Shown here: positions 1 through 64,000 of the stretch, one piece after another
How the letters are laid out: each line of letters opens with the position of its first letter
Numbering within the stretch: the first letter of the stretch is position 1
DNA from: Candidatus Woesearchaeota archaeon
GTDB lineage: Archaea > Nanobdellota > Nanobdellia > Woesearchaeales > UBA11576
Direction of reading: 5' to 3'
Length of the DNA: 64,000 bases
NCBI GenBank assembly: GCA_013203345.1
Contig: JABMQF010000062.1
Location: 2,490 to 66,489 of the forward strand
Program-made: the position numbers and the translations under genes
Notes under the pieces: model-generated
The model's database searches: none
The model's input: the letters and a program-made list of their open reading frames with translations, nothing else
Told to the model about the DNA's origin: nothing

Positions 1-198
1 ATACTCAACTGGTATGATATAATAATCACAAAAATATCAAGAGCAGAAGAAAGAGACTACCAAGACATATTGGTAATAATGAAAAGCCAAAACATTGATT
101 TCAATAAATTGAAGAAAAGATATTATGCGCTCGCAGAAGGAGCGATAATATCTGCACATGATGAAAAATTCAGACATCTTGAGAGGCAAATCAAATGA
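1..198 (+). CDS. 3' end of a CDS entering from upstream (ILNWYDIIITKISRAEERDYQDILVIMKSQNIDFNKLKK...RQIK*); possibly C-terminus of a nucleotidyltransferase-fold/DUF6036-like protein
   Basis: Open frame 1 from window edge to TGA at 196-198. The stop overlaps the next ATG (ATGA at 195-198), which implies translational coupling. The R-x-x-D-x-x-DI-L pattern is reminiscent of the NTase-associated C-terminal helix, but this is weak. Confidence 0.35.
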   Translation: MLNWYDIIITKISRAEERDYQDILVIMKSQNIDFNKLKKRYYALAEGAIISAHDEKFRHLERQIK

Positions 199-815
199 TA
201 TCTGCAAAACTGATCAAAGATCTGGAAAAACATGGTTTCGAACTTGAATTTCCTACTTATGGAACCAATGAAGATATGATCCTGGAAATAATCAATGAAG
301 AAAATGAAAGACTATATCCTGCAATACCTCTCCTGTTATTAGACCACTTCAATTATGACCTGATCAAACACAGACTTAAACCAATTCAGAGAAAAAAATT
401 TGATTTCATAATACTAATAGCAGATAGCATATTCAAAAAAGAGAAATTAGATAATAAAAATACTAAACAGATCATCACTGATAATAAAATCAAGCAAAGA
501 ATCCCAAAAGAATCATTTGAGTATTATCATGCTGCATTCAAAGACTCTATGAAAAGAAAAGAGGAACAAAAAGAAGAACAGCGAGAAGAACAATTAGACA
601 TAAGAAACACACTTAACATAAACAAATCATTATCAACAATATATGCTCCAGGAAAGTTAAGAATAATGAACAAAATATATAATCATGAACATTTGACGAA
701 CACTGAGCTGAAATATTATTATCGATCTATCCGACCATTTATATTATCTATACTTAATGAGAACCTGAGGAAATATATCATGATAATAGAGTCGTCGAAG
801 AAATATACTCAATAA
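195..815 (+). CDS. hypothetical protein (206 aa), K/E-rich, coupled to upstream gene
   Basis: ORF track. ATGA overlap with the upstream partial CDS. No recognisable motif. Confidence 0.45.
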   Translation: MISAKLIKDLEKHGFELEFPTYGTNEDMILEIINEENERLYPAIPLLLLDHFNYDLIKHRLKPIQRKKFDFIILIADSIFKKEKLDNKNTKQIITDNKIKQRIPKESFEYYHAAFKDSMKRKEEQKEEQREEQLDIRNTLNINKSLSTIYAPGKLRIMNKIYNHEHLTNTELKYYYRSIRPFILSILNENLRKYIMIIESSKKYTQ

Positions 816-903
816 GGAATTGTTGTATGACGAAGAGATATTATTAAATAGAAACAGCCTGATTATCTGGTGTAAAGGGTGAACATCCCCCTTTTCGCCC
901 TTT

Positions 904-2208
904 TTACTTCTCCTGGACAGGGAATGTCCTGTATAATATTATTGCAGATAATGCTGCTGACAATCCGACTATGAAGTATACGCTGCTTATGGAAAGCAGA
1001 TCTGTCAGCCTGCTGAATACAAAGATGGAGACTATGTAGACAAGACTGACTACGAAATTCTGAACAGAGAGGGCCGTGGCCCTGTGACTCGACATGATGT
1101 GCTTCTGGATAAAGTTATTGGTGACAGGATATGACAGACCTCTTCCAAAATAGTTCACGATTATGAAAATCAGCCCGAACCATGCATCAATGAGACTTAG
1201 TATGATGAAGCAAGATATGTGGATGAAAGTTATTGAAAACAATGTCCGTTTCTCACCTAGCCAGTCAAGCAGCCTGTGCGCATTCCAGTAAACCATTGCT
1301 TCGAAACCCCAGATGAGCGCGAACAGAAAACCAAAGTTCTTCACATCAAAGCCGAACTCCACCAAGGAAGGCTGGACAATAAATATCTGGTACCCGAAAA
1401 AAGCTGCGAAGAGGGCACTGTATGCAATTATCCATCTGACCTGCGGATGCCCTTTCACATACCTGCAGCCCTCGATGACCTGGTTGTAATGAGCCCTCAT
1501 GCTGTACTTCTCCCGCTTCTTTGTCTCCTTCATCAGAAGGAATGAAACACCTGCCAGGAAGAACACAGCAGCGCCGAGGTAGTATGGATATGAGATGTTG
1601 ATTGTGAACAGGTAAGCACCGACAAACCCTCCAGATATACTGCCTATAGAAAATATTGCGCCCGACCGCCCATTTATCTTAGGGTATAAGTGCTCCTTTT
1701 TCAGCTCCTTTAGCGAGTCGTAGAAAAGCGCATCATCTGCGCCTGAGTAAAGGGTCTCACCTATGCCGTAGAGTGCGAGAATGATAAGAACCAATGAGTA
1801 ATTCCCAGTCATGCCGATAAGAAGGACAGCAAGACCCACCACAGCATACCCCAGGAACACACTCCATTTCCTGCCGATAAGATCAGCAAAAGCTCCGGAA
1901 GGAATCTCCAAGAGCAGCAACACAGCAGAGAACACTATGTCTGTGATGCCTATCTGGGTATAATCAAACCCTCTCGCAATGAGATACAAGGTCCATATTG
2001 TCGCAGGTATCCACAAACCACGCAGGTACTTGTAGAGGTAGAACTTCCAGATGTTCGCGTTCAGCTGTTTTTTTAGTGTTGTATCCATTCCTGTGACCTG
2101 TTTATTGTATCCATATTGAAAGGTATTTAAAATGTTTTTGATTGGGTGATGTCCTGCTTTTGGTTGTGCTGTCAATGTAAATTCCTGCATAGATATCTTT
2201 AAAAACAA
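904..2208 (-). CDS. MFS transporter
   Basis: About 12 predicted hydrophobic helices. The MFS signature GAFADLIGRK lies in the loop 2-3 position. Confidence 0.8.
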   Translation of the reverse strand: MFLKISMQEFTLTAQPKAGHHPIKNILNTFQYGYNKQVTGMDTTLKKQLNANIWKFYLYKYLRGLWIPATIWTLYLIARGFDYTQIGITDIVFSAVLLLLEIPSGAFADLIGRKWSVFLGYAVVGLAVLLIGMTGNYSLVLIILALYGIGETLYSGADDALFYDSLKELKKEHLYPKINGRSGAIFSIGSISGGFVGAYLFTINISYPYYLGAAVFFLAGVSFLLMKETKKREKYSMRAHYNQVIEGCRYVKGHPQVRWIIAYSALFAAFFGYQIFIVQPSLVEFGFDVKNFGFLFALIWGFEAMVYWNAHRLLDWLGEKRTLFSITFIHISCFIILSLIDAWFGLIFIIVNYFGRGLSYPVTNNFIQKHIMSSHRATALSVQNFVVSLVYIVSIFVFSRLTDLLSISSVYFIVGLSAALSAIILYRTFPVQEK

Positions 2209-2211
2209 TCG

Positions 2212-3684
2212 GTGTATGTTTCTGTTAAAATGAGATACGCAATAATCATACTAATCATGCTGATAGCAATCGTGGGTTGCGAAGAGCAGGAAATCATCGA
2301 GTCAAGGCCTGTCGATGCTGTTGACATCCCTTCAGAGGATGCTGCTGAGCCTGAAGCGCCTGTCACAGAAGATGAACCTCTTGAAGAAGAATTTGAATAT
2401 CTAGAGGAACCTATAAATGAAATACCTTCGGAAGAGATGATAGATGAAATAGAAGAGCCTCTCGAAGTTGAAGAACAGACTGTATATGAAGAACCAGAAA
2501 GAATAATCACCAGAGGCGGAACAGGAGGTTCTGGTTCTCAGGAAACAGAACCTGAAGAAGAGGAAGAAGAAGAGGAAACCGAAGAAGAAGAAGAGGCTGA
2601 AGAAGAAACAGAAGAAACTGTTTCATCAGATGTTATCCAGCCAAGTGATCTAACATACCTTGGAGCGTTCAGAGTTCCTGATGATATGGATGACATGGGT
2701 TATGAATGGGGCGGAACAGCAATTGCTTACTATCCAGAACATGAATCATTGTTTATGACAGGACATGAATGGTATCAAAGAGTTGGAGAGTTCAGCATAC
2801 CTGAGCCAAAGATGGGGGGTGTAGGAAATCTGAATACTGCAAATGAACTACAGCAAAGGACAGATGTTCGCGAGGCTTGGGATTATTTAGAAATACCAAG
2901 AGCAGCGCTTGCTTATGTTCCAGGACATGTGGGATTGTATATGGCATTTGCTCAGCATCTTGATTTTGAAACAACATCAAATCACGGATGGACAAGCATC
3001 ACACTTGATGATTCAAAAGGACCTTATAGCATAGGGGGACTTTGGAACTATCTTACATCCGATTATATGTTTGTGATACCTCCGGCATGGGCAGATGAAC
3101 ATGCTGACGGTCGAAGTCTGGCTACAGGTCGCTATAGAGACGGAGGACAGGCATCACAAGGACCTACAATCTTTGCAATATCTCCATGGGATGATCATGA
3201 TTATGTGACCTTGCTGAGATATTCAGATCATGCTTCGGATCCAACAGCAGTCAATAGCCTTAATGATTACTCCCATGCAGACGAATGGTCAGGAGGAGCA
3301 TGGATAGACGGCACAGTTGTGTTTGTAGGCTTTAAAGGAAAAGGAAACACATGGTATGGATATTATGATGGAACAGTAAGTGAAGAACCAGACTATCAGG
3401 AAGGACCAGGAGAAAGAGGATGGTGGGCAGACAACTGGGACGCAGAGATAATACTCTATGATGTTTCTGATTTTGAATCAGTTGTTGCTGGAGATATGGA
3501 AGCTTATGAGCCGCAACCTTATGCTGTGCTGGATATTTCCGATAGGATGTATAAATTCCCAGATAATGAGATACGTAAGTTAGGATCAGTTGCTTGGGAT
3601 GCAGAGGGTCGACGGTTGTTTGTCGCAGAACATCTTGGTGATGAAGATGATAGGCCTATTGTTCATGTGTGGAGTGTTGGGTGA
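2212..3684 (+). CDS. secreted/lipoprotein-like hypothetical protein with poly-acidic linker and W/G/D-rich C-terminal domain
   Basis: N-terminal hydrophobic segment ends in IVGC (lipobox-like). Long E-rich linker (EEEEEEEETEEEEEAEEETEE). C-terminal ~350 aa globular region rich in W/Y/G/D. Function not recognised. Confidence 0.55.
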   Translation: MYVSVKMRYAIIILIMLIAIVGCEEQEIIESRPVDAVDIPSEDAAEPEAPVTEDEPLEEEFEYLEEPINEIPSEEMIDEIEEPLEVEEQTVYEEPERIITRGGTGGSGSQETEPEEEEEEEETEEEEEAEEETEETVSSDVIQPSDLTYLGAFRVPDDMDDMGYEWGGTAIAYYPEHESLFMTGHEWYQRVGEFSIPEPKMGGVGNLNTANELQQRTDVREAWDYLEIPRAALAYVPGHVGLYMAFAQHLDFETTSNHGWTSITLDDSKGPYSIGGLWNYLTSDYMFVIPPAWADEHADGRSLATGRYRDGGQASQGPTIFAISPWDDHDYVTLLRYSDHASDPTAVNSLNDYSHADEWSGGAWIDGTVVFVGFKGKGNTWYGYYDGTVSEEPDYQEGPGERGWWADNWDAEIILYDVSDFESVVAGDMEAYEPQPYAVLDISDRMYKFPDNEIRKLGSVAWDAEGRRLFVAEHLGDEDDRPIVHVWSVG

Positions 3685-3708
3685 GACAGAGAGAAATCTG
3701 TTTGGTCT

Positions 3709-4677
3709 GTGGTGTGGCAGGGGTGCAAGTGCATGAAATTGGCAACAATCAAAAAACAGATTGAGAAGGCAGTGAAGCTGCATGCGAAGAATCTTGGGAT
3801 ATGTGCTGTGAAGAGTGTCAAGGTCTCTAAGATTGGTGTCGGCGAGAATAACCTGAACATGTTAGCGGAAGTCAATGGAAAAAAGTTCACCTTCCGCATC
3901 TCATTGAAGAGCGAGAAGAATCTCTCAGATGAATTCAGAGCACTACATCGGATCCCAAAAGGTCTTGGACCTAAACCAATCTACATCGACAAGACAAAAA
4001 GAATACTATCTCACGAGTACATTGTCATGGAATACATCGAAGGAAGAGTTCTGAAAAGATTGTCAGACAAGCATCTTAAACTGCATGCCAAATCACTGGC
4101 AAAGCTCCATAGCATCCGGAAAAAACTGCCGAATGGATTTGACCTGAACAAGTGGCTCAAAAAGGAAATAAACTGGACTGCGAAAAGGATGCCCATCTAC
4201 GAGGACAAGGAAATACAAGAACTTCTTCCAAAGGGCATAGAATATGTCAAATCAAAAAACCATCTCTTCACTGCATTGAAACAATCATCATTGACACACT
4301 GCGATCCATGCCTGTCAAACATCATCTTCAACAAGAAAGGTCTTAGATACATTGACTGGGAATGGTCCAAATTCCATGACAATGCATATGATGTGTCCAT
4401 GATATATGATCCTGACTGCACACAGCCGCCCTGGAAGATGAAATTATCCGGCAAAAGGTTAAAGACATATCTTAACACATACAACAGATACATGAAAGAC
4501 AAGACACTGATGCAGAGGGTGCCAGTCTGGATTACAGTATACAGGTTCACAGACCTGCTGTTCTTCAAATACAAATTATGGAACTGGAAGAACGAGAAAT
4601 CAAAAGACATACCAAAGAAACAATACGAAGCGCACCTGAGGAACACCATAAAAATGCTTAGAAAACAGTTCAGGTAG
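3709..4677 (+). CDS. APH/choline-kinase-family phosphotransferase (likely true start at M 3733, MKLATIKK)
   Basis: Catalytic-loop motif HCDPCLSNIIF and downstream IDWEWS (the D-x-E metal site), as in aminoglycoside/choline kinase-like kinases. Confidence 0.65.
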   Translation: MVWQGCKCMKLATIKKQIEKAVKLHAKNLGICAVKSVKVSKIGVGENNLNMLAEVNGKKFTFRISLKSEKNLSDEFRALHRIPKGLGPKPIYIDKTKRILSHEYIVMEYIEGRVLKRLSDKHLKLHAKSLAKLHSIRKKLPNGFDLNKWLKKEINWTAKRMPIYEDKEIQELLPKGIEYVKSKNHLFTALKQSSLTHCDPCLSNIIFNKKGLRYIDWEWSKFHDNAYDVSMIYDPDCTQPPWKMKLSGKRLKTYLNTYNRYMKDKTLMQRVPVWITVYRFTDLLFFKYKLWNWKNEKSKDIPKKQYEAHLRNTIKMLRKQFR

Positions 4678-4857
4678 ATGTAAAGCAAGAAGCCCTCAGT
4701 CGGAGCATGAAATTCATCGCCGAGGCTCATTTTCCTGCAATTGTCTTTACAGAACTTCTCAAACACACGATGAGTTGGGATTGATTGATGGTAAATATTG
4801 GTATCGTTGCGCAGATGGTAGAAACAGTTAAATATATTGAAATGGATTTGAATCAGC

Positions 4858-5322
4858 ATGGAAGAGCAATACTCAATCAAGGATGGTCGTGTCGAGGCTG
4901 TGATGTGGATCGTGTACAAGGATGGTGCGGTTGTTATCGAGAAGAGGCCTGCGCATCCTACCAAGGCGACAACTTGTTTGCCTGCAGGGCATGTTGATTT
5001 GAACAGAGACAAGGGAGAGGACTATATTGAAGCTGCTTTTATTCGTGAGAGTTCTGAAGAGTTTGCTGAAGGAAAATTCAAGCCTACTTCGTGGAAATAC
5101 CTGAAAGCAATTGATTTTGAAGAGACAGAAAGGGATGGTCGTGTGACCAAGCTGAAACTGCATTACTTTGTTGTGACAGAGTGGGAAGGTGATGTACCCG
5201 AGTACACAGTGGAGCACAATGGAAAGCATGCTGATCTTGAGTGGTTTTCAATATCACGGTATGAAGAACTGCCGCAGATCTGTGATCGGGAAGTGCTTAG
5301 TCATCTTGAGAAGATGTTGTGA
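4858..5322 (+). CDS. Nudix-family hydrolase (divergent Nudix box)
   Basis: GHVDLNRDKGEDYIEAAFIRESSEEFAEG approximates the Nudix box Gx5Ex7REUxEExGU but with altered spacing. Confidence 0.5.
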   Translation: MEEQYSIKDGRVEAVMWIVYKDGAVVIEKRPAHPTKATTCLPAGHVDLNRDKGEDYIEAAFIRESSEEFAEGKFKPTSWKYLKAIDFEETERDGRVTKLKLHYFVVTEWEGDVPEYTVEHNGKHADLEWFSISRYEELPQICDREVLSHLEKML

Positions 5323-5326
5323 GTTC

Positions 5327-5439
5327 GTTTATGCTATAAACAAATAACCTTAATTCTTTCTATTTTGTTTATGTTATAAACATTGTTTATTGTGTAAACA
5401 GAAAACTATATATAGGAGTTTTGCGTTTATTGTATAAAC
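5327..5439. promoter_or_regulatory. array of four 15-bp palindromic sites GTTTAT-N3-(A/T)TAAAC
   Basis: Sites at 5327-5341 gtttatgctataaac, 5367-5381 gtttatgttataaac, 5385-5399 gtttattgtgtaaac and 5425-5439 gtttattgtataaac. Each half-site GTTTAT is the reverse complement of ATAAAC. The array lies immediately upstream of, and overlaps, the HEPN gene. Confidence 0.55.
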
Positions 5440-5547
5440 CTGGAAGAACTGCTTGGCAATGTCATATCATTCTATCGATCTGCACAGATAGTAGAATCAT
5501 CTAAAGATTACACTTCAGCAACCATACTTTACTTCAAGTGTCTTTTT

Positions 5548-5781
5548 GTGATGGCAGACCTCATCATATTCCGCAAGAAGAGAATGACACCTAAAGACCA
5601 TACAGAAAGATTCAGGATGCTGGAAAAAGATTTTCCTGACATCTACACAGTGCTTGACAAGACATTCCAGATATATCGCGATACATACTCACTCAACATC
5701 GACAAAAAGAAGTGCGAAGAGGTAAAGCAGCATGTCATCAGAATTGCCAAAGAACAGGAAATTCATCTCGACAGTAAATAA
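5548..5781 (+). CDS. HEPN-domain protein (toxin-like partner of the downstream MNT); N-terminus uncertain
   Basis: RMTPKDH fits the HEPN Rx4-6H motif. Clear paralogy to the 7253-7612 HEPN (FPDIYTVLDKTFQIYRDTY vs YPEIYMIIDKDFPFYQDSY). The in-frame open reading continues upstream to 5416 with no ATG/GTG/TTG. Overlaps the MNT gene by 50 nt. Confidence 0.55.
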   Translation: MMADLIIFRKKRMTPKDHTERFRMLEKDFPDIYTVLDKTFQIYRDTYSLNIDKKKCEEVKQHVIRIAKEQEIHLDSK

Positions 5782-6316
5782 GTTCTACAAGAACAACAAG
5801 GAATCAGTGCTTGACATAGTCCTTTTTGGGTCAAGCACCAAGGGGAAAAAGGTGCCAAATGACATTGACATCCTTCTTTTGTTTAAGGATACAGAGGATA
5901 CAGACATCGCGTATGAACTCAGGAAGATTCTGAAAATATTCGGGAAAGTGCAGATAACTACAAAGACCTATTCGAATATGTTCGACAACAAATTCATGGC
6001 AAGGGAATCATATCTGTCTGAGGGCTACAGCCTTATTATGAAGAAAAGAATATCCTCCGGCCTCGGCTACTCCAGCAGAACAGTATTCAAGTACAAACTT
6101 CAGGGCTTTAACCAGTCAAGAAGGATGCAGCTACAGTACGCACTCTATGGGCGGGGCGGAAAGACAGGCATAGTAAAAGAATTCGGACTTGAGAAGTTCG
6201 CAGACACTGTGTTTTTCTGTCAGACAGAAAAAACAGAGAAGTTCAGGGAATTCCTAGACTATTGGGAGATAGAATATGATGTGTTCCCTATACTTTTACC
6301 GAAGAGGATGGTATGA
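5732..6316 (+). CDS. minimal nucleotidyltransferase (MNT, Pol-beta superfamily)
   Basis: LFGSSTKGKKVPNDIDILLLF matches the hG[GS]x9-13DhDh NTase signature. Confidence 0.75.
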   Translation: MSSELPKNRKFISTVNKFYKNNKESVLDIVLFGSSTKGKKVPNDIDILLLFKDTEDTDIAYELRKILKIFGKVQITTKTYSNMFDNKFMARESYLSEGYSLIMKKRISSGLGYSSRTVFKYKLQGFNQSRRMQLQYALYGRGGKTGIVKEFGLEKFADTVFFCQTEKTEKFREFLDYWEIEYDVFPILLPKRMV

Positions 6317-6733
6317 ATGGTACACCTTATGACTAATATTGCAGAGTATGCTATAATCATCGATGATAATAAGTTCCTTATGGTCCAATGGGGTCAGCAA
6401 TATGATAATACCTGGCACTTTCCTGGCGGTAGACTGGATGAGAATGATAGGGAGATAGAGGGTCTTAGACGTGAAGTCAAAGAAGAGATAGGTGTTGAGA
6501 TTATTGATATCAAGCCTGTGTTTTCCAAGTTTGTCACAAAGGCTGAATGTCAATATGCCAAAAAAGATTATCAAATGTATACATTATTCTACACTGCCAG
6601 GATCAAGCCAGGCCAGGAAATCAAACTCGATGAGGTGGAGCACCACAATTACAAGTGGTTTACTCGCAAAGATCTAGAGAATATTGAATTCTACATGGAT
6701 TTCTACAAAGAGATGCTAGAAGAGATATTTTGA
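6317..6733 (+). CDS. Nudix hydrolase
   Basis: Near-canonical Nudix box GGRLDENDREIEGLRREVKEEIGV. The start codon directly abuts the MNT stop (TGAATG at 6314-6319). Confidence 0.8.
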   Translation: MVHLMTNIAEYAIIIDDNKFLMVQWGQQYDNTWHFPGGRLDENDREIEGLRREVKEEIGVEIIDIKPVFSKFVTKAECQYAKKDYQMYTLFYTARIKPGQEIKLDEVEHHNYKWFTRKDLENIEFYMDFYKEMLEEIF

Positions 6734-6762
6734 ACCGTTGCGGATATTTCTGGCAGGGCACA

Positions 6763-7299
6763 CTATGCCTTCAAGATGTTCTTTCGCCCATAGTTGATTT
6801 TATGAGACTTCAATATCTCCGCGAACTCGTCAGAGTTTTCGATAGGTATCTCTATGACACCTGGCGCGATGTGGTCCCCGTCCAGCATCTTAACAATGCC
6901 ATCCCTTCCCCTGCCGCTCAGCACATAATTAAACTTGACTTTTTCCGTATGTGTCTTGTCCTTGAGATCATAGCTGAACAAAGCAGATGAAGTGAACCCA
7001 AGCAATCGGGAAAAGGGCTTTTGATGCCTTACACTGATACCTTCAAGAAAAATACCTGTCCTGGAGAAGAACTCAGGCCTGAACAACTCATGCAGAAGGA
7101 TTGCCTTGATATCCACTTTGACATCAAGGTCCTTGCGGATCTTCTGGATAGTCGTCAATCTTTCATCCAATGAACCAGAACTAAATATCACTGCAATATC
7201 TATGTCACCTGGCTTCATCTTTCCTTTTACACTGGAGCCATAAATGACAATGTCAAATATTTCCTTGGAAAGATATTTTTTTAATCTTTTCAGCATCAT
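6763..7299 (-). CDS. minimal nucleotidyltransferase (MNT)
   Basis: IYGSSVKGKMKPGDIDIAVIF NTase signature. Paralog of the 5732-6316 MNT. Confidence 0.75.
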   Translation of the reverse strand: MMLKRLKKYLSKEIFDIVIYGSSVKGKMKPGDIDIAVIFSSGSLDERLTTIQKIRKDLDVKVDIKAILLHELFRPEFFSRTGIFLEGISVRHQKPFSRLLGFTSSALFSYDLKDKTHTEKVKFNYVLSGRGRDGIVKMLDGDHIAPGVIEIPIENSDEFAEILKSHKINYGRKNILKA

Positions 7300-7612
7300 G
7301 TTTCATCATCTCAGCGGCTTCGGAATCCATCTTCTTTGTGTAGCTATCCTGATAGAATGGAAAATCCTTGTCTATTATCATGTATATCTCTGGATATTTC
7401 TCCTGAATTATCCTGAACCTGTTTGAGTGCGATGAGGGAACCTCGCCTTCAGACTTCAAGAGGAAAAGGTCCACGCCCGCACACATTGACTTGAAGAATA
7501 AAGTCGTAGCTGAGTTGAACCTTTGCTTATTGAAAGCCTCCATAGCGGAAACGAAGTATTCATTGATATTCTCAACCAGTATCTTCTCTTTTTCATCCAT
7601 TGTATAGTACAA
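7253..7612 (-). CDS. HEPN-domain protein (partner of 6763-7299 MNT)
   Basis: 119 aa, paralogous to the 5548 HEPN. Overlaps the MNT gene start by 47 nt, the typical HEPN-MNT operon architecture. Confidence 0.6.
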   Translation of the reverse strand: MYYTMDEKEKILVENINEYFVSAMEAFNKQRFNSATTLFFKSMCAGVDLFLLKSEGEVPSSHSNRFRIIQEKYPEIYMIIDKDFPFYQDSYTKKMDSEAAEMMKHDAEKIKKISFQGNI

Positions 7613-7771
7613 CGCAAAGGTAATATTTAAGGTTTTTGGTTGTATTGTTCAACATAAATCGTTTTTAAGTGGTTATTTGTTGTAGGGTACAACAAGGATT
7701 GGGGTGTAGATAGTCTATTCGCGAGAAGACCCCAGTGTTGCAAGAGATAATTGTGATAGAAAAATATTGAA

Positions 7772-9049
7772 TCACTTCTTTGCAAGATAGTAGAATATCA
7801 CCCCTGGAAGAATGAATACACCAGAAAGTGCGAGAGCTATCTTAGGTCCGAATGCATCAGTAATGAATCCACCTGCGAGCATAGCAATAAAGCAAGGTAA
7901 CCCTATTATCATTGATTTAGTCGAACCAATAGCCGCCCTGATCTTTGATAGTGAATGTTTCTGGAAATAATGGTTTTCCAGTGGAAATAATATGTTCGGA
8001 ATAACAAACCGCGACACTATGAAAGCTATGATTGCGTAGACAGGACCTGCAATGAAATAAATTCCAATGGATGCAACCGCAATAATGATTATCAACAAAG
8101 CCAATATCTGGTTATCTCCCTTGATCTTCTTCTGGATAACCTTAACTAAGTGAGGAACGAAAACACCTATCAGCGCACCTGCAGAACCAAGCAAAGTGAA
8201 ATATTTCAAGAGGATACCTTGTGATAGGAAGTAAGGCTGCCAGGCAACTGCCGAGACACTGATTAGGTAAAAGAAAAATCCACCCAACGTAAGGTAGAAT
8301 AATATCTTATGGTCATATACATACTTGATTGCTTCCCTTGATACTTTGATAGTCTTACCCAAGACGTTGGTTAAAGGTGTGCGTTCGAATTTCGCTCGAG
8401 ATCTTTCCGCAAACATTAGGCAAAATCCGCCAAGAGTCATTCCAGCACCTGAAATAAAAAAGATCCAGTCAATCCCTAAAAAAGCAATAATCAAAACACC
8501 TAACACTCCCGCAATGAAAGTTCCTAGAGATTTAATGCTGGTACTGTTCATGAAATAGCTCTCTTGCAGGTCAGATTGACGATGTCTTTTTAGAAGATCC
8601 ACAACCCAAGCTTCCTCTGCTCCTGATACCAATGTCAATGCGAATGCAAAAAATATCAAGAGTAAGCAAACTGCGACAAATGATTGCATGAAAGGCACCA
8701 TCAACAAGATTAAACCTCCTAGTAACCACCCAATGATCACTGATTTTTTCCTTCCGAGAATATCTGCGACAGCGCCTGTCGGGATCTCGAACAAGGTAGT
8801 TCCTAAAAGGACAATACCCCAAGTCAGGGATATCTGGACAAAAGAAAATCCTTTGTCTAAGAAAAATATGACCCAGATGAATTCGGTGGAGTCTGCTAAA
8901 AAACCGATAAACAGTGATAAGTAGAAAGGCCACAAAAGCTTGAACTCCCCTTTTTTGAAGAACATGTTAAAGGCATACAAATATTTGTTTATAAATTCTT
9001 TGAGTTGAGTCTGAGTCATACTTTCAAACAATACAAAAAATTCAAACAT
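7772..9049 (-). CDS. MFS transporter
   Basis: Multi-helix hydrophobic profile. GAVADILGRKK MFS motif. Confidence 0.8.
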   Translation of the reverse strand: MFEFFVLFESMTQTQLKEFINKYLYAFNMFFKKGEFKLLWPFYLSLFIGFLADSTEFIWVIFFLDKGFSFVQISLTWGIVLLGTTLFEIPTGAVADILGRKKSVIIGWLLGGLILLMVPFMQSFVAVCLLLIFFAFALTLVSGAEEAWVVDLLKRHRQSDLQESYFMNSTSIKSLGTFIAGVLGVLIIAFLGIDWIFFISGAGMTLGGFCLMFAERSRAKFERTPLTNVLGKTIKVSREAIKYVYDHKILFYLTLGGFFFYLISVSAVAWQPYFLSQGILLKYFTLLGSAGALIGVFVPHLVKVIQKKIKGDNQILALLIIIIAVASIGIYFIAGPVYAIIAFIVSRFVIPNILFPLENHYFQKHSLSKIRAAIGSTKSMIIGLPCFIAMLAGGFITDAFGPKIALALSGVFILPGVIFYYLAKK

Positions 9050-9080
9050 TCAAGGAAATTAACCACTTACCAATGACTAA

Positions 9081-9133
9081 TTAATCACAAGTCTTAAATA
9101 TAAGTTGCCAGCTCATTAATTTCTGTGATTAAT
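9081..9133. promoter_or_regulatory. inverted repeat TTAATCACA ... TGTGATTAA in divergent MFS promoter region
   Basis: 9081-9089 ttaatcaca and 9125-9133 tgtgattaa are exact reverse complements, spaced ~35 bp apart, between the divergent genes 7772-9049(-) and 9400(+). Confidence 0.35.
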
Positions 9134-9399
9134 ATGCCGAGTAAAGACCTAACCACAATGGCAACAGTCCTTGCTAGGCCTACTTTTCTTAAAATTGCCG
9201 GACCTGTCAAGGTCTAGCTTCAGCTCTATCTTTCAGGTCTGAACTTCAAAACAATATAAGACAGCAGTCTGCTGTCCTGGTTTCTGTTTTGATGAACTAA
9301 AAGATGACAGGCAGATTGTCTGCTGTTTCTGCTGAAGCTGCCCACAAATGCTAGACAGAGTCATGCAGTACTGCCAATGAGATAATCGAGGAGAGAAAG

Positions 9400-10587
9400 A
9401 TGAAACACAAGATCAGGAAGATGAGGAAAAACCTCAGAATGTACTACGGGTTTAGAGTATTGTGCGCTATGAATTTCATAATGCCGATATTCATGCTGTT
9501 CCTGATAGACAAAGGTCTCTCCTCATTCGAAATTGTTGTCACGCAGGCAGCATACACCCTGACAGAGATGCTGCTCACAGTCCCTTCCGGAGCGTTCGCA
9601 GACAAGGTAGGCAGGAAGAAGACGCTGATACTGTCAACAATAGTGTATAGTGTTGCGTTGGGTCTTTACGCATTTGTGGACTCATTCGTGCAGGTGCTAT
9701 TGGTTGAGATGGTCTTTGCAATAGCGAGCGCAGCGTTCCACGGAACTGGTGAAGCGTTCCTGTATGACACACTGGCAGAGGCAAAGCAGGAGAAGAAGTA
9801 CAAGAAGGTGTTGGGAACAGCGTATGCCCTACAGTCAGTTGTCATAGGTCTGGCCGCAGTGGCAGGCGGACTGATGGCAAAGCACGATCTTGCACTGCCG
9901 TTCCTTGTGTCAGCATTTCCAGTGGCGCTATCCATAGTGCCGCTGTTCTTGCTTGACGAGCCTAAAAGAAAGAATGTAGAGGACGCGTCCTACTTCAAGC
10001 TAATCAGGGACGCCACAGTGTATGTCGCAGGGCATCGTAGGCTAAGGAATATCATGTACTTTGTCGGCGTCACAACATTAGTAGGATTCATGGGCTTCAT
10101 GCTCTACCAGCCTATGCTGACAGAGATGGGAATGCCTATAGAATATCTTGGCGTTGTGATGATGGTGATGTCAGTCGCGCACGGACTCGGGAACAAGATA
10201 GCGCACAGGTTCGAGAAGAGACTGGGACACCTGGACCTGATGTTTGTTTTCACAGGTTTTCGGGCATTGCTTTACCTGCTCGTATATCTCGCGAGCGGGT
10301 ACTACCTGGTTGTGTGGGCGGTTGTGTTAGATCTCGTGTCTGGACTTGCGTCACCAATAGTGTCTGAGTGGGTGAACAGGCACTCAATGCCAGAGAACCG
10401 AGCGACAGTGCTGTCATTGTCGAGCATGGCGGGATGCCTCAGCTTCTCGTTGTTCTCGCCTTTGCTGGGACTTTACGTCGATGCGTATTCGTCACAGGCA
10501 TGCTACTTGCTGCTGGCGATAATACTTGGCGCGTATGCGTTGAGGCAGATAGCAGTGCTCCTCCTTGGCAGATTGTCGAGGGGGTAA
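9400..10587 (+). CDS. MFS transporter
   Basis: GAFADKVGRKK MFS motif. About 12 helices. Confidence 0.8.
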   Translation: MKHKIRKMRKNLRMYYGFRVLCAMNFIMPIFMLFLIDKGLSSFEIVVTQAAYTLTEMLLTVPSGAFADKVGRKKTLILSTIVYSVALGLYAFVDSFVQVLLVEMVFAIASAAFHGTGEAFLYDTLAEAKQEKKYKKVLGTAYALQSVVIGLAAVAGGLMAKHDLALPFLVSAFPVALSIVPLFLLDEPKRKNVEDASYFKLIRDATVYVAGHRRLRNIMYFVGVTTLVGFMGFMLYQPMLTEMGMPIEYLGVVMMVMSVAHGLGNKIAHRFEKRLGHLDLMFVFTGFRALLYLLVYLASGYYLVVWAVVLDLVSGLASPIVSEWVNRHSMPENRATVLSLSSMAGCLSFSLFSPLLGLYVDAYSSQACYLLLAIILGAYALRQIAVLLLGRLSRG

Positions 10588-10598
10588 ATTGTTTTTTC

Positions 10599-11567
10599 TT
10601 ATTCTTTTGGATAATAGCTTACCTTCATCTCCTCGATGTATTCCATGTGCTCTATGGATCTGATGAGATTCGGGAAGGTCTCTTTCAATGTTGTGATGAA
10701 TCTGTGGAGTTTTATAGAGTCCTTGAAATGAGCCTCTAACTCGAAATCAGGGCCGCCCAGTGCTTCTGTAGAGTATGCCACGTTCGGGTGCTGAGTCATG
10801 TGGTTGCGGATGAGCTTTATGTCTTCAGACTTCGCGTCCTTGAGATGTATCAGTAACTTGTAGAACCTCATGCCAAGTAAATCTGTGTTGAGGAATGTTC
10901 TGTAGCCGAGGATTATCTTATTTTCTTCCAGCTTCTTTATGCGGTATCTTACCACGCGCTCTGTCTGATTGATGGCTTTTGCAATGTCAAGACTGGTCTG
11001 TTTTGCGTTCCTTGTGAGTTGTGCGAGAATATTCTTGTCTGTGTCGTCGATGATATTCTTTCCTGGTTCTTTGCCTAATATAAACATCCTGTCCCTGTCC
11101 TTCTGCTCTGGAAGGATGAATGACCTCTCGAAGTTCCAGAATGTCGTCATCAATGTTATTCTCCTGTCCTCTATGAAATATCCAAAGAGGTCGTAGAACT
11201 GCTTCCACTTTTTCTGGAAATCATACTCATCCTCTGCGTAGAAGCTGAGACCTATATCCCAATCACCTAATACTGTCGTGAACCAGCTGGCGTGCTTCTG
11301 GAGGTAGTCTATCAGATCTTTTTCATCCTGTTTATAGGCGTTCTGTATCTTGAGCCAGACACGGTATAATTGCAGACCGAGCTTTGTGTGATCAATCACC
11401 GCAGTGTAGCCCTTGATGATCCTTTTTTCTTCTAATCGTTTTATTCTGTAATTAGTGACCTGCTTTGACAGGCCTACACGCTTTGCTATTGTGCTTTCAG
11501 GCATTCGGGCAGCCATATCCAGTGTTAAGAGAATCTTTCTGTCTTTTGTGTCCAATTCATTAGTCAT
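10599..11567 (-). CDS. tandem (duplicated) Lrp/AsnC-family transcriptional regulator
   Basis: Two HTH_AsnC-like segments: DRKILLTLDMAARMPESTIAKRVGLSKQVTNYRIKRLEE and DKNILAQLTRNAKQTSLDIAKAINQTERVVRYRIKKLEE. Each is followed by an RAM-like domain. Confidence 0.7.
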   Translation of the reverse strand: MTNELDTKDRKILLTLDMAARMPESTIAKRVGLSKQVTNYRIKRLEEKRIIKGYTAVIDHTKLGLQLYRVWLKIQNAYKQDEKDLIDYLQKHASWFTTVLGDWDIGLSFYAEDEYDFQKKWKQFYDLFGYFIEDRRITLMTTFWNFERSFILPEQKDRDRMFILGKEPGKNIIDDTDKNILAQLTRNAKQTSLDIAKAINQTERVVRYRIKKLEENKIILGYRTFLNTDLLGMRFYKLLIHLKDAKSEDIKLIRNHMTQHPNVAYSTEALGGPDFELEAHFKDSIKLHRFITTLKETFPNLIRSIEHMEYIEEMKVSYYPKE

Positions 11568-11686
11568 GGTTGGTTAAAAGCACTCATTCTATTTAAATAT
11601 TGTTGTTTTGTCAAAGAAATTGTTAGAAAGTTTGATATTACTTCTAAATACTACTTACTAGTAATAACTATTAGAGGTGGTAGGGT

Positions 11687-13192
11687 ATGTCTTCAGCAAT
11701 AGAAAAAGCAAAGAAAAAAGCAAAGCAAATCGATAGGGAATCACTCAATAAGTTAGGTATTGAGAGAACCCATGAAGAATACTACATAGTAGGCAACTAT
11801 CCCCCTTTGGCAGCACTTGATGATGTTGTAGAAAAAGGAATAGATATATTCGAAGGAGCAGGTCCGAGAGAAACAGACATCTACATCCATATTCCATTCT
11901 GTCTACAGTCATGTAACTTCTGTCATTTCTACTATGAGAAAATCGACGATCCTGATGTAGAACGTGCGCAGATCATAGGTGGAGAAAAATCAGCAGAGAT
12001 TGCGCAGAAAGAGAAGGACAGGATTGAAAAATATCTAAGCAACCTGAAACAAGAGATCTCAATGGTCGCAGAGAAAGTTGGAGGAATCACTGCAAGATCC
12101 ATCTACATAGGAGGAGGCACACCATCAGTGCTTTCAGCAGAACAGATATCTGATTTGTTTTCACACATACGACAGTATGTCAGTGTCCCTGATGAAGCTG
12201 AGATAAAATTCGATGTACACCCGCAAGTTGCACATGATTCCGAGAGAGTCGCGAAGTTCAAAGCACTCAGAGAAGCAGGTGTGAATAAGATAGCAATAGG
12301 TGGTGTGTGTCTGGATGACTCGGTCTGCAGCAAACAATCTCGGATGCATTCTGGAAAAGACACTGCAAAGCTAGCAATTGAACTCAAATCTGTTTACGGG
12401 TTCGACCATGTTAGGACAGATCTTATGATGGGCACTCAGAGGCAGACACCAGAGAACTGGGAAGCAGACCTGGACGAACTCATAGAGAAATGTGAGGTAG
12501 ACTGCGCCATGGCATTCCCATTAATGTTCAAGGCATCAGCACAGATATACAAATCATTCGTGCGTGATCCAGCAAAATTCCCATCAATCGAGGAAAGAGA
12601 CTTGCTGTATCTGATAGCTATTGAGAAATTTAAAGAGAAAGGATACACACAGGATTTGCTGTTCTACTTCAACAGAGAGTCTGAAGAGGATGACCAGCAG
12701 ATGCGAAAATTCAAGAGCCTCGATGAGACAGAGATGCTGTGCTTCGGCCCGACAGGATTTGGTTTTGTCAATGGGCACCAGTACTTCAACGCGCCTGACG
12801 AGGTATCATACAATACTGCAATCGAACAGGGAAAATTGCCTGTGTGGAGAGCGGCGAAGCTCACCGAGAGACAACTGTTCGAGAGGGATGTGATATTCGG
12901 ACTCAGGACTGCTGAAGGTGTTGACAAAGAGCGGATGATGAAGAAGTACGGACGTGATTTGAGTACTGAGTACAGCACGCAGATATCACAGTTCTGCGAA
13001 GCAGGACTGCTTGAGTCAGACGAAGAAGGCATCAGGCTGACAGAGATTGGAAAACTCCGAGGAGATGAGATTGCAGCAAGTTTTGGAGGCGATGATGTTC
13101 GCCTGAAATCAGAACAGGTTGCGATGAAGGAAGACCCTGCGGGTCCGGTACAAAGGTACCACTACCACCCGCATGGGCACAGGTTGAGGTGA
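11687..13192 (+). CDS. radical SAM protein, HemN/HemZ-like (coproporphyrinogen-dehydrogenase family)
   Basis: IHIPFCLQSCNFCHFYY has the Cx3Cx2C cluster-binding motif in the HemN-typical context. GGGTPS glycine-rich motif (IGGGTPSVL). C-terminal HemN_C-like region. Confidence 0.75.
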   Translation: MSSAIEKAKKKAKQIDRESLNKLGIERTHEEYYIVGNYPPLAALDDVVEKGIDIFEGAGPRETDIYIHIPFCLQSCNFCHFYYEKIDDPDVERAQIIGGEKSAEIAQKEKDRIEKYLSNLKQEISMVAEKVGGITARSIYIGGGTPSVLSAEQISDLFSHIRQYVSVPDEAEIKFDVHPQVAHDSERVAKFKALREAGVNKIAIGGVCLDDSVCSKQSRMHSGKDTAKLAIELKSVYGFDHVRTDLMMGTQRQTPENWEADLDELIEKCEVDCAMAFPLMFKASAQIYKSFVRDPAKFPSIEERDLLYLIAIEKFKEKGYTQDLLFYFNRESEEDDQQMRKFKSLDETEMLCFGPTGFGFVNGHQYFNAPDEVSYNTAIEQGKLPVWRAAKLTERQLFERDVIFGLRTAEGVDKERMMKKYGRDLSTEYSTQISQFCEAGLLESDEEGIRLTEIGKLRGDEIAASFGGDDVRLKSEQVAMKEDPAGPVQRYHYHPHGHRLR

Positions 13193-14712
13193 TGAGAATG
13201 AAACAAAAGAAAGTAAGTCTGGTATCAGCAGGCGTATCTAGGAATGAATGTCCGAGGTACTCAAGGTTCCAATCGCTTAACGCGCCTGGAATGTTTTACC
13301 TAAAGGCATCTCTGGAGAATGCAGGGTATGAAGTGGACCTTATCAACCAACCTACCGACGGTCTGACTGATGAAGAAGTCAGGAACGAGATAGAGGTATC
13401 TAATCCTGACTTCGTGCTGTTCAACCAGTTCTACAGCACAAGGGAAAGGGTCAAAGCCATTGTCGAGTCACTCGACATTGATTGCGTTGTTGGTGTAGGA
13501 GGACACGATCCTACGTTCAACGCATTTGAGACAGATGATTTTGAGGAAGAGTACAGCCATGTCGACTTTGTCTGGGCAGGCGAGGCAGAGACAGGACTGC
13601 CAGGATTCCTGGAGACAATAGTAGCTGGCAGCGGGCCTCTGTTGGTAGACCAGAGAGACAACAGAGTGCAGGATCTTGATTCCCTGCCAGTGCTGAAGCA
13701 CGATGATTACTCGGGAGACACCGGTTTCTTGACGACATCAAGAGGTTGCATGCGCAGAGGATGCGACTTCTGCACAACACCATCTTTCTACAAGGACGGG
13801 TGGAGGGAGAGAAGTGTAGAGCATGTCGGTGAAGAACTTGAAAACCTCGCAGAGAACGGGAAAAAATATGTGATGATAACCGATGATAACTTCCTTGGGT
13901 TCTCTGAAGAAGATCTTGAACGCGGACACAGTATACTACAGCGTTGTGCAGAACTCGACCTCAAGGTGATGTTTCTCACCATGACAGACAGGCTCATGAA
14001 AGCGGATAGCAAAGGATATCTTGAACAGTGGGCTGACGCAGCGTTCAGAATATTTATCGGTGTAGAGAATGGAGATGAGTGTGCTGTCAGGAAGCTCGGC
14101 AAATGCAAACGAAGCAAGGATCACAGAGGTTCGAGCCAACAGGCCATCCAAAGACTGTATGAGGTAGGTATTCCTCCTCTTGTAGGCTACATAAACTTCA
14201 ACCCTGAATCTACATTTGAAGAGTTGGCCAGCAGTGCAGAGTTCCTCTATAAATCAGGCATGGAAGCTGCGAAGTTCATAAATCTGACGCAAGAGCTGAG
14301 AATCTTTGAAGGTACAAGGACGCTTGAGAAGTTCAAGGAGGAGAACAAAGACTTCGAGATCATTGAAAGGGAGTATGTCTATAGGTTCGACAATCCTGCT
14401 GTTGATGACTTTTTCAGATACATGAAAGACGAAGTCAGGTGCGAAGTGACAGACGACACTGACCAGGCAATCTTTGACATAGAGGAACTGCTGTATGTGA
14501 ACAAGCTTCAAGACACAGATCTTGGCAAGGAGTACTGGGAACTTCGAGAGATGACCAACGAGCACAACTACTGCTTTTTCATGGAAGCTCTGGAGACATT
14601 CAGGCAGGGTGCTGAAAAACCTTCAGCAGGCAGGTTCCTTGAGGATTCTGTAATGCAGAAGAAGGCGTATGATGATTTGCAGACCAGGATAACTCAGCGA
14701 ATACAGACCTAA
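13189..14712 (+). CDS. B12-binding-domain/radical-SAM-like protein (non-canonical Cys spacing)
   Basis: N-terminal Rossmann-like segment (KVSLVSAG...GYEVDLINQ) typical of the B12-binding domain of class B rSAMs. Cys motif TSRGCMRRGCDFC (Cx4Cx2C rather than Cx3Cx2C). ATGA overlap with the upstream rSAM gene. Confidence 0.5.
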   Translation: MMRMKQKKVSLVSAGVSRNECPRYSRFQSLNAPGMFYLKASLENAGYEVDLINQPTDGLTDEEVRNEIEVSNPDFVLFNQFYSTRERVKAIVESLDIDCVVGVGGHDPTFNAFETDDFEEEYSHVDFVWAGEAETGLPGFLETIVAGSGPLLVDQRDNRVQDLDSLPVLKHDDYSGDTGFLTTSRGCMRRGCDFCTTPSFYKDGWRERSVEHVGEELENLAENGKKYVMITDDNFLGFSEEDLERGHSILQRCAELDLKVMFLTMTDRLMKADSKGYLEQWADAAFRIFIGVENGDECAVRKLGKCKRSKDHRGSSQQAIQRLYEVGIPPLVGYINFNPESTFEELASSAEFLYKSGMEAAKFINLTQELRIFEGTRTLEKFKEENKDFEIIEREYVYRFDNPAVDDFFRYMKDEVRCEVTDDTDQAIFDIEELLYVNKLQDTDLGKEYWELREMTNEHNYCFFMEALETFRQGAEKPSAGRFLEDSVMQKKAYDDLQTRITQRIQT

Positions 14713-14738
14713 TTTTTTTATTTTTTTTAATAACTTTT
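14713..14738 (+). terminator. oligo-T tract (archaeal-type terminator candidate)
   Basis: taatttttttattttttttaataac immediately after the stop of 13189-14712. Confidence 0.35.
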
Positions 14739-14765
14739 ATAAGCAAAGAATGCTGAAGTGGGCCT

Positions 14766-16454
14766 ATGGGACTTATGCTAGAATGGTTCGGGATAGAATC
14801 CATCGACAAGGACATCAAAAAAGAGCTGAAGCTGATTGATGAACTTCTTGATGATGTCTCTGACATAGATTCAGTTGTCAATAAAATAGGAGTGAGGAAG
14901 AAAAAGCTAAGGAATCTGCTTGCACCTAATGGAAGAAGAATAAAAAACGGATTCTCACTGAAGAAAAAAGTAAATGATACGCTCCAACCATATCTAAATG
15001 GAGAAAAACAGACTAAAAATCTAACCAAGATACTTATCCTTCACAAGATGCTCTCAGACTTTGACCATGATCACCTCTGGCAGGAACTTATCCAGCTGTG
15101 GAATGAAGAGTATGACCTTATACTAAAAGGAAATCTTGATGCTGTTAAAAATAATCTTCAAGAGCAAAAGCACATTGCAGAAACACTGAAAAAGGTGGTT
15201 GTGTTGGAGTTCAATGAGACCCACATCCATTTCGGCCCTAATATAGATGCAGACATTCACTGGAAATATCTCAAGAGACTTTGGACGATAGCTGTAAAGG
15301 AATTGAAGAAACCAGACGTCAAAGCAAAGATAACAGAAATAAGGAATACACCTCGTAAAGATGTTGATACAAATAGTTATGCATCAAACATAATACTTCT
15401 ACTTGAAGCATACAACAGAACATACAACCGAAGCTACTGCGGTCGGGAAAATTACCAAAGGATCTACGATGATGACAAGAAAGCGCTCCACAGAATCATG
15501 CGGAATTACTTCAGCAAGAAATGGACAGAAACAAAGGTATTTGTAGAGTTTGAGAAGCTCCTCATAATGCAACCAGAGGAATATGGCACGTTCAGAGGAT
15601 TCCAAAGGAAAGCAGAGATACTAAATATGATACAGCAAGCGGCTTCGTCGACAAACTTCAGAAGAGAATACTTCATCAAGAATATTGAAAACATGGTGCA
15701 GCACAACCTCGCGCACAACATAACACACATAGAGATCAGGTATCCTGTTCAACAATTAGAAGGATTCAAATTTTTCACTGAAATAATACAGGAAACTGAA
15801 AAGAAATACCCTGTGACTATACGCGCCATACAATTCCCTGTCAGAACTATTGAAGCATTGATAAAGTTTTATGAAGAATACTCTAAATTACCCAAAAGAA
15901 TTAGAAAATACATCGTAGGAGTGGACTTTGTCGGCGACATCGAGAACACTGAAGCTCTTAATCTGGCAGAGAAATCAGGCATCCCATTATGCGTGCACGC
16001 GGGAGAGCTTTTCAAGAGAAATACAGAAAGTGTAGAGCATGCGTTGAGAGAAGTCGAACTGGCACTTAATTTTCCAACAATCCATAGGATAGGACATGCA
16101 ACAATACTTGGCATAGATATTCGCAAATATCTTCAAAGCAAAGTCAAGCCAGCAAAGATTACAAGTCTTGTAAGGAAACAATCAGAACTGATATCGAGAG
16201 TGAAGAAACAAGATGTGTTCATAGAAGCAAACCCCTCATCAAATGTGCAAATAGCAGGACTGAAACATTATGGAGAGCATCCTATAGCAAAGTTCTCAGA
16301 GCATGGCGTCAAGTTCGCAATAAGTACAGACGACAGAGTGTCTTTTGACACGAATCTGAAAAAAGAGTTCTATAGGATTGCAAGGGCGTTGCGATGGACC
16401 TCTGAAGAGATTGACAAAGCAGCAAGGATGCAGAAAGAGGCTAGGTTGAAGTGA
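14766..16454 (+). CDS. adenosine/AMP-deaminase-family metallohydrolase with extended N-terminal region
   Basis: HAGE (CVHAGELF), IEANPSSNVQ (SxN) and AISTDDRVSF (TDDP-like) motifs of the adenosine deaminase family in the C-terminal half. A candidate HxH (ETHIHFG) upstream. About 250 aa N-terminal of this is not assignable. Confidence 0.55.
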   Translation: MGLMLEWFGIESIDKDIKKELKLIDELLDDVSDIDSVVNKIGVRKKKLRNLLAPNGRRIKNGFSLKKKVNDTLQPYLNGEKQTKNLTKILILHKMLSDFDHDHLWQELIQLWNEEYDLILKGNLDAVKNNLQEQKHIAETLKKVVVLEFNETHIHFGPNIDADIHWKYLKRLWTIAVKELKKPDVKAKITEIRNTPRKDVDTNSYASNIILLLEAYNRTYNRSYCGRENYQRIYDDDKKALHRIMRNYFSKKWTETKVFVEFEKLLIMQPEEYGTFRGFQRKAEILNMIQQAASSTNFRREYFIKNIENMVQHNLAHNITHIEIRYPVQQLEGFKFFTEIIQETEKKYPVTIRAIQFPVRTIEALIKFYEEYSKLPKRIRKYIVGVDFVGDIENTEALNLAEKSGIPLCVHAGELFKRNTESVEHALREVELALNFPTIHRIGHATILGIDIRKYLQSKVKPAKITSLVRKQSELISRVKKQDVFIEANPSSNVQIAGLKHYGEHPIAKFSEHGVKFAISTDDRVSFDTNLKKEFYRIARALRWTSEEIDKAARMQKEARLK

Positions 16455-16512
16455 GCAGATTAAATAACTCCTAAAATATTTATATAGAATCAACTGTTTG
16501 ATTTAATTCATC

Positions 16513-17499
16513 ATGATATTTCCACCAAAATTAAAACAAGGAGATGAAATACGAGTCATTGCTCCTGCCAGAAGCCTGTCATTACTATCTGAAGAGAATG
16601 TCCAGTTAGCCAAAGAGAATTTTGAAAAGCAAGGCTTTAAGATTACGTTTTCCAAGAACTGCAAAGAATCTGATGTATTCATGTCGTCTTCAATAAAATC
16701 AAGAGTTGAAGACATCCATGAAGCATTTGCAGATAAAAATGTGAAAGCTATTTTTACAGTAATTGGGGGTTATAACTCAAACCAATTATTGAAGTATCTT
16801 GATTATGAGCTGATCAAGAACAATCCAAAAATCCTTTGTGGTTATTCAGACATCACAGCATTAGCAAATGCGATAACTTCAAAGACAGGATTGGTCACTT
16901 ATTCAGGTCTTCATTTTTCTACATGGGCAATGAAAAAAGAATTTGAATATAATTTATATTATTTCAAAAAATGTCTTATCGATAAAGATGAATTTATCGT
17001 CGAAGCTTCCAAGACCTGGTCTGATGATGTCTGGTTCAATAATCAGGACAATAGAAAAATTGAGAAAAACGAAGGATTTGTAATCATCAATAAAGGAGAA
17101 GCAGAAGGGAAAATCATTGGAGGGAACCTTTGCACATTTAATTTGCTTCAAGGAACTGAGTTCATGCCCGATATCTCAAATAGTATCTTATTTCTTGAAG
17201 AGTGCTATAGCGGCGAACAAGAATTTGCAGCAGAATTTGACAGGCTTCTGCAATCCATCAACCATCAACCAAATTTTGATAAAGTGACTGGCCTTGTGAT
17301 TGGCAGATTTCAAAAAGAATCTGAAATGACTATAGAAAAGTTAGGACACATCATCAAGACCAAAAAAGAATTGGACAATATCCCTATAATCGCAAATGCC
17401 GACTTCGGCCACACAAATCCTTTGATCACTTTTCCCATCGGCGGATATGCAAAGTTAAAAGTCGATGATAAAGTTGAATTGAAAATTCTTGAACATTGA
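16513..17499 (+). CDS. LD-carboxypeptidase (peptidase S66, MccF/LdcA-like)
   Basis: IRVIAPARSL N-terminus, FTVIGGYNSNQLL, nucleophile motif GYSDITAL, C-terminal His region. Classic S66 layout. Confidence 0.8.
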   Translation: MIFPPKLKQGDEIRVIAPARSLSLLSEENVQLAKENFEKQGFKITFSKNCKESDVFMSSSIKSRVEDIHEAFADKNVKAIFTVIGGYNSNQLLKYLDYELIKNNPKILCGYSDITALANAITSKTGLVTYSGLHFSTWAMKKEFEYNLYYFKKCLIDKDEFIVEASKTWSDDVWFNNQDNRKIEKNEGFVIINKGEAEGKIIGGNLCTFNLLQGTEFMPDISNSILFLEECYSGEQEFAAEFDRLLQSINHQPNFDKVTGLVIGRFQKESEMTIEKLGHIIKTKKELDNIPIIANADFGHTNPLITFPIGGYAKLKVDDKVELKILEH

Positions 17500-17559
17500 T
17501 CGAGTAACTCGCAGTGTTCTACGCGAATATTTATATAAGCACAGGATCTTTTTATTTGC

Positions 17560-18240
17560 GTGAAACAATCCATCAGAAAGATATACAACAGGAAGGACAG
17601 CACCTTCAAGAAATTCAGTAAGTTAGATAATGAGTATACAGACCTCATCAAAAAGAATTTGGAAAAGGATTCTGTTGTGCTGGATATCGGCTGTGGCTGC
17701 GGCAAGCTGACAGCATCGATTCACAAGCATGCAAAGAAAGTGGTTGGCATTGATTTTTCTGAGGAGCTCATCAAGTCAGCCAAAAAAGCAAGGAACATAG
17801 AATACAAGATTATGGATGGAGAAAGGCTTAGTTTTCCCAAGGATTCTTTTGATGTCATCATATCCCACGCAGTGCTGAACAAAATTATGTGCAAGGCAGA
17901 CAAAGCGCTCAAGCAAGGATACAGGATTCTCAAGCCAGGCGGAAAAATCATCACCAAGATGATATACAAGAGTTGGGGTAAGGAGTTCGGTTTCAAAGAA
18001 GGATACAACAAAAAGGAAATACAATACATATTGAAGCAGATAGGCTACAAGAATATCGACATATCAATAACACGACAGACAAGGAAGATAAATAATGAGA
18101 ATGAAATCATTTGGCTCAGAAGCACAGAGGCTGCAGATTCTCCAAAGAACCTCGAAGAGTGGTTCAACATATCCAGACAGAAAGGAAAATATATCTTTGA
18201 TGACAGTTTCATGGTCGTATATGCTGAGAAGAGTGATTGA
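17560..18240 (+). CDS. class I SAM-dependent methyltransferase (GTG start)
   Basis: Motif I VLDIGCGCGKLT, motif post-I VVGIDFSEE, motif II/III region ILKPGGKII. Confidence 0.8.
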   Translation: MKQSIRKIYNRKDSTFKKFSKLDNEYTDLIKKNLEKDSVVLDIGCGCGKLTASIHKHAKKVVGIDFSEELIKSAKKARNIEYKIMDGERLSFPKDSFDVIISHAVLNKIMCKADKALKQGYRILKPGGKIITKMIYKSWGKEFGFKEGYNKKEIQYILKQIGYKNIDISITRQTRKINNENEIIWLRSTEAADSPKNLEEWFNISRQKGKYIFDDSFMVVYAEKSD

Positions 18241-18344
18241 GATCATTTGCCTGCGCCAGGCTTCTACAATTGTTAATCAATATACTCATTGTGATTTCTA
18301 TCTGCCAATAATGTCACACTTCATTCTATAATATCCCAACTTTC

Positions 18345-18352
18345 TTTATAAA
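18345..18352 (+). promoter_or_regulatory. TATA-box-like element (TTTATAAA) ~25 nt upstream of the small-peptide start
   Basis: ctttataaag at 18344-18353. ATG triplets at 18377/18380. Spacing is consistent with an archaeal leaderless transcript. Confidence 0.4.
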
Positions 18353-18367
18353 GATTGTTGCCTTATT

Positions 18368-18571
18368 GTGTGTTGTATGATGTATATGTCATCTGATTAT
18401 GCTGGATGTGGAAGTGGATGCGGCGGTGGCTGTGGTGTATCGCAGAGCTATGCTTCTGCAGATGGGCCTGGTGCTTCTGGCTACATAGGCAATAGTGTGC
18501 AACAGAGCTTTGCTGACTCGCCATCTTACGGGGTGCTACGGAGTGCCTGCGTGGAGTATAAAGGAACATGA
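18368..18571 (+). CDS. small Cys/Gly-rich peptide (candidate precursor peptide), 60-67 aa
   Basis: MCCMMYMSSDYAGCGSGCGGGCGV... The stop overlaps the start of the next gene (ATGA at 18568-18571). Codon composition is locally GC-enriched. Real alternative starts at 18377/18380. Confidence 0.45.
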   Translation: MCCMMYMSSDYAGCGSGCGGGCGVSQSYASADGPGASGYIGNSVQQSFADSPSYGVLRSACVEYKGT

Positions 18572-27603: not shown

Positions 27604-28363
27604 CTATCTCCTTGAGAAAAAAATCAACATCTGAAAGATATGCATCATACTCCCTGCCAGATATCTCAAAGACTTCCCTATGCATTATTCTCTTAGCAGT
27701 GTCGTGAATATTTTCTACTATCTTCGCGCACCTGCTGTGAACAAGATTGCGACGCACAAGTTCATCCTTGACAATTTTGGCAAGATCATTAGGAGAAGGA
27801 GGAGTCATGCCTGCCACCATAACAGCAGCATGAGCAGCGTCAGTCACAGCCCAGTAAAGATCTATCACTGCCCTACCCACATTCTGATTAGCAGTCTTCA
27901 TAGAACGATCTGCCTTGAGGAAATAGATATTCACACTCTCTTTTGAAGGTCTCACCTTGCCCTTGACAAGAAGATCCTGAAGAGGAAGGAAGAAACCGTT
28001 ATCATGTATAGAATATGAATTCCTAAAAACATCCATAATTTTATCGTCTCGATTCTTAAAAGACTTCCAAACATCAGACGCTATCATGGAATCGCTCTGC
28101 ACAGAAAGACTGTTGTCATAAGCAATGCCTGCTGCAAAGATTTTCACTTCAGCTGCCTGCTGAGCAAAAACAACATTATTGAAATCATCAATTATGAACA
28201 TCATCTCCAGTTTATCACCATCTGGCCTATGCACTAGGATAGACGCCAAAATATCTTTATGCTTCTCGAGCACAGCATCAGCGACCTTGCCTGCATCAGC
28301 AAATCTACTACCACTAAATTTATCTGTGTTATGCTTCTTTATTGACTTAAGATCTGATTCCAT
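27569..28363 (-). CDS. KNTase-like paralog (degenerate NTase motif + HEPN-like domain)
   Basis: C-terminal DLYWAVTDAAHAAVMVAGMTP aligns with the 24676-25512 protein. N-terminal FSGSRF...RPDGDKLEMMFIIDD is only loosely NTase-like. Overlaps the start of 25552-27603 by 35 nt. Confidence 0.5.
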   Translation of the reverse strand: MESDLKSIKKHNTDKFSGSRFADAGKVADAVLEKHKDILASILVHRPDGDKLEMMFIIDDFNNVVFAQQAAEVKIFAAGIAYDNSLSVQSDSMIASDVWKSFKNRDDKIMDVFRNSYSIHDNGFFLPLQDLLVKGKVRPSKESVNIYFLKADRSMKTANQNVGRAVIDLYWAVTDAAHAAVMVAGMTPPSPNDLAKIVKDELVRRNLVHSRCAKIVENIHDTAKRIMHREVFEISGREYDAYLSDVDFFLKEIDAFVRKHAGGM

Positions 28364-28371
28364 TTTAGCAC

Positions 28372-28917
28372 CTACGGGTGATCATCAAACATATCATGCT
28401 TATACCCTACTGATCTTAACAGACGCATCGAATGCACCACATTTTCAACAAGCTCTTCTGATGGTGAAGAGTATAGCTCCTTGTTGGGTGTCTCCTTCAT
28501 CTGCTCCTGAACATTATTATAAAGTTCTTTGGTCTGGTCATAAACTTCCTGAAATGTCTTATCAGGCGGGGCTGTTCCCTGAACATACCAGTTCTGTATC
28601 TCATCTATAGTTCCTTTAGGCAGGACCTCCTGAATCATCCTTGCATAATCTGTCCCGCCATCCTGTTTTATCTTAATATCCTCTTCCAGATTTTCTGTCT
28701 GTTCAAAAAGCTTGTCTATATCAACATCTTCATCAGGAATATCTATCTCCTGCAACATCTCATCCAGCTTTATCTCGTCAATAGACTGCTCTTTGACTTT
28801 CTTCTCTTCAATCTCCTGCTGCTTTCTTTTCTTCTCAACCTCCTTTAGCCTGTCAAGTCTCTCTTTTGGAGGAAGCCTTCGAATCTGTTCAATCGTAAGA
28901 TCCTTAACCATCACCAC
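28372..28917 (-). CDS. acidic hypothetical protein (181 aa)
   Basis: ORF track. E/D/K-rich. 7-nt overlap with the upstream gene. Confidence 0.5.
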   Translation of the reverse strand: MVMVKDLTIEQIRRLPPKERLDRLKEVEKKRKQQEIEEKKVKEQSIDEIKLDEMLQEIDIPDEDVDIDKLFEQTENLEEDIKIKQDGGTDYARMIQEVLPKGTIDEIQNWYVQGTAPPDKTFQEVYDQTKELYNNVQEQMKETPNKELYSSPSEELVENVVHSMRLLRSVGYKHDMFDDHP

Positions 28918-30380
28918 GTCACCATTCTATGAGCCTTCTTGAAATTCTTGTACGTGTTCCATAATGGAGGTCGCATAGCACCTATAGCCGCACTCTTGTT
29001 TTTATTAGCCTGCCACTCAGGAATCTCTGCTTTGGATTTCTTCTCCCTTTGAGGTACCATCGCGCCGAATATCTCTTTGAATCCTCCAAGCACAGCGATG
29101 AAAGGCTCAGCTGCACCCATCATATTCTGATGTCGCTTTTTCTCTGCGGCCTGTTTCTCCTCTTTTTCCTTCTCTTCATCCTCAGGGAATTTCTCACCTG
29201 CCTCTTTCAAGTATTTACGAAGGTCATCCCCAAGAGAATCCAAAGACTCCTTCAGGGAAGAATCTATTTCACCGATCATATCCATAGTCTCATCTTTTCT
29301 CATCTGAATATACTTTTCAAGTTCCTTGTCTGTCCAGGCGTAACCTCTCAGAGTGAACTCAGACCTGCCTACGTGAACAGGACCCTTGTGCTGATATCCG
29401 TCCTGATGGAAGTCCATGTGCGGCTGTGTCCTGAACAAAAGCTGAAGAGCCACAACCGCGTGATGTGTCTTATTGATCTTATTTGTGCAGAGTATCTCTA
29501 TCTCTGTGAAGCTACCCTCAAAAGCACCGATAAGATCCTCACTCTCAGACCTTGCAAAGTTCTGCTGAAGTCTCTTGACATTTCTAAGGTAAGGCTTGAC
29601 CCAGTTTATGTAAAGCTGTATAGAATTATAATGCTGACGCAAATATTTTATTGTGAAATTCTTTCTGTTGGCCAGCTCCGTTGTTGTGTACTCTTTCCAA
29701 ACACAGTACGCCTGGAGCTTCCTTTTCAGAACGCCTTTCACCTTATCATTGAACTTAAGATCGTTAACATATTTGTCGACTTCATCTTTAGTCATAGGAG
29801 GTGCTGCGAAGAACAGATCAGGAAGTGTTGTGTATCCAAGAGTTGTGGCAAGACCATATACAGATCCAGGGGCTTTTACACCTCCATCCTTGAGATCAAC
29901 CCAATACCCTCTCAACACTATCTCAGCAGAAACACTTCTCCGCCGTTCAAGCACGTTTTTTGCATCCTTGATTGCCTTGTTGCTCTCATGATACATATTG
30001 AGTCTTTCATCAAGTATCCTTATCTCACGCACCAACTGGAAAAGATCCTTTACCATCTTGGCTATTGTAGCAAGGTAGTTTGATACCTGTCCCTGCTGAA
30101 GCTGAAGCCTCTGCTGAGAAGCACCCCAAAACGCAGACTGCTCAGAAGCAGAGAATATATCCGTGACCTTGTATACAGTATGCAGTCCAAAATCATCACG
30201 CAGGCTCGACAAAAGCCAAAAATAAACCTCTTCAACAGACTGATTAAAAGACTGATAGACAAGCTTGAGACGATTCTCTGGCTTAGGCATGTTGAGGATC
30301 TTTACTGGAGGCTTACCCCTAGTCTTCTCCTCATAATCATAATCCTTAAATCCGTATTTCTTATCTTTGCAGTCAATCAT
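28911..30380 (-). CDS. hypothetical protein (489 aa)
   Basis: Normal amino-acid composition versus the Leu/Phe/Cys-rich antisense ORF 29049-30083, which is rejected. No motif recognised. Confidence 0.55.
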   Translation of the reverse strand: MIDCKDKKYGFKDYDYEEKTRGKPPVKILNMPKPENRLKLVYQSFNQSVEEVYFWLLSSLRDDFGLHTVYKVTDIFSASEQSAFWGASQQRLQLQQGQVSNYLATIAKMVKDLFQLVREIRILDERLNMYHESNKAIKDAKNVLERRRSVSAEIVLRGYWVDLKDGGVKAPGSVYGLATTLGYTTLPDLFFAAPPMTKDEVDKYVNDLKFNDKVKGVLKRKLQAYCVWKEYTTTELANRKNFTIKYLRQHYNSIQLYINWVKPYLRNVKRLQQNFARSESEDLIGAFEGSFTEIEILCTNKINKTHHAVVALQLLFRTQPHMDFHQDGYQHKGPVHVGRSEFTLRGYAWTDKELEKYIQMRKDETMDMIGEIDSSLKESLDSLGDDLRKYLKEAGEKFPEDEEKEKEEKQAAEKKRHQNMMGAAEPFIAVLGGFKEIFGAMVPQREKKSKAEIPEWQANKNKSAAIGAMRPPLWNTYKNFKKAHRMVTW

Positions 30381-30470
30381 TTTTATGTCTCAACCAATAA
30401 TATTATGCCCATATATGTTTATAAACATTATGGTGCTGATTCTGATGAAAACGTGACATATCTGCCCGGT

Positions 30471-30749
30471 TTATCGTTTATACAACACGACGACAAAACC
30501 TACCTGCTCAACAATCTCTGAATCAGTACTATTCGCAAGGTCCTTTGCAGCAGCCTTTTTGTCGTTAGAGTCTAAAAAAGACCTCAAAAACTTTATCTTC
30601 ACGATCTTTCTCTTTGTGACGAGCTTCTTTATCTGTGCCACAACCGATTCTGTCAAGCCATTCTTACCAATCCGGACAAGAGGCTCCAATGCATTTGCCT
30701 TCTGCTTCAACTTTTTTATTTCATCCTTTGTCAATACCATATAAAACAA
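30471..30749 (-). CDS. yhbY: YhbY/CRM-domain RNA-binding protein
   Basis: LTKDEIKKLKQKANALEPLVRIGKNGLTESVVAQIKKLVTKRKIVKIKF matches the CRS1/YhbY signature (IGKNGLTE). Confidence 0.7.
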   Translation of the reverse strand: MFYMVLTKDEIKKLKQKANALEPLVRIGKNGLTESVVAQIKKLVTKRKIVKIKFLRSFLDSNDKKAAAKDLANSTDSEIVEQVGFVVVLYKR

Positions 30750-30758
30750 TCCTCCTGA

Positions 30759-30796
30759 TAATATCTAACAACATATCTAACAACATATCTAATAAC
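30759..30796. repeat. 3 x tandem 12-bp direct repeat ATATCTAACAAC
   Basis: atatctaacaac atatctaacaac atatctaataac, immediately upstream of the yhbY start on the minus strand and overlapping the Kef stop. Confidence 0.6.
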
Positions 30797-32480
30797 CCAA
30801 ATGTGTAGGGTGTTCATGTCCCTGATCACGCCGGGCTACAAGATCGTTGATGTGCCTGTACTTATGCATAAGCATCTGAAGCTGATTTTCCTCAAAGTCA
30901 GGTATCAGCTGCGACACCATCTCACCTCCAAGGAAATGAGGCAATATAACATACTCTGCCCCGCATTTGTAAAGCTCAAGAGCCTCCTCTATCTTATGTG
31001 CAGTCACAAGAGTGACTATATGCGAATTCGCAGCCTTCACTTTCTGCAATAACAACAGGTTATCCTTAAAATCATTTGCTGTTGAAATCAAAAGCCGCGT
31101 GTTCTCAAGGTCAAGTCGAGACATAATCTCAGGATCACAAACATCACCATATATGCATTGCACACCCATAGCACGAAGTTTCCTGATGATATCAGGATTG
31201 AAATCAACAACCATCACATTCCTTTTCTTGGCCATAAGAGACTTAAGCACACTATACCCTATGCGATCATAACCGCAAAGTATTGCATCATAAGATCCGG
31301 TCACACACCGAATTTTGGACCTGGACACATCGACCCTGAAACGACTTAAAAGGGATGTAAAACTTCTGTACATGCGACTCTCAAAACTCATAAAGTATGA
31401 TGTGAAACTCATGCTAAATACAGCAAGCAGCAAAGTAAGAGTCAGTATGCTTGTAGGCACAACACCTGCAGCAACCCCTCCGAGCACGATTATCAACGAG
31501 AACTCAGATACCTGAGCAAGGGATGCGGCTGTTATAAAACTTGTCCTTGGCTTAAGCTTCATTGCAAGAAGTACCAGCATAATGATTACAGGCTTCAACA
31601 TAACAACAAGCACGAGCAGTACAATCAAAGGCAGTATCAATGACCCGACACCTTCAAATGTCAACTGAAGACCTAGTGATGTAAAAAAAAGTATTGAAAA
31701 GAAATCCCTTAAAGGCCTCACCTTGCCAGCAATCTCTATACTGTAAGGAAGGTTTGCGAGAAGCACTCCTGCAAAAAACGCACCTATTGTTATCGACAAA
31801 CCCAGGGAATAGAATAGAAGTGCGAAAAGGAAACATACGCTCAACGCCATGCTGAGTATCAACTCCCTGGAACGGGCAGCAAAATGGAAAATCTGTGGAA
31901 AAACATACTTGCTGAGAAGTATGCCTGAACCGACGATGATAGCAAGCTTAAGCATGATTGAATAGCCGAAAGATACGCTCGATACAGATGTCAAATAAGA
32001 TAATGCGCTTATCGCAAGGATGTCCTGCACCACTAAGATGCCAATAGCAAGCCTACCATGAAGCGTATCAGTCTCTGCATTGTCTGAAAGTATCTTTATC
32101 ACAATCATTGTGCTGCTGAACGCAAGCACTATGCCTATGTAGACTGCTTCAATACTCTGGAATCCGAGAAGTAATGAAACAAAATAACCAACTATGAATA
32201 CTGCGGCAACCTGAAGTGTTCCTGCAAGAAGAGATACAATACCCATATCTTTGATCTTGCGGAATTCCATCTCAAGTCCGACCATGAATAAAAGGAATGC
32301 TATACCCATCTCACTAAGATTAGATATCAACTCGTGGTTTGTCACAAGACTGAATACATTTCCTATAATTATACCAGAAACTATGTAAGCAGGTATCAGC
32401 GGCTGTCTCAGAAGTTTCGCAAGATAGGATCCAATTCCGGCAAAGATGACCAACATACCTATCTCAAAAAATATGTCCAT
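30789..32480 (-). CDS. CPA2-family monovalent cation:proton antiporter with C-terminal RCK/TrkA-N domain (Kef-type)
   Basis: About 12-13 TM helices in the N-terminal 380 aa. C-terminal Rossmann-like NVMVVDFNPDIIRKLRAMGVQCIYGDVCDPEIM (TrkA-N). Confidence 0.85.
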   Translation of the reverse strand: MDIFFEIGMLVIFAGIGSYLAKLLRQPLIPAYIVSGIIIGNVFSLVTNHELISNLSEMGIAFLLFMVGLEMEFRKIKDMGIVSLLAGTLQVAAVFIVGYFVSLLLGFQSIEAVYIGIVLAFSSTMIVIKILSDNAETDTLHGRLAIGILVVQDILAISALSYLTSVSSVSFGYSIMLKLAIIVGSGILLSKYVFPQIFHFAARSRELILSMALSVCFLFALLFYSLGLSITIGAFFAGVLLANLPYSIEIAGKVRPLRDFFSILFFTSLGLQLTFEGVGSLILPLIVLLVLVVMLKPVIIMLVLLAMKLKPRTSFITAASLAQVSEFSLIIVLGGVAAGVVPTSILTLTLLLAVFSMSFTSYFMSFESRMYRSFTSLLSRFRVDVSRSKIRCVTGSYDAILCGYDRIGYSVLKSLMAKKRNVMVVDFNPDIIRKLRAMGVQCIYGDVCDPEIMSRLDLENTRLLISTANDFKDNLLLLQKVKAANSHIVTLVTAHKIEEALELYKCGAEYVILPHFLGGEMVSQLIPDFEENQLQMLMHKYRHINDLVARRDQGHEHPTHLGY

Positions 32481-32483
32481 ATC

Positions 32484-32639
32484 AAATCACCTTCCTGCTG
32501 GCTGCCAGCTTCAGAACAATGTTACCACTATCGTCCAACTCAATCTTTATTTCAGAACCTTTTTCCCAGCCTTTGGCATCAACCAGCGCTTTAGGTAGCG
32601 TTATCTTGTACTGCTTGTTGTTGTCAAACTGCAACTTTA
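32484..32639 (-). CDS. unannotated small AbrB/SpoVT (swapped-hairpin)-like ORF, ~52 aa, GTG/TTG start
   Basis: Own translation of the minus strand: VKLQFDNNKQYKITLPKALVDAKGWEKGSEIKIELDDSGNIVLKLAASRKVI*. The stop TGA (32481-32483) abuts the Kef start codon (32478-32480). It resembles AbrB/MazE domains (xItIPkelreklglkeGdeveve.ddg.ivlkp). There is no ATG in frame, only GTG at 32637-32639 or TTG at 32631-32633. Confidence 0.4.
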
Positions 32640-33173
32640 CCACTGGTATCACTTCTGGAAGGAAGACATATTGAGGCAGCGCATGTTCAAAGCATCATTG
32701 CGCCATTTGAAGGATTTCAATATTCACGGAGGTGTCAGCGCACCAAGTCAAGTCAGTGTTATTAGCAGCGCCGCCTCGTATATGTCCAACCTCTTTTTCC
32801 CTTACTGAACTAGGTTATTGATGGGCTAGGCCCACTTAAATATGTATAATTTTAGGCATTTATTTATGCTTTATTTAATGTATTAAGATATGCTTAGAAA
32901 TATACATACTACTATTTAAATGTTCTGATTAATTGCTCCACATAGGCTGAAAGCGTGAGAAAGCCGCAAAAGCCCTTTTCAGCGAATCTGGACTGGTTGT
33001 TTTCTGTTTTTAGTGCAAAAAACTCGTGCAGTTCATACAAAACACTTTATAAAATCAGTTTCTATTATATTTTAGTAAAAATACTGTGAGGAATATTTAT
33101 ATTACATGTCTGCCTAATAGGTGTAGAAAGAGATGAGCAAAAAATCGGTCTTCAAAATTTCGAGGCAAACAAA

Positions 33174-34529
33174 ATGGAACAAGAATACAACCAAAACAAA
33201 TCAAACATCTCAAAGACACATAGTGATAGCAGACTTGAGAAAGCCTTGGAAATCACGATGAATGTCGGCACAGGAAATAAAGATATACACCCACTTTACG
33301 ATCAACTCAGTGAGCAGTCAAGTATAGTTGACAGCAACCAGACAATAAAAGAGAATTATGTGTTAGGTATACCCCTTCACAATACCCACCTGGATGGGTC
33401 GATTGAAATCCTGTATAAGACAAAGCACAACTGTGATACTGAACCTCTTAAAGAGCAGAAAGGAGGACAGAGCAGGAGCTATATTGCGTCCCAGAAATAC
33501 ATCGATGATGAAGGAAACGATAATTACCAGAATATATTTGTCAAACTTATCCTACCACACTCTGATGAAGAAGGTACAAGGGAGTGCGAGATACACAGCG
33601 ACCTATCAAGCAAGACCAACGCAGTCCCGAAGTTCAGGCATAGAGACCGTATAAAAATAGATAACGGCAGGCACATGTACGCCTTATGTATGGAGAATGT
33701 AGAGGGAAAAGAGTTGTCAGATTATATCCACGACGACAACACATCTGAAAGAGATAAACTATACCTAATCGCAAAAACCGCAAGAGCTGTCGGGGAGATC
33801 CACAACGCAGGATATGTGCACTGGGACCTTAAGAACAGCAATGTCAGAGTAACAGAAGATATGGATGTCAAGGTAATTGACTTCGGCCTTTCAAAGAAGA
33901 TAGGAGATGACGGAAACACAGGATATATTAGCGGCACACCAGAAAACCTGACACCAGAGCATTTCACAGAAAAAAGCGATCCGCGCATGGACATAAATGC
34001 GCTGGGCGGCATGTTGATGGAACTTCTCGTAGGAAAAACACACATCCACGCGACTGCATCAGAGATACGCTACTCAACACCTGAAAGAATAAGCTCAGTA
34101 GTCCTTCCAAAAATATATGACGCAATAAAGAACGAGACATACCTGAAGAAAGATGATAATGGAAATGTTGTGCGGCTTCAGAACGAGAATCCTAAGACAG
34201 ACCTGACACTCAAAAACATGAGCCAAGACATAACAGACCTTATATCGAGATGCGTAAGGGCAGACCCTAATCTCAGGTATCAGACCTGCGACGAGGTCGC
34301 TGAAGAAGCAGAACGCATAGTCAATAAGATGGATATGCACGCAGTCCTTAGTGAACTTGCGACAATGGATCTAGCTGAGATGAAATATGATGATACAGTA
34401 AGTATAGAGGAAATCAATGGGTTCAATGACCTGGTCCTTTCATGCACAGAAGAGGGTGAGCCGCAACGAGAGATGGATTTCCAGGTCTATGTAAATAGTC
34501 AATTCTCAGAAATGAGAGAAGCATGCTAA
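33174..34529 (+). CDS. eukaryotic-like Ser/Thr protein kinase with N-terminal extension
   Basis: Catalytic loop YVHWDLKNSNVRV (HRD-type variant). DFGLSKK (DFG). TPENLTPE activation segment. Kinase core near residues 190-380. Confidence 0.8.
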   Translation: MEQEYNQNKSNISKTHSDSRLEKALEITMNVGTGNKDIHPLYDQLSEQSSIVDSNQTIKENYVLGIPLHNTHLDGSIEILYKTKHNCDTEPLKEQKGGQSRSYIASQKYIDDEGNDNYQNIFVKLILPHSDEEGTRECEIHSDLSSKTNAVPKFRHRDRIKIDNGRHMYALCMENVEGKELSDYIHDDNTSERDKLYLIAKTARAVGEIHNAGYVHWDLKNSNVRVTEDMDVKVIDFGLSKKIGDDGNTGYISGTPENLTPEHFTEKSDPRMDINALGGMLMELLVGKTHIHATASEIRYSTPERISSVVLPKIYDAIKNETYLKKDDNGNVVRLQNENPKTDLTLKNMSQDITDLISRCVRADPNLRYQTCDEVAEEAERIVNKMDMHAVLSELATMDLAEMKYDDTVSIEEINGFNDLVLSCTEEGEPQREMDFQVYVNSQFSEMREAC

Positions 34530-34828
34530 TTACGTTTCAAATTTTTAATAACAGTACCCACATCTCTTATGCTACCCCCTTTGATTACCAGGACACCGCA
34601 AGCTATCAACAACAGACCCTGGAGGATTGGAAGAAAAAGACCTACTACACCCATCATGATCAGAATGATACCAAGAGACATTTGCACCGCTTTTTTCATG
34701 AAAGAGTATAAAGAGGACTTCTATTTAAAGCCCGTGGAGTTGTTATAGGTGTTTTTAACCACTAAACAGTAATTACTAACCGAAACTTTTAAATAGGAAA
34801 TCATGTTTTCAACAAGATATATAATATA

Positions 34829-37081
34829 GTGAAAAAAAAGAGTTCTACGATAATTGAAGAAATACAAGGTAGAAAAATGAAAAATAAACAAGTTAACCGG
34901 ACACTTGAACGCATCGCAAGACATAACTCGCTGAAAAACAGAATAACTAAAGGTCTGACCAAAGCGACAATCATAGGATTCGGATTAGCAGGAATCAACT
35001 CATGCGCAACAGATAAAGAATCAAGAGACGCAGGAGAAGATGCACAATACAGCGATACAAGCTATGATGCAACAATACCTGGAATAGATGCTGAATCTCA
35101 CCAAGAGGTTGACGCAGACAGTCCAACAGATAATACCATACAATTTTCTGGAATTGACATCGAAGGCAGTGTAGAATCACCAACCGACGATCCTGATCTA
35201 TGCATACTAATCACAGAGAACTACAAAAACAAACCTGGCGCTGATACAGGATACAGAAATCAAGCATCCGCTGAACAAGGACTAGACAGGACTGTCGAGC
35301 TTGCACAGCAATACAGTTTTGCAAACATAACTACTACAGGAATGACATCACTTGACGGCAGAGGCTGGAGAAACCGACAACTACAGGAAAGAAGAGGAAA
35401 CAGTGCAGCGAGTGAAGTGACAACAAGACTGGCAACCGCAAACTACGAAGCACAAGTCACTGTCAATCAAGGCGGATCAACAACTGCAAGAGGTGCCCCT
35501 GCAAGAAACAGATTTGGACTTGTAATCGCAGGAGATAATTCTTTCACTTATGATAATAGCAACAGATCACATCGACAAGCGATACGTACCATTGAAGACG
35601 GAGAGGTACGATGCTTTGATATTGATGAAAGTAATCTGATTCCATACGGTGAGCAGGCAACAGTTACAACAAACATCACACCATCTGCAGGATCGCAAAG
35701 AGCACGAGCAGAGCCGAGAACACCAAGAACGCAGAGACAAGCAAGAACTGTCAGAAGGACACATGAACCTACAGAAGAAACAAACACTGCAGAAGAAACA
35801 TACACTGCGCCGACAACACCAACAACACCGCAACGCGAGCAACTCAGCCCTGAACTTGAACGGGTAAGAGGAACACCTATCGTCACCGACGCAATGATTG
35901 AAAGGATGATGAGACAGGCGCGCGGAGACGGATTTGAAGATCCGGTTGTAGAGCCTGAACCAGAAACTCCTCGCAGGGATTACCAAGATACTCCTGCCGC
36001 ACCTACTCGTGTTGATACTGAAAGAGCTGAGCCTCAAGCAGCAGCACAGCCTGAACATGACTGGCTCTCGAAAATGCATGTACCAAGTGCGGCTGATGCT
36101 GAGAGAGAAGCAGAACAGAATCAGCGTGCAGCAGCAGCAAGAGCAGCAGCAGCAACCGCTCCTGTTACCAGGAGAAGAATGCGTGCTAAGACCCGCAACG
36201 TACTTGAATCTGAATTAAGAACCACATCCGCAAGTACATCACGAGCAACCAGAGAACTGGAAGAAGCAGAAGATCTGATGTCCTTAATTGAAAGAGAATG
36301 TGGAACAACTGGAACAGGCAACAGTCTCTGTAACAGAGATGAGTTTGCACCATACTGCAGGACTGATGAAAATGGACGTCAGACACCAATAGGGCCGCAA
36401 GTAACCAGGGATGAAGTAAACAGGGCATGCGAGCACTATGGTCAGGGATGTGAAAGGGCCAGTGACTCTCAAGCTGTCAGTACACTCTTGAATTCAATAA
36501 GTCACGAAGCATCAGATGATGCTGTTGGTAGAACAATAGTCAAGGTAAGCAGCGCATGCAATATGGCACTGATCGCAGCAGATAGGCAACAGCTCAATGA
36601 CGCCAGCGAGCAATTGCGAAGAGCAAGAGAAGAATCCTACAGTATAAGAGACAGGCTTGAAGAACTTGGAATACGTCATTCAAACCATAAAGGTGACAAG
36701 AGCTCGTTCAAGGATCTTGACAGTTTATCTCTATCTGGCAATTATACTTCAAGAGGACACAGCTATGCTGCTGTGCTGGATGAGTACACAAGAACAGATG
36801 CTGACAGGCTAAACGTCGCTGATATTGAAGGGCTTGATAAAGTACTTTTAGCTATGCCTGAGTTCAGGCGTGCGAGGTCAAGGCTTGATCATGAAGAAAG
36901 GCTTGAACGGCAAAGGTATGTAGGCATCCGATCGAGTGAGGGCGCAACAGTCAAGCAGATAGCTCAAGAAGTTTCTCACCAGTTCGATAGGGAATACAGC
37001 CAGAGCACAATCAGAAGAGATAAGAAAGAGTATCAGAACAATATCAGAAGCGAGAACACACCTCAGCAAAGGGCTGTGTAA
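34829..37081 (+). CDS. large secreted/lipoprotein-like hypothetical protein (750 aa), disordered R/T/A/E-rich
   Basis: N-terminal hydrophobic segment TIIGFGLAGINSC (lipobox-like). Long low-complexity stretches (AAAARAAAATAP). Cys-containing segment ERECGTTGTGNSLCNRDEFAPYCRTDENG. Confidence 0.55.
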   Translation: MKKKSSTIIEEIQGRKMKNKQVNRTLERIARHNSLKNRITKGLTKATIIGFGLAGINSCATDKESRDAGEDAQYSDTSYDATIPGIDAESHQEVDADSPTDNTIQFSGIDIEGSVESPTDDPDLCILITENYKNKPGADTGYRNQASAEQGLDRTVELAQQYSFANITTTGMTSLDGRGWRNRQLQERRGNSAASEVTTRLATANYEAQVTVNQGGSTTARGAPARNRFGLVIAGDNSFTYDNSNRSHRQAIRTIEDGEVRCFDIDESNLIPYGEQATVTTNITPSAGSQRARAEPRTPRTQRQARTVRRTHEPTEETNTAEETYTAPTTPTTPQREQLSPELERVRGTPIVTDAMIERMMRQARGDGFEDPVVEPEPETPRRDYQDTPAAPTRVDTERAEPQAAAQPEHDWLSKMHVPSAADAEREAEQNQRAAAARAAAATAPVTRRRMRAKTRNVLESELRTTSASTSRATRELEEAEDLMSLIERECGTTGTGNSLCNRDEFAPYCRTDENGRQTPIGPQVTRDEVNRACEHYGQGCERASDSQAVSTLLNSISHEASDDAVGRTIVKVSSACNMALIAADRQQLNDASEQLRRAREESYSIRDRLEELGIRHSNHKGDKSSFKDLDSLSLSGNYTSRGHSYAAVLDEYTRTDADRLNVADIEGLDKVLLAMPEFRRARSRLDHEERLERQRYVGIRSSEGATVKQIAQEVSHQFDREYSQSTIRRDKKEYQNNIRSENTPQQRAV

Positions 37082-37137
37082 AACATTAATTTTTTTAATT
37101 TCTTTTGATTTATTTAAAATTCATTCATCATATTTAT

Positions 37138-37926
37138 TCAATTCTTGATATCTGTTCCGCCTGATGGTAGTGCACGGATGATTTCATCGAGTTCACCGCC
37201 GAACTTCTTCTTCACAATTTTAGCTATGTCTGATGGTTTATTCTTTCCCTGAATAAGCTCGATCACATCTTTGCATTGTTTTTTTATTGCGGCCACGGGT
37301 CCGCACATCACCCTGCCGTCCTCTAAAACACAAACTGCACAATTAGGTATAGGGTTCAAGTAGTTGGTCTTACCTCGTATCATGAACGCGCCCTTGGAAA
37401 GGTGCTCACCTGCAGCAGCCTCTTTTGTGACCTGCTCAGGAGTCACCCAGAATACAGGTGTCGTCATGAGTCCCATCTTCCATGCTCTTGAGAAACAGAG
37501 CGTGGCGTCTGCCACTTCCTGCAAAGTATTGGGTCCAGGCTCTTTACCATCTGTCTTTACAATAAAAAAAGGAGAACCCGACATATCTGTGTGAAATACA
37601 ATATCTTCCTTGTCTGTGTGCTTCTTAACAACAATCTCATTTGTTGTTGCGTCCCTTCCGCCGATCACAAGAAACCCTTCTGAAGATATGAACCAGCGGA
37701 ACTTCTCATACCACTCAGGCTTGCGCCTCTTGACTTCCTTGTGCTGCTCCTTGATCTTACCAAGCTGAGAATCCTTGCTCTGCTTCTCTTCTTCAAGCCG
37801 CTTCAAGGAAATAACAAGTGCCTTTTTCGCGCCTTCAAGCTTTTTGCGGGCAAGCTTCGCCTTGTTGAAATACGATTCAGCGTTCTGCTCCACAGAGAGC
37901 TTTGGGTTGATTACTACTTTCATCAA
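37138..37926 (-). CDS. NFACT-R (DUF814) domain protein, Rqc2/FbpA C-terminal homolog
   Basis: VIGGRDATTNEIVVKKHTDKEDIVFHTDMSGSPFFIVK matches the DUF814 core (GRda.qNd.l..k....D.wfHa....GshvVl). Confidence 0.6.
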   Translation of the reverse strand: MMKVVINPKLSVEQNAESYFNKAKLARKKLEGAKKALVISLKRLEEEKQSKDSQLGKIKEQHKEVKRRKPEWYEKFRWFISSEGFLVIGGRDATTNEIVVKKHTDKEDIVFHTDMSGSPFFIVKTDGKEPGPNTLQEVADATLCFSRAWKMGLMTTPVFWVTPEQVTKEAAAGEHLSKGAFMIRGKTNYLNPIPNCAVCVLEDGRVMCGPVAAIKKQCKDVIELIQGKNKPSDIAKIVKKKFGGELDEIIRALPSGGTDIKN

Positions 37927-37959
37927 GCATGGAACGTATTTATTGTTTAAAAATATATG

Positions 37960-38367
37960 CTAACGAGAACAAGGACTCATCAGGATATAGGTGCTCTTGC
38001 CATCAGGAGAATGCGCGATATGGGCTTCACTGCTGCAGAATGCCTTGTAACCAAAACCAAGATGAGAAGGATTACGGATAGTAGAAGGGTCAAAGCCTTG
38101 CTTGTCGCGCAACTCAATAACCATGTCACTATCTACGCTAATGCCAAGGACCAGAGAGCACACCCCTGATCCATGCCGCTGGATATTCTCAACAGCATGG
38201 GCAAGGGCCATATCCATCAAGCAGTACTCTTCATCATACTGCTCAAGTGGAAAAATATCATATATGCGCGCCATATTGTCAAAGAATAATCTATTCCTTA
38301 GGTCAATCTCGCACTCTCTGATAATGCTGCTGATGCTCGGCTGATTCTCCAATATTCCTATGTACAT
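37960..38367 (-). CDS. GHKL/HATPase_c-like small ATPase (anti-sigma-factor/His-kinase-like ATP-binding domain)
   Basis: Possible N-box AVENIQRHG. G1-like DKQGFD. G2-like SHLGFGYKA. The assignment is tentative. Confidence 0.4.
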   Translation of the reverse strand: MYIGILENQPSISSIIRECEIDLRNRLFFDNMARIYDIFPLEQYDEEYCLMDMALAHAVENIQRHGSGVCSLVLGISVDSDMVIELRDKQGFDPSTIRNPSHLGFGYKAFCSSEAHIAHSPDGKSTYILMSPCSR

Positions 38368-38889
38368 GTAGGAGAGGGAAAAACAGGACAGATAAAAAAC
38401 TTACCTTGTATTGTATGTCGGGTCTGCTTTGTTGGATGTGTGGTTATCCTGCTTTTGGGAGGGGGTTTATTTGGTTTGGTAAATAAGATTTGGACTATAT
38501 TTTTATTTCCCCGAAGGGGTTTGTTTTATATTGATTCTTTTGATGAGTTTTTTGCCTTGCTGACCTGGCATGGTTTTGCTGCCTGTGCCATACTATTGCT
38601 GCGCGATTAATCTGTTGATTGACTTCTTGGTTTGCAACATCTGACTTCTTGGTTTGTTTTGCTGCCTGCGCTGTACCATTGCCGCGCTCGCACAGCTGTG
38701 TTATTTGATGTTGTTCGCCCAACTGCGTTAGGTTTTTTTCTGTTGGTGGTTTATGCTCGCTAGGCGGCAACGGTGGCGCAGGCAGCGTATTTGGTGTTGC
38801 AGACAGCAAGTATTATTGACTTATTGACTTATTACATACTCTTAACAAAAACATTTAAATAAAATGAGTCTCTTTTTTAAAGCACCAGA

Positions 38890-39201
38890 ATGAATATTGA
38901 CAAAAATATACAAGATATGATTGAATACCCTAAAGAAGGTGTATTAAGTAAAGAAGTATATAGAGATGACACGTTCAATACAGACCTATTCTGCATGGCG
39001 GCTGGAAAAGAGATATCTGAACACACATCAACAAAAAAAGCAATTGTATATGTTGTAGATGGTAAAGGAGTCTTTAATCTTGAAGGCCAAGACATAATAA
39101 TGGAACCGGGCAAGCTCATACACATGGATGCTAATGCTAAACACTCATTAAAAGCAGAATCAAATACCTCATTCCTTCTTATATTGTCAACAAAAACATA
39201 A
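38890..39201 (+). CDS. cupin-domain protein
   Basis: Cupin motifs G(x)5HxH(x)3,4E(x)6G-like: SEHTSTKKAIVYVVDGKG ... PGKLIHMDANAKHSL. Confidence 0.7.
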   Translation: MNIDKNIQDMIEYPKEGVLSKEVYRDDTFNTDLFCMAAGKEISEHTSTKKAIVYVVDGKGVFNLEGQDIIMEPGKLIHMDANAKHSLKAESNTSFLLILSTKT

Positions 39202-39279
39202 AAAACCAAAATTCGTCAAAATTAATGACAACAAAGAGTTAATAAATAATACTTCTCACCTTTTGCCTAGGCAAGGAAA

Positions 39280-39843
39280 ATGTGTTTTAGTACGACAAAA
39301 TATGTCACGTTCTTTGATGACCAGTACGGGAAGCTTGATATTTTCGATATTGTGAAGCTCAAGAACGAACAAAGACAATCACCCAATCTATGGTCTGCAA
39401 GCTTAAGCTACGGTCTACTCGGATCAGTAAGATGCAGACCAGGAATCATGGCATCTAAAGACAACAATGAAGTTCTGCTCGCTTTTGGAGATGAAGGTCT
39501 TGAAAAACTTGTAGACCTTGGATTCATAACATGCGCAACATGCCAACCTGAACAGACACCAGGATTCTGGGATGTTATAAGAAAGATTGTGCGCGAGAAC
39601 TATGGTATACAATCGCTGAATGAATTTGTTAACAAGGATGTGATACCATATGATGCAAGCAGGGTGCGCTGGGAGGAACTGATACCAATCATAGGAAGAT
39701 GTCCTGACAGATTATACCTTGCCAAGGACATGACAATGCCTGCGATGTTGCAATTAAAGACTCGGTTTAACAGAATGGGATTTGATCTACCTCCTGTAGG
39801 TTTCTATGACACAAATGCTCCGGAACGGTTTGTAGAATATTAA
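39280..39843 (+). CDS. hypothetical protein (187 aa)
   Basis: ORF track only. Confidence 0.45.
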   Translation: MCFSTTKYVTFFDDQYGKLDIFDIVKLKNEQRQSPNLWSASLSYGLLGSVRCRPGIMASKDNNEVLLAFGDEGLEKLVDLGFITCATCQPEQTPGFWDVIRKIVRENYGIQSLNEFVNKDVIPYDASRVRWEELIPIIGRCPDRLYLAKDMTMPAMLQLKTRFNRMGFDLPPVGFYDTNAPERFVEY

Positions 39844-39930
39844 TTCATGAAGTAAATGCCAATATCTTAAAAATAAATCAAACAACATAAATCAAACATC
39901 ATAAAAAACTAACAAAAGGAAAAAGAATTC

Positions 39931-40905
39931 TCAACTCATCACGCCCTGCGCCAGGGTTATGACAAAGAAAGCTACAGTCATCAATATCAATGAGTGCTTT
40001 GCACCTGACTTGAGATCACCCTCTGCAAGCTTTCCAAGTACAAGCCCTGCGAAACACGCCTGTATCATCGCAAGCATCAAGAACACGCCACGGATGGATG
40101 TGAACCAGGCACCTGCTGTGCCAATAAACGCGCCAAGCGAAGAAAAATCAACCTTCACAGGCCGGATTGCGCCTCCGAGCGCAGAAGAAGTCAAGGCCAT
40201 ACCTCCCTCTCCAATACCATCAATATTCTTTGATTCAATATTTGCAATGTAAGGTATAAGCAGGTTCTGAATCACTATCATAACGCCAAGGAACACTATG
40301 AATATTATATAGCTCTGCACGAGCTGGGAGTGGATGCCTGCCTTTCTTGCAAGCTTTATCTTCTTTATCTCTATAACAGACTTGGTAACTGTCTCGAGAA
40401 CATCCTCCATGTTACCTCCTGAAAGCTCAGCTTCTATCACTGTTGATATACTTCTTTTGATCACACCATTATTAGTCTCATTAGCAAATGTTCCCAGCGC
40501 CTTGTGTACAGGGATTGCCCACTCAACCTGATTAGCAAGCTTAACAATATGCGGTGTAAGCGCACCATAATCTGATTTTGCAACATATATAATCGCCTTG
40601 CTAACAGGCATGCCTGACTTGATAGATCCTACAAGATTCCTGACAAATTCAGGGAACATAGACTCGAGCTCCTTCTGCTTTTTGGAAAACATGAAGAAAT
40701 CCAACCAGAACTGCATCCATCCAATGCTTAAAGATATTATCAACAAAGGTATGAACCATGAAGTCTTCCTCAAGAATAATAAGTCCACTGCAAGCAGAGC
40801 TACCCCTAAAATAACGCCGATCAAATGCTTCTTATCAAAATGCCACTCCATCATAACACCATCATATCTCGGGTTGAGTAACCGTAAGGAAAGTAAGGAA
40901 CGCAA
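39931..40905 (-). CDS. type IV pilus/T2SS-F-like inner-membrane platform protein (TadB/TadC-like, second half of split platform)
   Basis: GspF-like cytoplasmic helical domain (SIKSGMPVSKAIIYVAKSDYGALTPHIVKLANQVEWAIPVHKALGTFA) flanked by TM helices. 44-nt overlap with the upstream platform gene. Confidence 0.6.
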   Translation of the reverse strand: MRSLLSLRLLNPRYDGVMMEWHFDKKHLIGVILGVALLAVDLLFLRKTSWFIPLLIISLSIGWMQFWLDFFMFSKKQKELESMFPEFVRNLVGSIKSGMPVSKAIIYVAKSDYGALTPHIVKLANQVEWAIPVHKALGTFANETNNGVIKRSISTVIEAELSGGNMEDVLETVTKSVIEIKKIKLARKAGIHSQLVQSYIIFIVFLGVMIVIQNLLIPYIANIESKNIDGIGEGGMALTSSALGGAIRPVKVDFSSLGAFIGTAGAWFTSIRGVFLMLAMIQACFAGLVLGKLAEGDLKSGAKHSLILMTVAFFVITLAQGVMS

Positions 40906-42808
40906 TATTCATGAACGGTATGACAACATAAGTTCCCATCACAATAATTACATTGACATCCATGCCACCAACCTTACCACCAAGAAGGCTCACAAGTGAC
41001 AAAGCAGCCACGAAGAAAAGCGGAGCCGCTATCAGTATGCCTGTGTAAATATCTGAATAAGTCGCTATAGTTTCTGTATACTGCTGACGCTCAAGCTTGT
41101 AATTAAGCATAGCCTCGTCTGCCTTCTGACTAAAGAACTGCTTCAAATCACCACCTGTCTGTGTTGTTGAAATCATACCTTCAAAAAAATCCTTGAACTC
41201 AAAAGAAGGTGTTGTAGCTGAAACAGCCTTCAATGAAGTAAGGACATCATATCCAAAAACATCTACATAATTAACTATCTTCTCTATTTCAGAAGACACC
41301 TCGCCATACTCAGTAGAGTCTGCGATAAGCCTGAACATTTTTATAGGTGCAACACCAGATGAAGACACTGCCGCCATATGATTTATCGCAAAAGGAAGGT
41401 TTGCGTTTATGCTTGCCCTCCTAGCTTTCATCATTGAATAAGGATAAGCGTAAAAACCTGCGAATATTGCGATACCGAGCAGCAAAGACATCATCAAAGT
41501 TCTGAACAAAACCTGTAATAAGGGTAATGAAGTTGCAGCAAAAAAGAACCCGAAAACAAACAACCCCAAGAACGAACTTGCAATAACACCTAAAACCATC
41601 ATGTTCACATAAGTATTCGAAAGAATCTTTATGTTAGCAAGCCTAATCGCATGATATAAATCCTTGAAAAATTCAGGAAACTGATCAAGAAGATAAAGAC
41701 TTATATGTTTTATACTCATATTAGCAAAAGATCCAAAAAAACTTGGTTGGTATACTTTCAAGGACTTTCTGCTGTCCATTATTGACCTTATCCTTCTAGC
41801 CTCTTTTGTAAATGATGTTGTAGATATCTTCTCTGCTTCAGCAATAACTTTTGGTTTCTCTCTTCTTCTGCGAGCAGCAAGATGGTAAGTTGATATAGGA
41901 CCTTTAGAAGGAATATCACTGAATGTTATCTTTCGTTTCCTATTAATAAGATTCTTGAAATAACCCATGTTGAAACCACTACCTAAAGCAATGGCTTCTT
42001 CAGGTTTGGTAACGGGCTTTGCAACTGGTTTGGTAACTGGCTTTGCAACTGCAACTGGTTTGGCAACATGCTTGGAAACAGGTGCTGCCTTTTTTGCAGA
42101 ACTATGCTTTGAGAATAATCTCTCAAACAAAGATGGTCGAGAAACGTGTACTGGAGAAGGCTTAGCAATAGGTTTAGATGCTGCCTGTCTATCAATAGGC
42201 TTAACCTTAGTCTTCAATTCATCCATAACCCTGTCAAGTTCACGTCTTGTCACCAGCCGCTTCATGAACAACTGCAATCTCTCAAACAATGAAGACTTTA
42301 TCTCAACAAGATGAGGAACAGACTTATCAGGAGCAACAATAAATTGCTTATCTGTTTGAACTGATGCTACGTGAGCAGGTTTTGCAAGGGCAGGTTTTGC
42401 ATGAACGGGCGTTGCAGCATGTTCTGGAATAGGCTTGACAACAGGTTTTACAACAGACTTAACAGCAGACTTAACAGCCGCGAGTGGAGACTGAACTTTC
42501 ACATCAACTATATTCTCAAAATCATTGTTGTTGTAAGCTTCATAGAAAAGCTGTGAATTATATGTCTCTATCTTCTTAAGCAATGAATAAACATAAGAAT
42601 CATAATATTCCATCCAATCCTCTTTTGATCTTCCTTTAAGAATTCTTTTCAATGATTTCTCATAACTAAAATAAGTTAGCGTACCGCTTTGATAGTCTGC
42701 GAACAGGCTGTCAATCCTTCTGATCAGATTCTGCTTATACACTCTGTAAGTCTCAATCTCAGAGATAAGTTCCAGAACCTTATTGACTATCAGCTGAACA
42801 TCCTTCAT
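40862..42808 (-). CDS. FlaJ/TadC-like membrane platform protein with K-P-V/A repeat linker
   Basis: C-terminal ~350 aa with T2SSF-like topology. Residues ~100-280 form a low-complexity A/K/P/V repeat (AKPVAVAKPVTKPVAKPVTKP, SAVKSVVKPVVKP). Confidence 0.65.
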   Translation of the reverse strand: MKDVQLIVNKVLELISEIETYRVYKQNLIRRIDSLFADYQSGTLTYFSYEKSLKRILKGRSKEDWMEYYDSYVYSLLKKIETYNSQLFYEAYNNNDFENIVDVKVQSPLAAVKSAVKSVVKPVVKPIPEHAATPVHAKPALAKPAHVASVQTDKQFIVAPDKSVPHLVEIKSSLFERLQLFMKRLVTRRELDRVMDELKTKVKPIDRQAASKPIAKPSPVHVSRPSLFERLFSKHSSAKKAAPVSKHVAKPVAVAKPVTKPVAKPVTKPEEAIALGSGFNMGYFKNLINRKRKITFSDIPSKGPISTYHLAARRRREKPKVIAEAEKISTTSFTKEARRIRSIMDSRKSLKVYQPSFFGSFANMSIKHISLYLLDQFPEFFKDLYHAIRLANIKILSNTYVNMMVLGVIASSFLGLFVFGFFFAATSLPLLQVLFRTLMMSLLLGIAIFAGFYAYPYSMMKARRASINANLPFAINHMAAVSSSGVAPIKMFRLIADSTEYGEVSSEIEKIVNYVDVFGYDVLTSLKAVSATTPSFEFKDFFEGMISTTQTGGDLKQFFSQKADEAMLNYKLERQQYTETIATYSDIYTGILIAAPLFFVAALSLVSLLGGKVGGMDVNVIIVMGTYVVIPFMNIAFLTFLTVTQPEI

Positions 42809-42832
42809 TTTACTATTGCAATACCCCCAAAA

Positions 42833-43048
42833 TCAAGAGATCTGTTCAAGACCCTCAAGCATGTGCTTGACGTGTAGCGAAAGCTTCAACATACGCTCCT
42901 TTGCGAACTTAGCCTCCTCTTTACGAACAATGATATCCTCATTACTATCAACACCTGCGTTGACAATATCCTCATAAAGCTCATCAAGTGCAGATATCTC
43001 CCTCATACTCTCATCGATGGAAAGCATTCTTTCCCGAAAGCCACTCAT
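42833..43048 (-). CDS. small hypothetical protein (71 aa) between ATPase and platform genes
   Basis: ORF track. 4-nt overlap with the upstream ATPase gene. Confidence 0.4.
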   Translation of the reverse strand: MSGFRERMLSIDESMREISALDELYEDIVNAGVDSNEDIIVRKEEAKFAKERMLKLSLHVKHMLEGLEQIS

Positions 43049-44811
43049 TTCATATCAAACCTCTTTAGAACCGACTCAGGATCCTTATAATAATCATTAA
43101 CTACCTTATTGAATTCCTGGAAAGAAGCAATATTTTTATCAGCCATCTTCTGCAATAAAATTGCACGCTGTTTCATCTCTGCAGTAATCTGCTCCTCAGT
43201 CATACCTGTTCTCTTTGTTATCTGCTCAAATATTGTCGGCTTATTTTTTAATAATATCTTATCGCTAGCAGGATCCAACTCAAAAACAGAATTGTACTTT
43301 GCTTGTCCTAAAGCCTGCTCAACTTCCAAAACCTCATCAACTTCTCTCAAGCGCCTTATGTTACGCTTCTGATCTTTTATATGGATGCAGATGCAGACAA
43401 CATCCAATGCCTCTACAAGAGACGGTGAAAGATTTATAGGAGGAGTCTCCAGCCTCTTCACAACAGTATCAACCGACGCTGCGTGGAATGTCGAGAATGA
43501 AGGATGGCCTGAAGCCATGCCCTGGAACAACACATAAGCCTCTTTGCCTCTGATCTCTCCCACAATAACATAATCAGGATTCTGCCTGAAACTCTCCCTA
43601 AGAAGATCGAAAAGAGTTATCTCACCATACTTTGTGCCCATCACAGTAGGCATTCCAAAACCTGCACGAGTGACCGCAGGAAGCCAATTGATGTGCGCAA
43701 GGTTCAACTCTCTTGTATCCTCAATAGAACATATACGAGCTTCAGGAGGTATAAAATCCACAATACAGTTCAGGAATGTTGTCTTGCCTGAAGCAGTCTC
43801 ACCAACAACCATTATATTGAACTTATTCTCTATAACAAGCCAAAGGTATGCGAAAGCTTCTGCAGTGGCAGTCCCTGACTTTATCAGATGGACAGGAGTC
43901 CAAGGTTCTTTTGTGAACTTCCTTATTGTGAAAGTTGGCCCGCGTGTTGTTATGTCCTCTGTGTAAGTAGCGTTAACTCTTGACCCATCAGGAAGAGTAC
44001 CGTCCAGTAAAGGCTTAGCATAAGATATGTACCTACCAGTCTTCTGCGCTAGCTTCTCTATAAAATCAGTCATGTACTGCTTATCCTTGAAAATAACAGT
44101 GGTCTTCAGGTTCTGATACTTCCTGTGAACTATGTACAATGGAAAATTCAAACCATTGCACTCAATATCCTCAACATAATAATCATTAAGCAAAGGCTCA
44201 ATCTCATTTAGACCGACAGAATTCCTGTAAACATAGTACATCAACTTTTTGTAACTCTTCTTACTAACCTTTGTACCTATCTCAACAAGAATGCTCTGTA
44301 CATTCTTCTCAAGATATTGAATAAGCAAATTAGACTTTGACGCACGAACAAAACTTATATTTATCATTTCCTCAAGGCCAAGATTAATCAGCTCAAGAAG
44401 CTCTTTCTCAGTATCATCAAGTATAGGCTCTTCAACAGAATAGATAAGCTCATTCTGCTCTTTATCCCAGTATAAATGCGCATAAGCATAAGGAGGAATT
44501 AAAGGATAACGCACATTTATTGTTCGCTTCTGATCATAAGGTGGAAGTTTTGTAAGCTTAGGTCTGAGATCTATGTAGAAACCATCATTATACTTGTTCT
44601 CTATTAATACCTCCGACCCTGCCTCTGAGCCTCCCTCTACTCCTTCCTCTTTAGAAGAGGATGAACTCTGCTCAGCATTGACTACAACCTCAGGTCCTTC
44701 AGGTTCAGGTTTAACCTTAATCTCAACACTACCTGTACCAACAGCACCACCTGCTGCCACAACAGGAGCGGTCTTATCTACTTTTTTTTTGAAAAACGGG
44801 AATGCCACCAT
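43045..44811 (-). CDS. FlaI/TadA/VirB11-family type IV pilus assembly ATPase
   Basis: Walker A VVGETASGKTTFLN. Asp box. Walker B and His box (VIVGEIRGKEAYVLFQGMASGH). N-terminal domain with an acidic low-complexity region. Confidence 0.85.
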   Translation of the reverse strand: MVAFPFFKKKVDKTAPVVAAGGAVGTGSVEIKVKPEPEGPEVVVNAEQSSSSSKEEGVEGGSEAGSEVLIENKYNDGFYIDLRPKLTKLPPYDQKRTINVRYPLIPPYAYAHLYWDKEQNELIYSVEEPILDDTEKELLELINLGLEEMINISFVRASKSNLLIQYLEKNVQSILVEIGTKVSKKSYKKLMYYVYRNSVGLNEIEPLLNDYYVEDIECNGLNFPLYIVHRKYQNLKTTVIFKDKQYMTDFIEKLAQKTGRYISYAKPLLDGTLPDGSRVNATYTEDITTRGPTFTIRKFTKEPWTPVHLIKSGTATAEAFAYLWLVIENKFNIMVVGETASGKTTFLNCIVDFIPPEARICSIEDTRELNLAHINWLPAVTRAGFGMPTVMGTKYGEITLFDLLRESFRQNPDYVIVGEIRGKEAYVLFQGMASGHPSFSTFHAASVDTVVKRLETPPINLSPSLVEALDVVCICIHIKDQKRNIRRLREVDEVLEVEQALGQAKYNSVFELDPASDKILLKNKPTIFEQITKRTGMTEEQITAEMKQRAILLQKMADKNIASFQEFNKVVNDYYKDPESVLKRFDMK

Positions 44812-44914
44812 GATTTCTCCATAATATTTTCCATCAATCTAAATTATCATTGATCTCATTAATCTTAATAATCAATAAAGCAAAATCATCAATAAATATA
44901 AATTATCAATAAAC

Positions 44915-45613
44915 CTACCTTATCTTCACCTCGAGGAAATCCCTATTACTCTTGAGCGTGAACTCAACAACAGTGTAATAGCTTTCATCTGTAGTATTAA
45001 CATAATAAACAACGCTTGCAGCTCCAAGACTTGAACCCTCATCCTCAAGCACAGAGAAACCTGAAGCGCTCCAGACTGGAGTGCCAAAATCGAATGTGAA
45101 ATCATCATCCGCAGCATCCTCTCCTCCTGTGTTCGGATCCTTGAAAACAAAATCAACAAGCATACTAGATTGGTTCAATGTGCATGTTTCACGATCCTCG
45201 CAACTGTTGAACACTGCGCGAATGTAAGTATTCTCAAGAGTGTAATTATCTCCCCGCCTCTGAGCAGACACATCAGCATTAGAAGATATGTAGAGATTAC
45301 CAAGCTCAACTTGCTGACCAGACTCAAGTATACGCGCATCTGTGCGCATATCCCACTTAAGTGAACCGTCCTTCAGCTCAAGAAAACCTTTCTCCACCTC
45401 AACAGGCACAACGCGCTGAGAACCAACACCCTCCTCAGAAATCTCAGAAATATGCTGGTTCAGCTGAATGAAAGTATTTTTTGATCTTGTGAACACAGAC
45501 TTGTCCTGTAATTCTCTGAGAATAGGAACACCCGCATTCAGGACGACAACCATAACTACAGTTATCACAAGTATGTAAAGTATTGCTGAAATCCATATCT
45601 GTCCTTTATCCAT
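44915..45613 (-). CDS. pilin-like protein with N-terminal class-III-type hydrophobic segment
   Basis: MDKGQIWISAILYILVITVVMVVVL N-terminus. Located within the pilin gene series. Confidence 0.5.
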   Translation of the reverse strand: MDKGQIWISAILYILVITVVMVVVLNAGVPILRELQDKSVFTRSKNTFIQLNQHISEISEEGVGSQRVVPVEVEKGFLELKDGSLKWDMRTDARILESGQQVELGNLYISSNADVSAQRRGDNYTLENTYIRAVFNSCEDRETCTLNQSSMLVDFVFKDPNTGGEDAADDDFTFDFGTPVWSASGFSVLEDEGSSLGAASVVYYVNTTDESYYTVVEFTLKSNRDFLEVKIR

Positions 45614-46040
45614 TTAATATACCCGGACTATCTTTTTGGAAGCTTATGTTCTTGAAATTTAATCCTCTGCACCCTTTAGGGTACACAATAACATAATCAA
45701 CAACAGCTATATCAACTGTGACAGGCTGCATAGATCTTTGGTCAAGCATAATGACTACATCCTTGACTTCACCTGCGCTCTCAACAACAATTGTCTCTAT
45801 TATCGAGCCAATGGTATTCTTGATGTCAAAGTTCAGAGTCATATTATTATATGAAACACTCGAAGCAGGTATGTCGAAATAGTATCTTCCGCACTCGACT
45901 GCAACCAATGTTTCCCGCGATGAATAAGCTGTCTGCTCAACAACCATACTGTAAACCCATACTGCTGTGAAAAGCACTAGCAGGATGAAAATCACAGCCA
46001 AAAATATGACAAGGCTTATCTTTCTTGACGTTCTATCCAT
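45606..46040 (-). CDS. pilin-like protein
   Basis: MDRTSRKISLVIFLAVIFILLVLFTAV N-terminus. 8-nt overlap with the next gene. Confidence 0.5.
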   Translation of the reverse strand: MDRTSRKISLVIFLAVIFILLVLFTAVWVYSMVVEQTAYSSRETLVAVECGRYYFDIPASSVSYNNMTLNFDIKNTIGSIIETIVVESAGEVKDVVIMLDQRSMQPVTVDIAVVDYVIVYPKGCRGLNFKNISFQKDSPGILNG

Positions 46041-46056
46041 TTTAAAAAATATTTAC

Positions 46057-46608
46057 TCAGATAAATACCTCTGAGCAAGGTTTGACATTCTTTGCTATAG
46101 TAGAGCTTGACGGGCACGCGATAACCGTTCCACCTACCTTGATGAAAGGTGTCAACTGTACCTGCTGTGGTGTCCCATACGTATTGTCATCATAGCTCAT
46201 ATTCAGCAGCTTTGCCTCATTTGTACTAAGGCTCGCAAATTCACCAAGATCTACTGTGTAAGGCACTCTTGTGCCAGTTCCTATCAGCCTGATTTCTATC
46301 TTCTCCACAGTCTTTGCCTTCTTGTTTGCAACAATGAACTGCATAGTCTCATTATCTACAACAGAAGTGTTGTAGCATATCTGGTCAACACCATCAATCT
46401 CAACAATATCAATATCAACATCTGAAGCGCACGTGACCTCTGTGTCTGAACGCTCCCTTGCGATGTTCGCAGTATCCTCAACATAACCTCTGCCCCAATT
46501 CATGACAACAGCACCTAGTGCTACTGCGAAAGCGATCAGAAGGACTGTCGCGATAAGCGGTGAGACTGCTTTCCTGGATTTTATTATTGAACTTCTCATA
46601 TTGCTCAC
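46057..46608 (-). CDS. archaeal type IV pilin (class III signal peptide, DUF361-like)
   Basis: KSRKAVSPLIATVLLIAFAVALGAVVM matches the archaeal pilin N-terminus (K/R-A/G | x-S-P-V/L-I-A-T-V-L-L-I). Confidence 0.7.
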   Translation of the reverse strand: MSNMRSSIIKSRKAVSPLIATVLLIAFAVALGAVVMNWGRGYVEDTANIARERSDTEVTCASDVDIDIVEIDGVDQICYNTSVVDNETMQFIVANKKAKTVEKIEIRLIGTGTRVPYTVDLGEFASLSTNEAKLLNMSYDDNTYGTPQQVQLTPFIKVGGTVIACPSSSTIAKNVKPCSEVFI

Positions 46609-46609
46609 C

Positions 46610-46897
46610 TCATTTCCTCAGATTTTGGAGCATGTTATTAAGTCGTTGCTCCTCTGAATGCATTGTCTTTACATAAGGTACTGTACCGATTATAAGAACG
46701 CACAGACCCATCACAACCAGAATATTCAACATTGTCCGTCCAAGGAATCCATTTATGAACCCAAGTACTGCCACGAACATGAATGCAAAATAAAGAATCA
46801 GGCTCTTGTTCATGACAAGCATAGACTTCTCTCTATTGAGACGAGATTTTTCCACCTCAAGATGGATTATCTCCTTTTTGACGCTAATCGCAGCCAT
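46610..46897 (-). CDS. small two-TM membrane protein
   Basis: ORF track. Two hydrophobic helices. Confidence 0.45.
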   Translation of the reverse strand: MAAISVKKEIIHLEVEKSRLNREKSMLVMNKSLILYFAFMFVAVLGFINGFLGRTMLNILVVMGLCVLIIGTVPYVKTMHSEEQRLNNMLQNLRK

Positions 46898-46915
46898 AGT
46901 GATACCTCCTTTTTT

Positions 46916-47386
46916 TTATGAACATGATGCTTCAACATTTACTGACGCTGTCTTGTCAGCACAAATTATCTCAAACCCATCTTTTTCTATGTGAGGGATG
47001 ACTTCAACATAAGTGACAGATGATACTCCTGTATCCAGCAGCACCTGTTTAATCCGGTCAGGATTCATAGCTATACTTGTCTCATTGGTGTGCAGCGGGA
47101 CCCGACCATTATATATCCTAAAATCCATCTCACTTATCCTTATATAGTTGTTATTCCGAAGCGTGATATTTAAAACTTGTGCAGACATGCATGCAGAATC
47201 CGCGTTCAAACCTACAAGACGACACTCATCAGTATTGTAAACTACCTTTTTCATATCCTCAGTAGAATCTTCTGTATACCCTACCATGAATTCATACATC
47301 AAAGCGCTGAGCATTATTGCAAATGCAACCAACAACACCCAGGATATCCATGGCGATACTGCTTTACGGTTGAACCTCTTTTTCAT
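46916..47386 (-). CDS. archaeal type IV pilin (class III signal peptide)
   Basis: MKKRFNRKAVSPWISWVLLVAFAIML. Confidence 0.7.
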   Translation of the reverse strand: MKKRFNRKAVSPWISWVLLVAFAIMLSALMYEFMVGYTEDSTEDMKKVVYNTDECRLVGLNADSACMSAQVLNITLRNNNYIRISEMDFRIYNGRVPLHTNETSIAMNPDRIKQVLLDTGVSSVTYVEVIPHIEKDGFEIICADKTASVNVEASCS

Positions 47387-47390
47387 GCAA

Positions 47391-47933
47391 TCACTCCATC
47401 ACAAAAATCTCTTGCTCAGAGCCCTTTCTGAGCCTCATCACAGCCTTTGCATCTGTTCCTTGACTTAAGATTGTGAATTTATAAATGTTTTCATGGAAAA
47501 CATCGTCCCTGACCTCCAAAACCATTTCTGAGACTGCGGAACGCAGGAAATACTCATAAGAACCTGAATCAACAGTCTGATTCAGGTTGATTATGTGAAC
47601 AGGGTTGTTCATGTGGTTAGATACATACACCCTATTTCCCGTCTCAAGAACTGTAACTGTCTCTATGTTTAGCTTCTTCATTCTCGAGTAAGAAATAAAT
47701 GATTCAAGGAAAACCTCAAACTCCTCATTAACATCCTCTCGTTCAAACAATGCGTTATTCAACGCAGCATGACTCTCAAAAGCGAAGTTGTCAAATGCGT
47801 GCCTGAAATTCTTTGATGAATAAGGCACCACACTCAATGACTGCAAAAGCAGAAGAGAGTATGCAATAAGCATAATAGCTGTCAGTATGTAAAACTGCGA
47901 TTTCCTGTTATTCAATATCTTCATCATTAACAA
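47391..47933 (-). CDS. pilin-like protein
   Basis: NNRKSQFYILTAIMLIAYSLLLL N-terminus. Confidence 0.5.
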   Translation of the reverse strand: MLMMKILNNRKSQFYILTAIMLIAYSLLLLQSLSVVPYSSKNFRHAFDNFAFESHAALNNALFEREDVNEEFEVFLESFISYSRMKKLNIETVTVLETGNRVYVSNHMNNPVHIINLNQTVDSGSYEYFLRSAVSEMVLEVRDDVFHENIYKFTILSQGTDAKAVMRLRKGSEQEIFVME

Positions 47934-47937
47934 CCTT

Positions 47938-50526
47938 TCATTCTATTGTTATTGTGACATTCACCCTTCCATCAGATGTAACACCCTGATGATTAAGGTA
48001 TATATCATATTTGCCTGGCATCAGTTTAATATTACCACCTAAGTAAATATCAGAGTAACGCAGTTCGTTCTGCATAATATTTGACGCGTCCTTGCCGCTG
48101 AAACCAAAACTTGGATTCTCCACATCAAGGAAACTATCATCATCAAGCTCATCATTCACATCATCAAGGTCAAAGCTGCGCGACATGAATATCTTGATTG
48201 TGCTGCCATCTGTTGTGGCAGTTATTCGCCCTGTGTTAATGTCTGCAGGAGCCTCACTCGCAGCACCGACATAACCGTCGCCCTCGGGGACATAGCACAA
48301 TGTGGTGCCATGTACGCCGCAATTGGAATAGCGCACAACAAGATTGCCACCAGCAGTAGGAACAAAGTCACGATTAAGCCTTACAAAAACACTTGATGAA
48401 ATTGAAATAACACCAGAATCAGTCTCAGCGACTGCGTAAATCTCATTATTCCCCTGGAAAAGTGTGGCTGCGCTGAATGTGTATGTTGTGTTGAAAACTT
48501 CTGAAGTAGAAGTGTGATTGCTTCCATCAGAGTGAAGCACGACAATGTAAACAGAGGCGTTGCCTGAAACAACAACCTTTACGCTGATGTTATACTCATC
48601 CGCGGATGATTCAAATGTGTCTCCGTCATTAGGATATGCAATAGCAATGCTGACCCCACCCGCTGCCACAATTATTTCGTAATGCGCTGTCTCTCCCCAG
48701 TTGCCTGCGTTGTCAACAGCCTTGACATGGAAATAATGAGTGCCGTCAGGCAATGAACTGAACATGGTGTCCCATACACTGCCTGAATCCTGCAGAACAA
48801 CTTTGATAGCATAATCCCTTGATGATGAGGTGTCTGTGCATGGGAGGGTAGGGTCGCAGACAAATGAACTTGTGGAGGTGTCAATGTCTGACGCAGAAGA
48901 GGCTATGGTAAGGTTATGGCGGTTGTCATCAGTGCTGATGCCTGCTATCACAACATAAATGTCTGCTGTGCTGTCATCCACTGATTCATTGACTTCTAGA
49001 TTGAACTCATATGTTTCTGCATCAAGCATGCTTTGCGCGTAACTTATGTCAAGATACTCTTCAGCAATATTTGTTACAGGCACACCACCCTGAAATGTTG
49101 TGACTCCAGCACCTTCTACTACACGGACAAGATAAGCCCTAACACCCATAGCATCAGGAAGATCTGAAACAAGCTCTGAAAGTTTGACACTAACAATAAG
49201 AGTGTCATTGATAGTGATGTTAGTGTGAAGCTGAGTTGAAACAGCAAAAGTATTTGGCGACGGTGTGCTGCTATTCGCCCTTAGTAACTGAAACGAACCA
49301 TCATTACTCATACTTGAAAGAATCTCAAGATATCTTGACTCTGCAACACTGTCAGGCGCAGTTCCTGGATACGAGTCAATAGTGTATGAGTAGCCTGCGA
49401 TGCCGCTCCTGTTGCCTGCAGAGAGTATGTCCTCTGCTGTCCAGTTGAATAATGCATCTGAGATGGCGTATGCAGTGCTTTCTATTGGGTGTGATGTACT
49501 AGATACATTAGGAACAGCAGGCGCGGTAAAGTCAGTACGCGCACCGTCTGATAATGACGAAGGCGCTGAAATGTTCCAAGGATTGGAAGCGATGACTTCG
49601 AATACGTACAGTGTGTTCTCCTCAAGTGTGAGACCAGTCACAGTCACCTCTGCATCTCTACCTGTGCTTGTGAAGTTGCAATCATTGTTGTAGCAAGAAT
49701 TATTCTCAATAATCCTATACCTGTAATGTATTTCAGAAATATCCTCAGTCGCGTTGAACCAGTGCGCTGAAAGAGTGCTGTTAGATGAAATCCAGTCAAT
49801 GTCCGAAGCTTCGAGTCCGTCGAATACTACAGGAGCTGTGGGCGGGGTGATGTCCTGAGTGTAATGATACATAATAGATTCATTGTAAACAACAGTGTTG
49901 TCATTCGTATCTCTCACCTCATAATAAACAGTCTTGTTGCCTTCCCCAGGACTGAGAATCCAAGGCTTGAAAATCGTACAATTCTCCCAGGGCGCTGCCG
50001 CGAGATTTGTCAAATTATCATTAGCATAACGACAAGCATCCACTCCAAAATTATCCTCATAAGTAAGTTCAAGCATCACTGAACTCGACGCAGTTATGTT
50101 TGTGAAGTTCTGCCAGCGTATGGCAATCGAACCAGTAGGAGGTGTTCCGTCTGTGACTGTAAGCCGCAAATTAACATTCAATGACGCATTCACGCTATTG
50201 CACCCGTAAACATGCGCGTCCTGCTGTGCGAACACTGCGAACGCACACTCATAACCTGCAGGGACAGAACCTGAAGCACTTGTCTGCATACTCCATACCA
50301 AAGTAGTGTTTGAATTGTTGAGGCAGACACTATCGCTGTAGTAGTTATTGATAGAGACATGCGAGTTGGTGTCGTTGTAAAGCTGGACAAGATTGATTGA
50401 ATTTGTTCCGCAGCCGTCGTCGAGCGTGGTTACGTTTGATTGACACGCAACAGTCCAATCAAAATCAGTTCTATTACCAAACTCAACATGCGAATTATCC
50501 AACTGGTACATGTTGATGATGGGCAC
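47938..50526 (-). CDS. large Ig-like-domain surface protein (adhesin-like), paralog family member 1; N-terminus probably mis-called
   Basis: Shares TPPTAPVVFDG and HYFHVKAVDNAGNWG...HYEIIVAAGGV motifs and the C-terminal ...GRVNVTITIE ending with 55240-57531 and 57528-60719. See the finding on the missing signal peptide. Confidence 0.6.
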   Translation of the reverse strand: MPIINMYQLDNSHVEFGNRTDFDWTVACQSNVTTLDDGCGTNSINLVQLYNDTNSHVSINNYYSDSVCLNNSNTTLVWSMQTSASGSVPAGYECAFAVFAQQDAHVYGCNSVNASLNVNLRLTVTDGTPPTGSIAIRWQNFTNITASSSVMLELTYEDNFGVDACRYANDNLTNLAAAPWENCTIFKPWILSPGEGNKTVYYEVRDTNDNTVVYNESIMYHYTQDITPPTAPVVFDGLEASDIDWISSNSTLSAHWFNATEDISEIHYRYRIIENNSCYNNDCNFTSTGRDAEVTVTGLTLEENTLYVFEVIASNPWNISAPSSLSDGARTDFTAPAVPNVSSTSHPIESTAYAISDALFNWTAEDILSAGNRSGIAGYSYTIDSYPGTAPDSVAESRYLEILSSMSNDGSFQLLRANSSTPSPNTFAVSTQLHTNITINDTLIVSVKLSELVSDLPDAMGVRAYLVRVVEGAGVTTFQGGVPVTNIAEEYLDISYAQSMLDAETYEFNLEVNESVDDSTADIYVVIAGISTDDNRHNLTIASSASDIDTSTSSFVCDPTLPCTDTSSSRDYAIKVVLQDSGSVWDTMFSSLPDGTHYFHVKAVDNAGNWGETAHYEIIVAAGGVSIAIAYPNDGDTFESSADEYNISVKVVVSGNASVYIVVLHSDGSNHTSTSEVFNTTYTFSAATLFQGNNEIYAVAETDSGVISISSSVFVRLNRDFVPTAGGNLVVRYSNCGVHGTTLCYVPEGDGYVGAASEAPADINTGRITATTDGSTIKIFMSRSFDLDDVNDELDDDSFLDVENPSFGFSGKDASNIMQNELRYSDIYLGGNIKLMPGKYDIYLNHQGVTSDGRVNVTITIE

Positions 50527-50780
50527 AAATCCAGGATCAACTGAAAGACGCGGAAAGATTGTGCAATTTAAGTTGCCTGCTGCGGATGCTATGGGGGCTG
50601 CGAGGGCGATGCATAAGATGATGAAAGCAGGGGCTATTAGGAAGAATGGTGCTATGGTCCATGTTACACGCGTTCTTTTGATGTGGTCACCTAACCTTAT
50701 TCATAAATGTGGCCATAGTGTTGGCCACCTTTATCTTTATGTGGTCAAAATACTGGTTAATTTCATGATTAGTGGTTTGT

Positions 50781-51383
50781 TTAAATAGTCTTTTTGGCAC
50801 TTTCAACCACCTTGATTAACTGATCGTAACCAAACAGGACAATACCTCTTCTCAGTATGCTCAGGACAACTTTATCCATTGATTTGATATTGACCTTCAG
50901 GTCGTCTTTTGTCTGCTTCACTGCATGAATCCTCTTCACACTGAGTCCGCTTATCTCTTTGAGTAGGCTGTTTATCTTCTTGTTCTGGTTATGCTTGAAG
51001 ACCAAAAGCACGTCCACATCACTGAATTCCTTGTGCGACAGGACAGAACCGAACAAGATCCCTATATCCGCAGCGTCCTTAAACTTCCTCAATTCCTTAA
51101 CCCAGCGCTTTACTCTTGGTGTCGAGTGCTCTGCCTCTTTCTGTAGGATGAACCTCAGGTATGTCCTCGTGTAGTCATTGGAAAAATCCATTCTGTAGAA
51201 GACAGCCCGTCCCATCTGCCTTGATTTCAGTATGCCCTGCTTTTCCAGCCTTTTCAGTATCTTCAATGTTCCCATGGGCGTCAAGCCCAATCTCTTACTG
51301 AGGTTGTTGGCATTGTAATCTGTACTGAAATCCTTGAACAAGGTCAGCACAGCATTCATCTCGTTCATTGTCACAGTTTCCAT
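50781..51383 (-). CDS. winged-HTH (MarR/ArsR-like) + minimal nucleotidyltransferase fusion
   Basis: N-terminal NNLSKRLGLTPMGTLKILKRLEKQGILKS wHTH. C-terminal AADIGILFGSVLSHKEFSDVDVLLVF NTase signature. Confidence 0.7.
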   Translation of the reverse strand: METVTMNEMNAVLTLFKDFSTDYNANNLSKRLGLTPMGTLKILKRLEKQGILKSRQMGRAVFYRMDFSNDYTRTYLRFILQKEAEHSTPRVKRWVKELRKFKDAADIGILFGSVLSHKEFSDVDVLLVFKHNQNKKINSLLKEISGLSVKRIHAVKQTKDDLKVNIKSMDKVVLSILRRGIVLFGYDQLIKVVESAKKTI

Positions 51384-51560
51384 CTAAACCACCAGTTTAT
51401 ATATATAAACTTTTAGTTTATATATGTTTTGGAGGGGATTGTTGTTCAATATGCTAGGAAAGGAGCACCTAGAGAGGATAGCAGGGGCTAACAAAACAAA
51501 AAGTGCAATGTCCTTGATTGGATTGTTATTCATTTTGTTTGTTTGAATTTTTTGGTCATT

Positions 51561-54500
51561 TTATCCGGAATGATATGTGCAGGATATGAGTTTTGACCTA
51601 AATCCTTTCTCAGCATCCAAGGGTACTTCGCTCCAATCAACTGGTTCTGTCGCTTTTGCGACAGTATAACTATGCACCAGGTCATCGTGTTGCTTAATTG
51701 CATGCCCTTTTGTGATTGATGACGTGAGATAGTCTCCTATCTCTATGTCTCCACCATCCTCTGTCACAAGTATATGCCCGTCACCAAGCGCGTTTATCGC
51801 GTGTTGATTGCCACTTTCCGCATCATCATGCTTCCCTGCATAGACACCCATGACAGACTTGTCAGCAGCGCCTGTGCATGGCTTGACATAATAATCCGCC
51901 TGCCTGGGCCTGTCAGGATTGTACTTGGATGATACCAAACACATCACAGTACCATAAGGAAGACCCTCCTCGTTATGTTCTACAGGGATAGAAGCATCGT
52001 GCGCACCTGTAAACGGACCATAATAGACTGTACCCCCACTAAACCAAATATCGCCTTGGTGAGTTCCATCCCCATCCTCCATTCTCATAACAATGTTGTT
52101 TTCCGTACTATCATTCGAGCCTGATCTGATTCTAATACCACTTCCACCTGTAACCCCTGCATCATGCTCAAAATTGGCGACATAGGTTGGTTGTGCACTA
52201 GCATGAACATCAAGAATATAAGAAGGATTGGAAGTGATCCCTACACCAATTCTATCCGCAATCAAATAACCATCCGTCGGAGGAGTACAGCTACCATCAT
52301 TATCAATGCACACACCACCATCAACTATCTTAACATCACCCGCTCCAGCAGAGGTATCACATACATTGTCGTTATCTATACAAAGACCCCCGTTGATAGT
52401 CAATCGAGATGAAGCCGCATTCGTACCGATACCAACATTGCCACCGGGATCGAAAGTTACCCTTGTAGGATTAACACCATAGTCGGCACTGGGACCATAT
52501 GTGAATCTCAACTTACTTGATCCTGAGCCACCAGTAGTCTCACGAGCAATTCCCCAGTTGTCCATCACAGCACCTGCATCCGTCATCTCCACAAGTGAAA
52601 TTGCTGAACCCCAAGTAGCACCATCATCACTGTACAGACCAAGAACAGCATTGGTTGCTTCAACAAGTATCTCAGTCTCAGTAGGTTCTCCAGAATCAAT
52701 ACTTAAATCAGTCTGCTGCACATGCAGCATTGCCCGAGCCTGAACAGTTCCAATACCTACCTCTGCATTATTATCAATAGTCATTGCGATCTGACCGTTC
52801 TGACCAAAATGAAAATAGCCATCATTTTCAAGCATCAAATACAGTGCATTTGCCTGAGAATCCGTGTATAGATTGCCAGCATCACCTTCCAAACCGAAAG
52901 CTCCAACTGTCACGCCACCATCCTGTCGAATCTCAACTCTTGGATTCTCATTCTCATCGACGTTATCGTTGTCTGAATCAGCCTCGACAATTAACATAGT
53001 ATCTGAAATATTACTTATGTGCAGATTTGATTCTGGCAAGTTAGTACCTATACCCATGTTACCCGAATCCCTTTCGAACGTCCATCTTTCAGTAGGTGTG
53101 CCGCTGAGGTCCCAGATACCCATCCGGGTATTGGCGTCATCATACATTATGCTCATATGCGAGCTGTATGTATCAGGAGTAGGATCTTCCTGAGTGGTAA
53201 ATGTGCTGAACTCTATAGCACTACTTCCACTGATTGGTGTTGCAAGCATTATGTCAGCCTCAGATCCCGAATCACCAGTATCTCTAATCTCAAGATCAGC
53301 AGCAAATGGCTTATCAGTTGCTATACCCGCACTGCCTGTTGCTCGCGCAATCGAAAATGCATTAAATCCGCTGACACTATTATCATGAGTGACTATAGCA
53401 AAAGTATCCTCAGGCACACCCAGGATATTTCCTGAATTGTTGCCATTGTACACAACAGAGACACCATAAGTTCCTGTATCATTCTCCTGGAAGAATATTC
53501 TTCCACCACCGCTGTTATCATCTCCTAAACCATTTATCAGTATTCCTTCATCAAGATCATTAGGTGTTGCGAAGCGAGCAGCCCCATTAACTGTCAGCAC
53601 TTCAGTCGGGCCTGACGTACCTATTCCAACCCTGTCGTTAGTCCTATCCACCACAAGTGTGTTCGTGTCGACAGCCAGTCCACCACCTATTGTAGTGTCC
53701 TCATTGCCATCGCTGTCGATTGTCACAGCATCTGTTGTGGTAGCGCCCTGGGTCGTGACCTGCTGGAGGTTCTGCTTCTCAGTAGGGAAGCTTATCGCCT
53801 GGCAGGTGAGGTCGCCCTGATTATCTATCGACTGCACTGACTGGATGTTCGAGCAAGTGCCGTCAAAGAAATCAGTCCCGTCGCTGTCCAAGAGGTTTGC
53901 AACCACCGCGTTGCCGTCGACCTCCAGCTCATCCTCTATGTAGACATCGCCATCACCGTCGGCGTAGCCTATCGACCCTGCGTCGCCAACCCTTACCAGG
54001 CCATTTACGAACTGCCCAGAATACCCATCTGCGTTGCCCAATACACCAACATTAAAACTGCCTCCACTAGCCTCGAAACGCCCCCCATAATGAGTTCCAG
54101 TTCCGCTAGATCCATCGGCAACACCACGCACACCAATATTCGTACCAGTTGAGTCATGGTTAGAAAAATACCCGCCTGTTTCCACACCAACGCCCACCAC
54201 TCCGTCTGTTGAGCGGCCTAAAATACCATAATTGTTGGAGTCATACTCTGCGTAGACCATATAACTAGGCAATCCCTGGCCTCCTACTGCAAGTGCTGAT
54301 AAGGGAGAAGCGGTCCGGATGCCTACCCTGTTGTTGTCCTCATCTACGTTGAAGGTCGTGCCGTCAACAGCAAGACCTCCTCCTATTGTGGTGTCCTCAT
54401 CGCCGTTGCTGTCTATTGTGACAGCGTGCGTCGTTGTGGCAGCTATGTCTGTGACATCCTGCAGGTCCTGGGTCTCAGCAGGGAAGTTTATTGCTTGGCA

Positions 54501-55238
54501 TTGGAGGTCGCCCTGAGAATCTATCGACTGGACTGACTGGGTGTTAGAGCAGGTATTGTCAAAGAAACTACCCGCCCCATCATTATCATAAAGGTTTGTA
54601 AGTTCAACATCACCATTGACCTCGAGATCGCTGCTAGGGCTCGCAGTGCCTATGCCAACCCTGTCGTTAGTCGTGTCCCAGAAGAAGTTTGTGTCATATG
54701 ACAGGGAGGTCGCGCCAGTCCATACAGCAAGGTATCCTGTCGCACCAGATCCTGTAACAGTTCCTCCTGCTCCTGTGTCATCACTTCCGCACTGGCCTAC
54801 ACCATCTATCCATTTCAGAACCTGGCCGTTGGCGCAGTTGTTCCATAATGTTATGTTGGTGACATTCAGTGTTCCGTTTACAGTCAGGTTTCCGTTCACG
54901 AACAGGTTGCCGTCGATGTAATTTCCCATGCCAGCAGTGCTCAGGCAGTTGCCTCCTGTGATGCAGATGTCGCCTGTCGCGTTGATGTCTGTCGCGTTGA
55001 GTGAATAAGCGCCGAGGTTGAGGTCCTGATCAACAGGGAACATCTCTGAGAGTGGGTGGTGCTGGACCTGGGCGAGAGCTGTCGCTACGAGGAGCACAGA
55101 CAAGAAGGTCAGACAGGTCAAAAACGCAGCAGTCCTGCGGGCGCTTCTTGGCAGCAATGCTGTCGTGCGCTGAAAAAACCTTTGTCCTTTCTTTACTCTC
55201 ATTCTTTTCTCCTCGTTCACCTTATCCAAATTATTCAC
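51561..55238 (-). CDS. giant secreted protein with phage-tail-fibre-like RVGIGTxSP repeats
   Basis: N-terminal signal/TM (FLTCLTFLSVLLVATALAQ). At least 7 copies of the (D/N)RVGIGT(x)SP...L.V motif. One ~100-aa module duplicated (NLYDNDGAGSFFDNTCSNTQSVQSIDSQGDLQCQAINFPAETQ... and NLLDSDGTDFFDGTCSNIQSVQSIDNQGDLTCQAISFPTEKQ...). Confidence 0.6.
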   Translation of the reverse strand: MNNLDKVNEEKRMRVKKGQRFFQRTTALLPRSARRTAAFLTCLTFLSVLLVATALAQVQHHPLSEMFPVDQDLNLGAYSLNATDINATGDICITGGNCLSTAGMGNYIDGNLFVNGNLTVNGTLNVTNITLWNNCANGQVLKWIDGVGQCGSDDTGAGGTVTGSGATGYLAVWTGATSLSYDTNFFWDTTNDRVGIGTASPSSDLEVNGDVELTNLYDNDGAGSFFDNTCSNTQSVQSIDSQGDLQCQAINFPAETQDLQDVTDIAATTTHAVTIDSNGDEDTTIGGGLAVDGTTFNVDEDNNRVGIRTASPLSALAVGGQGLPSYMVYAEYDSNNYGILGRSTDGVVGVGVETGGYFSNHDSTGTNIGVRGVADGSSGTGTHYGGRFEASGGSFNVGVLGNADGYSGQFVNGLVRVGDAGSIGYADGDGDVYIEDELEVDGNAVVANLLDSDGTDFFDGTCSNIQSVQSIDNQGDLTCQAISFPTEKQNLQQVTTQGATTTDAVTIDSDGNEDTTIGGGLAVDTNTLVVDRTNDRVGIGTSGPTEVLTVNGAARFATPNDLDEGILINGLGDDNSGGGRIFFQENDTGTYGVSVVYNGNNSGNILGVPEDTFAIVTHDNSVSGFNAFSIARATGSAGIATDKPFAADLEIRDTGDSGSEADIMLATPISGSSAIEFSTFTTQEDPTPDTYSSHMSIMYDDANTRMGIWDLSGTPTERWTFERDSGNMGIGTNLPESNLHISNISDTMLIVEADSDNDNVDENENPRVEIRQDGGVTVGAFGLEGDAGNLYTDSQANALYLMLENDGYFHFGQNGQIAMTIDNNAEVGIGTVQARAMLHVQQTDLSIDSGEPTETEILVEATNAVLGLYSDDGATWGSAISLVEMTDAGAVMDNWGIARETTGGSGSSKLRFTYGPSADYGVNPTRVTFDPGGNVGIGTNAASSRLTINGGLCIDNDNVCDTSAGAGDVKIVDGGVCIDNDGSCTPPTDGYLIADRIGVGITSNPSYILDVHASAQPTYVANFEHDAGVTGGSGIRIRSGSNDSTENNIVMRMEDGDGTHQGDIWFSGGTVYYGPFTGAHDASIPVEHNEEGLPYGTVMCLVSSKYNPDRPRQADYYVKPCTGAADKSVMGVYAGKHDDAESGNQHAINALGDGHILVTEDGGDIEIGDYLTSSITKGHAIKQHDDLVHSYTVAKATEPVDWSEVPLDAEKGFRSKLISCTYHSG

Positions 55239-55239
55239 C

Positions 55240-57531
55240 TCATTCTATTGAAAGCGTTATGTTCTGGGCACCAAACAATGTGTGACCACCTTTTCTTATG
55301 TACAATTTATGAACGCCTGGCGATACCCTGAAGTCACCGTCAAGACGTATATCAAGATAACGCAATTCTGTTCTCAACAAATAAGAGGAAATACCTCTTT
55401 CAAATCCAAACATAGGATTCACAACATCCAGGAATGTGTTCTCGGCAAGCTCTGATGCAACAGAACCTGTGTCAAAAGGCCGCGTCATGTAAAGTTTGAT
55501 AGTATTTAATGATGTATCGGCCTGTAGTGAAGGCTCAGATATCGAACCAAGATCTTCAGTAGCGAGACCTACATAAGATGTTGTCTCATCAGCATTGCAG
55601 ATGTATGGCAGAGCTGTTGCAGAACAACCAGGATACCGCACCCTCAATGTCTTGTTCATGAAAGGCTGTTCACCTGGCGCAACAGTTATGAAAACTCCTG
55701 GACTGCGAGCCATAGCACCATTAGAATTGTTAGTCAATGCATATATCTCGTCCTGACCGAGCTCAACAGTTATGTTCTCAAATGAAGCTGTGCCTTCGAA
55801 AACCTGCGGAAGGGAGACAGAGCTGCTTCCATCAGCATGCTCTGCCACGACCCTAACAGTCGCGTTGCTGCTCACAGACACCAGGACTGTTATGTTTTTC
55901 TCAAAACCATCAGTGATAAAGACCTCTCCGTTAAGCGGAGATACAACCATAGACTCGACTCCACCAGCAGCAACAATTATCCTATAATGATTAGGATCGC
56001 CCCAATTGCCTGCCATATCCTTTGCCTTGACGTGGAAATAATATATTCCATCAGCAAGAAGATCATACACAGCTGTCCAGTCATTCCTTGCGGATCTTCT
56101 CTTAACCTCAATTGAATAATCAAGTGATGTTGTGTTCTCAACACAAGAGTTAGACTCATCACATACAAAACAACGAGTGGTGTTATCTACATCTGTAGCT
56201 GTGCGAGCTATCGCAAGAGGATTACGGTTATCATCATCGTCAGTCATTGCTGCGACTACAACATAAAGGTCGTCGACATCTTCATTTAAAGACTCATTCA
56301 CCACGAGCTCGAAAGAATAGATGCGCGCAAGACCCATTGTCTCTGCATAACGCACATCGAACTCTTCTGAATATATATTTGACACTGCACTGCCTGTAAG
56401 GTTGAACAGGGATACTAGCGTGCCACCAGTGTTCCTTGCAAGATATACCCTAACACCCGAAAGGTCAGAGTAATCACTAAATTGCTCAGCAAGAGCCACC
56501 CTGACAAGAACAGTGTCATTTACAGAAATATTAAAATGAAGCTGACTGAACACAGAATACGCAAGTCCTGTTCCATTGTTCTTCAATGTCTGATTATCAT
56601 TTCCTTTGCGCAAACGCTCAAGACGCTCCCATCCTCTTGTGTCAATATAATTATCAGGTGATGTGCCGGGTACTGAATCCAAGATGTAAGAATATCCGTC
56701 TATACCTGACATCATTCCTGCGCTGAGGATGTCATCTGCGCTGAAATTGAAAAGAGCATAAGATATATCATAAGGAAGAGATTGTGATGGGTGCGATGTG
56801 CTTGTAACATTAGGCGCGCCAGGTCTTGTCAGATCTATAAAGACTCCGTCGGATGATGTGACTGATGAATTGAAACCCGAAGGGTTGTATGCCATCACCT
56901 CAAAAGAATAATTATTTCCCTCATCAAGCGCAATGCCTGTGATGTCTACGCTTGTCGCTGTGTTTGCATCTATCCAGACGCATGAGCCAAAGCAAGAACC
57001 ATTCTCAAGTACACGATACTTATAATATAATGTGGATATATCCTCTGTTGCGTTGCGCCATGATGCTGCGAGGGTCGTGTTGCTGTTCCACCAATCAATA
57101 TCCTCAGTACCCCTTCCGTCGATGACTATTGGCGGCAGAGGTTTTGTGTAATCCTGAACAAATCTGTACTCAATAGAATCATTGAAACTAGACGTATGAC
57201 CTGCAAGGTCTCTCAATCCAAAGAAGACAGTCTTATTTCCATATCCCTCACTAAGTATCCAGGCCTTCACAGTTGTGCAAGGCTCCCAAAGAGCTGAATC
57301 AAGATTTGAAGCGACGTCATTAGCCCACCGACAGAAATCAATACCATCAGAAGAACTGTAAGATAGATTGAGCAGAACATTCCTTGTTCCTGTCACTGTT
57401 GTTCCATTCGGACCATATATGGTGATGTATCCTGAAGGTATGTCCGCAGCAACGATGTTCACCAACAACAGCAGTAAAGCTACCATCAGGATACTCGTTC
57501 CAAACAACCTCCTGATTCTTTCCGATATCAT
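55240..57531 (-). CDS. large Ig-like-domain surface protein, paralog 2
   Basis: Signal peptide SILMVALLLLLVNIVAA. Shared motifs TKPLPPIVIDG, HVKAKDMAGNWGDPNHYRIIVAAGGV. C-terminal ...NITLSIE. Confidence 0.6.
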   Translation of the reverse strand: MISERIRRLFGTSILMVALLLLLVNIVAADIPSGYITIYGPNGTTVTGTRNVLLNLSYSSSDGIDFCRWANDVASNLDSALWEPCTTVKAWILSEGYGNKTVFFGLRDLAGHTSSFNDSIEYRFVQDYTKPLPPIVIDGRGTEDIDWWNSNTTLAASWRNATEDISTLYYKYRVLENGSCFGSCVWIDANTATSVDITGIALDEGNNYSFEVMAYNPSGFNSSVTSSDGVFIDLTRPGAPNVTSTSHPSQSLPYDISYALFNFSADDILSAGMMSGIDGYSYILDSVPGTSPDNYIDTRGWERLERLRKGNDNQTLKNNGTGLAYSVFSQLHFNISVNDTVLVRVALAEQFSDYSDLSGVRVYLARNTGGTLVSLFNLTGSAVSNIYSEEFDVRYAETMGLARIYSFELVVNESLNEDVDDLYVVVAAMTDDDDNRNPLAIARTATDVDNTTRCFVCDESNSCVENTTSLDYSIEVKRRSARNDWTAVYDLLADGIYYFHVKAKDMAGNWGDPNHYRIIVAAGGVESMVVSPLNGEVFITDGFEKNITVLVSVSSNATVRVVAEHADGSSSVSLPQVFEGTASFENITVELGQDEIYALTNNSNGAMARSPGVFITVAPGEQPFMNKTLRVRYPGCSATALPYICNADETTSYVGLATEDLGSISEPSLQADTSLNTIKLYMTRPFDTGSVASELAENTFLDVVNPMFGFERGISSYLLRTELRYLDIRLDGDFRVSPGVHKLYIRKGGHTLFGAQNITLSIE

Positions 57532-60500
57532 GATAATGACCTCACACTGATATTAACCCGCCCGTCAGCAGTGAACCCTGTGTTTCTGAAAACAAGAGAG
57601 TACGCTCCTGCGCTGAACCTCTTATCACCCTCGAGATATATGTTAGCAGGCCTCAACTCTGTTCGTATTATGTAATACGCAACACCTCTTTCAATACCAA
57701 AAGCAGGATTCACCCTGTCAAGGAAATCATCATCATCAAGATCATCCTCAACACCTGACTGGTCCATCAAATCAGTAGTGGCGAAAAGCTTTATCGTAAC
57801 AATACTTGTATCCGACTCTATTGATCCTGTATTAAAAGCCGCTGCATTGTTCTCTGTTGCTATACCTACGACAATATCCCCTTCATCCACTCCTCGGATA
57901 TGATTTGTCAGTATACCCGCATTACCATAAGAAACCCTAATGGTCTTGTTTGACTCAGGCAGACCTACCCCCATACGAACAAAAACAGACTGTGAATAAG
58001 AGATAACATCATTAGCAGGATTTACCGCTGTCGCGTATATCTCATTTGTCCCATTATCAAGAACAACATCAAACGTTCCGTCTCCATTGAAAAGCTGCAA
58101 GGCAGATGTGGATAAATCACCATCCTCATTCACAACAGTAACTGAGACATTGGCCAGCTGATCAACATCAACAACCACAGGTATGTTGGGGCTATTGAAC
58201 AACTGTCCTGTGAACGGAGAGGTTATTCTCGCCGAGACAGCGGCGGTGTCTATGACAATATTGTAATGTGACGGGTCGCCCCAGTTTCCTGCCATATCCT
58301 TTGCCTTTACATGGAAGTAATGATTGCCGTCTGGGAGATCAAAATCAACATCCCACACATCACCTGAATCCATATGCCTGGCCTCGACAGAATACTCAAC
58401 TGAATATGTATTCTCAACACATGCGCCAACCTCATCGCAGACAAAACTCGCTGTTGTATTGTCAACAAACGCCAAAGTATCAGTACCTCCAACATCAAGA
58501 GGATTGCGATTGTCATCATCAGAAGGCATACCTGCTACAACAACATAAACATCCGCGAATGAATCGTCAATGGATTCGTTGACTGTCACGTCGAACTGAT
58601 AGATGCGCGACAAAGACATATCATACGAATAAACAAAGTCTCTTGATACATCAATAATATCAGACACAGCATTAGCTGTGATGTCAAAGCCTGATATTGG
58701 CATACCTTCTCCAGTTGTTGCCAGATAGATGCGGAGCGACATCAAATCTGTCAGGTCTGAATCACGCTCTGCAACGACGACACGAATGCGCACTGTGTCA
58801 TTGACAGACAAGTTAGTGTGCACCTGACTGAATACAGCATATGCAGAACCTCCCATATCATCCCTGATAGTTGTGTTGTAAGTTCCTCTAATCATAGGCC
58901 TTACAACCTGCCAGTCCCTTGCTTCAACATTATCATCAGGAGCACTGCCAGGATACATACCTACCATATATGAATAACCATCAATACCTGAAATCAAGTC
59001 TTGCGCAGTGAAGTTAAGCAGCACATCACTACTTCCGTAAGAAGTACCTTCTATTGGATGAGTCAAGCTAGTTATGTCGGGCGCTGTCGGAGGGGTCAGA
59101 TCAATGATAACACCGTCGGACGAAGAGGTTGCGTTAAAACCTCCCTCTATGTAAGCTGTGACCTCAAAAGTATAGTTGCTTCCCTCATCAAGAGATAGAT
59201 TAGGGACAGTGACGTCTGTTCGTTCACCCACATCAGTCCAGTCACACCCGCCAAAGCATGAACCGTCCTCAAAAATCCTGTACTTGTAATATATATTTGA
59301 AATATCATCTGTCGCGTTCCACCAGTAAGCTGAAAGGGTTGTGTTGCTGTTGACCCAGTCAATGTCAATACCTGTATCACCGTCATATACAACTGGCGCT
59401 GTCGGCGGAGTATAATCCTGAGTGAACCTGTAAGTTATGGATGTGTTCATCACCGTAGTCTGGGGCTTGCAATCCCTCAACTCGTAGAAGACAGTCTTGT
59501 TGCCTTCTTCTTCTGACAAAATCCAGGCCTTTACACCTACACAAGATTCCCAAGACATGCTGCCGAGATTGGACGCGTTGTCATTCGCCCAGCGGCATGC
59601 AGGCAAGCAGAAATCATCTGCATAAGTCAAGTTAAGGAAAACCATCCTTGACCCTGTGAATACTGTGCTTCCATTCGGACCTACAATATCTATAGATCCT
59701 GTCGGAGGATAATCAATCATCGGACCGTTGTCAGATACTGATCCTACAACATTTCCACCAGTCGCAGCAGAATAAGGATAAGCTGTTCCAGAATCACCAT
59801 ATCCATCTATGTTTGAGTCGACGATGTCCAAAGAACCTATATCATCCCATAGGTTTCCACGCTGACATAGAGCACCACATGCTGAACCATTATCAACACT
59901 CCATAGGTTGAGTGCGGATTGGTCATTTGCAAGACCTAGCGTCGCGCTTCTGAATTGATTGAAGTAAAAAGTGTTACCTGACGAGGGATTTGCAAGGAAC
60001 ACATGATAACTAGTGCTGTTTTCGAATGTGCTGTTTTTGACGATGTTGTCATTGCTGTTAAGGGTGAATTGGATCCCCCAGTCATTATCCTCGAAAAGTA
60101 CATTTTCAATCAGACTGTCACTTGAACCCTGCAAATAGATACCCGTATCTCCGTTGTTGTATATATCTGAATCTTCTATCACAGTGTCGGTGGCAGTTAA
60201 TATATTGAATCCATTCCCTGTGTTTGAATAAGAACGGATAAGCGAAAAGTTTGACTGAATAGAATTTTGGTAATCAAACCCTTGTTTTACATTATTGCGG
60301 GAAGTCAGGTTATGGAATGAACAGAAATCACCCTCAAGAGAGAAACCTGTGCTGTAATTAACAGCTTCACATCCTGAAATATTTACCTGGTGCTGATTAA
60401 CAGAATAGAAACCACTACCAGTATCGTCACCTATTATTATTGTGTTGTTGCATGTAAGTGAAACAGATCCTGCAGTTATCCTGACAACACCATCACCTGC

Positions 60501-60719
60501 TGTGTCGACTATGTTGAAAGTTCCTGAACATAGCGTCGTGTCTGAAGATATATCAAGATTATCAGACGGGTTGACACACTGCGCAGAAGCGAATGATGCG
60601 AAAATTGCTGTTAATACTACACATAACAGAATCATCATTAATTTTCTCGTCCCTGCAGTTCTTGTCCATGCAGAGCACTTATTGAATAGCATCATCTTGC
60701 CACCTGCACCTCCAACCAT
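57528..60719 (-). CDS. large surface protein, paralog 3, with N-terminal pectate-lyase-like beta-helix repeats
   Basis: Signal peptide. Beta-helix-type repeats (NNGDTGIYLQGSSDSLIENVLFEDNDWGIQFTLNSNDNIVKNSTFENS). Then the shared Ig-like region (TPPTAPVVYDG, HVKAKDMAGNWGDPSHYNIVI). Confidence 0.6.
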   Translation of the reverse strand: MVGGAGGKMMLFNKCSAWTRTAGTRKLMMILLCVVLTAIFASFASAQCVNPSDNLDISSDTTLCSGTFNIVDTAGDGVVRITAGSVSLTCNNTIIIGDDTGSGFYSVNQHQVNISGCEAVNYSTGFSLEGDFCSFHNLTSRNNVKQGFDYQNSIQSNFSLIRSYSNTGNGFNILTATDTVIEDSDIYNNGDTGIYLQGSSDSLIENVLFEDNDWGIQFTLNSNDNIVKNSTFENSTSYHVFLANPSSGNTFYFNQFRSATLGLANDQSALNLWSVDNGSACGALCQRGNLWDDIGSLDIVDSNIDGYGDSGTAYPYSAATGGNVVGSVSDNGPMIDYPPTGSIDIVGPNGSTVFTGSRMVFLNLTYADDFCLPACRWANDNASNLGSMSWESCVGVKAWILSEEEGNKTVFYELRDCKPQTTVMNTSITYRFTQDYTPPTAPVVYDGDTGIDIDWVNSNTTLSAYWWNATDDISNIYYKYRIFEDGSCFGGCDWTDVGERTDVTVPNLSLDEGSNYTFEVTAYIEGGFNATSSSDGVIIDLTPPTAPDITSLTHPIEGTSYGSSDVLLNFTAQDLISGIDGYSYMVGMYPGSAPDDNVEARDWQVVRPMIRGTYNTTIRDDMGGSAYAVFSQVHTNLSVNDTVRIRVVVAERDSDLTDLMSLRIYLATTGEGMPISGFDITANAVSDIIDVSRDFVYSYDMSLSRIYQFDVTVNESIDDSFADVYVVVAGMPSDDDNRNPLDVGGTDTLAFVDNTTASFVCDEVGACVENTYSVEYSVEARHMDSGDVWDVDFDLPDGNHYFHVKAKDMAGNWGDPSHYNIVIDTAAVSARITSPFTGQLFNSPNIPVVVDVDQLANVSVTVVNEDGDLSTSALQLFNGDGTFDVVLDNGTNEIYATAVNPANDVISYSQSVFVRMGVGLPESNKTIRVSYGNAGILTNHIRGVDEGDIVVGIATENNAAAFNTGSIESDTSIVTIKLFATTDLMDQSGVEDDLDDDDFLDRVNPAFGIERGVAYYIIRTELRPANIYLEGDKRFSAGAYSLVFRNTGFTADGRVNISVRSLS

Positions 60720-61762
60720 TTCCTGAACACAGGGTCATTGATCTCAAACATACCTCTTGATTTAAGGGTAAGAAAACCTTTTTCCTCCATTATCGAGAGG
60801 AATCGTCTTACGTTTGTCCGTGAATAATCGATTATGCGCGATATCCTCGACGGAGTGTTAACATCATGCTCTGCCATGCAGACAATTATGGGCAGCTCTT
60901 TTGGGCTAAGCTGCCTTAGTCTCTCTGAATAGTAAGTGTGCAGCTCATTTTTGATAGCATCCTTTGCAAGTAAGTTGATTGCCTCGGCTGTTGCCGCAGA
61001 TGAAAGCTTTGCAAGCCTTGCAATATAGTTTATGTAGAAAGGAACACCACCTGAAAAATTATAAATCGCATTAAGTGCTGCCTCTTTTATCTCTACATTG
61101 TTTGACGATATGTATTCACGTGCATAAGATATTGGCATCAGAGGAATATTGACTGAATCTATATCCGCAACCTTGTAATGTGATGCAAATACAAAGACAC
61201 ACTCTCCTGACTGGCCTGCATATTCGAATAGAGCAGACATCGATGCATGTTGTGACTTCATTCCAGCAAGACGGTCTGCATCGTCGACAAGAATCACAGG
61301 CACTGTGTTGGTCTCAGTTGCTATCTTAGATGGCAATGATATGAAAACATTTACAACATCATCAATAGAAATTGTTTTGTCTTGCTTGTGAAACAGTAAA
61401 ATCTTGATGTCCCTGCGCAGGCCATCACTAATCTTCAGTTCTGAAAGTTTGCTGTCTATGTCAAGAATTGACGCAGATAAGATCTTTTCATATTCAATGA
61501 ATACATCTTTGTAAGCCTGAAGCAATGAGATGAGATTTGTGCGAATATATGATTCAAGACCTGTGCATTCTGCAGAGAATATGATTGGCATATTAGGTTT
61601 CTTAAGCGAGTTTGCAATATCAAGAAGGAAAGATGATTTACCATATTTGTCTGGCGCGACAACAATCTGGTTTTTGCCTGCCTTTATTGTCTGGAGCGCA
61701 GAATCCAGCTCTTGCTGCCAGTATCGTCGCTGCATCAACATAGGTTGTAGGCTTAACACCAA
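60692..61762 (-). CDS. AAA+ ATPase of the archaeal-ATPase (DUF234-like) family with C-terminal winged helix
   Basis: Walker A VVAPDKYGKSSFL. Walker B ILVDDADRL. C-terminal RRFLSIMEEKGFLTLKSRGMFEINDPVFRKWL wHTH. Confidence 0.65.
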   Translation of the reverse strand: MVLSLQPMLMQRRYWQQELDSALQTIKAGKNQIVVAPDKYGKSSFLLDIANSLKKPNMPIIFSAECTGLESYIRTNLISLLQAYKDVFIEYEKILSASILDIDSKLSELKISDGLRRDIKILLFHKQDKTISIDDVVNVFISLPSKIATETNTVPVILVDDADRLAGMKSQHASMSALFEYAGQSGECVFVFASHYKVADIDSVNIPLMPISYAREYISSNNVEIKEAALNAIYNFSGGVPFYINYIARLAKLSSAATAEAINLLAKDAIKNELHTYYSERLRQLSPKELPIIVCMAEHDVNTPSRISRIIDYSRTNVRRFLSIMEEKGFLTLKSRGMFEINDPVFRKWLEVQVAR

Positions 61763-62456
61763 TTCTCACCATATTTTTTGTAAATCTGAACAAAGTAGTA
61801 AAATATTTTTATAATAATTTTTTTTATTAGGTATTTAAATATATATAAATGTTTTGGTATCATTAACGCGCCACTACAATCAAAAGTAAAAATATAAATA
61901 AATATTTTGTTAATAATTATTTTTATTAAATTGTATAAAACGCGTTGCTTGCGCCGGATCAGAGGATTAAAAGAGCGTGATAAAAAACAATACCTAATAA
62001 GTAATGTAATTTTCTATTTGATTAATAAAATACCTATAAGACAATAAGTTTTAACATTTTTCCATTAATATAATCTATAAAGTAATTCAATCAGTCATAA
62101 AGTAATTTAATTAGCCATAAAACAATATGAATATCTATAAGCAAAATACATAATCAAAAAAAAGGGCGAAAAAAGCAATATCTCATTGTTTGACGTGCAA
62201 CAATTAACCCCTGCCAGGCCGTGTAGTGATGCTATCTGATAGTATCAAGAAACAAACAAGAAACATAACCTATACAGTAAACTAATAATCTTTTTTTGGT
62301 GTATTTTTTGCCTTATAACGTTATCAAATATCCTAAAAAGAAAATAAGTTTGCATTTAGGTATAATATATACCCTATTGACCAAATGGTTCGTTATAAGT
62401 TATACACATTACCAAATAGATAATTATTTAAATGATAAGTTGTTAATACTGCGAAT

Positions 62457-62708
62457 ATGTCAACACCTCTACCAAAGTGGGTAATGCAGAAGTATGCGAA
62501 AATATGGCAAGAACTTCGCGATAGTAGCTTTGATCATCAGAAAGCAACAGAAATTCTCGACGATAATGTGAGCGTAATCCTATCACACCTACGCAAAAAT
62601 AGTTGGCTAGAAATAAATCTTAATCCAGAAGACAGCAGAAAAAGAATTTACAGGCTCAAAAAACCTGAGCAAATAATAAATGAGATGAAACAAGATGGTA
62701 AACAATAA
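62457..62708 (+). CDS. small hypothetical protein (83 aa)
   Basis: ORF track. 14-nt overlap with the downstream partial gene. Confidence 0.4.
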   Translation: MSTPLPKWVMQKYAKIWQELRDSSFDHQKATEILDDNVSVILSHLRKNSWLEINLNPEDSRKRIYRLKKPEQIINEMKQDGKQ

Positions 62709-64000
62709 GACCGGTACTAAAACCTCAACGAACAGGCGAAACTCAATTATCGCAATTGCGCTAATAGTGATAATCGCCGCACTCCTCGCGACAAGCCTTG
62801 TGCTTCGCAAGATGGAAATAACCGGACTTCAAATATCCACAAGAGATCAACTTTTCTATTCTCAAGATGCAAGCCTAACAATAGCCACAGATCAGACAAT
62901 ACCCTGGCAAGTACCTGAACACCCTAATAAATTCCAGCTGAGAAAAATCAGCATGGATGGTGAGATAATCGGAGACGGCCAGGCAAGAATATATCTCCTG
63001 GCGAACGGAGAAAAATATCTTGTTCTTGACAACAGAGCCATAAATAGGCAATCAAATATGATAACTGGAAACCAAGTTGCAGAATCAGTAAACCAAGAAT
63101 CTGAAGAAGAACCAGGTGAAGAACAAGACGAAAAACCCGGCGAAGAATCCGACGAAGAACAAGACAAAAACCCAAATAAAGAATCAACAGAAGAAAAATC
63201 AATAGACCTCTCACTAGAATATCAAAAAGGAACAAGATGGGATGCAGACGATGATGGTAGGGCTTACAGCAGAGCTGATGCGGTTGATTTCACTGTTGAG
63301 AACACAGGGTTCAGCTGGAACGCAGACGGATCAAAAACATGCACAAAATGGACAATAACATCTCATGAAGGAATAGACACAAGCATATGTAATGGAGCAG
63401 AAGACTGCTGCGGACTTATCCAGCTTGCACCAACAAGCACTAACTGGGATGAACCATTCTATCTATATTATCAACAGCACGGTTCCACACTCGAAAACAC
63501 AGTGACAGCACAAGTAATATACCTTGACCAGAGTCTTGAACCAGGCAATGTCAGATTTGACAGCGCACAGAGTGAGACGAAGCAGCTTCGCGCAGCATTC
63601 CAGGAACCTGATATGAATGAATTCTCAGATACCTGTTCGCAGACATGCCAATTGCCAGAAGGACTCAAAGACACAGACTATGAACTTGTATTCGAATTAG
63701 AACAAGGCATGACAATCAAGATAAACACCATAAATTACATGTTAGAAGTCGTTGAAATTGAAGAGACACAAGTACAGTTCAACCCAGAGGTCGCAGACTC
63801 AAACGGAATCATAGTTCCAACATACATAGAATTCAAAGACCCTGACACAAACGATGTGATAGCCACAAAAAGAATCACAAAACAAAAAGCCAAGATAAAA
63901 GGAGAAAGACTGGTCTCACCAGAACAAGACAACACAATAACCGTACTGGAAGGCAGGTACAACATAGATGTTGAGATACAGGAAGGCCAACCAGTTGACA
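62695..64000 (+). CDS. 5' part of a secreted Cys-rich protein (open to window end, >435 aa)
   Basis: Own translation: MVNNKTGTKTSTNRRNSIIAIALIVIIAALLATSLVL (signal anchor). Acidic linker EEEPGEEQDEKPGEESDEEQD. Cys-rich segment CTKWTITSHEGIDTSICNGAEDCCG. No stop before 64000. Confidence 0.55.
   Translation, partial: MVNNKTGTKTSTNRRNSIIAIALIVIIAALLATSLVLRKMEITGLQISTRDQLFYSQDASLTIATDQTIPWQVPEHPNKFQLRKISMDGEIIGDGQARIYLLANGEKYLVLDNRAINRQSNMITGNQVAESVNQESEEEPGEEQDEKPGEESDEEQDKNPNKESTEEKSIDLSLEYQKGTRWDADDDGRAYSRADAVDFTVENTGFSWNADGSKTCTKWTITSHEGIDTSICNGAEDCCGLIQLAPTSTNWDEPFYLYYQQHGSTLENTVTAQVIYLDQSLEPGNVRFDSAQSETKQLRAAFQEPDMNEFSDTCSQTCQLPEGLKDTDYELVFELEQGMTIKINTINYMLEVVEIEETQVQFNPEVADSNGIIVPTYIEFKDPDTNDVIATKRITKQKAKIKGERLVSPEQDNTITVLEGRYNIDVEIQEGQPVD

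Follow-up and report, generated by a model that had tools for sequence, protein, structure and literature searches.

Four 15-bp dyads at the promoter of a HEPN-like/MNT cassette from a Woesearchaeota archaeon: candidate operators that accompany an unannotated C-terminal domain across DPANN archaea

In the window, a 64,000-nt stretch of DNA from Candidatus Woesearchaeota, a DPANN archaeon, four near-identical 15-bp dyads fill the interval (5323-5439) that separates a Nudix gene (4858-5322) from a HEPN-like reading frame. Exact matches to NCBI proteins agree with this origin of the window. These dyads are probably the operators of a self-contained, autoregulated HEPN-like/MNT cassette, and the likeliest candidate for the protein that binds them is the C-terminal domain of the MNT nucleotidyltransferase. 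Judged from sequence comparison, the array is this genome's version of a promoter design that recurs among DPANN archaea. The genomes of these archaea are tiny and encode few recognisable transcription factors, and little is known of how their genes are regulated; to our knowledge, no genetic system exists for them. The cassette (cassette 1) and its control region consist of the following features:

4858-5322, Nudix hydrolase gene (Pfam), upstream flank of cassette 1
5327-5341, candidate operator site 1, GTTTATGCTATAAAC, distal module
5342-5366, + strand, distal-module spacer of 25 nt, AAATAACCTTAATTCTTTCTATTTT, BRE/TATA-like but degenerate
5367-5381, candidate operator site 2, GTTTATGTTATAAAC
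5385-5399, candidate operator site 3, GTTTATTGTGTAAAC, one mismatch, directly upstream of the BRE
5400-5414, + strand, BRE-like AGAAAAC (5400-5406) and TATA box TATATATA (5407-5414)
5425-5439, candidate operator site 4, GTTTATTGTATAAAC, between TATA box and start position, ending at -1
5440-5781, + strand, HEPN-like gene of 113 codons with CTG at the start position (homologue alignment)
5732-6316, + strand, MNT nucleotidyltransferase, 194 aa, with an N-terminal MntA-like NTase domain (Pfam, AF2, Foldseek)
6023-6313, + strand, ferredoxin-like C-terminal domain of MNT, residues 98-194 (AF2 model)
6317-6733, + strand, second Nudix hydrolase gene, starting right after the MNT stop codon (Pfam NUDIX 1.4e-16)

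All four dyads follow the pattern GTTTAT-N3-(A/G)TAAAC, with start-to-start distances of 40, 18 and 40 bp and central triplets GCT, GTT, TGT and TGT, which confirms the array as first described. It is not an artefact of AT-rich k-mers: the four matches at ≤1 mismatch are packed within 113 bp, and the 64 kb window holds no further match at this threshold. The paired form, GTT-N9-AAC-N25-GTT-N9-AAY, occurs in the window only at cassette 1 and at a second, related cassette (7599-7693), with 0.02 occurrences expected. Single GTT-N9-AAC elements with at least 5/6 complementary pairs are likewise confined to both cassette promoters, apart from one at 47487 that is a probable chance site. Rfam and tRNA scans gave no match anywhere in the window. 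A cluster at 40862-47933 (- strand) encodes T2SSF-like, T2SSE/PilB3-like and archaeal type IV pilin-like proteins, presumably for an archaeal type IV pilus or for adhesion. The gene at 2212-3684 (+ strand) encodes a protein of 490 aa whose N-terminus is signal-like and which contains a very long, E/D-rich acidic stretch of low complexity; Pfam gave no match for it.

The dyads are placed precisely around the core promoter. Sites 3 and 4 bracket the BRE/TATA element, with site 3 (-55 to -41) adjoining the BRE and site 4 occupying -15 to -1. The consensus from 55 homologous site 3-4 spacers, cGAAAAGTTTAAATA, reads as a textbook archaeal BRE plus TATA box. The TATA box lies ~25-33 nt upstream of the start codon, and several other genes of the window also have a TATA-like box at about -30. 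Homologues of the HEPN-like protein are 109-113 aa long and begin M-[ED]-E-L-L, and the initiating Met aligns with the CTG at 5440-5442. Site 4 therefore ends at -1 and merely abuts the gene, rather than overlapping its reading frame as the initial annotation had it; that the frame is open through site 4 is due solely to the position of the nearest in-frame stop upstream, 5413-5415. A start ATG directly follows the last dyad in 8 close metagenomic relatives and in nearly all of 79 genome loci. Between the stop at 5413-5415 and a GTG at 5548, the window has no in-frame ATG, GTG or TTG, and NCBI annotates only a 76-aa product from ATG 5551 (P0004). The CTG could reflect loss of the start codon, a consensus error or non-AUG initiation; as the HEPN-like gene lacks an ATG, this copy of the cassette may be partly decayed. 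The HEPN-like mRNA is probably leaderless or nearly so, in which case site 4 would fill the ~15 bp from the TATA region to the transcription and translation start, and would lie upstream of the transcription start site.

How general is this arrangement? A scan of 185,579 species-representative genomes yielded 80 related loci, of which 79 were usable for site counts; almost all carry the label of a DPANN-type archaeon (Woesearchaeota, Nanoarchaeota and relatives). Every related locus has a HEPN-like gene followed by an overlapping MNT gene with a ~95-aa C-terminal extension. Of the 79 loci, 64 have GTT-N9-AAC at -15 and 60 have it at -55, to the exact base, compared with a background of 2.9e-4 per position. 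Repeated dyads thus bracket the core promoter of their own operon both here and in 60-64 of the 79 loci. That a dedicated regulator stands behind the sites, as had been proposed, is upheld by their locked position in ~80% of the 79 loci, their absence elsewhere in the window and their cassette-specific sequence.

Most relatives carry only the two-site core unit. Distal sites are found within ±1 bp of -113 in 26/79 loci and of -73 in 24/79, so that about a third of the loci share the 40/18/40 design, including one (L001) with GTTTAT-type sites at all four positions. When scored against a BRE/TATA matrix built from the site 3-4 spacers, the site 1-2 spacers reached -5.6, compared with -27.8 (sd 10.5) for shuffles, and the forward orientation outscored the reverse complement. 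The spacers between sites 1 and 2 are therefore BRE/TATA-like, which points to the four-site array as a tandem duplicate of a two-site module (site, BRE/TATA, site). On this evidence, sites 1 and 2 are best read as a duplicated promoter module whose distal TATA box is decaying. The array had originally been described as unusually dense; the four sites are real, and such a duplication would account for their density. A CRISPR-like array was also considered and set aside, as there are only 4 copies of a 15-bp unit and the "spacers" are conserved promoter elements. One subfamily of seven loci (L041, L045, L047, L055, L062, L064 and L080) carries a further pair of operators where the MNT gene ends, alike in class to the first pair and 40 bp apart from start to start. 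Counted from the HEPN ATG, this is about +868 to +956, and in some loci the pair runs over the MNT stop codon. It may serve as a looping partner or a downstream promoter, or mark the boundary of the cassette.

The same comparison redefines the genes under this promoter. A tblastn search of the 80 related loci with both Nudix genes as queries (E≤1e-3) came back empty, and we dropped the Nudix genes as part of a conserved system. The conserved unit is thus the HEPN-like gene plus the long MNT gene, and not the HEPN-MNT-Nudix operon described earlier; the downstream Nudix gene (6317-6733) is probably co-transcribed with MNT here, yet a passenger specific to this window. The HEPN-like protein of the window has no Pfam match, and its homologues give only sub-threshold matches to Pfam HEPN/HEPN_AbiV and the JGI label UPF0332/HEPN. 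An alignment of 80 homologues contains no conserved column for the Rx4-6H RNase motif (maximum 9/80 per column); what the homologues conserve instead is PKDHxxRF and YRxTY. Without Rx4-6H, membership of the HepT/MntA family is not established, and the toxin-antitoxin label given to the pair becomes uncertain; the HEPN-like/MNT pair may instead be a two-subunit nucleotidyltransferase. MNT itself matches Pfam Polbeta/NTP_transf_2 and is modelled by AF2 with a pLDDT of 89. Its N-terminal domain matches MntA structures in Foldseek (6m6u/7bxo, E 1e-4; also 5yep), and the catalytic motif GSx(8-12)DxD is present in 75/75 family members. MNT therefore has the pol-beta NTase fold and catalytic motif of MntA, and its score against the NCBIfam MntA model is below the cut-off.

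The sites of different cassettes differ in sequence. The outer GTT/AAC is constant, and the inner half-site is lineage-dependent yet palindromic, falling into at least six classes: GTTTAT/ATAAAC, GTTGGT/ACCAAC, GTTAAT/ATTAAC, GTTATA/TATAAC, GTTAGN/NCTAAC and GTTGTA/TACAAC. Within a locus, sites 3 and 4 share 4.0/6 inner positions, compared with 2.48±0.18 when sites are shuffled between loci, and inner dyad pairs are complementary at 1.69/3, compared with 1.20±0.08. Differences in class also occur within single genomes. The window contains a second cassette, convergent with the first, in which the half-site is GTTGTA rather than GTTTAT:

6763-7600, - strand, second HEPN-like/MNT cassette (Pfam, hmmsearch)
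7600-7253, - strand, its HEPN-like gene
7299-6763, - strand, its MNT gene, with C-domain (hmmsearch, E 1e-30)
7599-7693, - strand, its promoter, with three GTTGTA-type sites spaced 40/40
7693-7679, - strand, first site, GTTGTACCCTACAAC
7653-7639, - strand, second site, GTTGAACAATACAAC
7613-7599, - strand, third site, GTTGTACTATACAAT, overlapping the ATG by 2 nt
7638-7614, - strand, stretch holding the BRE/TATA element caaaaaccttaaata, bracketed by sites

Two further loci from one metagenome-assembled genome (L014 and L074) also differ in operator class; the second cassette at L023 is an identical tandem copy and is uninformative. Paralogous cassettes of one genome thus have different, dyad-symmetric operators, which argues for a symmetric dimer encoded by each cassette and against one global factor. 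No wider regulon, such as the initial annotation proposed to look for, is evident: a metagenome scan for paired TTTAT-type sites matched 17 contigs, 8 of them with HEPN-MNT cassettes and the rest mostly unrelated repeats (2 are possibly decayed cassettes), and no other target genes emerged.

Within the cassette, the C-terminal domain of MNT (C-domain, ~95 aa) is the best candidate for the binder. AF2 models it with a beta-alpha-beta-beta-alpha-beta, ferredoxin-like topology (pLDDT 89), and its net charge is +7. Searches of Pfam, NCBIfam and the PDB (by PDB profile, and also with the tandem protein described below) returned no sequence match. Its fold matches are weak and Cas2-like (best 2ivy, E 0.036, TM 0.45); the C-domain has no recognised DNA-binding fold, which counts against the proposed role. 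Its conserved first helix, alpha-1, reads S-x-R-M/V/T-R/K-F-Y-Y-x-L-x-G-R, and the domain signature can be written S-x-K/R-V/M-R-F-Y-Y-A-L-K/Y-G-R.

A profile search of 1.84 billion representative proteins recovered 515 relatives of the C-domain. Some consist of two tandem copies alone (~160 aa), and in others two copies lie ~90 aa apart. By hmmsearch, the tandem-domain proteins have two C-domains each and no HEPN or NTase domain, and cluster look-ups supplied neither name nor taxonomy for them. Nine independent tandem-domain genes were examined, and each carries two or more GTT-N9-AAC dyads of the GTTAA type in the 200 nt before it, for a total of 20 dyads compared with 0.56 expected, and at three of them (L099, L100 and L105) the layout is again site, 25 nt with BRE/TATA, site. 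The dyads therefore co-occur with the C-domain in three protein architectures. Because the operator design accompanies the C-domain into operons without HEPN or NTase, the C-domain is the best candidate autoregulator, which narrows the earlier suggestion of the MNT/HEPN complex as binder to one domain of MNT.

The link between C-domain and operator is strong but not universal, as a 364-aa fusion of NucS_C nuclease, MNT and C-domain beside a PIN-like gene (L109, P0241) has no GTT-N9-AAC upstream of its gene. Residue 132 in helix alpha-1 covaries with operator position 4: where that position is G/T the residue is Met in 38/39 cases, and where it is A the residue is Thr/Val/Ile in 34/36, a correlation that is confounded by phylogeny. 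Mutual information between operator class and all columns of the HEPN-like and MNT alignments, similarly confounded, did not single out any protein or domain. An overlapping gene of 236-294 aa follows each stand-alone tandem-domain gene (L098-L108); those scanned gave no above-threshold Pfam match and one marginal match to Big_9 Ig, and at L107 the downstream gene is a second tandem-domain gene. At L104, whose tandem-domain operon uses GTTAAG-type sites, two copies of another dyad, GTTTCTTTTGGAAAC, stand in intergenic DNA downstream of the operon (2874-2888 and 2964-2978), a different operator class on the same contig.

We propose the following model for how such a cassette could work. The core unit would be a 15-bp dyad, the BRE/TATA element, a second 15-bp dyad and the start codon. 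A cassette-encoded dimer would read the constant GTT/AAC ends together with the cassette-specific inner half-site, most likely by means of the conserved helix of the basic C-domain, and possibly within a HEPN-like/MNT complex. With both flanks of the TATA box occupied, and with site 4 covering the landing zone of RNA polymerase, TBP/TFB and RNA polymerase would be excluded, resulting in negative autoregulation. The 40-bp spacing (~four helical turns) would place two dimers on the same DNA face, where they could interact, and the distal pair (sites 1 and 2) could add cooperativity; the cooperative repression suggested at the outset is thus plausible. More broadly, we see about an even chance that the C-domain founds a new family of non-HTH, sequence-specific archaeal regulators. 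Such a family would include the stand-alone tandem pairs, each member reading its own variant of GTT-N9-AAC on both sides of a TATA box, with many insulated copies per DPANN genome and a simple residue-to-base code, for example between residue 132 and operator position 4.

The same operators could instead mainly activate the cassette, or act as a concentration-dependent switch from activation to repression, which we consider possible but rather unlikely. Site 3 is directly upstream of the BRE, the constrained position of the archaeal activators Ptr2, LysM and Ss-LrpB (PMC2995911), and a dual switch is therefore possible; Ss-LrpB turns from a positive into a negative autoregulator as it binds cooperatively to multiple sites in its own control region (PMC2995911). 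However, site 4 covers -15 to -1, in the landing zone of RNA polymerase, in 64/79 loci, and its occupancy should repress.

The dyads could also be bound by a factor that is not linked to the cassette, either an Lrp/FFRP-type regulator or a wHTH-MNT fusion encoded in the window:

50781-51383, - strand, 200-aa wHTH-MNT fusion with an N-terminal winged helix (HTH_24, Penicillinase_R) and a pol-beta NTase domain

This is improbable, though several features fit it. The 15-bp 6-3-6 form with a mostly A/T centre resembles archaeal FFRP sites (abcdeWWWedcba), such as the optimum site of FL10, GTTCGA[AAT/ATT]TCGAAC (PMC2715240), but the central triplets in the window are not all W. The cassette proteins have no recognisable HTH, and the RAM domains of Lrp/FFRP proteins share the beta-alpha-beta-beta-alpha-beta topology of the C-domain, to which they give very weak fold matches. 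The promoter of the wHTH-MNT gene (51395-51410) contains a perfect 16-bp palindrome, GTTTATATATATAAAC, with the half-sites of the cassette 1 operators and an extra ATAAAC half-site upstream, so that the fusion is a possible cross-talk partner or alternative binder. Yet with half-sites 4 nt apart and a TATA-like run overlapping it, this palindrome could plausibly be due to chance. A Pfam scan of small ORFs of the window gave no AsnC/Lrp-type match, and its only HTH match was the wHTH-MNT fusion. The inner operator differs between cassettes of one genome, so that one dedicated factor per cassette would be needed, and the sites travel with the C-domain into operons that have neither HEPN nor NTase.

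Two other explanations would make the dyads something other than protein-binding operators for transcription of the cassette. As recombination or boundary sites of a mobile cassette, they would account for the second same-class pair at the 3' end of MNT in 6-7 related loci and for the multi-copy, patchy placement of the cassettes. Most loci, both window cassettes included, have upstream sites only, however, the register with BRE/TATA and ATG is exact, and no recombinase is linked to the cassette; this explanation is very unlikely. It is no more credible that the palindromes form RNA or single-strand hairpins, either as a terminator of the upstream Nudix gene or as a 5'-UTR structure. Dyad symmetry is retained through compensatory changes, the whole 123-nt region folds at -25.3 kcal/mol (z -3.5) and a T-rich run follows the Nudix stop codon, but each hairpin is worth only -0.5 to -0.8 kcal/mol, on which ground we rejected this reading. 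Moreover, many homologous sites pair at only 3-4/6, the positions are locked to BRE/TATA and ATG whereas the upstream neighbour gene varies among loci, and site 4 would be upstream of the transcription start. Finally, chance is refuted as the source of the array: the half-sites are AT-rich and the single 15-mer with 2 mismatches allowed is not enriched in the window (6 found versus 3.5 expected), but the clustering of the four close matches, the rarity of the paired form and the repetition of the architecture in homologous loci leave virtually no room for it.

Autoregulation by operators that belong to the cassette is thus the preferred reading. At least 70 genomes share this promoter/operator design and its exact geometry, and the candidate binder that comes with it is annotated in no database; the C-domain could add a new DNA-binding fold to the repertoire of archaeal regulators. 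The design also offers an account of how an MNT "antitoxin" could gain promoter binding, and draws attention to an abundant DPANN HEPN-like/MNT pair without the RNase motif expected of a toxin. We found no published description of the promoter design or of the C-domain; Makarova et al. mention no more than an MNT-HEPN gene fusion specific to DPANN (PMC6393860).

Several known systems resemble parts of this cassette. The type VII HepT/MntA pair SO_3166/SO_3165 of Shewanella oneidensis also has adjacent, overlapping HEPN-type and MNT-type genes and palindromes over the core promoter, and the NTase domain here is structurally MntA-like. The Shewanella MNT antitoxin has no recognisable DNA-binding domain, yet by EMSA it binds and represses its own promoter, which has palindromes at -10/-35 (PMC4621449). 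By analogy, the cassette described here would work like an autoregulated toxin-antitoxin operon. The differences are that the HEPN-like gene comes first (the order is reversed) and lacks Rx4-6H, MNT is longer by a 95-aa domain, the promoter is of the archaeal BRE/TATA type, and 2-4 near-identical 15-bp dyads at a fixed 40-bp spacing replace two dissimilar palindromes.

In operator geometry, the nearest parallel is the multi-site autoregulation of Lrp-type proteins, although the cassette has no recognisable HTH. Among archaeal Lrp/FFRP regulators, Ss-LrpB and others likewise have 15-bp 6-3-6 dyads at several regular sites in their own control regions, one of them just upstream of the BRE, and combine cooperative binding with concentration-dependent autoregulation (PMC2995911, PMC2715240). 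In contrast, the cassette encodes no HTH_AsnC, the candidate binder is a ferredoxin-like domain, and sites are 40 bp apart and bracket the TATA box on both sides.

At the level of fold, the C-domain shares the beta-alpha-beta-beta-alpha-beta arrangement of Cas2/VapD proteins (Foldseek best SSO1404, SSO8090 and several Cas2) and an "L-x-x-Y-G-x-R"-like stretch after helix alpha-1, but the scores are weak (E 0.036-0.1, TM about 0.45). We rejected its assignment as a Cas2, as there is no Pfam Cas2 match at E≤1 and no CRISPR array or cas genes are nearby. The DNA-binding domains of papillomavirus E2 and EBNA1 are dimeric and ferredoxin-like, and their first helix reads the half-sites of a spaced palindrome. 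They could provide a model for how a non-HTH C-domain might read GTT-N9-AAC, as an analogy only, with no fold or sequence match. The kind of control proposed here, operator-controlled autoregulation, would thus be one already known, and what is plausibly new is the family of DNA-binding domains that may exert it.

Follow-up and report, generated by a model that had tools for sequence, protein, structure and literature searches.

The window analysed here, a stretch of 64,000 nucleotides from a metagenome-assembled genome of Woesearchaeota (DPANN), contains a cluster of 17 ORFs between positions 39931 and 61762, all on the minus strand and with a coding fraction of 0.98 (Table 1). The initial annotation had described a run of minus-strand genes with short gaps or overlaps, and all 16 of its ORFs were recovered at the same coordinates and on the same strand; the seventeenth, of 71 aa (42833-43048, minus strand), was missing there and is likewise among the ORFs called in an independent assembly. 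Neighbouring genes mostly overlap or are at most 24 bp apart, and larger gaps are found at 44812-44914 (103 bp), 51384-51560 (177 bp) and 50527-50780 (254 bp), the last of which shrinks to 98 bp if the third adhesin starts at the ATC codon at 50682. The cluster has a GC content of 43% versus 24.5% in the AT-rich leader that had been noted ahead of it, which represents a divergent intergenic region, with plus-strand genes beginning at position 62457. At least 462 bp with 21.6% GC are also located upstream of the equivalent head gene in contig L022.

Table 1. Genes and sequence features of the surface-structure cluster, in the order of its minus-strand genes.
Feature	Position	Strand	Characteristics
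AT-rich divergent intergenic region	61763..62456	none	694 bp, 24.5% GC, between cluster and plus-strand genes
P-loop ATPase (ATPase_2) with C-terminal winged HTH	60692..61762	-	conserved head gene
Adhesin paralog 1, 1063 aa	57528..60719	-	Sec signal peptide, NosD-like beta-helix N-terminal module, shared ~730-aa FN3/Ig core
Adhesin paralog 2 (P0021), 763 aa	55240..57531	-	Sec signal peptide, beta-sandwich FN3/Ig-like string, 25 N-x-S/T sequons
Phage-tail-fibre-like protein, 1225 aa	51561..55238	-	signal peptide, eight VGIGT-type repeats, 115-aa duplication, ~190-aa C-terminal module
Remnant ORF, 49 codons, MNNNPIKDIALFVLLAPAILSRCSFPSIL...	51384..51533	-	like adhesin 5' end: signal peptide and C-x-FP motif
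16-bp perfect palindrome GTTTATATATATAAAC	51395..51410	-	overlaps TATA-like box
wHTH and minimal nucleotidyltransferase (MNT-type)	50781..51383	-	Pfam HTH_24 and Polbeta/NTP_transf_2; PADLOC PDC-M05A 1.8e-11
Palindrome GTGGCCAACACTATGGCCAC	50709..50728	none	between nucleotidyltransferase stop codon and adhesin ribosome-binding site
Adhesin paralog 3, pilus-proximal class	47938..50682	-	~914 aa if ATC start; signal peptide
Pilin-like, 180 aa	47391..47933	-	class-III-like N-terminus NRKS/QFYILTAIML; directly after adhesin in all other loci
Archaeal type IV pilin, 156 aa	46916..47386	-	N-terminus RKA/VSPWISWVLL; Pfam Pilin_N 0.0039; NCBIfam UpsA 4e-5
2-TM membrane protein, 95 aa	46610..46897	-	best conserved small gene, 53-84% identity
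Archaeal type IV pilin, 183 aa	46057..46608	-	N-terminus SRKA/VSPLIATVLL; TIGR02537 28.2 bits vs 20-bit cut-off
Pilin-like, 144 aa	45606..46040	-	N-terminal TM segment; non-canonical signal SRK/ISLV
Pilin-like, 232 aa	44915..45613	-	class-III signal MDKG/QIWISAILY
AT-rich spacer	44812..44914	-	103 bp, 19% GC, three TTTATTGAT repeats spaced 17 bp
Pilus assembly ATPase, FlaI/GspE type, 588 aa	43045..44811	-	N-terminal low-complexity extension, PilB3_C tail
Acidic cytoplasmic ORF, 71 aa	42833..43048	-	overlaps ATPase stop codon by 4 bp; 54% identity in L002
Platform protein 1, 648 aa	40862..42808	-	Pfam T2SSF 1e-15; NCBIfam FlaJ positions 4-248 of 555
Platform protein 2, 324 aa from TTG	39931..40905	-	Pfam T2SSF 8e-16; NCBIfam FlaJ positions 285-440 of 555
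T-rich region	39844..39930	-	three T runs, each 5-6 nt long, downstream of last gene

The families of the ATPase, the platform proteins and the pilins bear out the earlier assignment to an archaeal type IV pilus locus. It lies in a DPANN genome, and the records with relatives of the ATPase and with identical proteins are labelled Woesearchaeota or Nanoarchaeota. The ATPase matches Pfam T2SSE (E=8e-33), NCBIfam FlaI (402 bits) and PilB3_C (27.2 bits vs a 27-bit cut-off). The platform, which had been described as split, is indeed encoded by two single-domain T2SSF genes: the first product has a long Pro/Ala/Lys-rich cytoplasmic N-terminal region followed by the N-half of FlaJ, while the second, whose true start is likely the ATG at 40854 (M18), corresponds to the C-half. 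The claim of six pilin or pilin-like genes could be retained in part. Two of them, both with RKAVSP at the N-terminus, are unambiguous archaeal pilins and three are pilin-like, namely two with class-III-like signals (KG/Q, KS/Q) and one with a non-canonical signal, but the 95-aa product was rejected as a pilin, as it is a membrane protein with two TM segments. The window lacks a prepilin peptidase and a short pilin of the Flp/Epd type, and apart from the two Pilin_N proteins nothing in it stands out as a major pilin.

Archaeal type IV pilus loci that contain a pair of tadC genes along with adhesins and S-layer-like proteins have previously been reported (PMC4858521; preprint 10.64898/2026.04.22.720090). 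The cluster resembles the euryarchaeal clade 2/system 2 pili, exemplified by the PilB3-PilC3 adhesion pili of Haloferax volcanii and the GspE locus of Archaeoglobus fulgidus, in its ATPase, which is nearest to A. fulgidus GspE over the full length (PDB 2oap, 374 bits) and carries N- and C-terminal extensions and a PilB3_C tail, as well as in its several Pilin_N-type pilins and in the large adhesin-like and accessory membrane proteins of the locus. It differs in the split platform, as a single gene is typical of system 2 (preprint 10.64898/2026.04.22.720090) whereas two tadC genes occur in many clade-2 loci (Makarova 2016, PMC4858521), in an adhesin family restricted to Woesearchaeota/Nanoarchaeota, and in having a fibre gene of phage type as well as a head gene for an AAA-wHTH protein. 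The two one-T2SSF platform genes are reminiscent of TadB/TadC in bacterial Tad/Flp systems and of EpdJ/K in the Epd pilus of Methanococcus maripaludis (system 1/clade 1), and system 1 has been reported in some DPANN (preprint 10.64898/2026.04.22.720090). However, the ATPase scores only 142 bits against CpaF, compared with 374 bits against GspE and 270 bits against FlaI, the window lacks a short Flp/Epd-type pilin and an EppA/TadV peptidase, and neither a secretin nor other Tad accessory genes are found here. The designation as a Tad-like pilus is accordingly no more than an analogy.

The core order of adhesin, six small genes, FlaI/GspE-type ATPase, TadC1 and TadC2 (split FlaJ/TadC platform) recurs in 11 other contigs (L002/L010, L003, L004, L012, L013, L017, L018, L019, L022, L025, L026), and this conservation places the observation beyond chance. 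The fuller order of beta-helix adhesin, ~760-aa adhesin, fibre and ~870-aa adhesin is found in about five loci, including L013, L012, L010 and L017. Adhesin paralogs are thus retained together with the pilus genes in relatives, as the comparison proposed by the initial annotation was meant to examine. The junction between the adhesin and the gene for the 180-aa pilin-like protein measures 4 bp here, is tight in L012 and extends to 264 bp in L010. Identities to the closest relative are 85% for the ATPase, 80% for TadC2 and 84% for the 95-aa protein, followed by 65-71% for the pilins and 47-56% for the adhesins, while the fibre has been swapped for a non-orthologous one. Across related genomes, conservation is highest in the machinery genes, and divergence is fastest in the surface proteins.

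A pilus that serves mainly for DNA uptake or, like a bindosome, for protein secretion, with neighbouring adhesins acting independently, would agree with the match of the ATPase to the bindosome BasE model (227 bits) and to TadA-family conjugation-associated ATPases, and in the literature both DNA uptake and adhesion have been linked to the type IV pili of ultra-small prokaryotes. These scores nevertheless reach no equivalog cut-off and are much lower than those for FlaI and GspE, the cluster harbors neither competence genes nor substrate-binding proteins with class III signals, and the conserved adjacency to the adhesins argues for a shared role. We therefore regard such a function as improbable.

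The three giant adhesins are paralogous, as previously proposed, with 48% identity over 735 aa and 42% over 768 aa, and each carries 25-30 N-glycosylation sequons. The first shows NosD/Beta_helix domain matches and is called by NCBI (P0056) with 1055 aa from M9. The structure prediction that had been suggested for the paralogs was run on the 763-aa protein; the AlphaFold2 model is all-beta with a pLDDT of 81, and Foldseek retrieved FN3/Ig arrays at E=1e-12 to 1e-8. The proposed signal-peptide check found class-III-like N-termini among the small proteins and one non-canonical signal. The adhesin signals are of the Sec type and not of class III, and the adhesins are therefore not pilins. All three close with a common C-terminal module of ~140 aa, whose last ~60 residues are modelled at a pLDDT below 50. 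Among 1.84 billion proteins, its 143 aa were found in 44 cluster representatives, confined to Woesearchaeota/Nanoarchaeota, and the module ends 0-4 residues from the protein end in all matches save one weak match (14 residues). The relatives show rampant shuffling of N-terminal modules, with host proteins of up to 6626 aa.

The third adhesin had been listed with 862 aa from a GTG at 50526. The gene and its classification as an Ig-type paralog stand, but the product is really ~914 aa long with a signal peptide that the GTG start would drop, and it has no canonical start codon. Translation appears to begin at the ATC at 50682-50680, 4 nt after an SD-like AGGTGA (50692-50687), so that the protein would be made from a weak AUC start. 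Unexpectedly, the whole pilus-proximal class is devoid of ATG, GTG or TTG at this position and displays an apparent start of the form SD-N4-6-ATC/ATA.

The giant proteins could alternatively be components of an S-layer or sheath-type envelope that are merely co-located or co-regulated with the pilus and anchored by their C-terminal module to the membrane or the S-layer. S-layer-like proteins are listed as frequent neighbours of euryarchaeal type IV pilus loci (Makarova et al., PMC4858521), a resemblance to S-layer proteins has been noted for some adhesin-like proteins encoded in such loci (preprint 10.64898/2026.04.22.720090), and Sec signal peptides, abundant sequons and Ig-like arrays are typical of archaeal envelope proteins. 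Yet three diverging paralogs with shuffled N-termini in proteins of such size fit variable adhesins better than a lattice, the family is small and adjoins the pilin genes in the 11 contigs of sufficient length, and the apparently weak AUC start would be unexpected for an abundant envelope protein. An envelope function is hence unlikely, albeit the most serious competitor of the adhesin interpretation.

The tail-fibre-like protein with RVGIGT repeats, likewise present as annotated, contains eight (R/N)VGIGT-type motifs and an internal duplication of 115 aa at 64% identity, and its association with the pilus is conserved. The repeats match PHROG 5906 (2.6e-13). The C-terminal module of ~190 aa has a decoration-protein-like fold and structurally matches tail proteins of BFVD (E down to 6e-15); it also matches 224 stretches of viral contigs, among them a protein that matches PHROG tail-fibre families. 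VGIGT-type repeats are shared with phage tail fibres and tailspikes that end in Peptidase_S74, an intramolecular chaperone. Syntenic counterparts carry Peptidase_S74 (L010, 998 aa; L013, 1391 aa) or YadA_head, and woesearchaeal homologs are annotated as tail fibres with Peptidase_S74 (PF13884 in P0003). In contrast, a Pfam domain search detected no Peptidase_S74 in the 1225-aa protein, which ends in the other module, also common in phage fibres, and it differs from phage fibres by its Sec signal peptide and its placement in a cellular pilus cluster. We interpret it as a phage-derived fibre encoded between the adhesins.

Two genes whose inclusion had been left unexplained can now be placed. The AAA ATPase is a conserved head gene in three loci, with orthologs in L021 (48% identity) and L022 (30%) that are each separated by 2-4 bp from the first giant gene downstream; a different ATPase (AAA_14/DUF4143) occupies this position in L010. 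Walker A (GKS) and Walker B (VDDAD) motifs are found in the protein together with a MarR/IclR-type HTH, and the Pfam ATPase_2 match (1.2e-4) lies below threshold; the L022 ortholog matches ATPase_2 with 35.4 bits vs a cut-off of 33.2, plus HTH_5. Position and domain content suggest that it may act as a dedicated regulator. The second gene, encoding an HTH-nucleotidyltransferase, is similar to HEPN/MNT nucleotidyltransferases (PADLOC PDC-M05A, full-length 1.8e-11) in its combination of a wHTH with a Polbeta-type domain and a GS...DVD motif, with Pfam nucleotidyltransferase scores just below the gathering cut-offs and a conserved start that is probably M9 at 51359. It differs from them by the lack of an adjacent HEPN partner and by its position between duplicated adhesin 5' ends. 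Three other nucleotidyltransferase genes are present in the window.

This gene is missing from most syntenic loci, and a 68% ortholog sits in a different slot of L010. The remnant ORF upstream runs into its promoter, and the L010 counterpart of this ORF is a duplicate of the adhesin 5' end (40/41 nt). The promoter has a conserved TATA box and palindrome preceded by a T-tract; the palindrome lies inside a stretch of ~75 nt that is ~90% identical to the L010 equivalent. Judged by this context, the HTH-nucleotidyltransferase forms an autonomous cassette bordered on either side by copies of an adhesin 5' end, probably inserted and self-regulated. Because of its own conserved promoter and the T-tract ahead of it, the single mega-operon of the initial annotation is unlikely, and the locus may rather comprise several transcription units. 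The spacer upstream of the ATPase gene, which varies from 13 to 123 bp across other loci, might act as an internal promoter or operator, and the T-rich region behind the last gene likely marks the end of the last unit.

The prevalence of the fibre module and repeats in phages, together with the match of the nucleotidyltransferase to a candidate defence family and the repeats on both of its flanks, might also point to an integrated virus or mobile island comprising the upstream half of the cluster (AAA ATPase, fibre, nucleotidyltransferase, adhesins). Such an origin is extremely unlikely, given that the region contains no capsid, terminase, portal, integrase or tRNA gene, has the same GC content as the rest of the window, shows an unchanged arrangement of fibre, adhesin and pilin genes across several distinct genomes and encodes a fibre with a Sec signal peptide.

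As related genomes share the layout, the locus probably serves cell attachment through a machinery whose general type is known, although some of its details are unusual. We consider it reasonably probable that it represents a lineage-specific surface attachment cluster of Woesearchaeales (DPANN) that unites giant exported adhesins and a fibre of phage descent with an archaeal type IV pilus. ATPase and platform would assemble the pilus, primed by the pilin-like set, while the adhesins would be exported by Sec, glycosylated and held at the surface via their shared C-terminal module. Synteny and this module suggest a physical coupling to the pilus. PilY1 is a large Sec-exported non-pilin adhesin whose gene is located among the minor pilins of bacterial type IVa pili, and a large adhesin gene of this kind also lies directly beside minor pilins here; by the same logic, the minor-pilin complex at the pilus tip would be the most economical holding site. 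PilY1 and the adhesins of this cluster share no similarity in sequence or fold, as the latter are FN3/Ig arrays and PilY1 is a beta-propeller/vWA protein. The variable N-terminal modules and the tip of the probably trimeric fibre would touch the partner cell or substrate, which is consistent with a role in host attachment for an uncultured organism whose episymbiotic lifestyle is assumed from knowledge of DPANN archaea. The weak AUC start, if true, would keep the copy number of the pilus-proximal adhesin low.

The gene cluster on the minus strand of the window joins archaeal type IV pilus genes, paralogous Ig/FN3 adhesins that are exported via Sec and end in a shared module, and a phage-type fibre in a conserved linkage. 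All 16 genes listed in the initial annotation are present at the coordinates given there and without interruption, the coding fraction is 0.98, and a 71-aa ORF that was absent from that list has also been called in an independent JGI assembly of the same sequence. The domain assignments proposed for the ATPase, the split platform, the beta-helix protein, the HTH-nucleotidyltransferase and the AAA+ gene were reproduced by domain searches. Most genes overlap or are separated by at most 24 bp, and the larger gaps are found upstream of the ATPase gene (103 bp) and on both sides of the HTH-nucleotidyltransferase gene (177 bp and 254 bp). Outside the cluster, the window harbors genes with ordinary cellular roles, namely those for MFS transporters, radical-SAM enzymes, a Na+/H+ exchanger and a kinase, and neither the tRNA scan nor the Rfam scan of the full window retrieved an RNA gene. 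Proteins identical to those of the window are deposited as Candidatus Woesearchaeota archaeon; the ATPase shows 85% identity to its equivalent on a 251-kb MAG contig and 60-66% to the ATPases of MAGs that carry the label Woesearchaeota or Nanoarchaeota. Coordinates and gene orders are compiled in the table.

Features of the pilus-adhesin cluster, its surroundings and the related loci (L numbers) compared with the window; adhesin start sites are apparent ones
Sequence	Position	Strand	Feature
Window	4858-5322		NUDIX gene near MNT-type genes
Window	5732-6316	+	MNT-type nucleotidyltransferase gene
Window	6317-6733		NUDIX gene near MNT-type genes
Window	6763-7299	-	MNT-type nucleotidyltransferase gene
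Window	24676-25512	-	MNT-type nucleotidyltransferase gene
Window	39931-61762	-	Pilus-adhesin cluster
Window	40862-42808	-	TadC1, platform protein 1
Window	42833-43048		71-aa ORF
Window	44871-44913	-	Three TTTATTGAT repeats 17 bp apart, in spacer upstream of ATPase gene
Window	50680-50692	-	AGGTGA (SD-like), 4 nt ahead of ATC at 50682
Window	51384-51533	-	Degenerate 49-codon remnant preceding nucleotidyltransferase
Window	51395-51410	-	Perfect 16-bp palindrome GTTTATATATATAAAC over TATA-like box
Window	62457-62708	+	83-aa ORF
Window	62695-64000	+	Gene for protein >435 aa, running off window end
Window			1063-aa protein: NosD/Beta_helix domain (domain search)
Window			200-aa protein: HTH_24 and Polbeta (domain search)
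Window			356-aa protein: ATPase_2 (weak) and winged HTH (domain search)
L002	~3154-3180		Adhesin start site
L010	~4551-4580		Adhesin start site
L013	~9699-9720		Adhesin start site
L017	~9186-9215		Adhesin start site
L019	~3600-3625		Adhesin start site
L010	3800-3842 and 4625-4665		41-nt direct repeat flanking nucleotidyltransferase
L007	5029-6552		ATPase ortholog with insertion
L008	1067-2389		ATPase ortholog with insertion
L054	10001-10957		Stand-alone fibre module gene
L056	10001-10969		Stand-alone fibre module gene
L013			Upstream order: 1071-aa beta-helix adhesin, 756-aa adhesin, 1391-aa Peptidase_S74 fibre, 867-aa adhesin
L012			Upstream order: 6626-aa beta-helix giant, 765 aa, 319 aa, 1019-aa YadA_head protein, 909 aa
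L010			Upstream order: AAA_14/DUF4143 ATPase, 879 aa, nucleotidyltransferase, 1785 aa, 1208 aa, 998-aa S74 fibre, 869 aa

The conservation of the cluster was assessed by tblastn of all window proteins against loci that had been retrieved with the ATPase and the adhesins as well as from a metagenome scan. The core order, namely adhesin, 180-aa protein, 156-aa pilin, 95-aa protein, 183-aa pilin, 144-aa protein, 232-aa protein, ATPase and the platform proteins TadC1 and TadC2, is kept in 11 other contigs (L002/L010, L003, L004, L012, L013, L017, L018, L019, L022, L025, L026), and the proposed coupling of adhesin and pilus genes thus withstood comparative genomics. The closer relatives L013, L012 and L010 also keep the whole arrangement upstream of the pilin genes; more distant loci harbor one adhesin of 2033-2925 aa in place of three. 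Identity to the nearest relative drops from the machinery (ATPase 85%, TadC2 80%, 95-aa protein 84%) via the pilins (65-71%) to the adhesins at the surface (47-56%), and the fibre of this relative is a non-orthologous replacement. The main competing explanation holds that the giant proteins belong to the envelope and are merely co-located with the pilus genes; S-layer-like neighbours of pilus loci have been noted in both reference papers (PMC4858521; 10.64898/2026.04.22.720090), and we regard this explanation as rather unlikely. We infer that the pilus genes and the giant surface proteins would co-function in attachment.

The motor of the system is a FlaI/PilB/GspE-family secretion ATPase (Pfam T2SSE, 7.8e-33), whose matches to known structures include PDB 2oap (1e-110) and FlaI (2.5e-79). 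Its bit scores decrease from the GspE of A. fulgidus (374) over FlaI (270) to the CpaF of the Tad system (142), and it is not an archaellum motor because its NCBIfam FlaI score of 402 bits lies below the 550-bit equivalog cut-off. TadC1 and TadC2 are encoded by adjacent genes and comprise a single T2SSF domain each (E ~1e-15); the NCBIfam FlaJ matches of the 648-aa and the 324-aa protein cover model positions 4-248 and 285-440, respectively, which documents that the platform represents one FlaJ/TadC split into an N-terminal and a C-terminal half. Two separate platform genes are kept in all related loci. Residues 1-390 of TadC1 are cytoplasmic and make up an extended N-terminal region, in which coiled-coil-like segments occur together with low-complexity repeats of the KPVAKPVTKP type, and the length of its orthologs ranges widely from 648 to 970 aa. 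The spacer upstream of the ATPase gene has a GC content of 19%, and its length varies between loci. The ATPase orthologs of two related MAGs contain in-frame insertions of 1.3-1.5 kb at two different sites; they start with Ser, exhibit a LAGLIDADG-like LLGY(Y/F)(V/I)(A/S)EG motif and end with HN followed by Ser. They look like inteins. The window ATPase is free of such an insertion.

The six small genes had all been described as pilins or pilin-like, which is correct for some of them. The 183-aa protein (N-terminus RKA|VSP) passes TIGR02537 with 28.2 bits (cut-off 20 bits), the 156-aa protein has the same canonical archaeal pilin N-terminus RKAVSP, and plausible class III signals are present in the 232-aa (KG|Q) and 180-aa (KS|Q) proteins. 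The signal of the 144-aa protein is non-canonical, and the 95-aa protein is not a pilin; it represents a conserved membrane protein with two TM segments. Read from an internal Met it resembles a Flp-type pilin (MNKS|LILYF...), a candidate that was rejected because most orthologs retain the first 28 residues. Pfam and NCBIfam yielded zero matches for the 144-, 180- and 232-aa proteins. A Pfam scan of 55 window ORFs gave no Peptidase_A24 match indicative of a class III signal peptidase (PibD/FlaK/EppA); as is often the case in archaea, the prepilin peptidase gene may lie in another part of the genome.

The designation of the pilus as Tad-like holds only as an analogy. The cluster shares two platform proteins (TadB, TadC) with Tad/Flp pili, but its ATPase is closest to GspE instead of CpaF/TadA, the window contains no TadV peptidase, and a six-frame class-III-motif scan of the window found no short pilin of the Flp (50-80 aa) or Epd type. 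Its traits are a mixture of those of published classes (PMC4858521; 10.64898/2026.04.22.720090), of which system 1/clade 1 (Epd-like) has two platform genes and system 2/clade 2 is distinguished by extended ATPases, membrane accessories and large adhesin-like proteins. The ATPase resembles system 2 in its extended terminal regions, i.e., a low-complexity N-terminal stretch of 85 aa and a PilB3_C domain at residues 522-586, and the locus holds large adhesin-like proteins; it differs in having two platform genes, as a single one is a criterion of system 2 (10.64898/2026.04.22.720090). Two platform genes have also been reported for some DPANN loci (PMC4858521; 10.64898/2026.04.22.720090), and many clade-2 loci harbor two tadC genes (Makarova 2016, PMC4858521). 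Clade 1 is confined to methanococci, methanobacteria and thermococci (Makarova 2016, PMC4858521), and Archaeoglobus, the source of the nearest solved homolog of the ATPase, is treated under system 2 (preprint 10.64898/2026.04.22.720090).

The three adhesins are true paralogs with 48% identity over 735 aa and 42% over 768 aa. Their family is small and lineage-confined (45 matches in a word-indexed search) and falls into three recurring size classes; no further paralogs are located elsewhere in the 64-kb window. Each adhesin has a Sec-type instead of a class III signal peptide, lacks a C-terminal TM segment and contains 25-30 N-x-S/T sequons. The AlphaFold2 model of the 763-aa adhesin, based on a 34-sequence alignment, is an all-beta chain of sandwich domains (mean pLDDT 81), for which Foldseek retrieved FN3/Ig arrays including the extender region of a bacterial 'large adhesion protein' and no enzyme fold. 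The last 143 residues had 44 HMMER matches among 1.84 billion cluster representatives in proteins of up to 6626 aa, and this module, whose last ~60 residues were modelled at low confidence, ends 0-4 residues from the C-terminus in all of them except for one weak match (14 residues). Given that it is strictly terminal, family-specific and attached to proteins with highly variable N-termini, its sequence distribution fits an anchoring or docking element. The adhesins might dock to the pilus by a PilY1-like logic; the opposing scenario of a non-adhesive pilus, in which the adjacent Sec-exported adhesins would have no part in its function, appears improbable to us.

The 1225-aa fibre exhibits eight (R/N)VGIGT-type motifs and a 115-aa internal duplication (64% identity). 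It has few sequence homologs, one of which is a Woesearchaeota 'tail fiber domain-containing protein' with Peptidase_S74 (P0003). This C-terminal intramolecular chaperone of S74 tail-fibre proteins, also carried by the syntenic genes of L010 and L013, is absent from the window fibre, for which there is no Pfam match at E below 0.1; NCBIfam and a PDB sequence search likewise returned zero matches. What the window fibre shares with phage tail-fibre-like proteins in the broad sense are the repeats, which match PHROG 5906 (2.6e-13), and the distal module. Short secreted proteins, some of them in bacterial contexts, share 41-57% identity with the last ~190 residues of the fibre, and the module recurs in 224 stretches of IMG/VR viral contigs (29-52% identity), one of whose carriers matches PHROG tail-fibre families (3e-11). 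The model of the module (pLDDT >90 for residues 80-229) matches predicted viral tail and tail-fibre structures in BFVD (E=6e-15 to 4e-6) and, weakly, solved phage capsid decoration/cement proteins (E ~2e-3, target-normalised TM 0.47-0.56). Decoration proteins with this fold form trimers, an assembly that would be compatible with a fibre. Since the gene at this position bears S74 or YadA_head repeats in other loci, the slot holds exchangeable and probably trimeric fibres. The module is also present in stand-alone secreted proteins of ~320 aa in the bacterial-looking surroundings of L054 and L056, one near a sigma-54 activator and glutamate synthase and the other near bacterial MshEN/T2SSE/T2SSF pilus genes. 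The interpretation of the upstream half as a prophage or mobile island is hardly credible and was rejected, because virion and integrase genes are missing and the gene order is conserved.

The '862-aa' ORF of the pilus-proximal adhesin is open further upstream, where it encodes a good signal peptide (...KRTRVTWTIAPFFLIAPAFIILCIALAAPIASA|AGN), and there is no ATG, GTG or TTG ahead of the GTG at 50526, which itself lies beyond the cleavage site. The SD-like motif and the ATC codon of the window have counterparts in related loci, with ATC following the SD after 4-6 nt in the 869-aa (L002/L010), 1785-aa (L010) and 1844-aa (L017) genes and in L019, and ATA taking its place in L013/L014; the aligned codon is ATG in L012 and TTG in L021. 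The SD forms are strong (GGAGGT, GAGGTGA or AGGTGA), and the genes with a missing canonical start are adhesins bearing the N-terminal 'AQSN.NC' module. A normal called start with a charged n-region was found in only two of 14 cluster representatives of the pilus-proximal class, while in the others the called start lies within or after the signal peptide, or the translated SD-ATC ('RGEHI') is read through; the ~760-aa class starts with ATG throughout. Direct AUC/AUA initiation is the apparent mode; it fits the n-region length of the ATG/TTG homologs and also L017 with its different frame relation. Termination-reinitiation or a +1 frameshift is possible as well, because in four cases a tiny ATG ORF in the -1 frame (MNKVR*, MKKR*, MRR*, MKDQN*) terminates within the SD or close to it. 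It is a speculation that a weak start would suit a low copy number per filament.

The HTH-MNT gene was initially regarded as an unexplained member of the cluster. It encodes a wHTH-nucleotidyltransferase with a conserved upstream region of its own and adhesin-5'-end sequences beside the gene. The protein shows an FGS-x8-DVD motif, matches the PADLOC candidate family PDC-M05A (1.8e-11) and remains slightly below the Pfam cut-offs for Polbeta (24.5 vs 26.9 bits) and NTP_transf_2 (19.3 vs 21). The adjacent HEPN gene of HEPN/MNT toxin-antitoxin modules is missing, as no suitable ORF is present in the flanks (177 bp; 98-254 bp) or in L010. The only ortholog (68%) is found in L010; it occupies a different slot there, but its neighbours are again a fibre-like and an adhesin gene. 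Both loci share a stretch of about 75 nt (~90% identity) that extends from upstream of the gene into its start, including the palindrome in the window, while the flanks are unalignable; a T-tract follows the stop codon of the fibre. In L010 the gene is flanked by a direct repeat (40/41 identical) that codes for the last part of an adhesin signal peptide and for AQSNMNCDMY, and the remnant in the window is of the same kind. The conserved promoter with its palindrome, the direct repeat and the remnant suggest that a cassette either entered the 5' end of an adhesin gene or moved along with recombination between the 5' ends of paralogs, and this cassette would be autonomous and probably self-regulated. 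The window contains three other genes of the MNT type, and this family is expanded in the genome.

Irrespective of insertion or recombination, the cassette breaks the supposed single mega-operon, and the cluster would be transcribed as several units. Archaeal TATA-like and T-tract features were inspected by eye in place of a sigma-70 scan, which was uninformative (54 promoter sites vs 45.6 expected; 14 terminators vs 10.7 expected). The proposed leader is indeed AT-rich (694 bp, 24.5% GC), but it separates divergently transcribed genes, as those from 62457 onwards are on the plus strand. The first of the latter has a sub-threshold winged-helix match (Pfam MCM_C, E=0.008), and the second encodes an N-terminally anchored, Cys-rich protein with an acidic linker and without family match, which may be another surface protein. 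The AAA+ ATPase gene, likewise called unexplained, recurs as head gene in L021 (48% identity) and L022 (30%), on the same strand and 2-4 bp ahead of the first giant gene. ATPase_2 (PF01637, cut-off 33.2) scores 22.4 bits in the window protein and 35.4 in the L022 ortholog, and the HTH matches of both are sub-threshold (HTH_5 in L022); L010 has a different ATPase (AAA_14/DUF4143) at this position. The simplest reading is that of a dedicated regulator, which would control the cluster.

Archaeal pilus loci with adhesins and split platforms have already been described (PMC4858521; 10.64898/2026.04.22.720090), and the novelty therefore resides in the specifics and not in a new principle. Our literature searches found no description of a three-class adhesin family with a terminal module, a phage-fibre slot, an AAA-wHTH head gene, a nucleotidyltransferase cassette or a non-canonical adhesin start. 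The most far-reaching scenario is a modular 'grappling' organelle, whose giant Sec-exported adhesins and fibre recruited from phage receptor-binding proteins would dock via the family-specific C-terminal module on a minor-pilin complex. Its N-terminal host-binding modules would be swapped by recombination between paralog 5' ends, and the copy number of the tip adhesin would be set by the conserved AUC/AUA start or by recoding at the SD-embedded stop codon. Taken in all its parts this scenario is unlikely; if true, DPANN archaea would have a hitherto undescribed means of varying and metering the proteins by which they recognize their hosts. To our knowledge, it is largely unknown how DPANN archaea recognize and hold on to their partner cells, and we know of no cultured representative of Woesearchaeota. 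The cluster provides concrete and conserved candidates, i.e., a pilus machine, a lineage-restricted adhesin family with a diagnostic C-terminal module and a fibre slot exchanging phage-type receptor-binding modules. The shared C-terminal module, the AAA-wHTH head gene and the apparent AUC start are testable in existing metatranscriptomes and metaproteomes or in heterologous systems.
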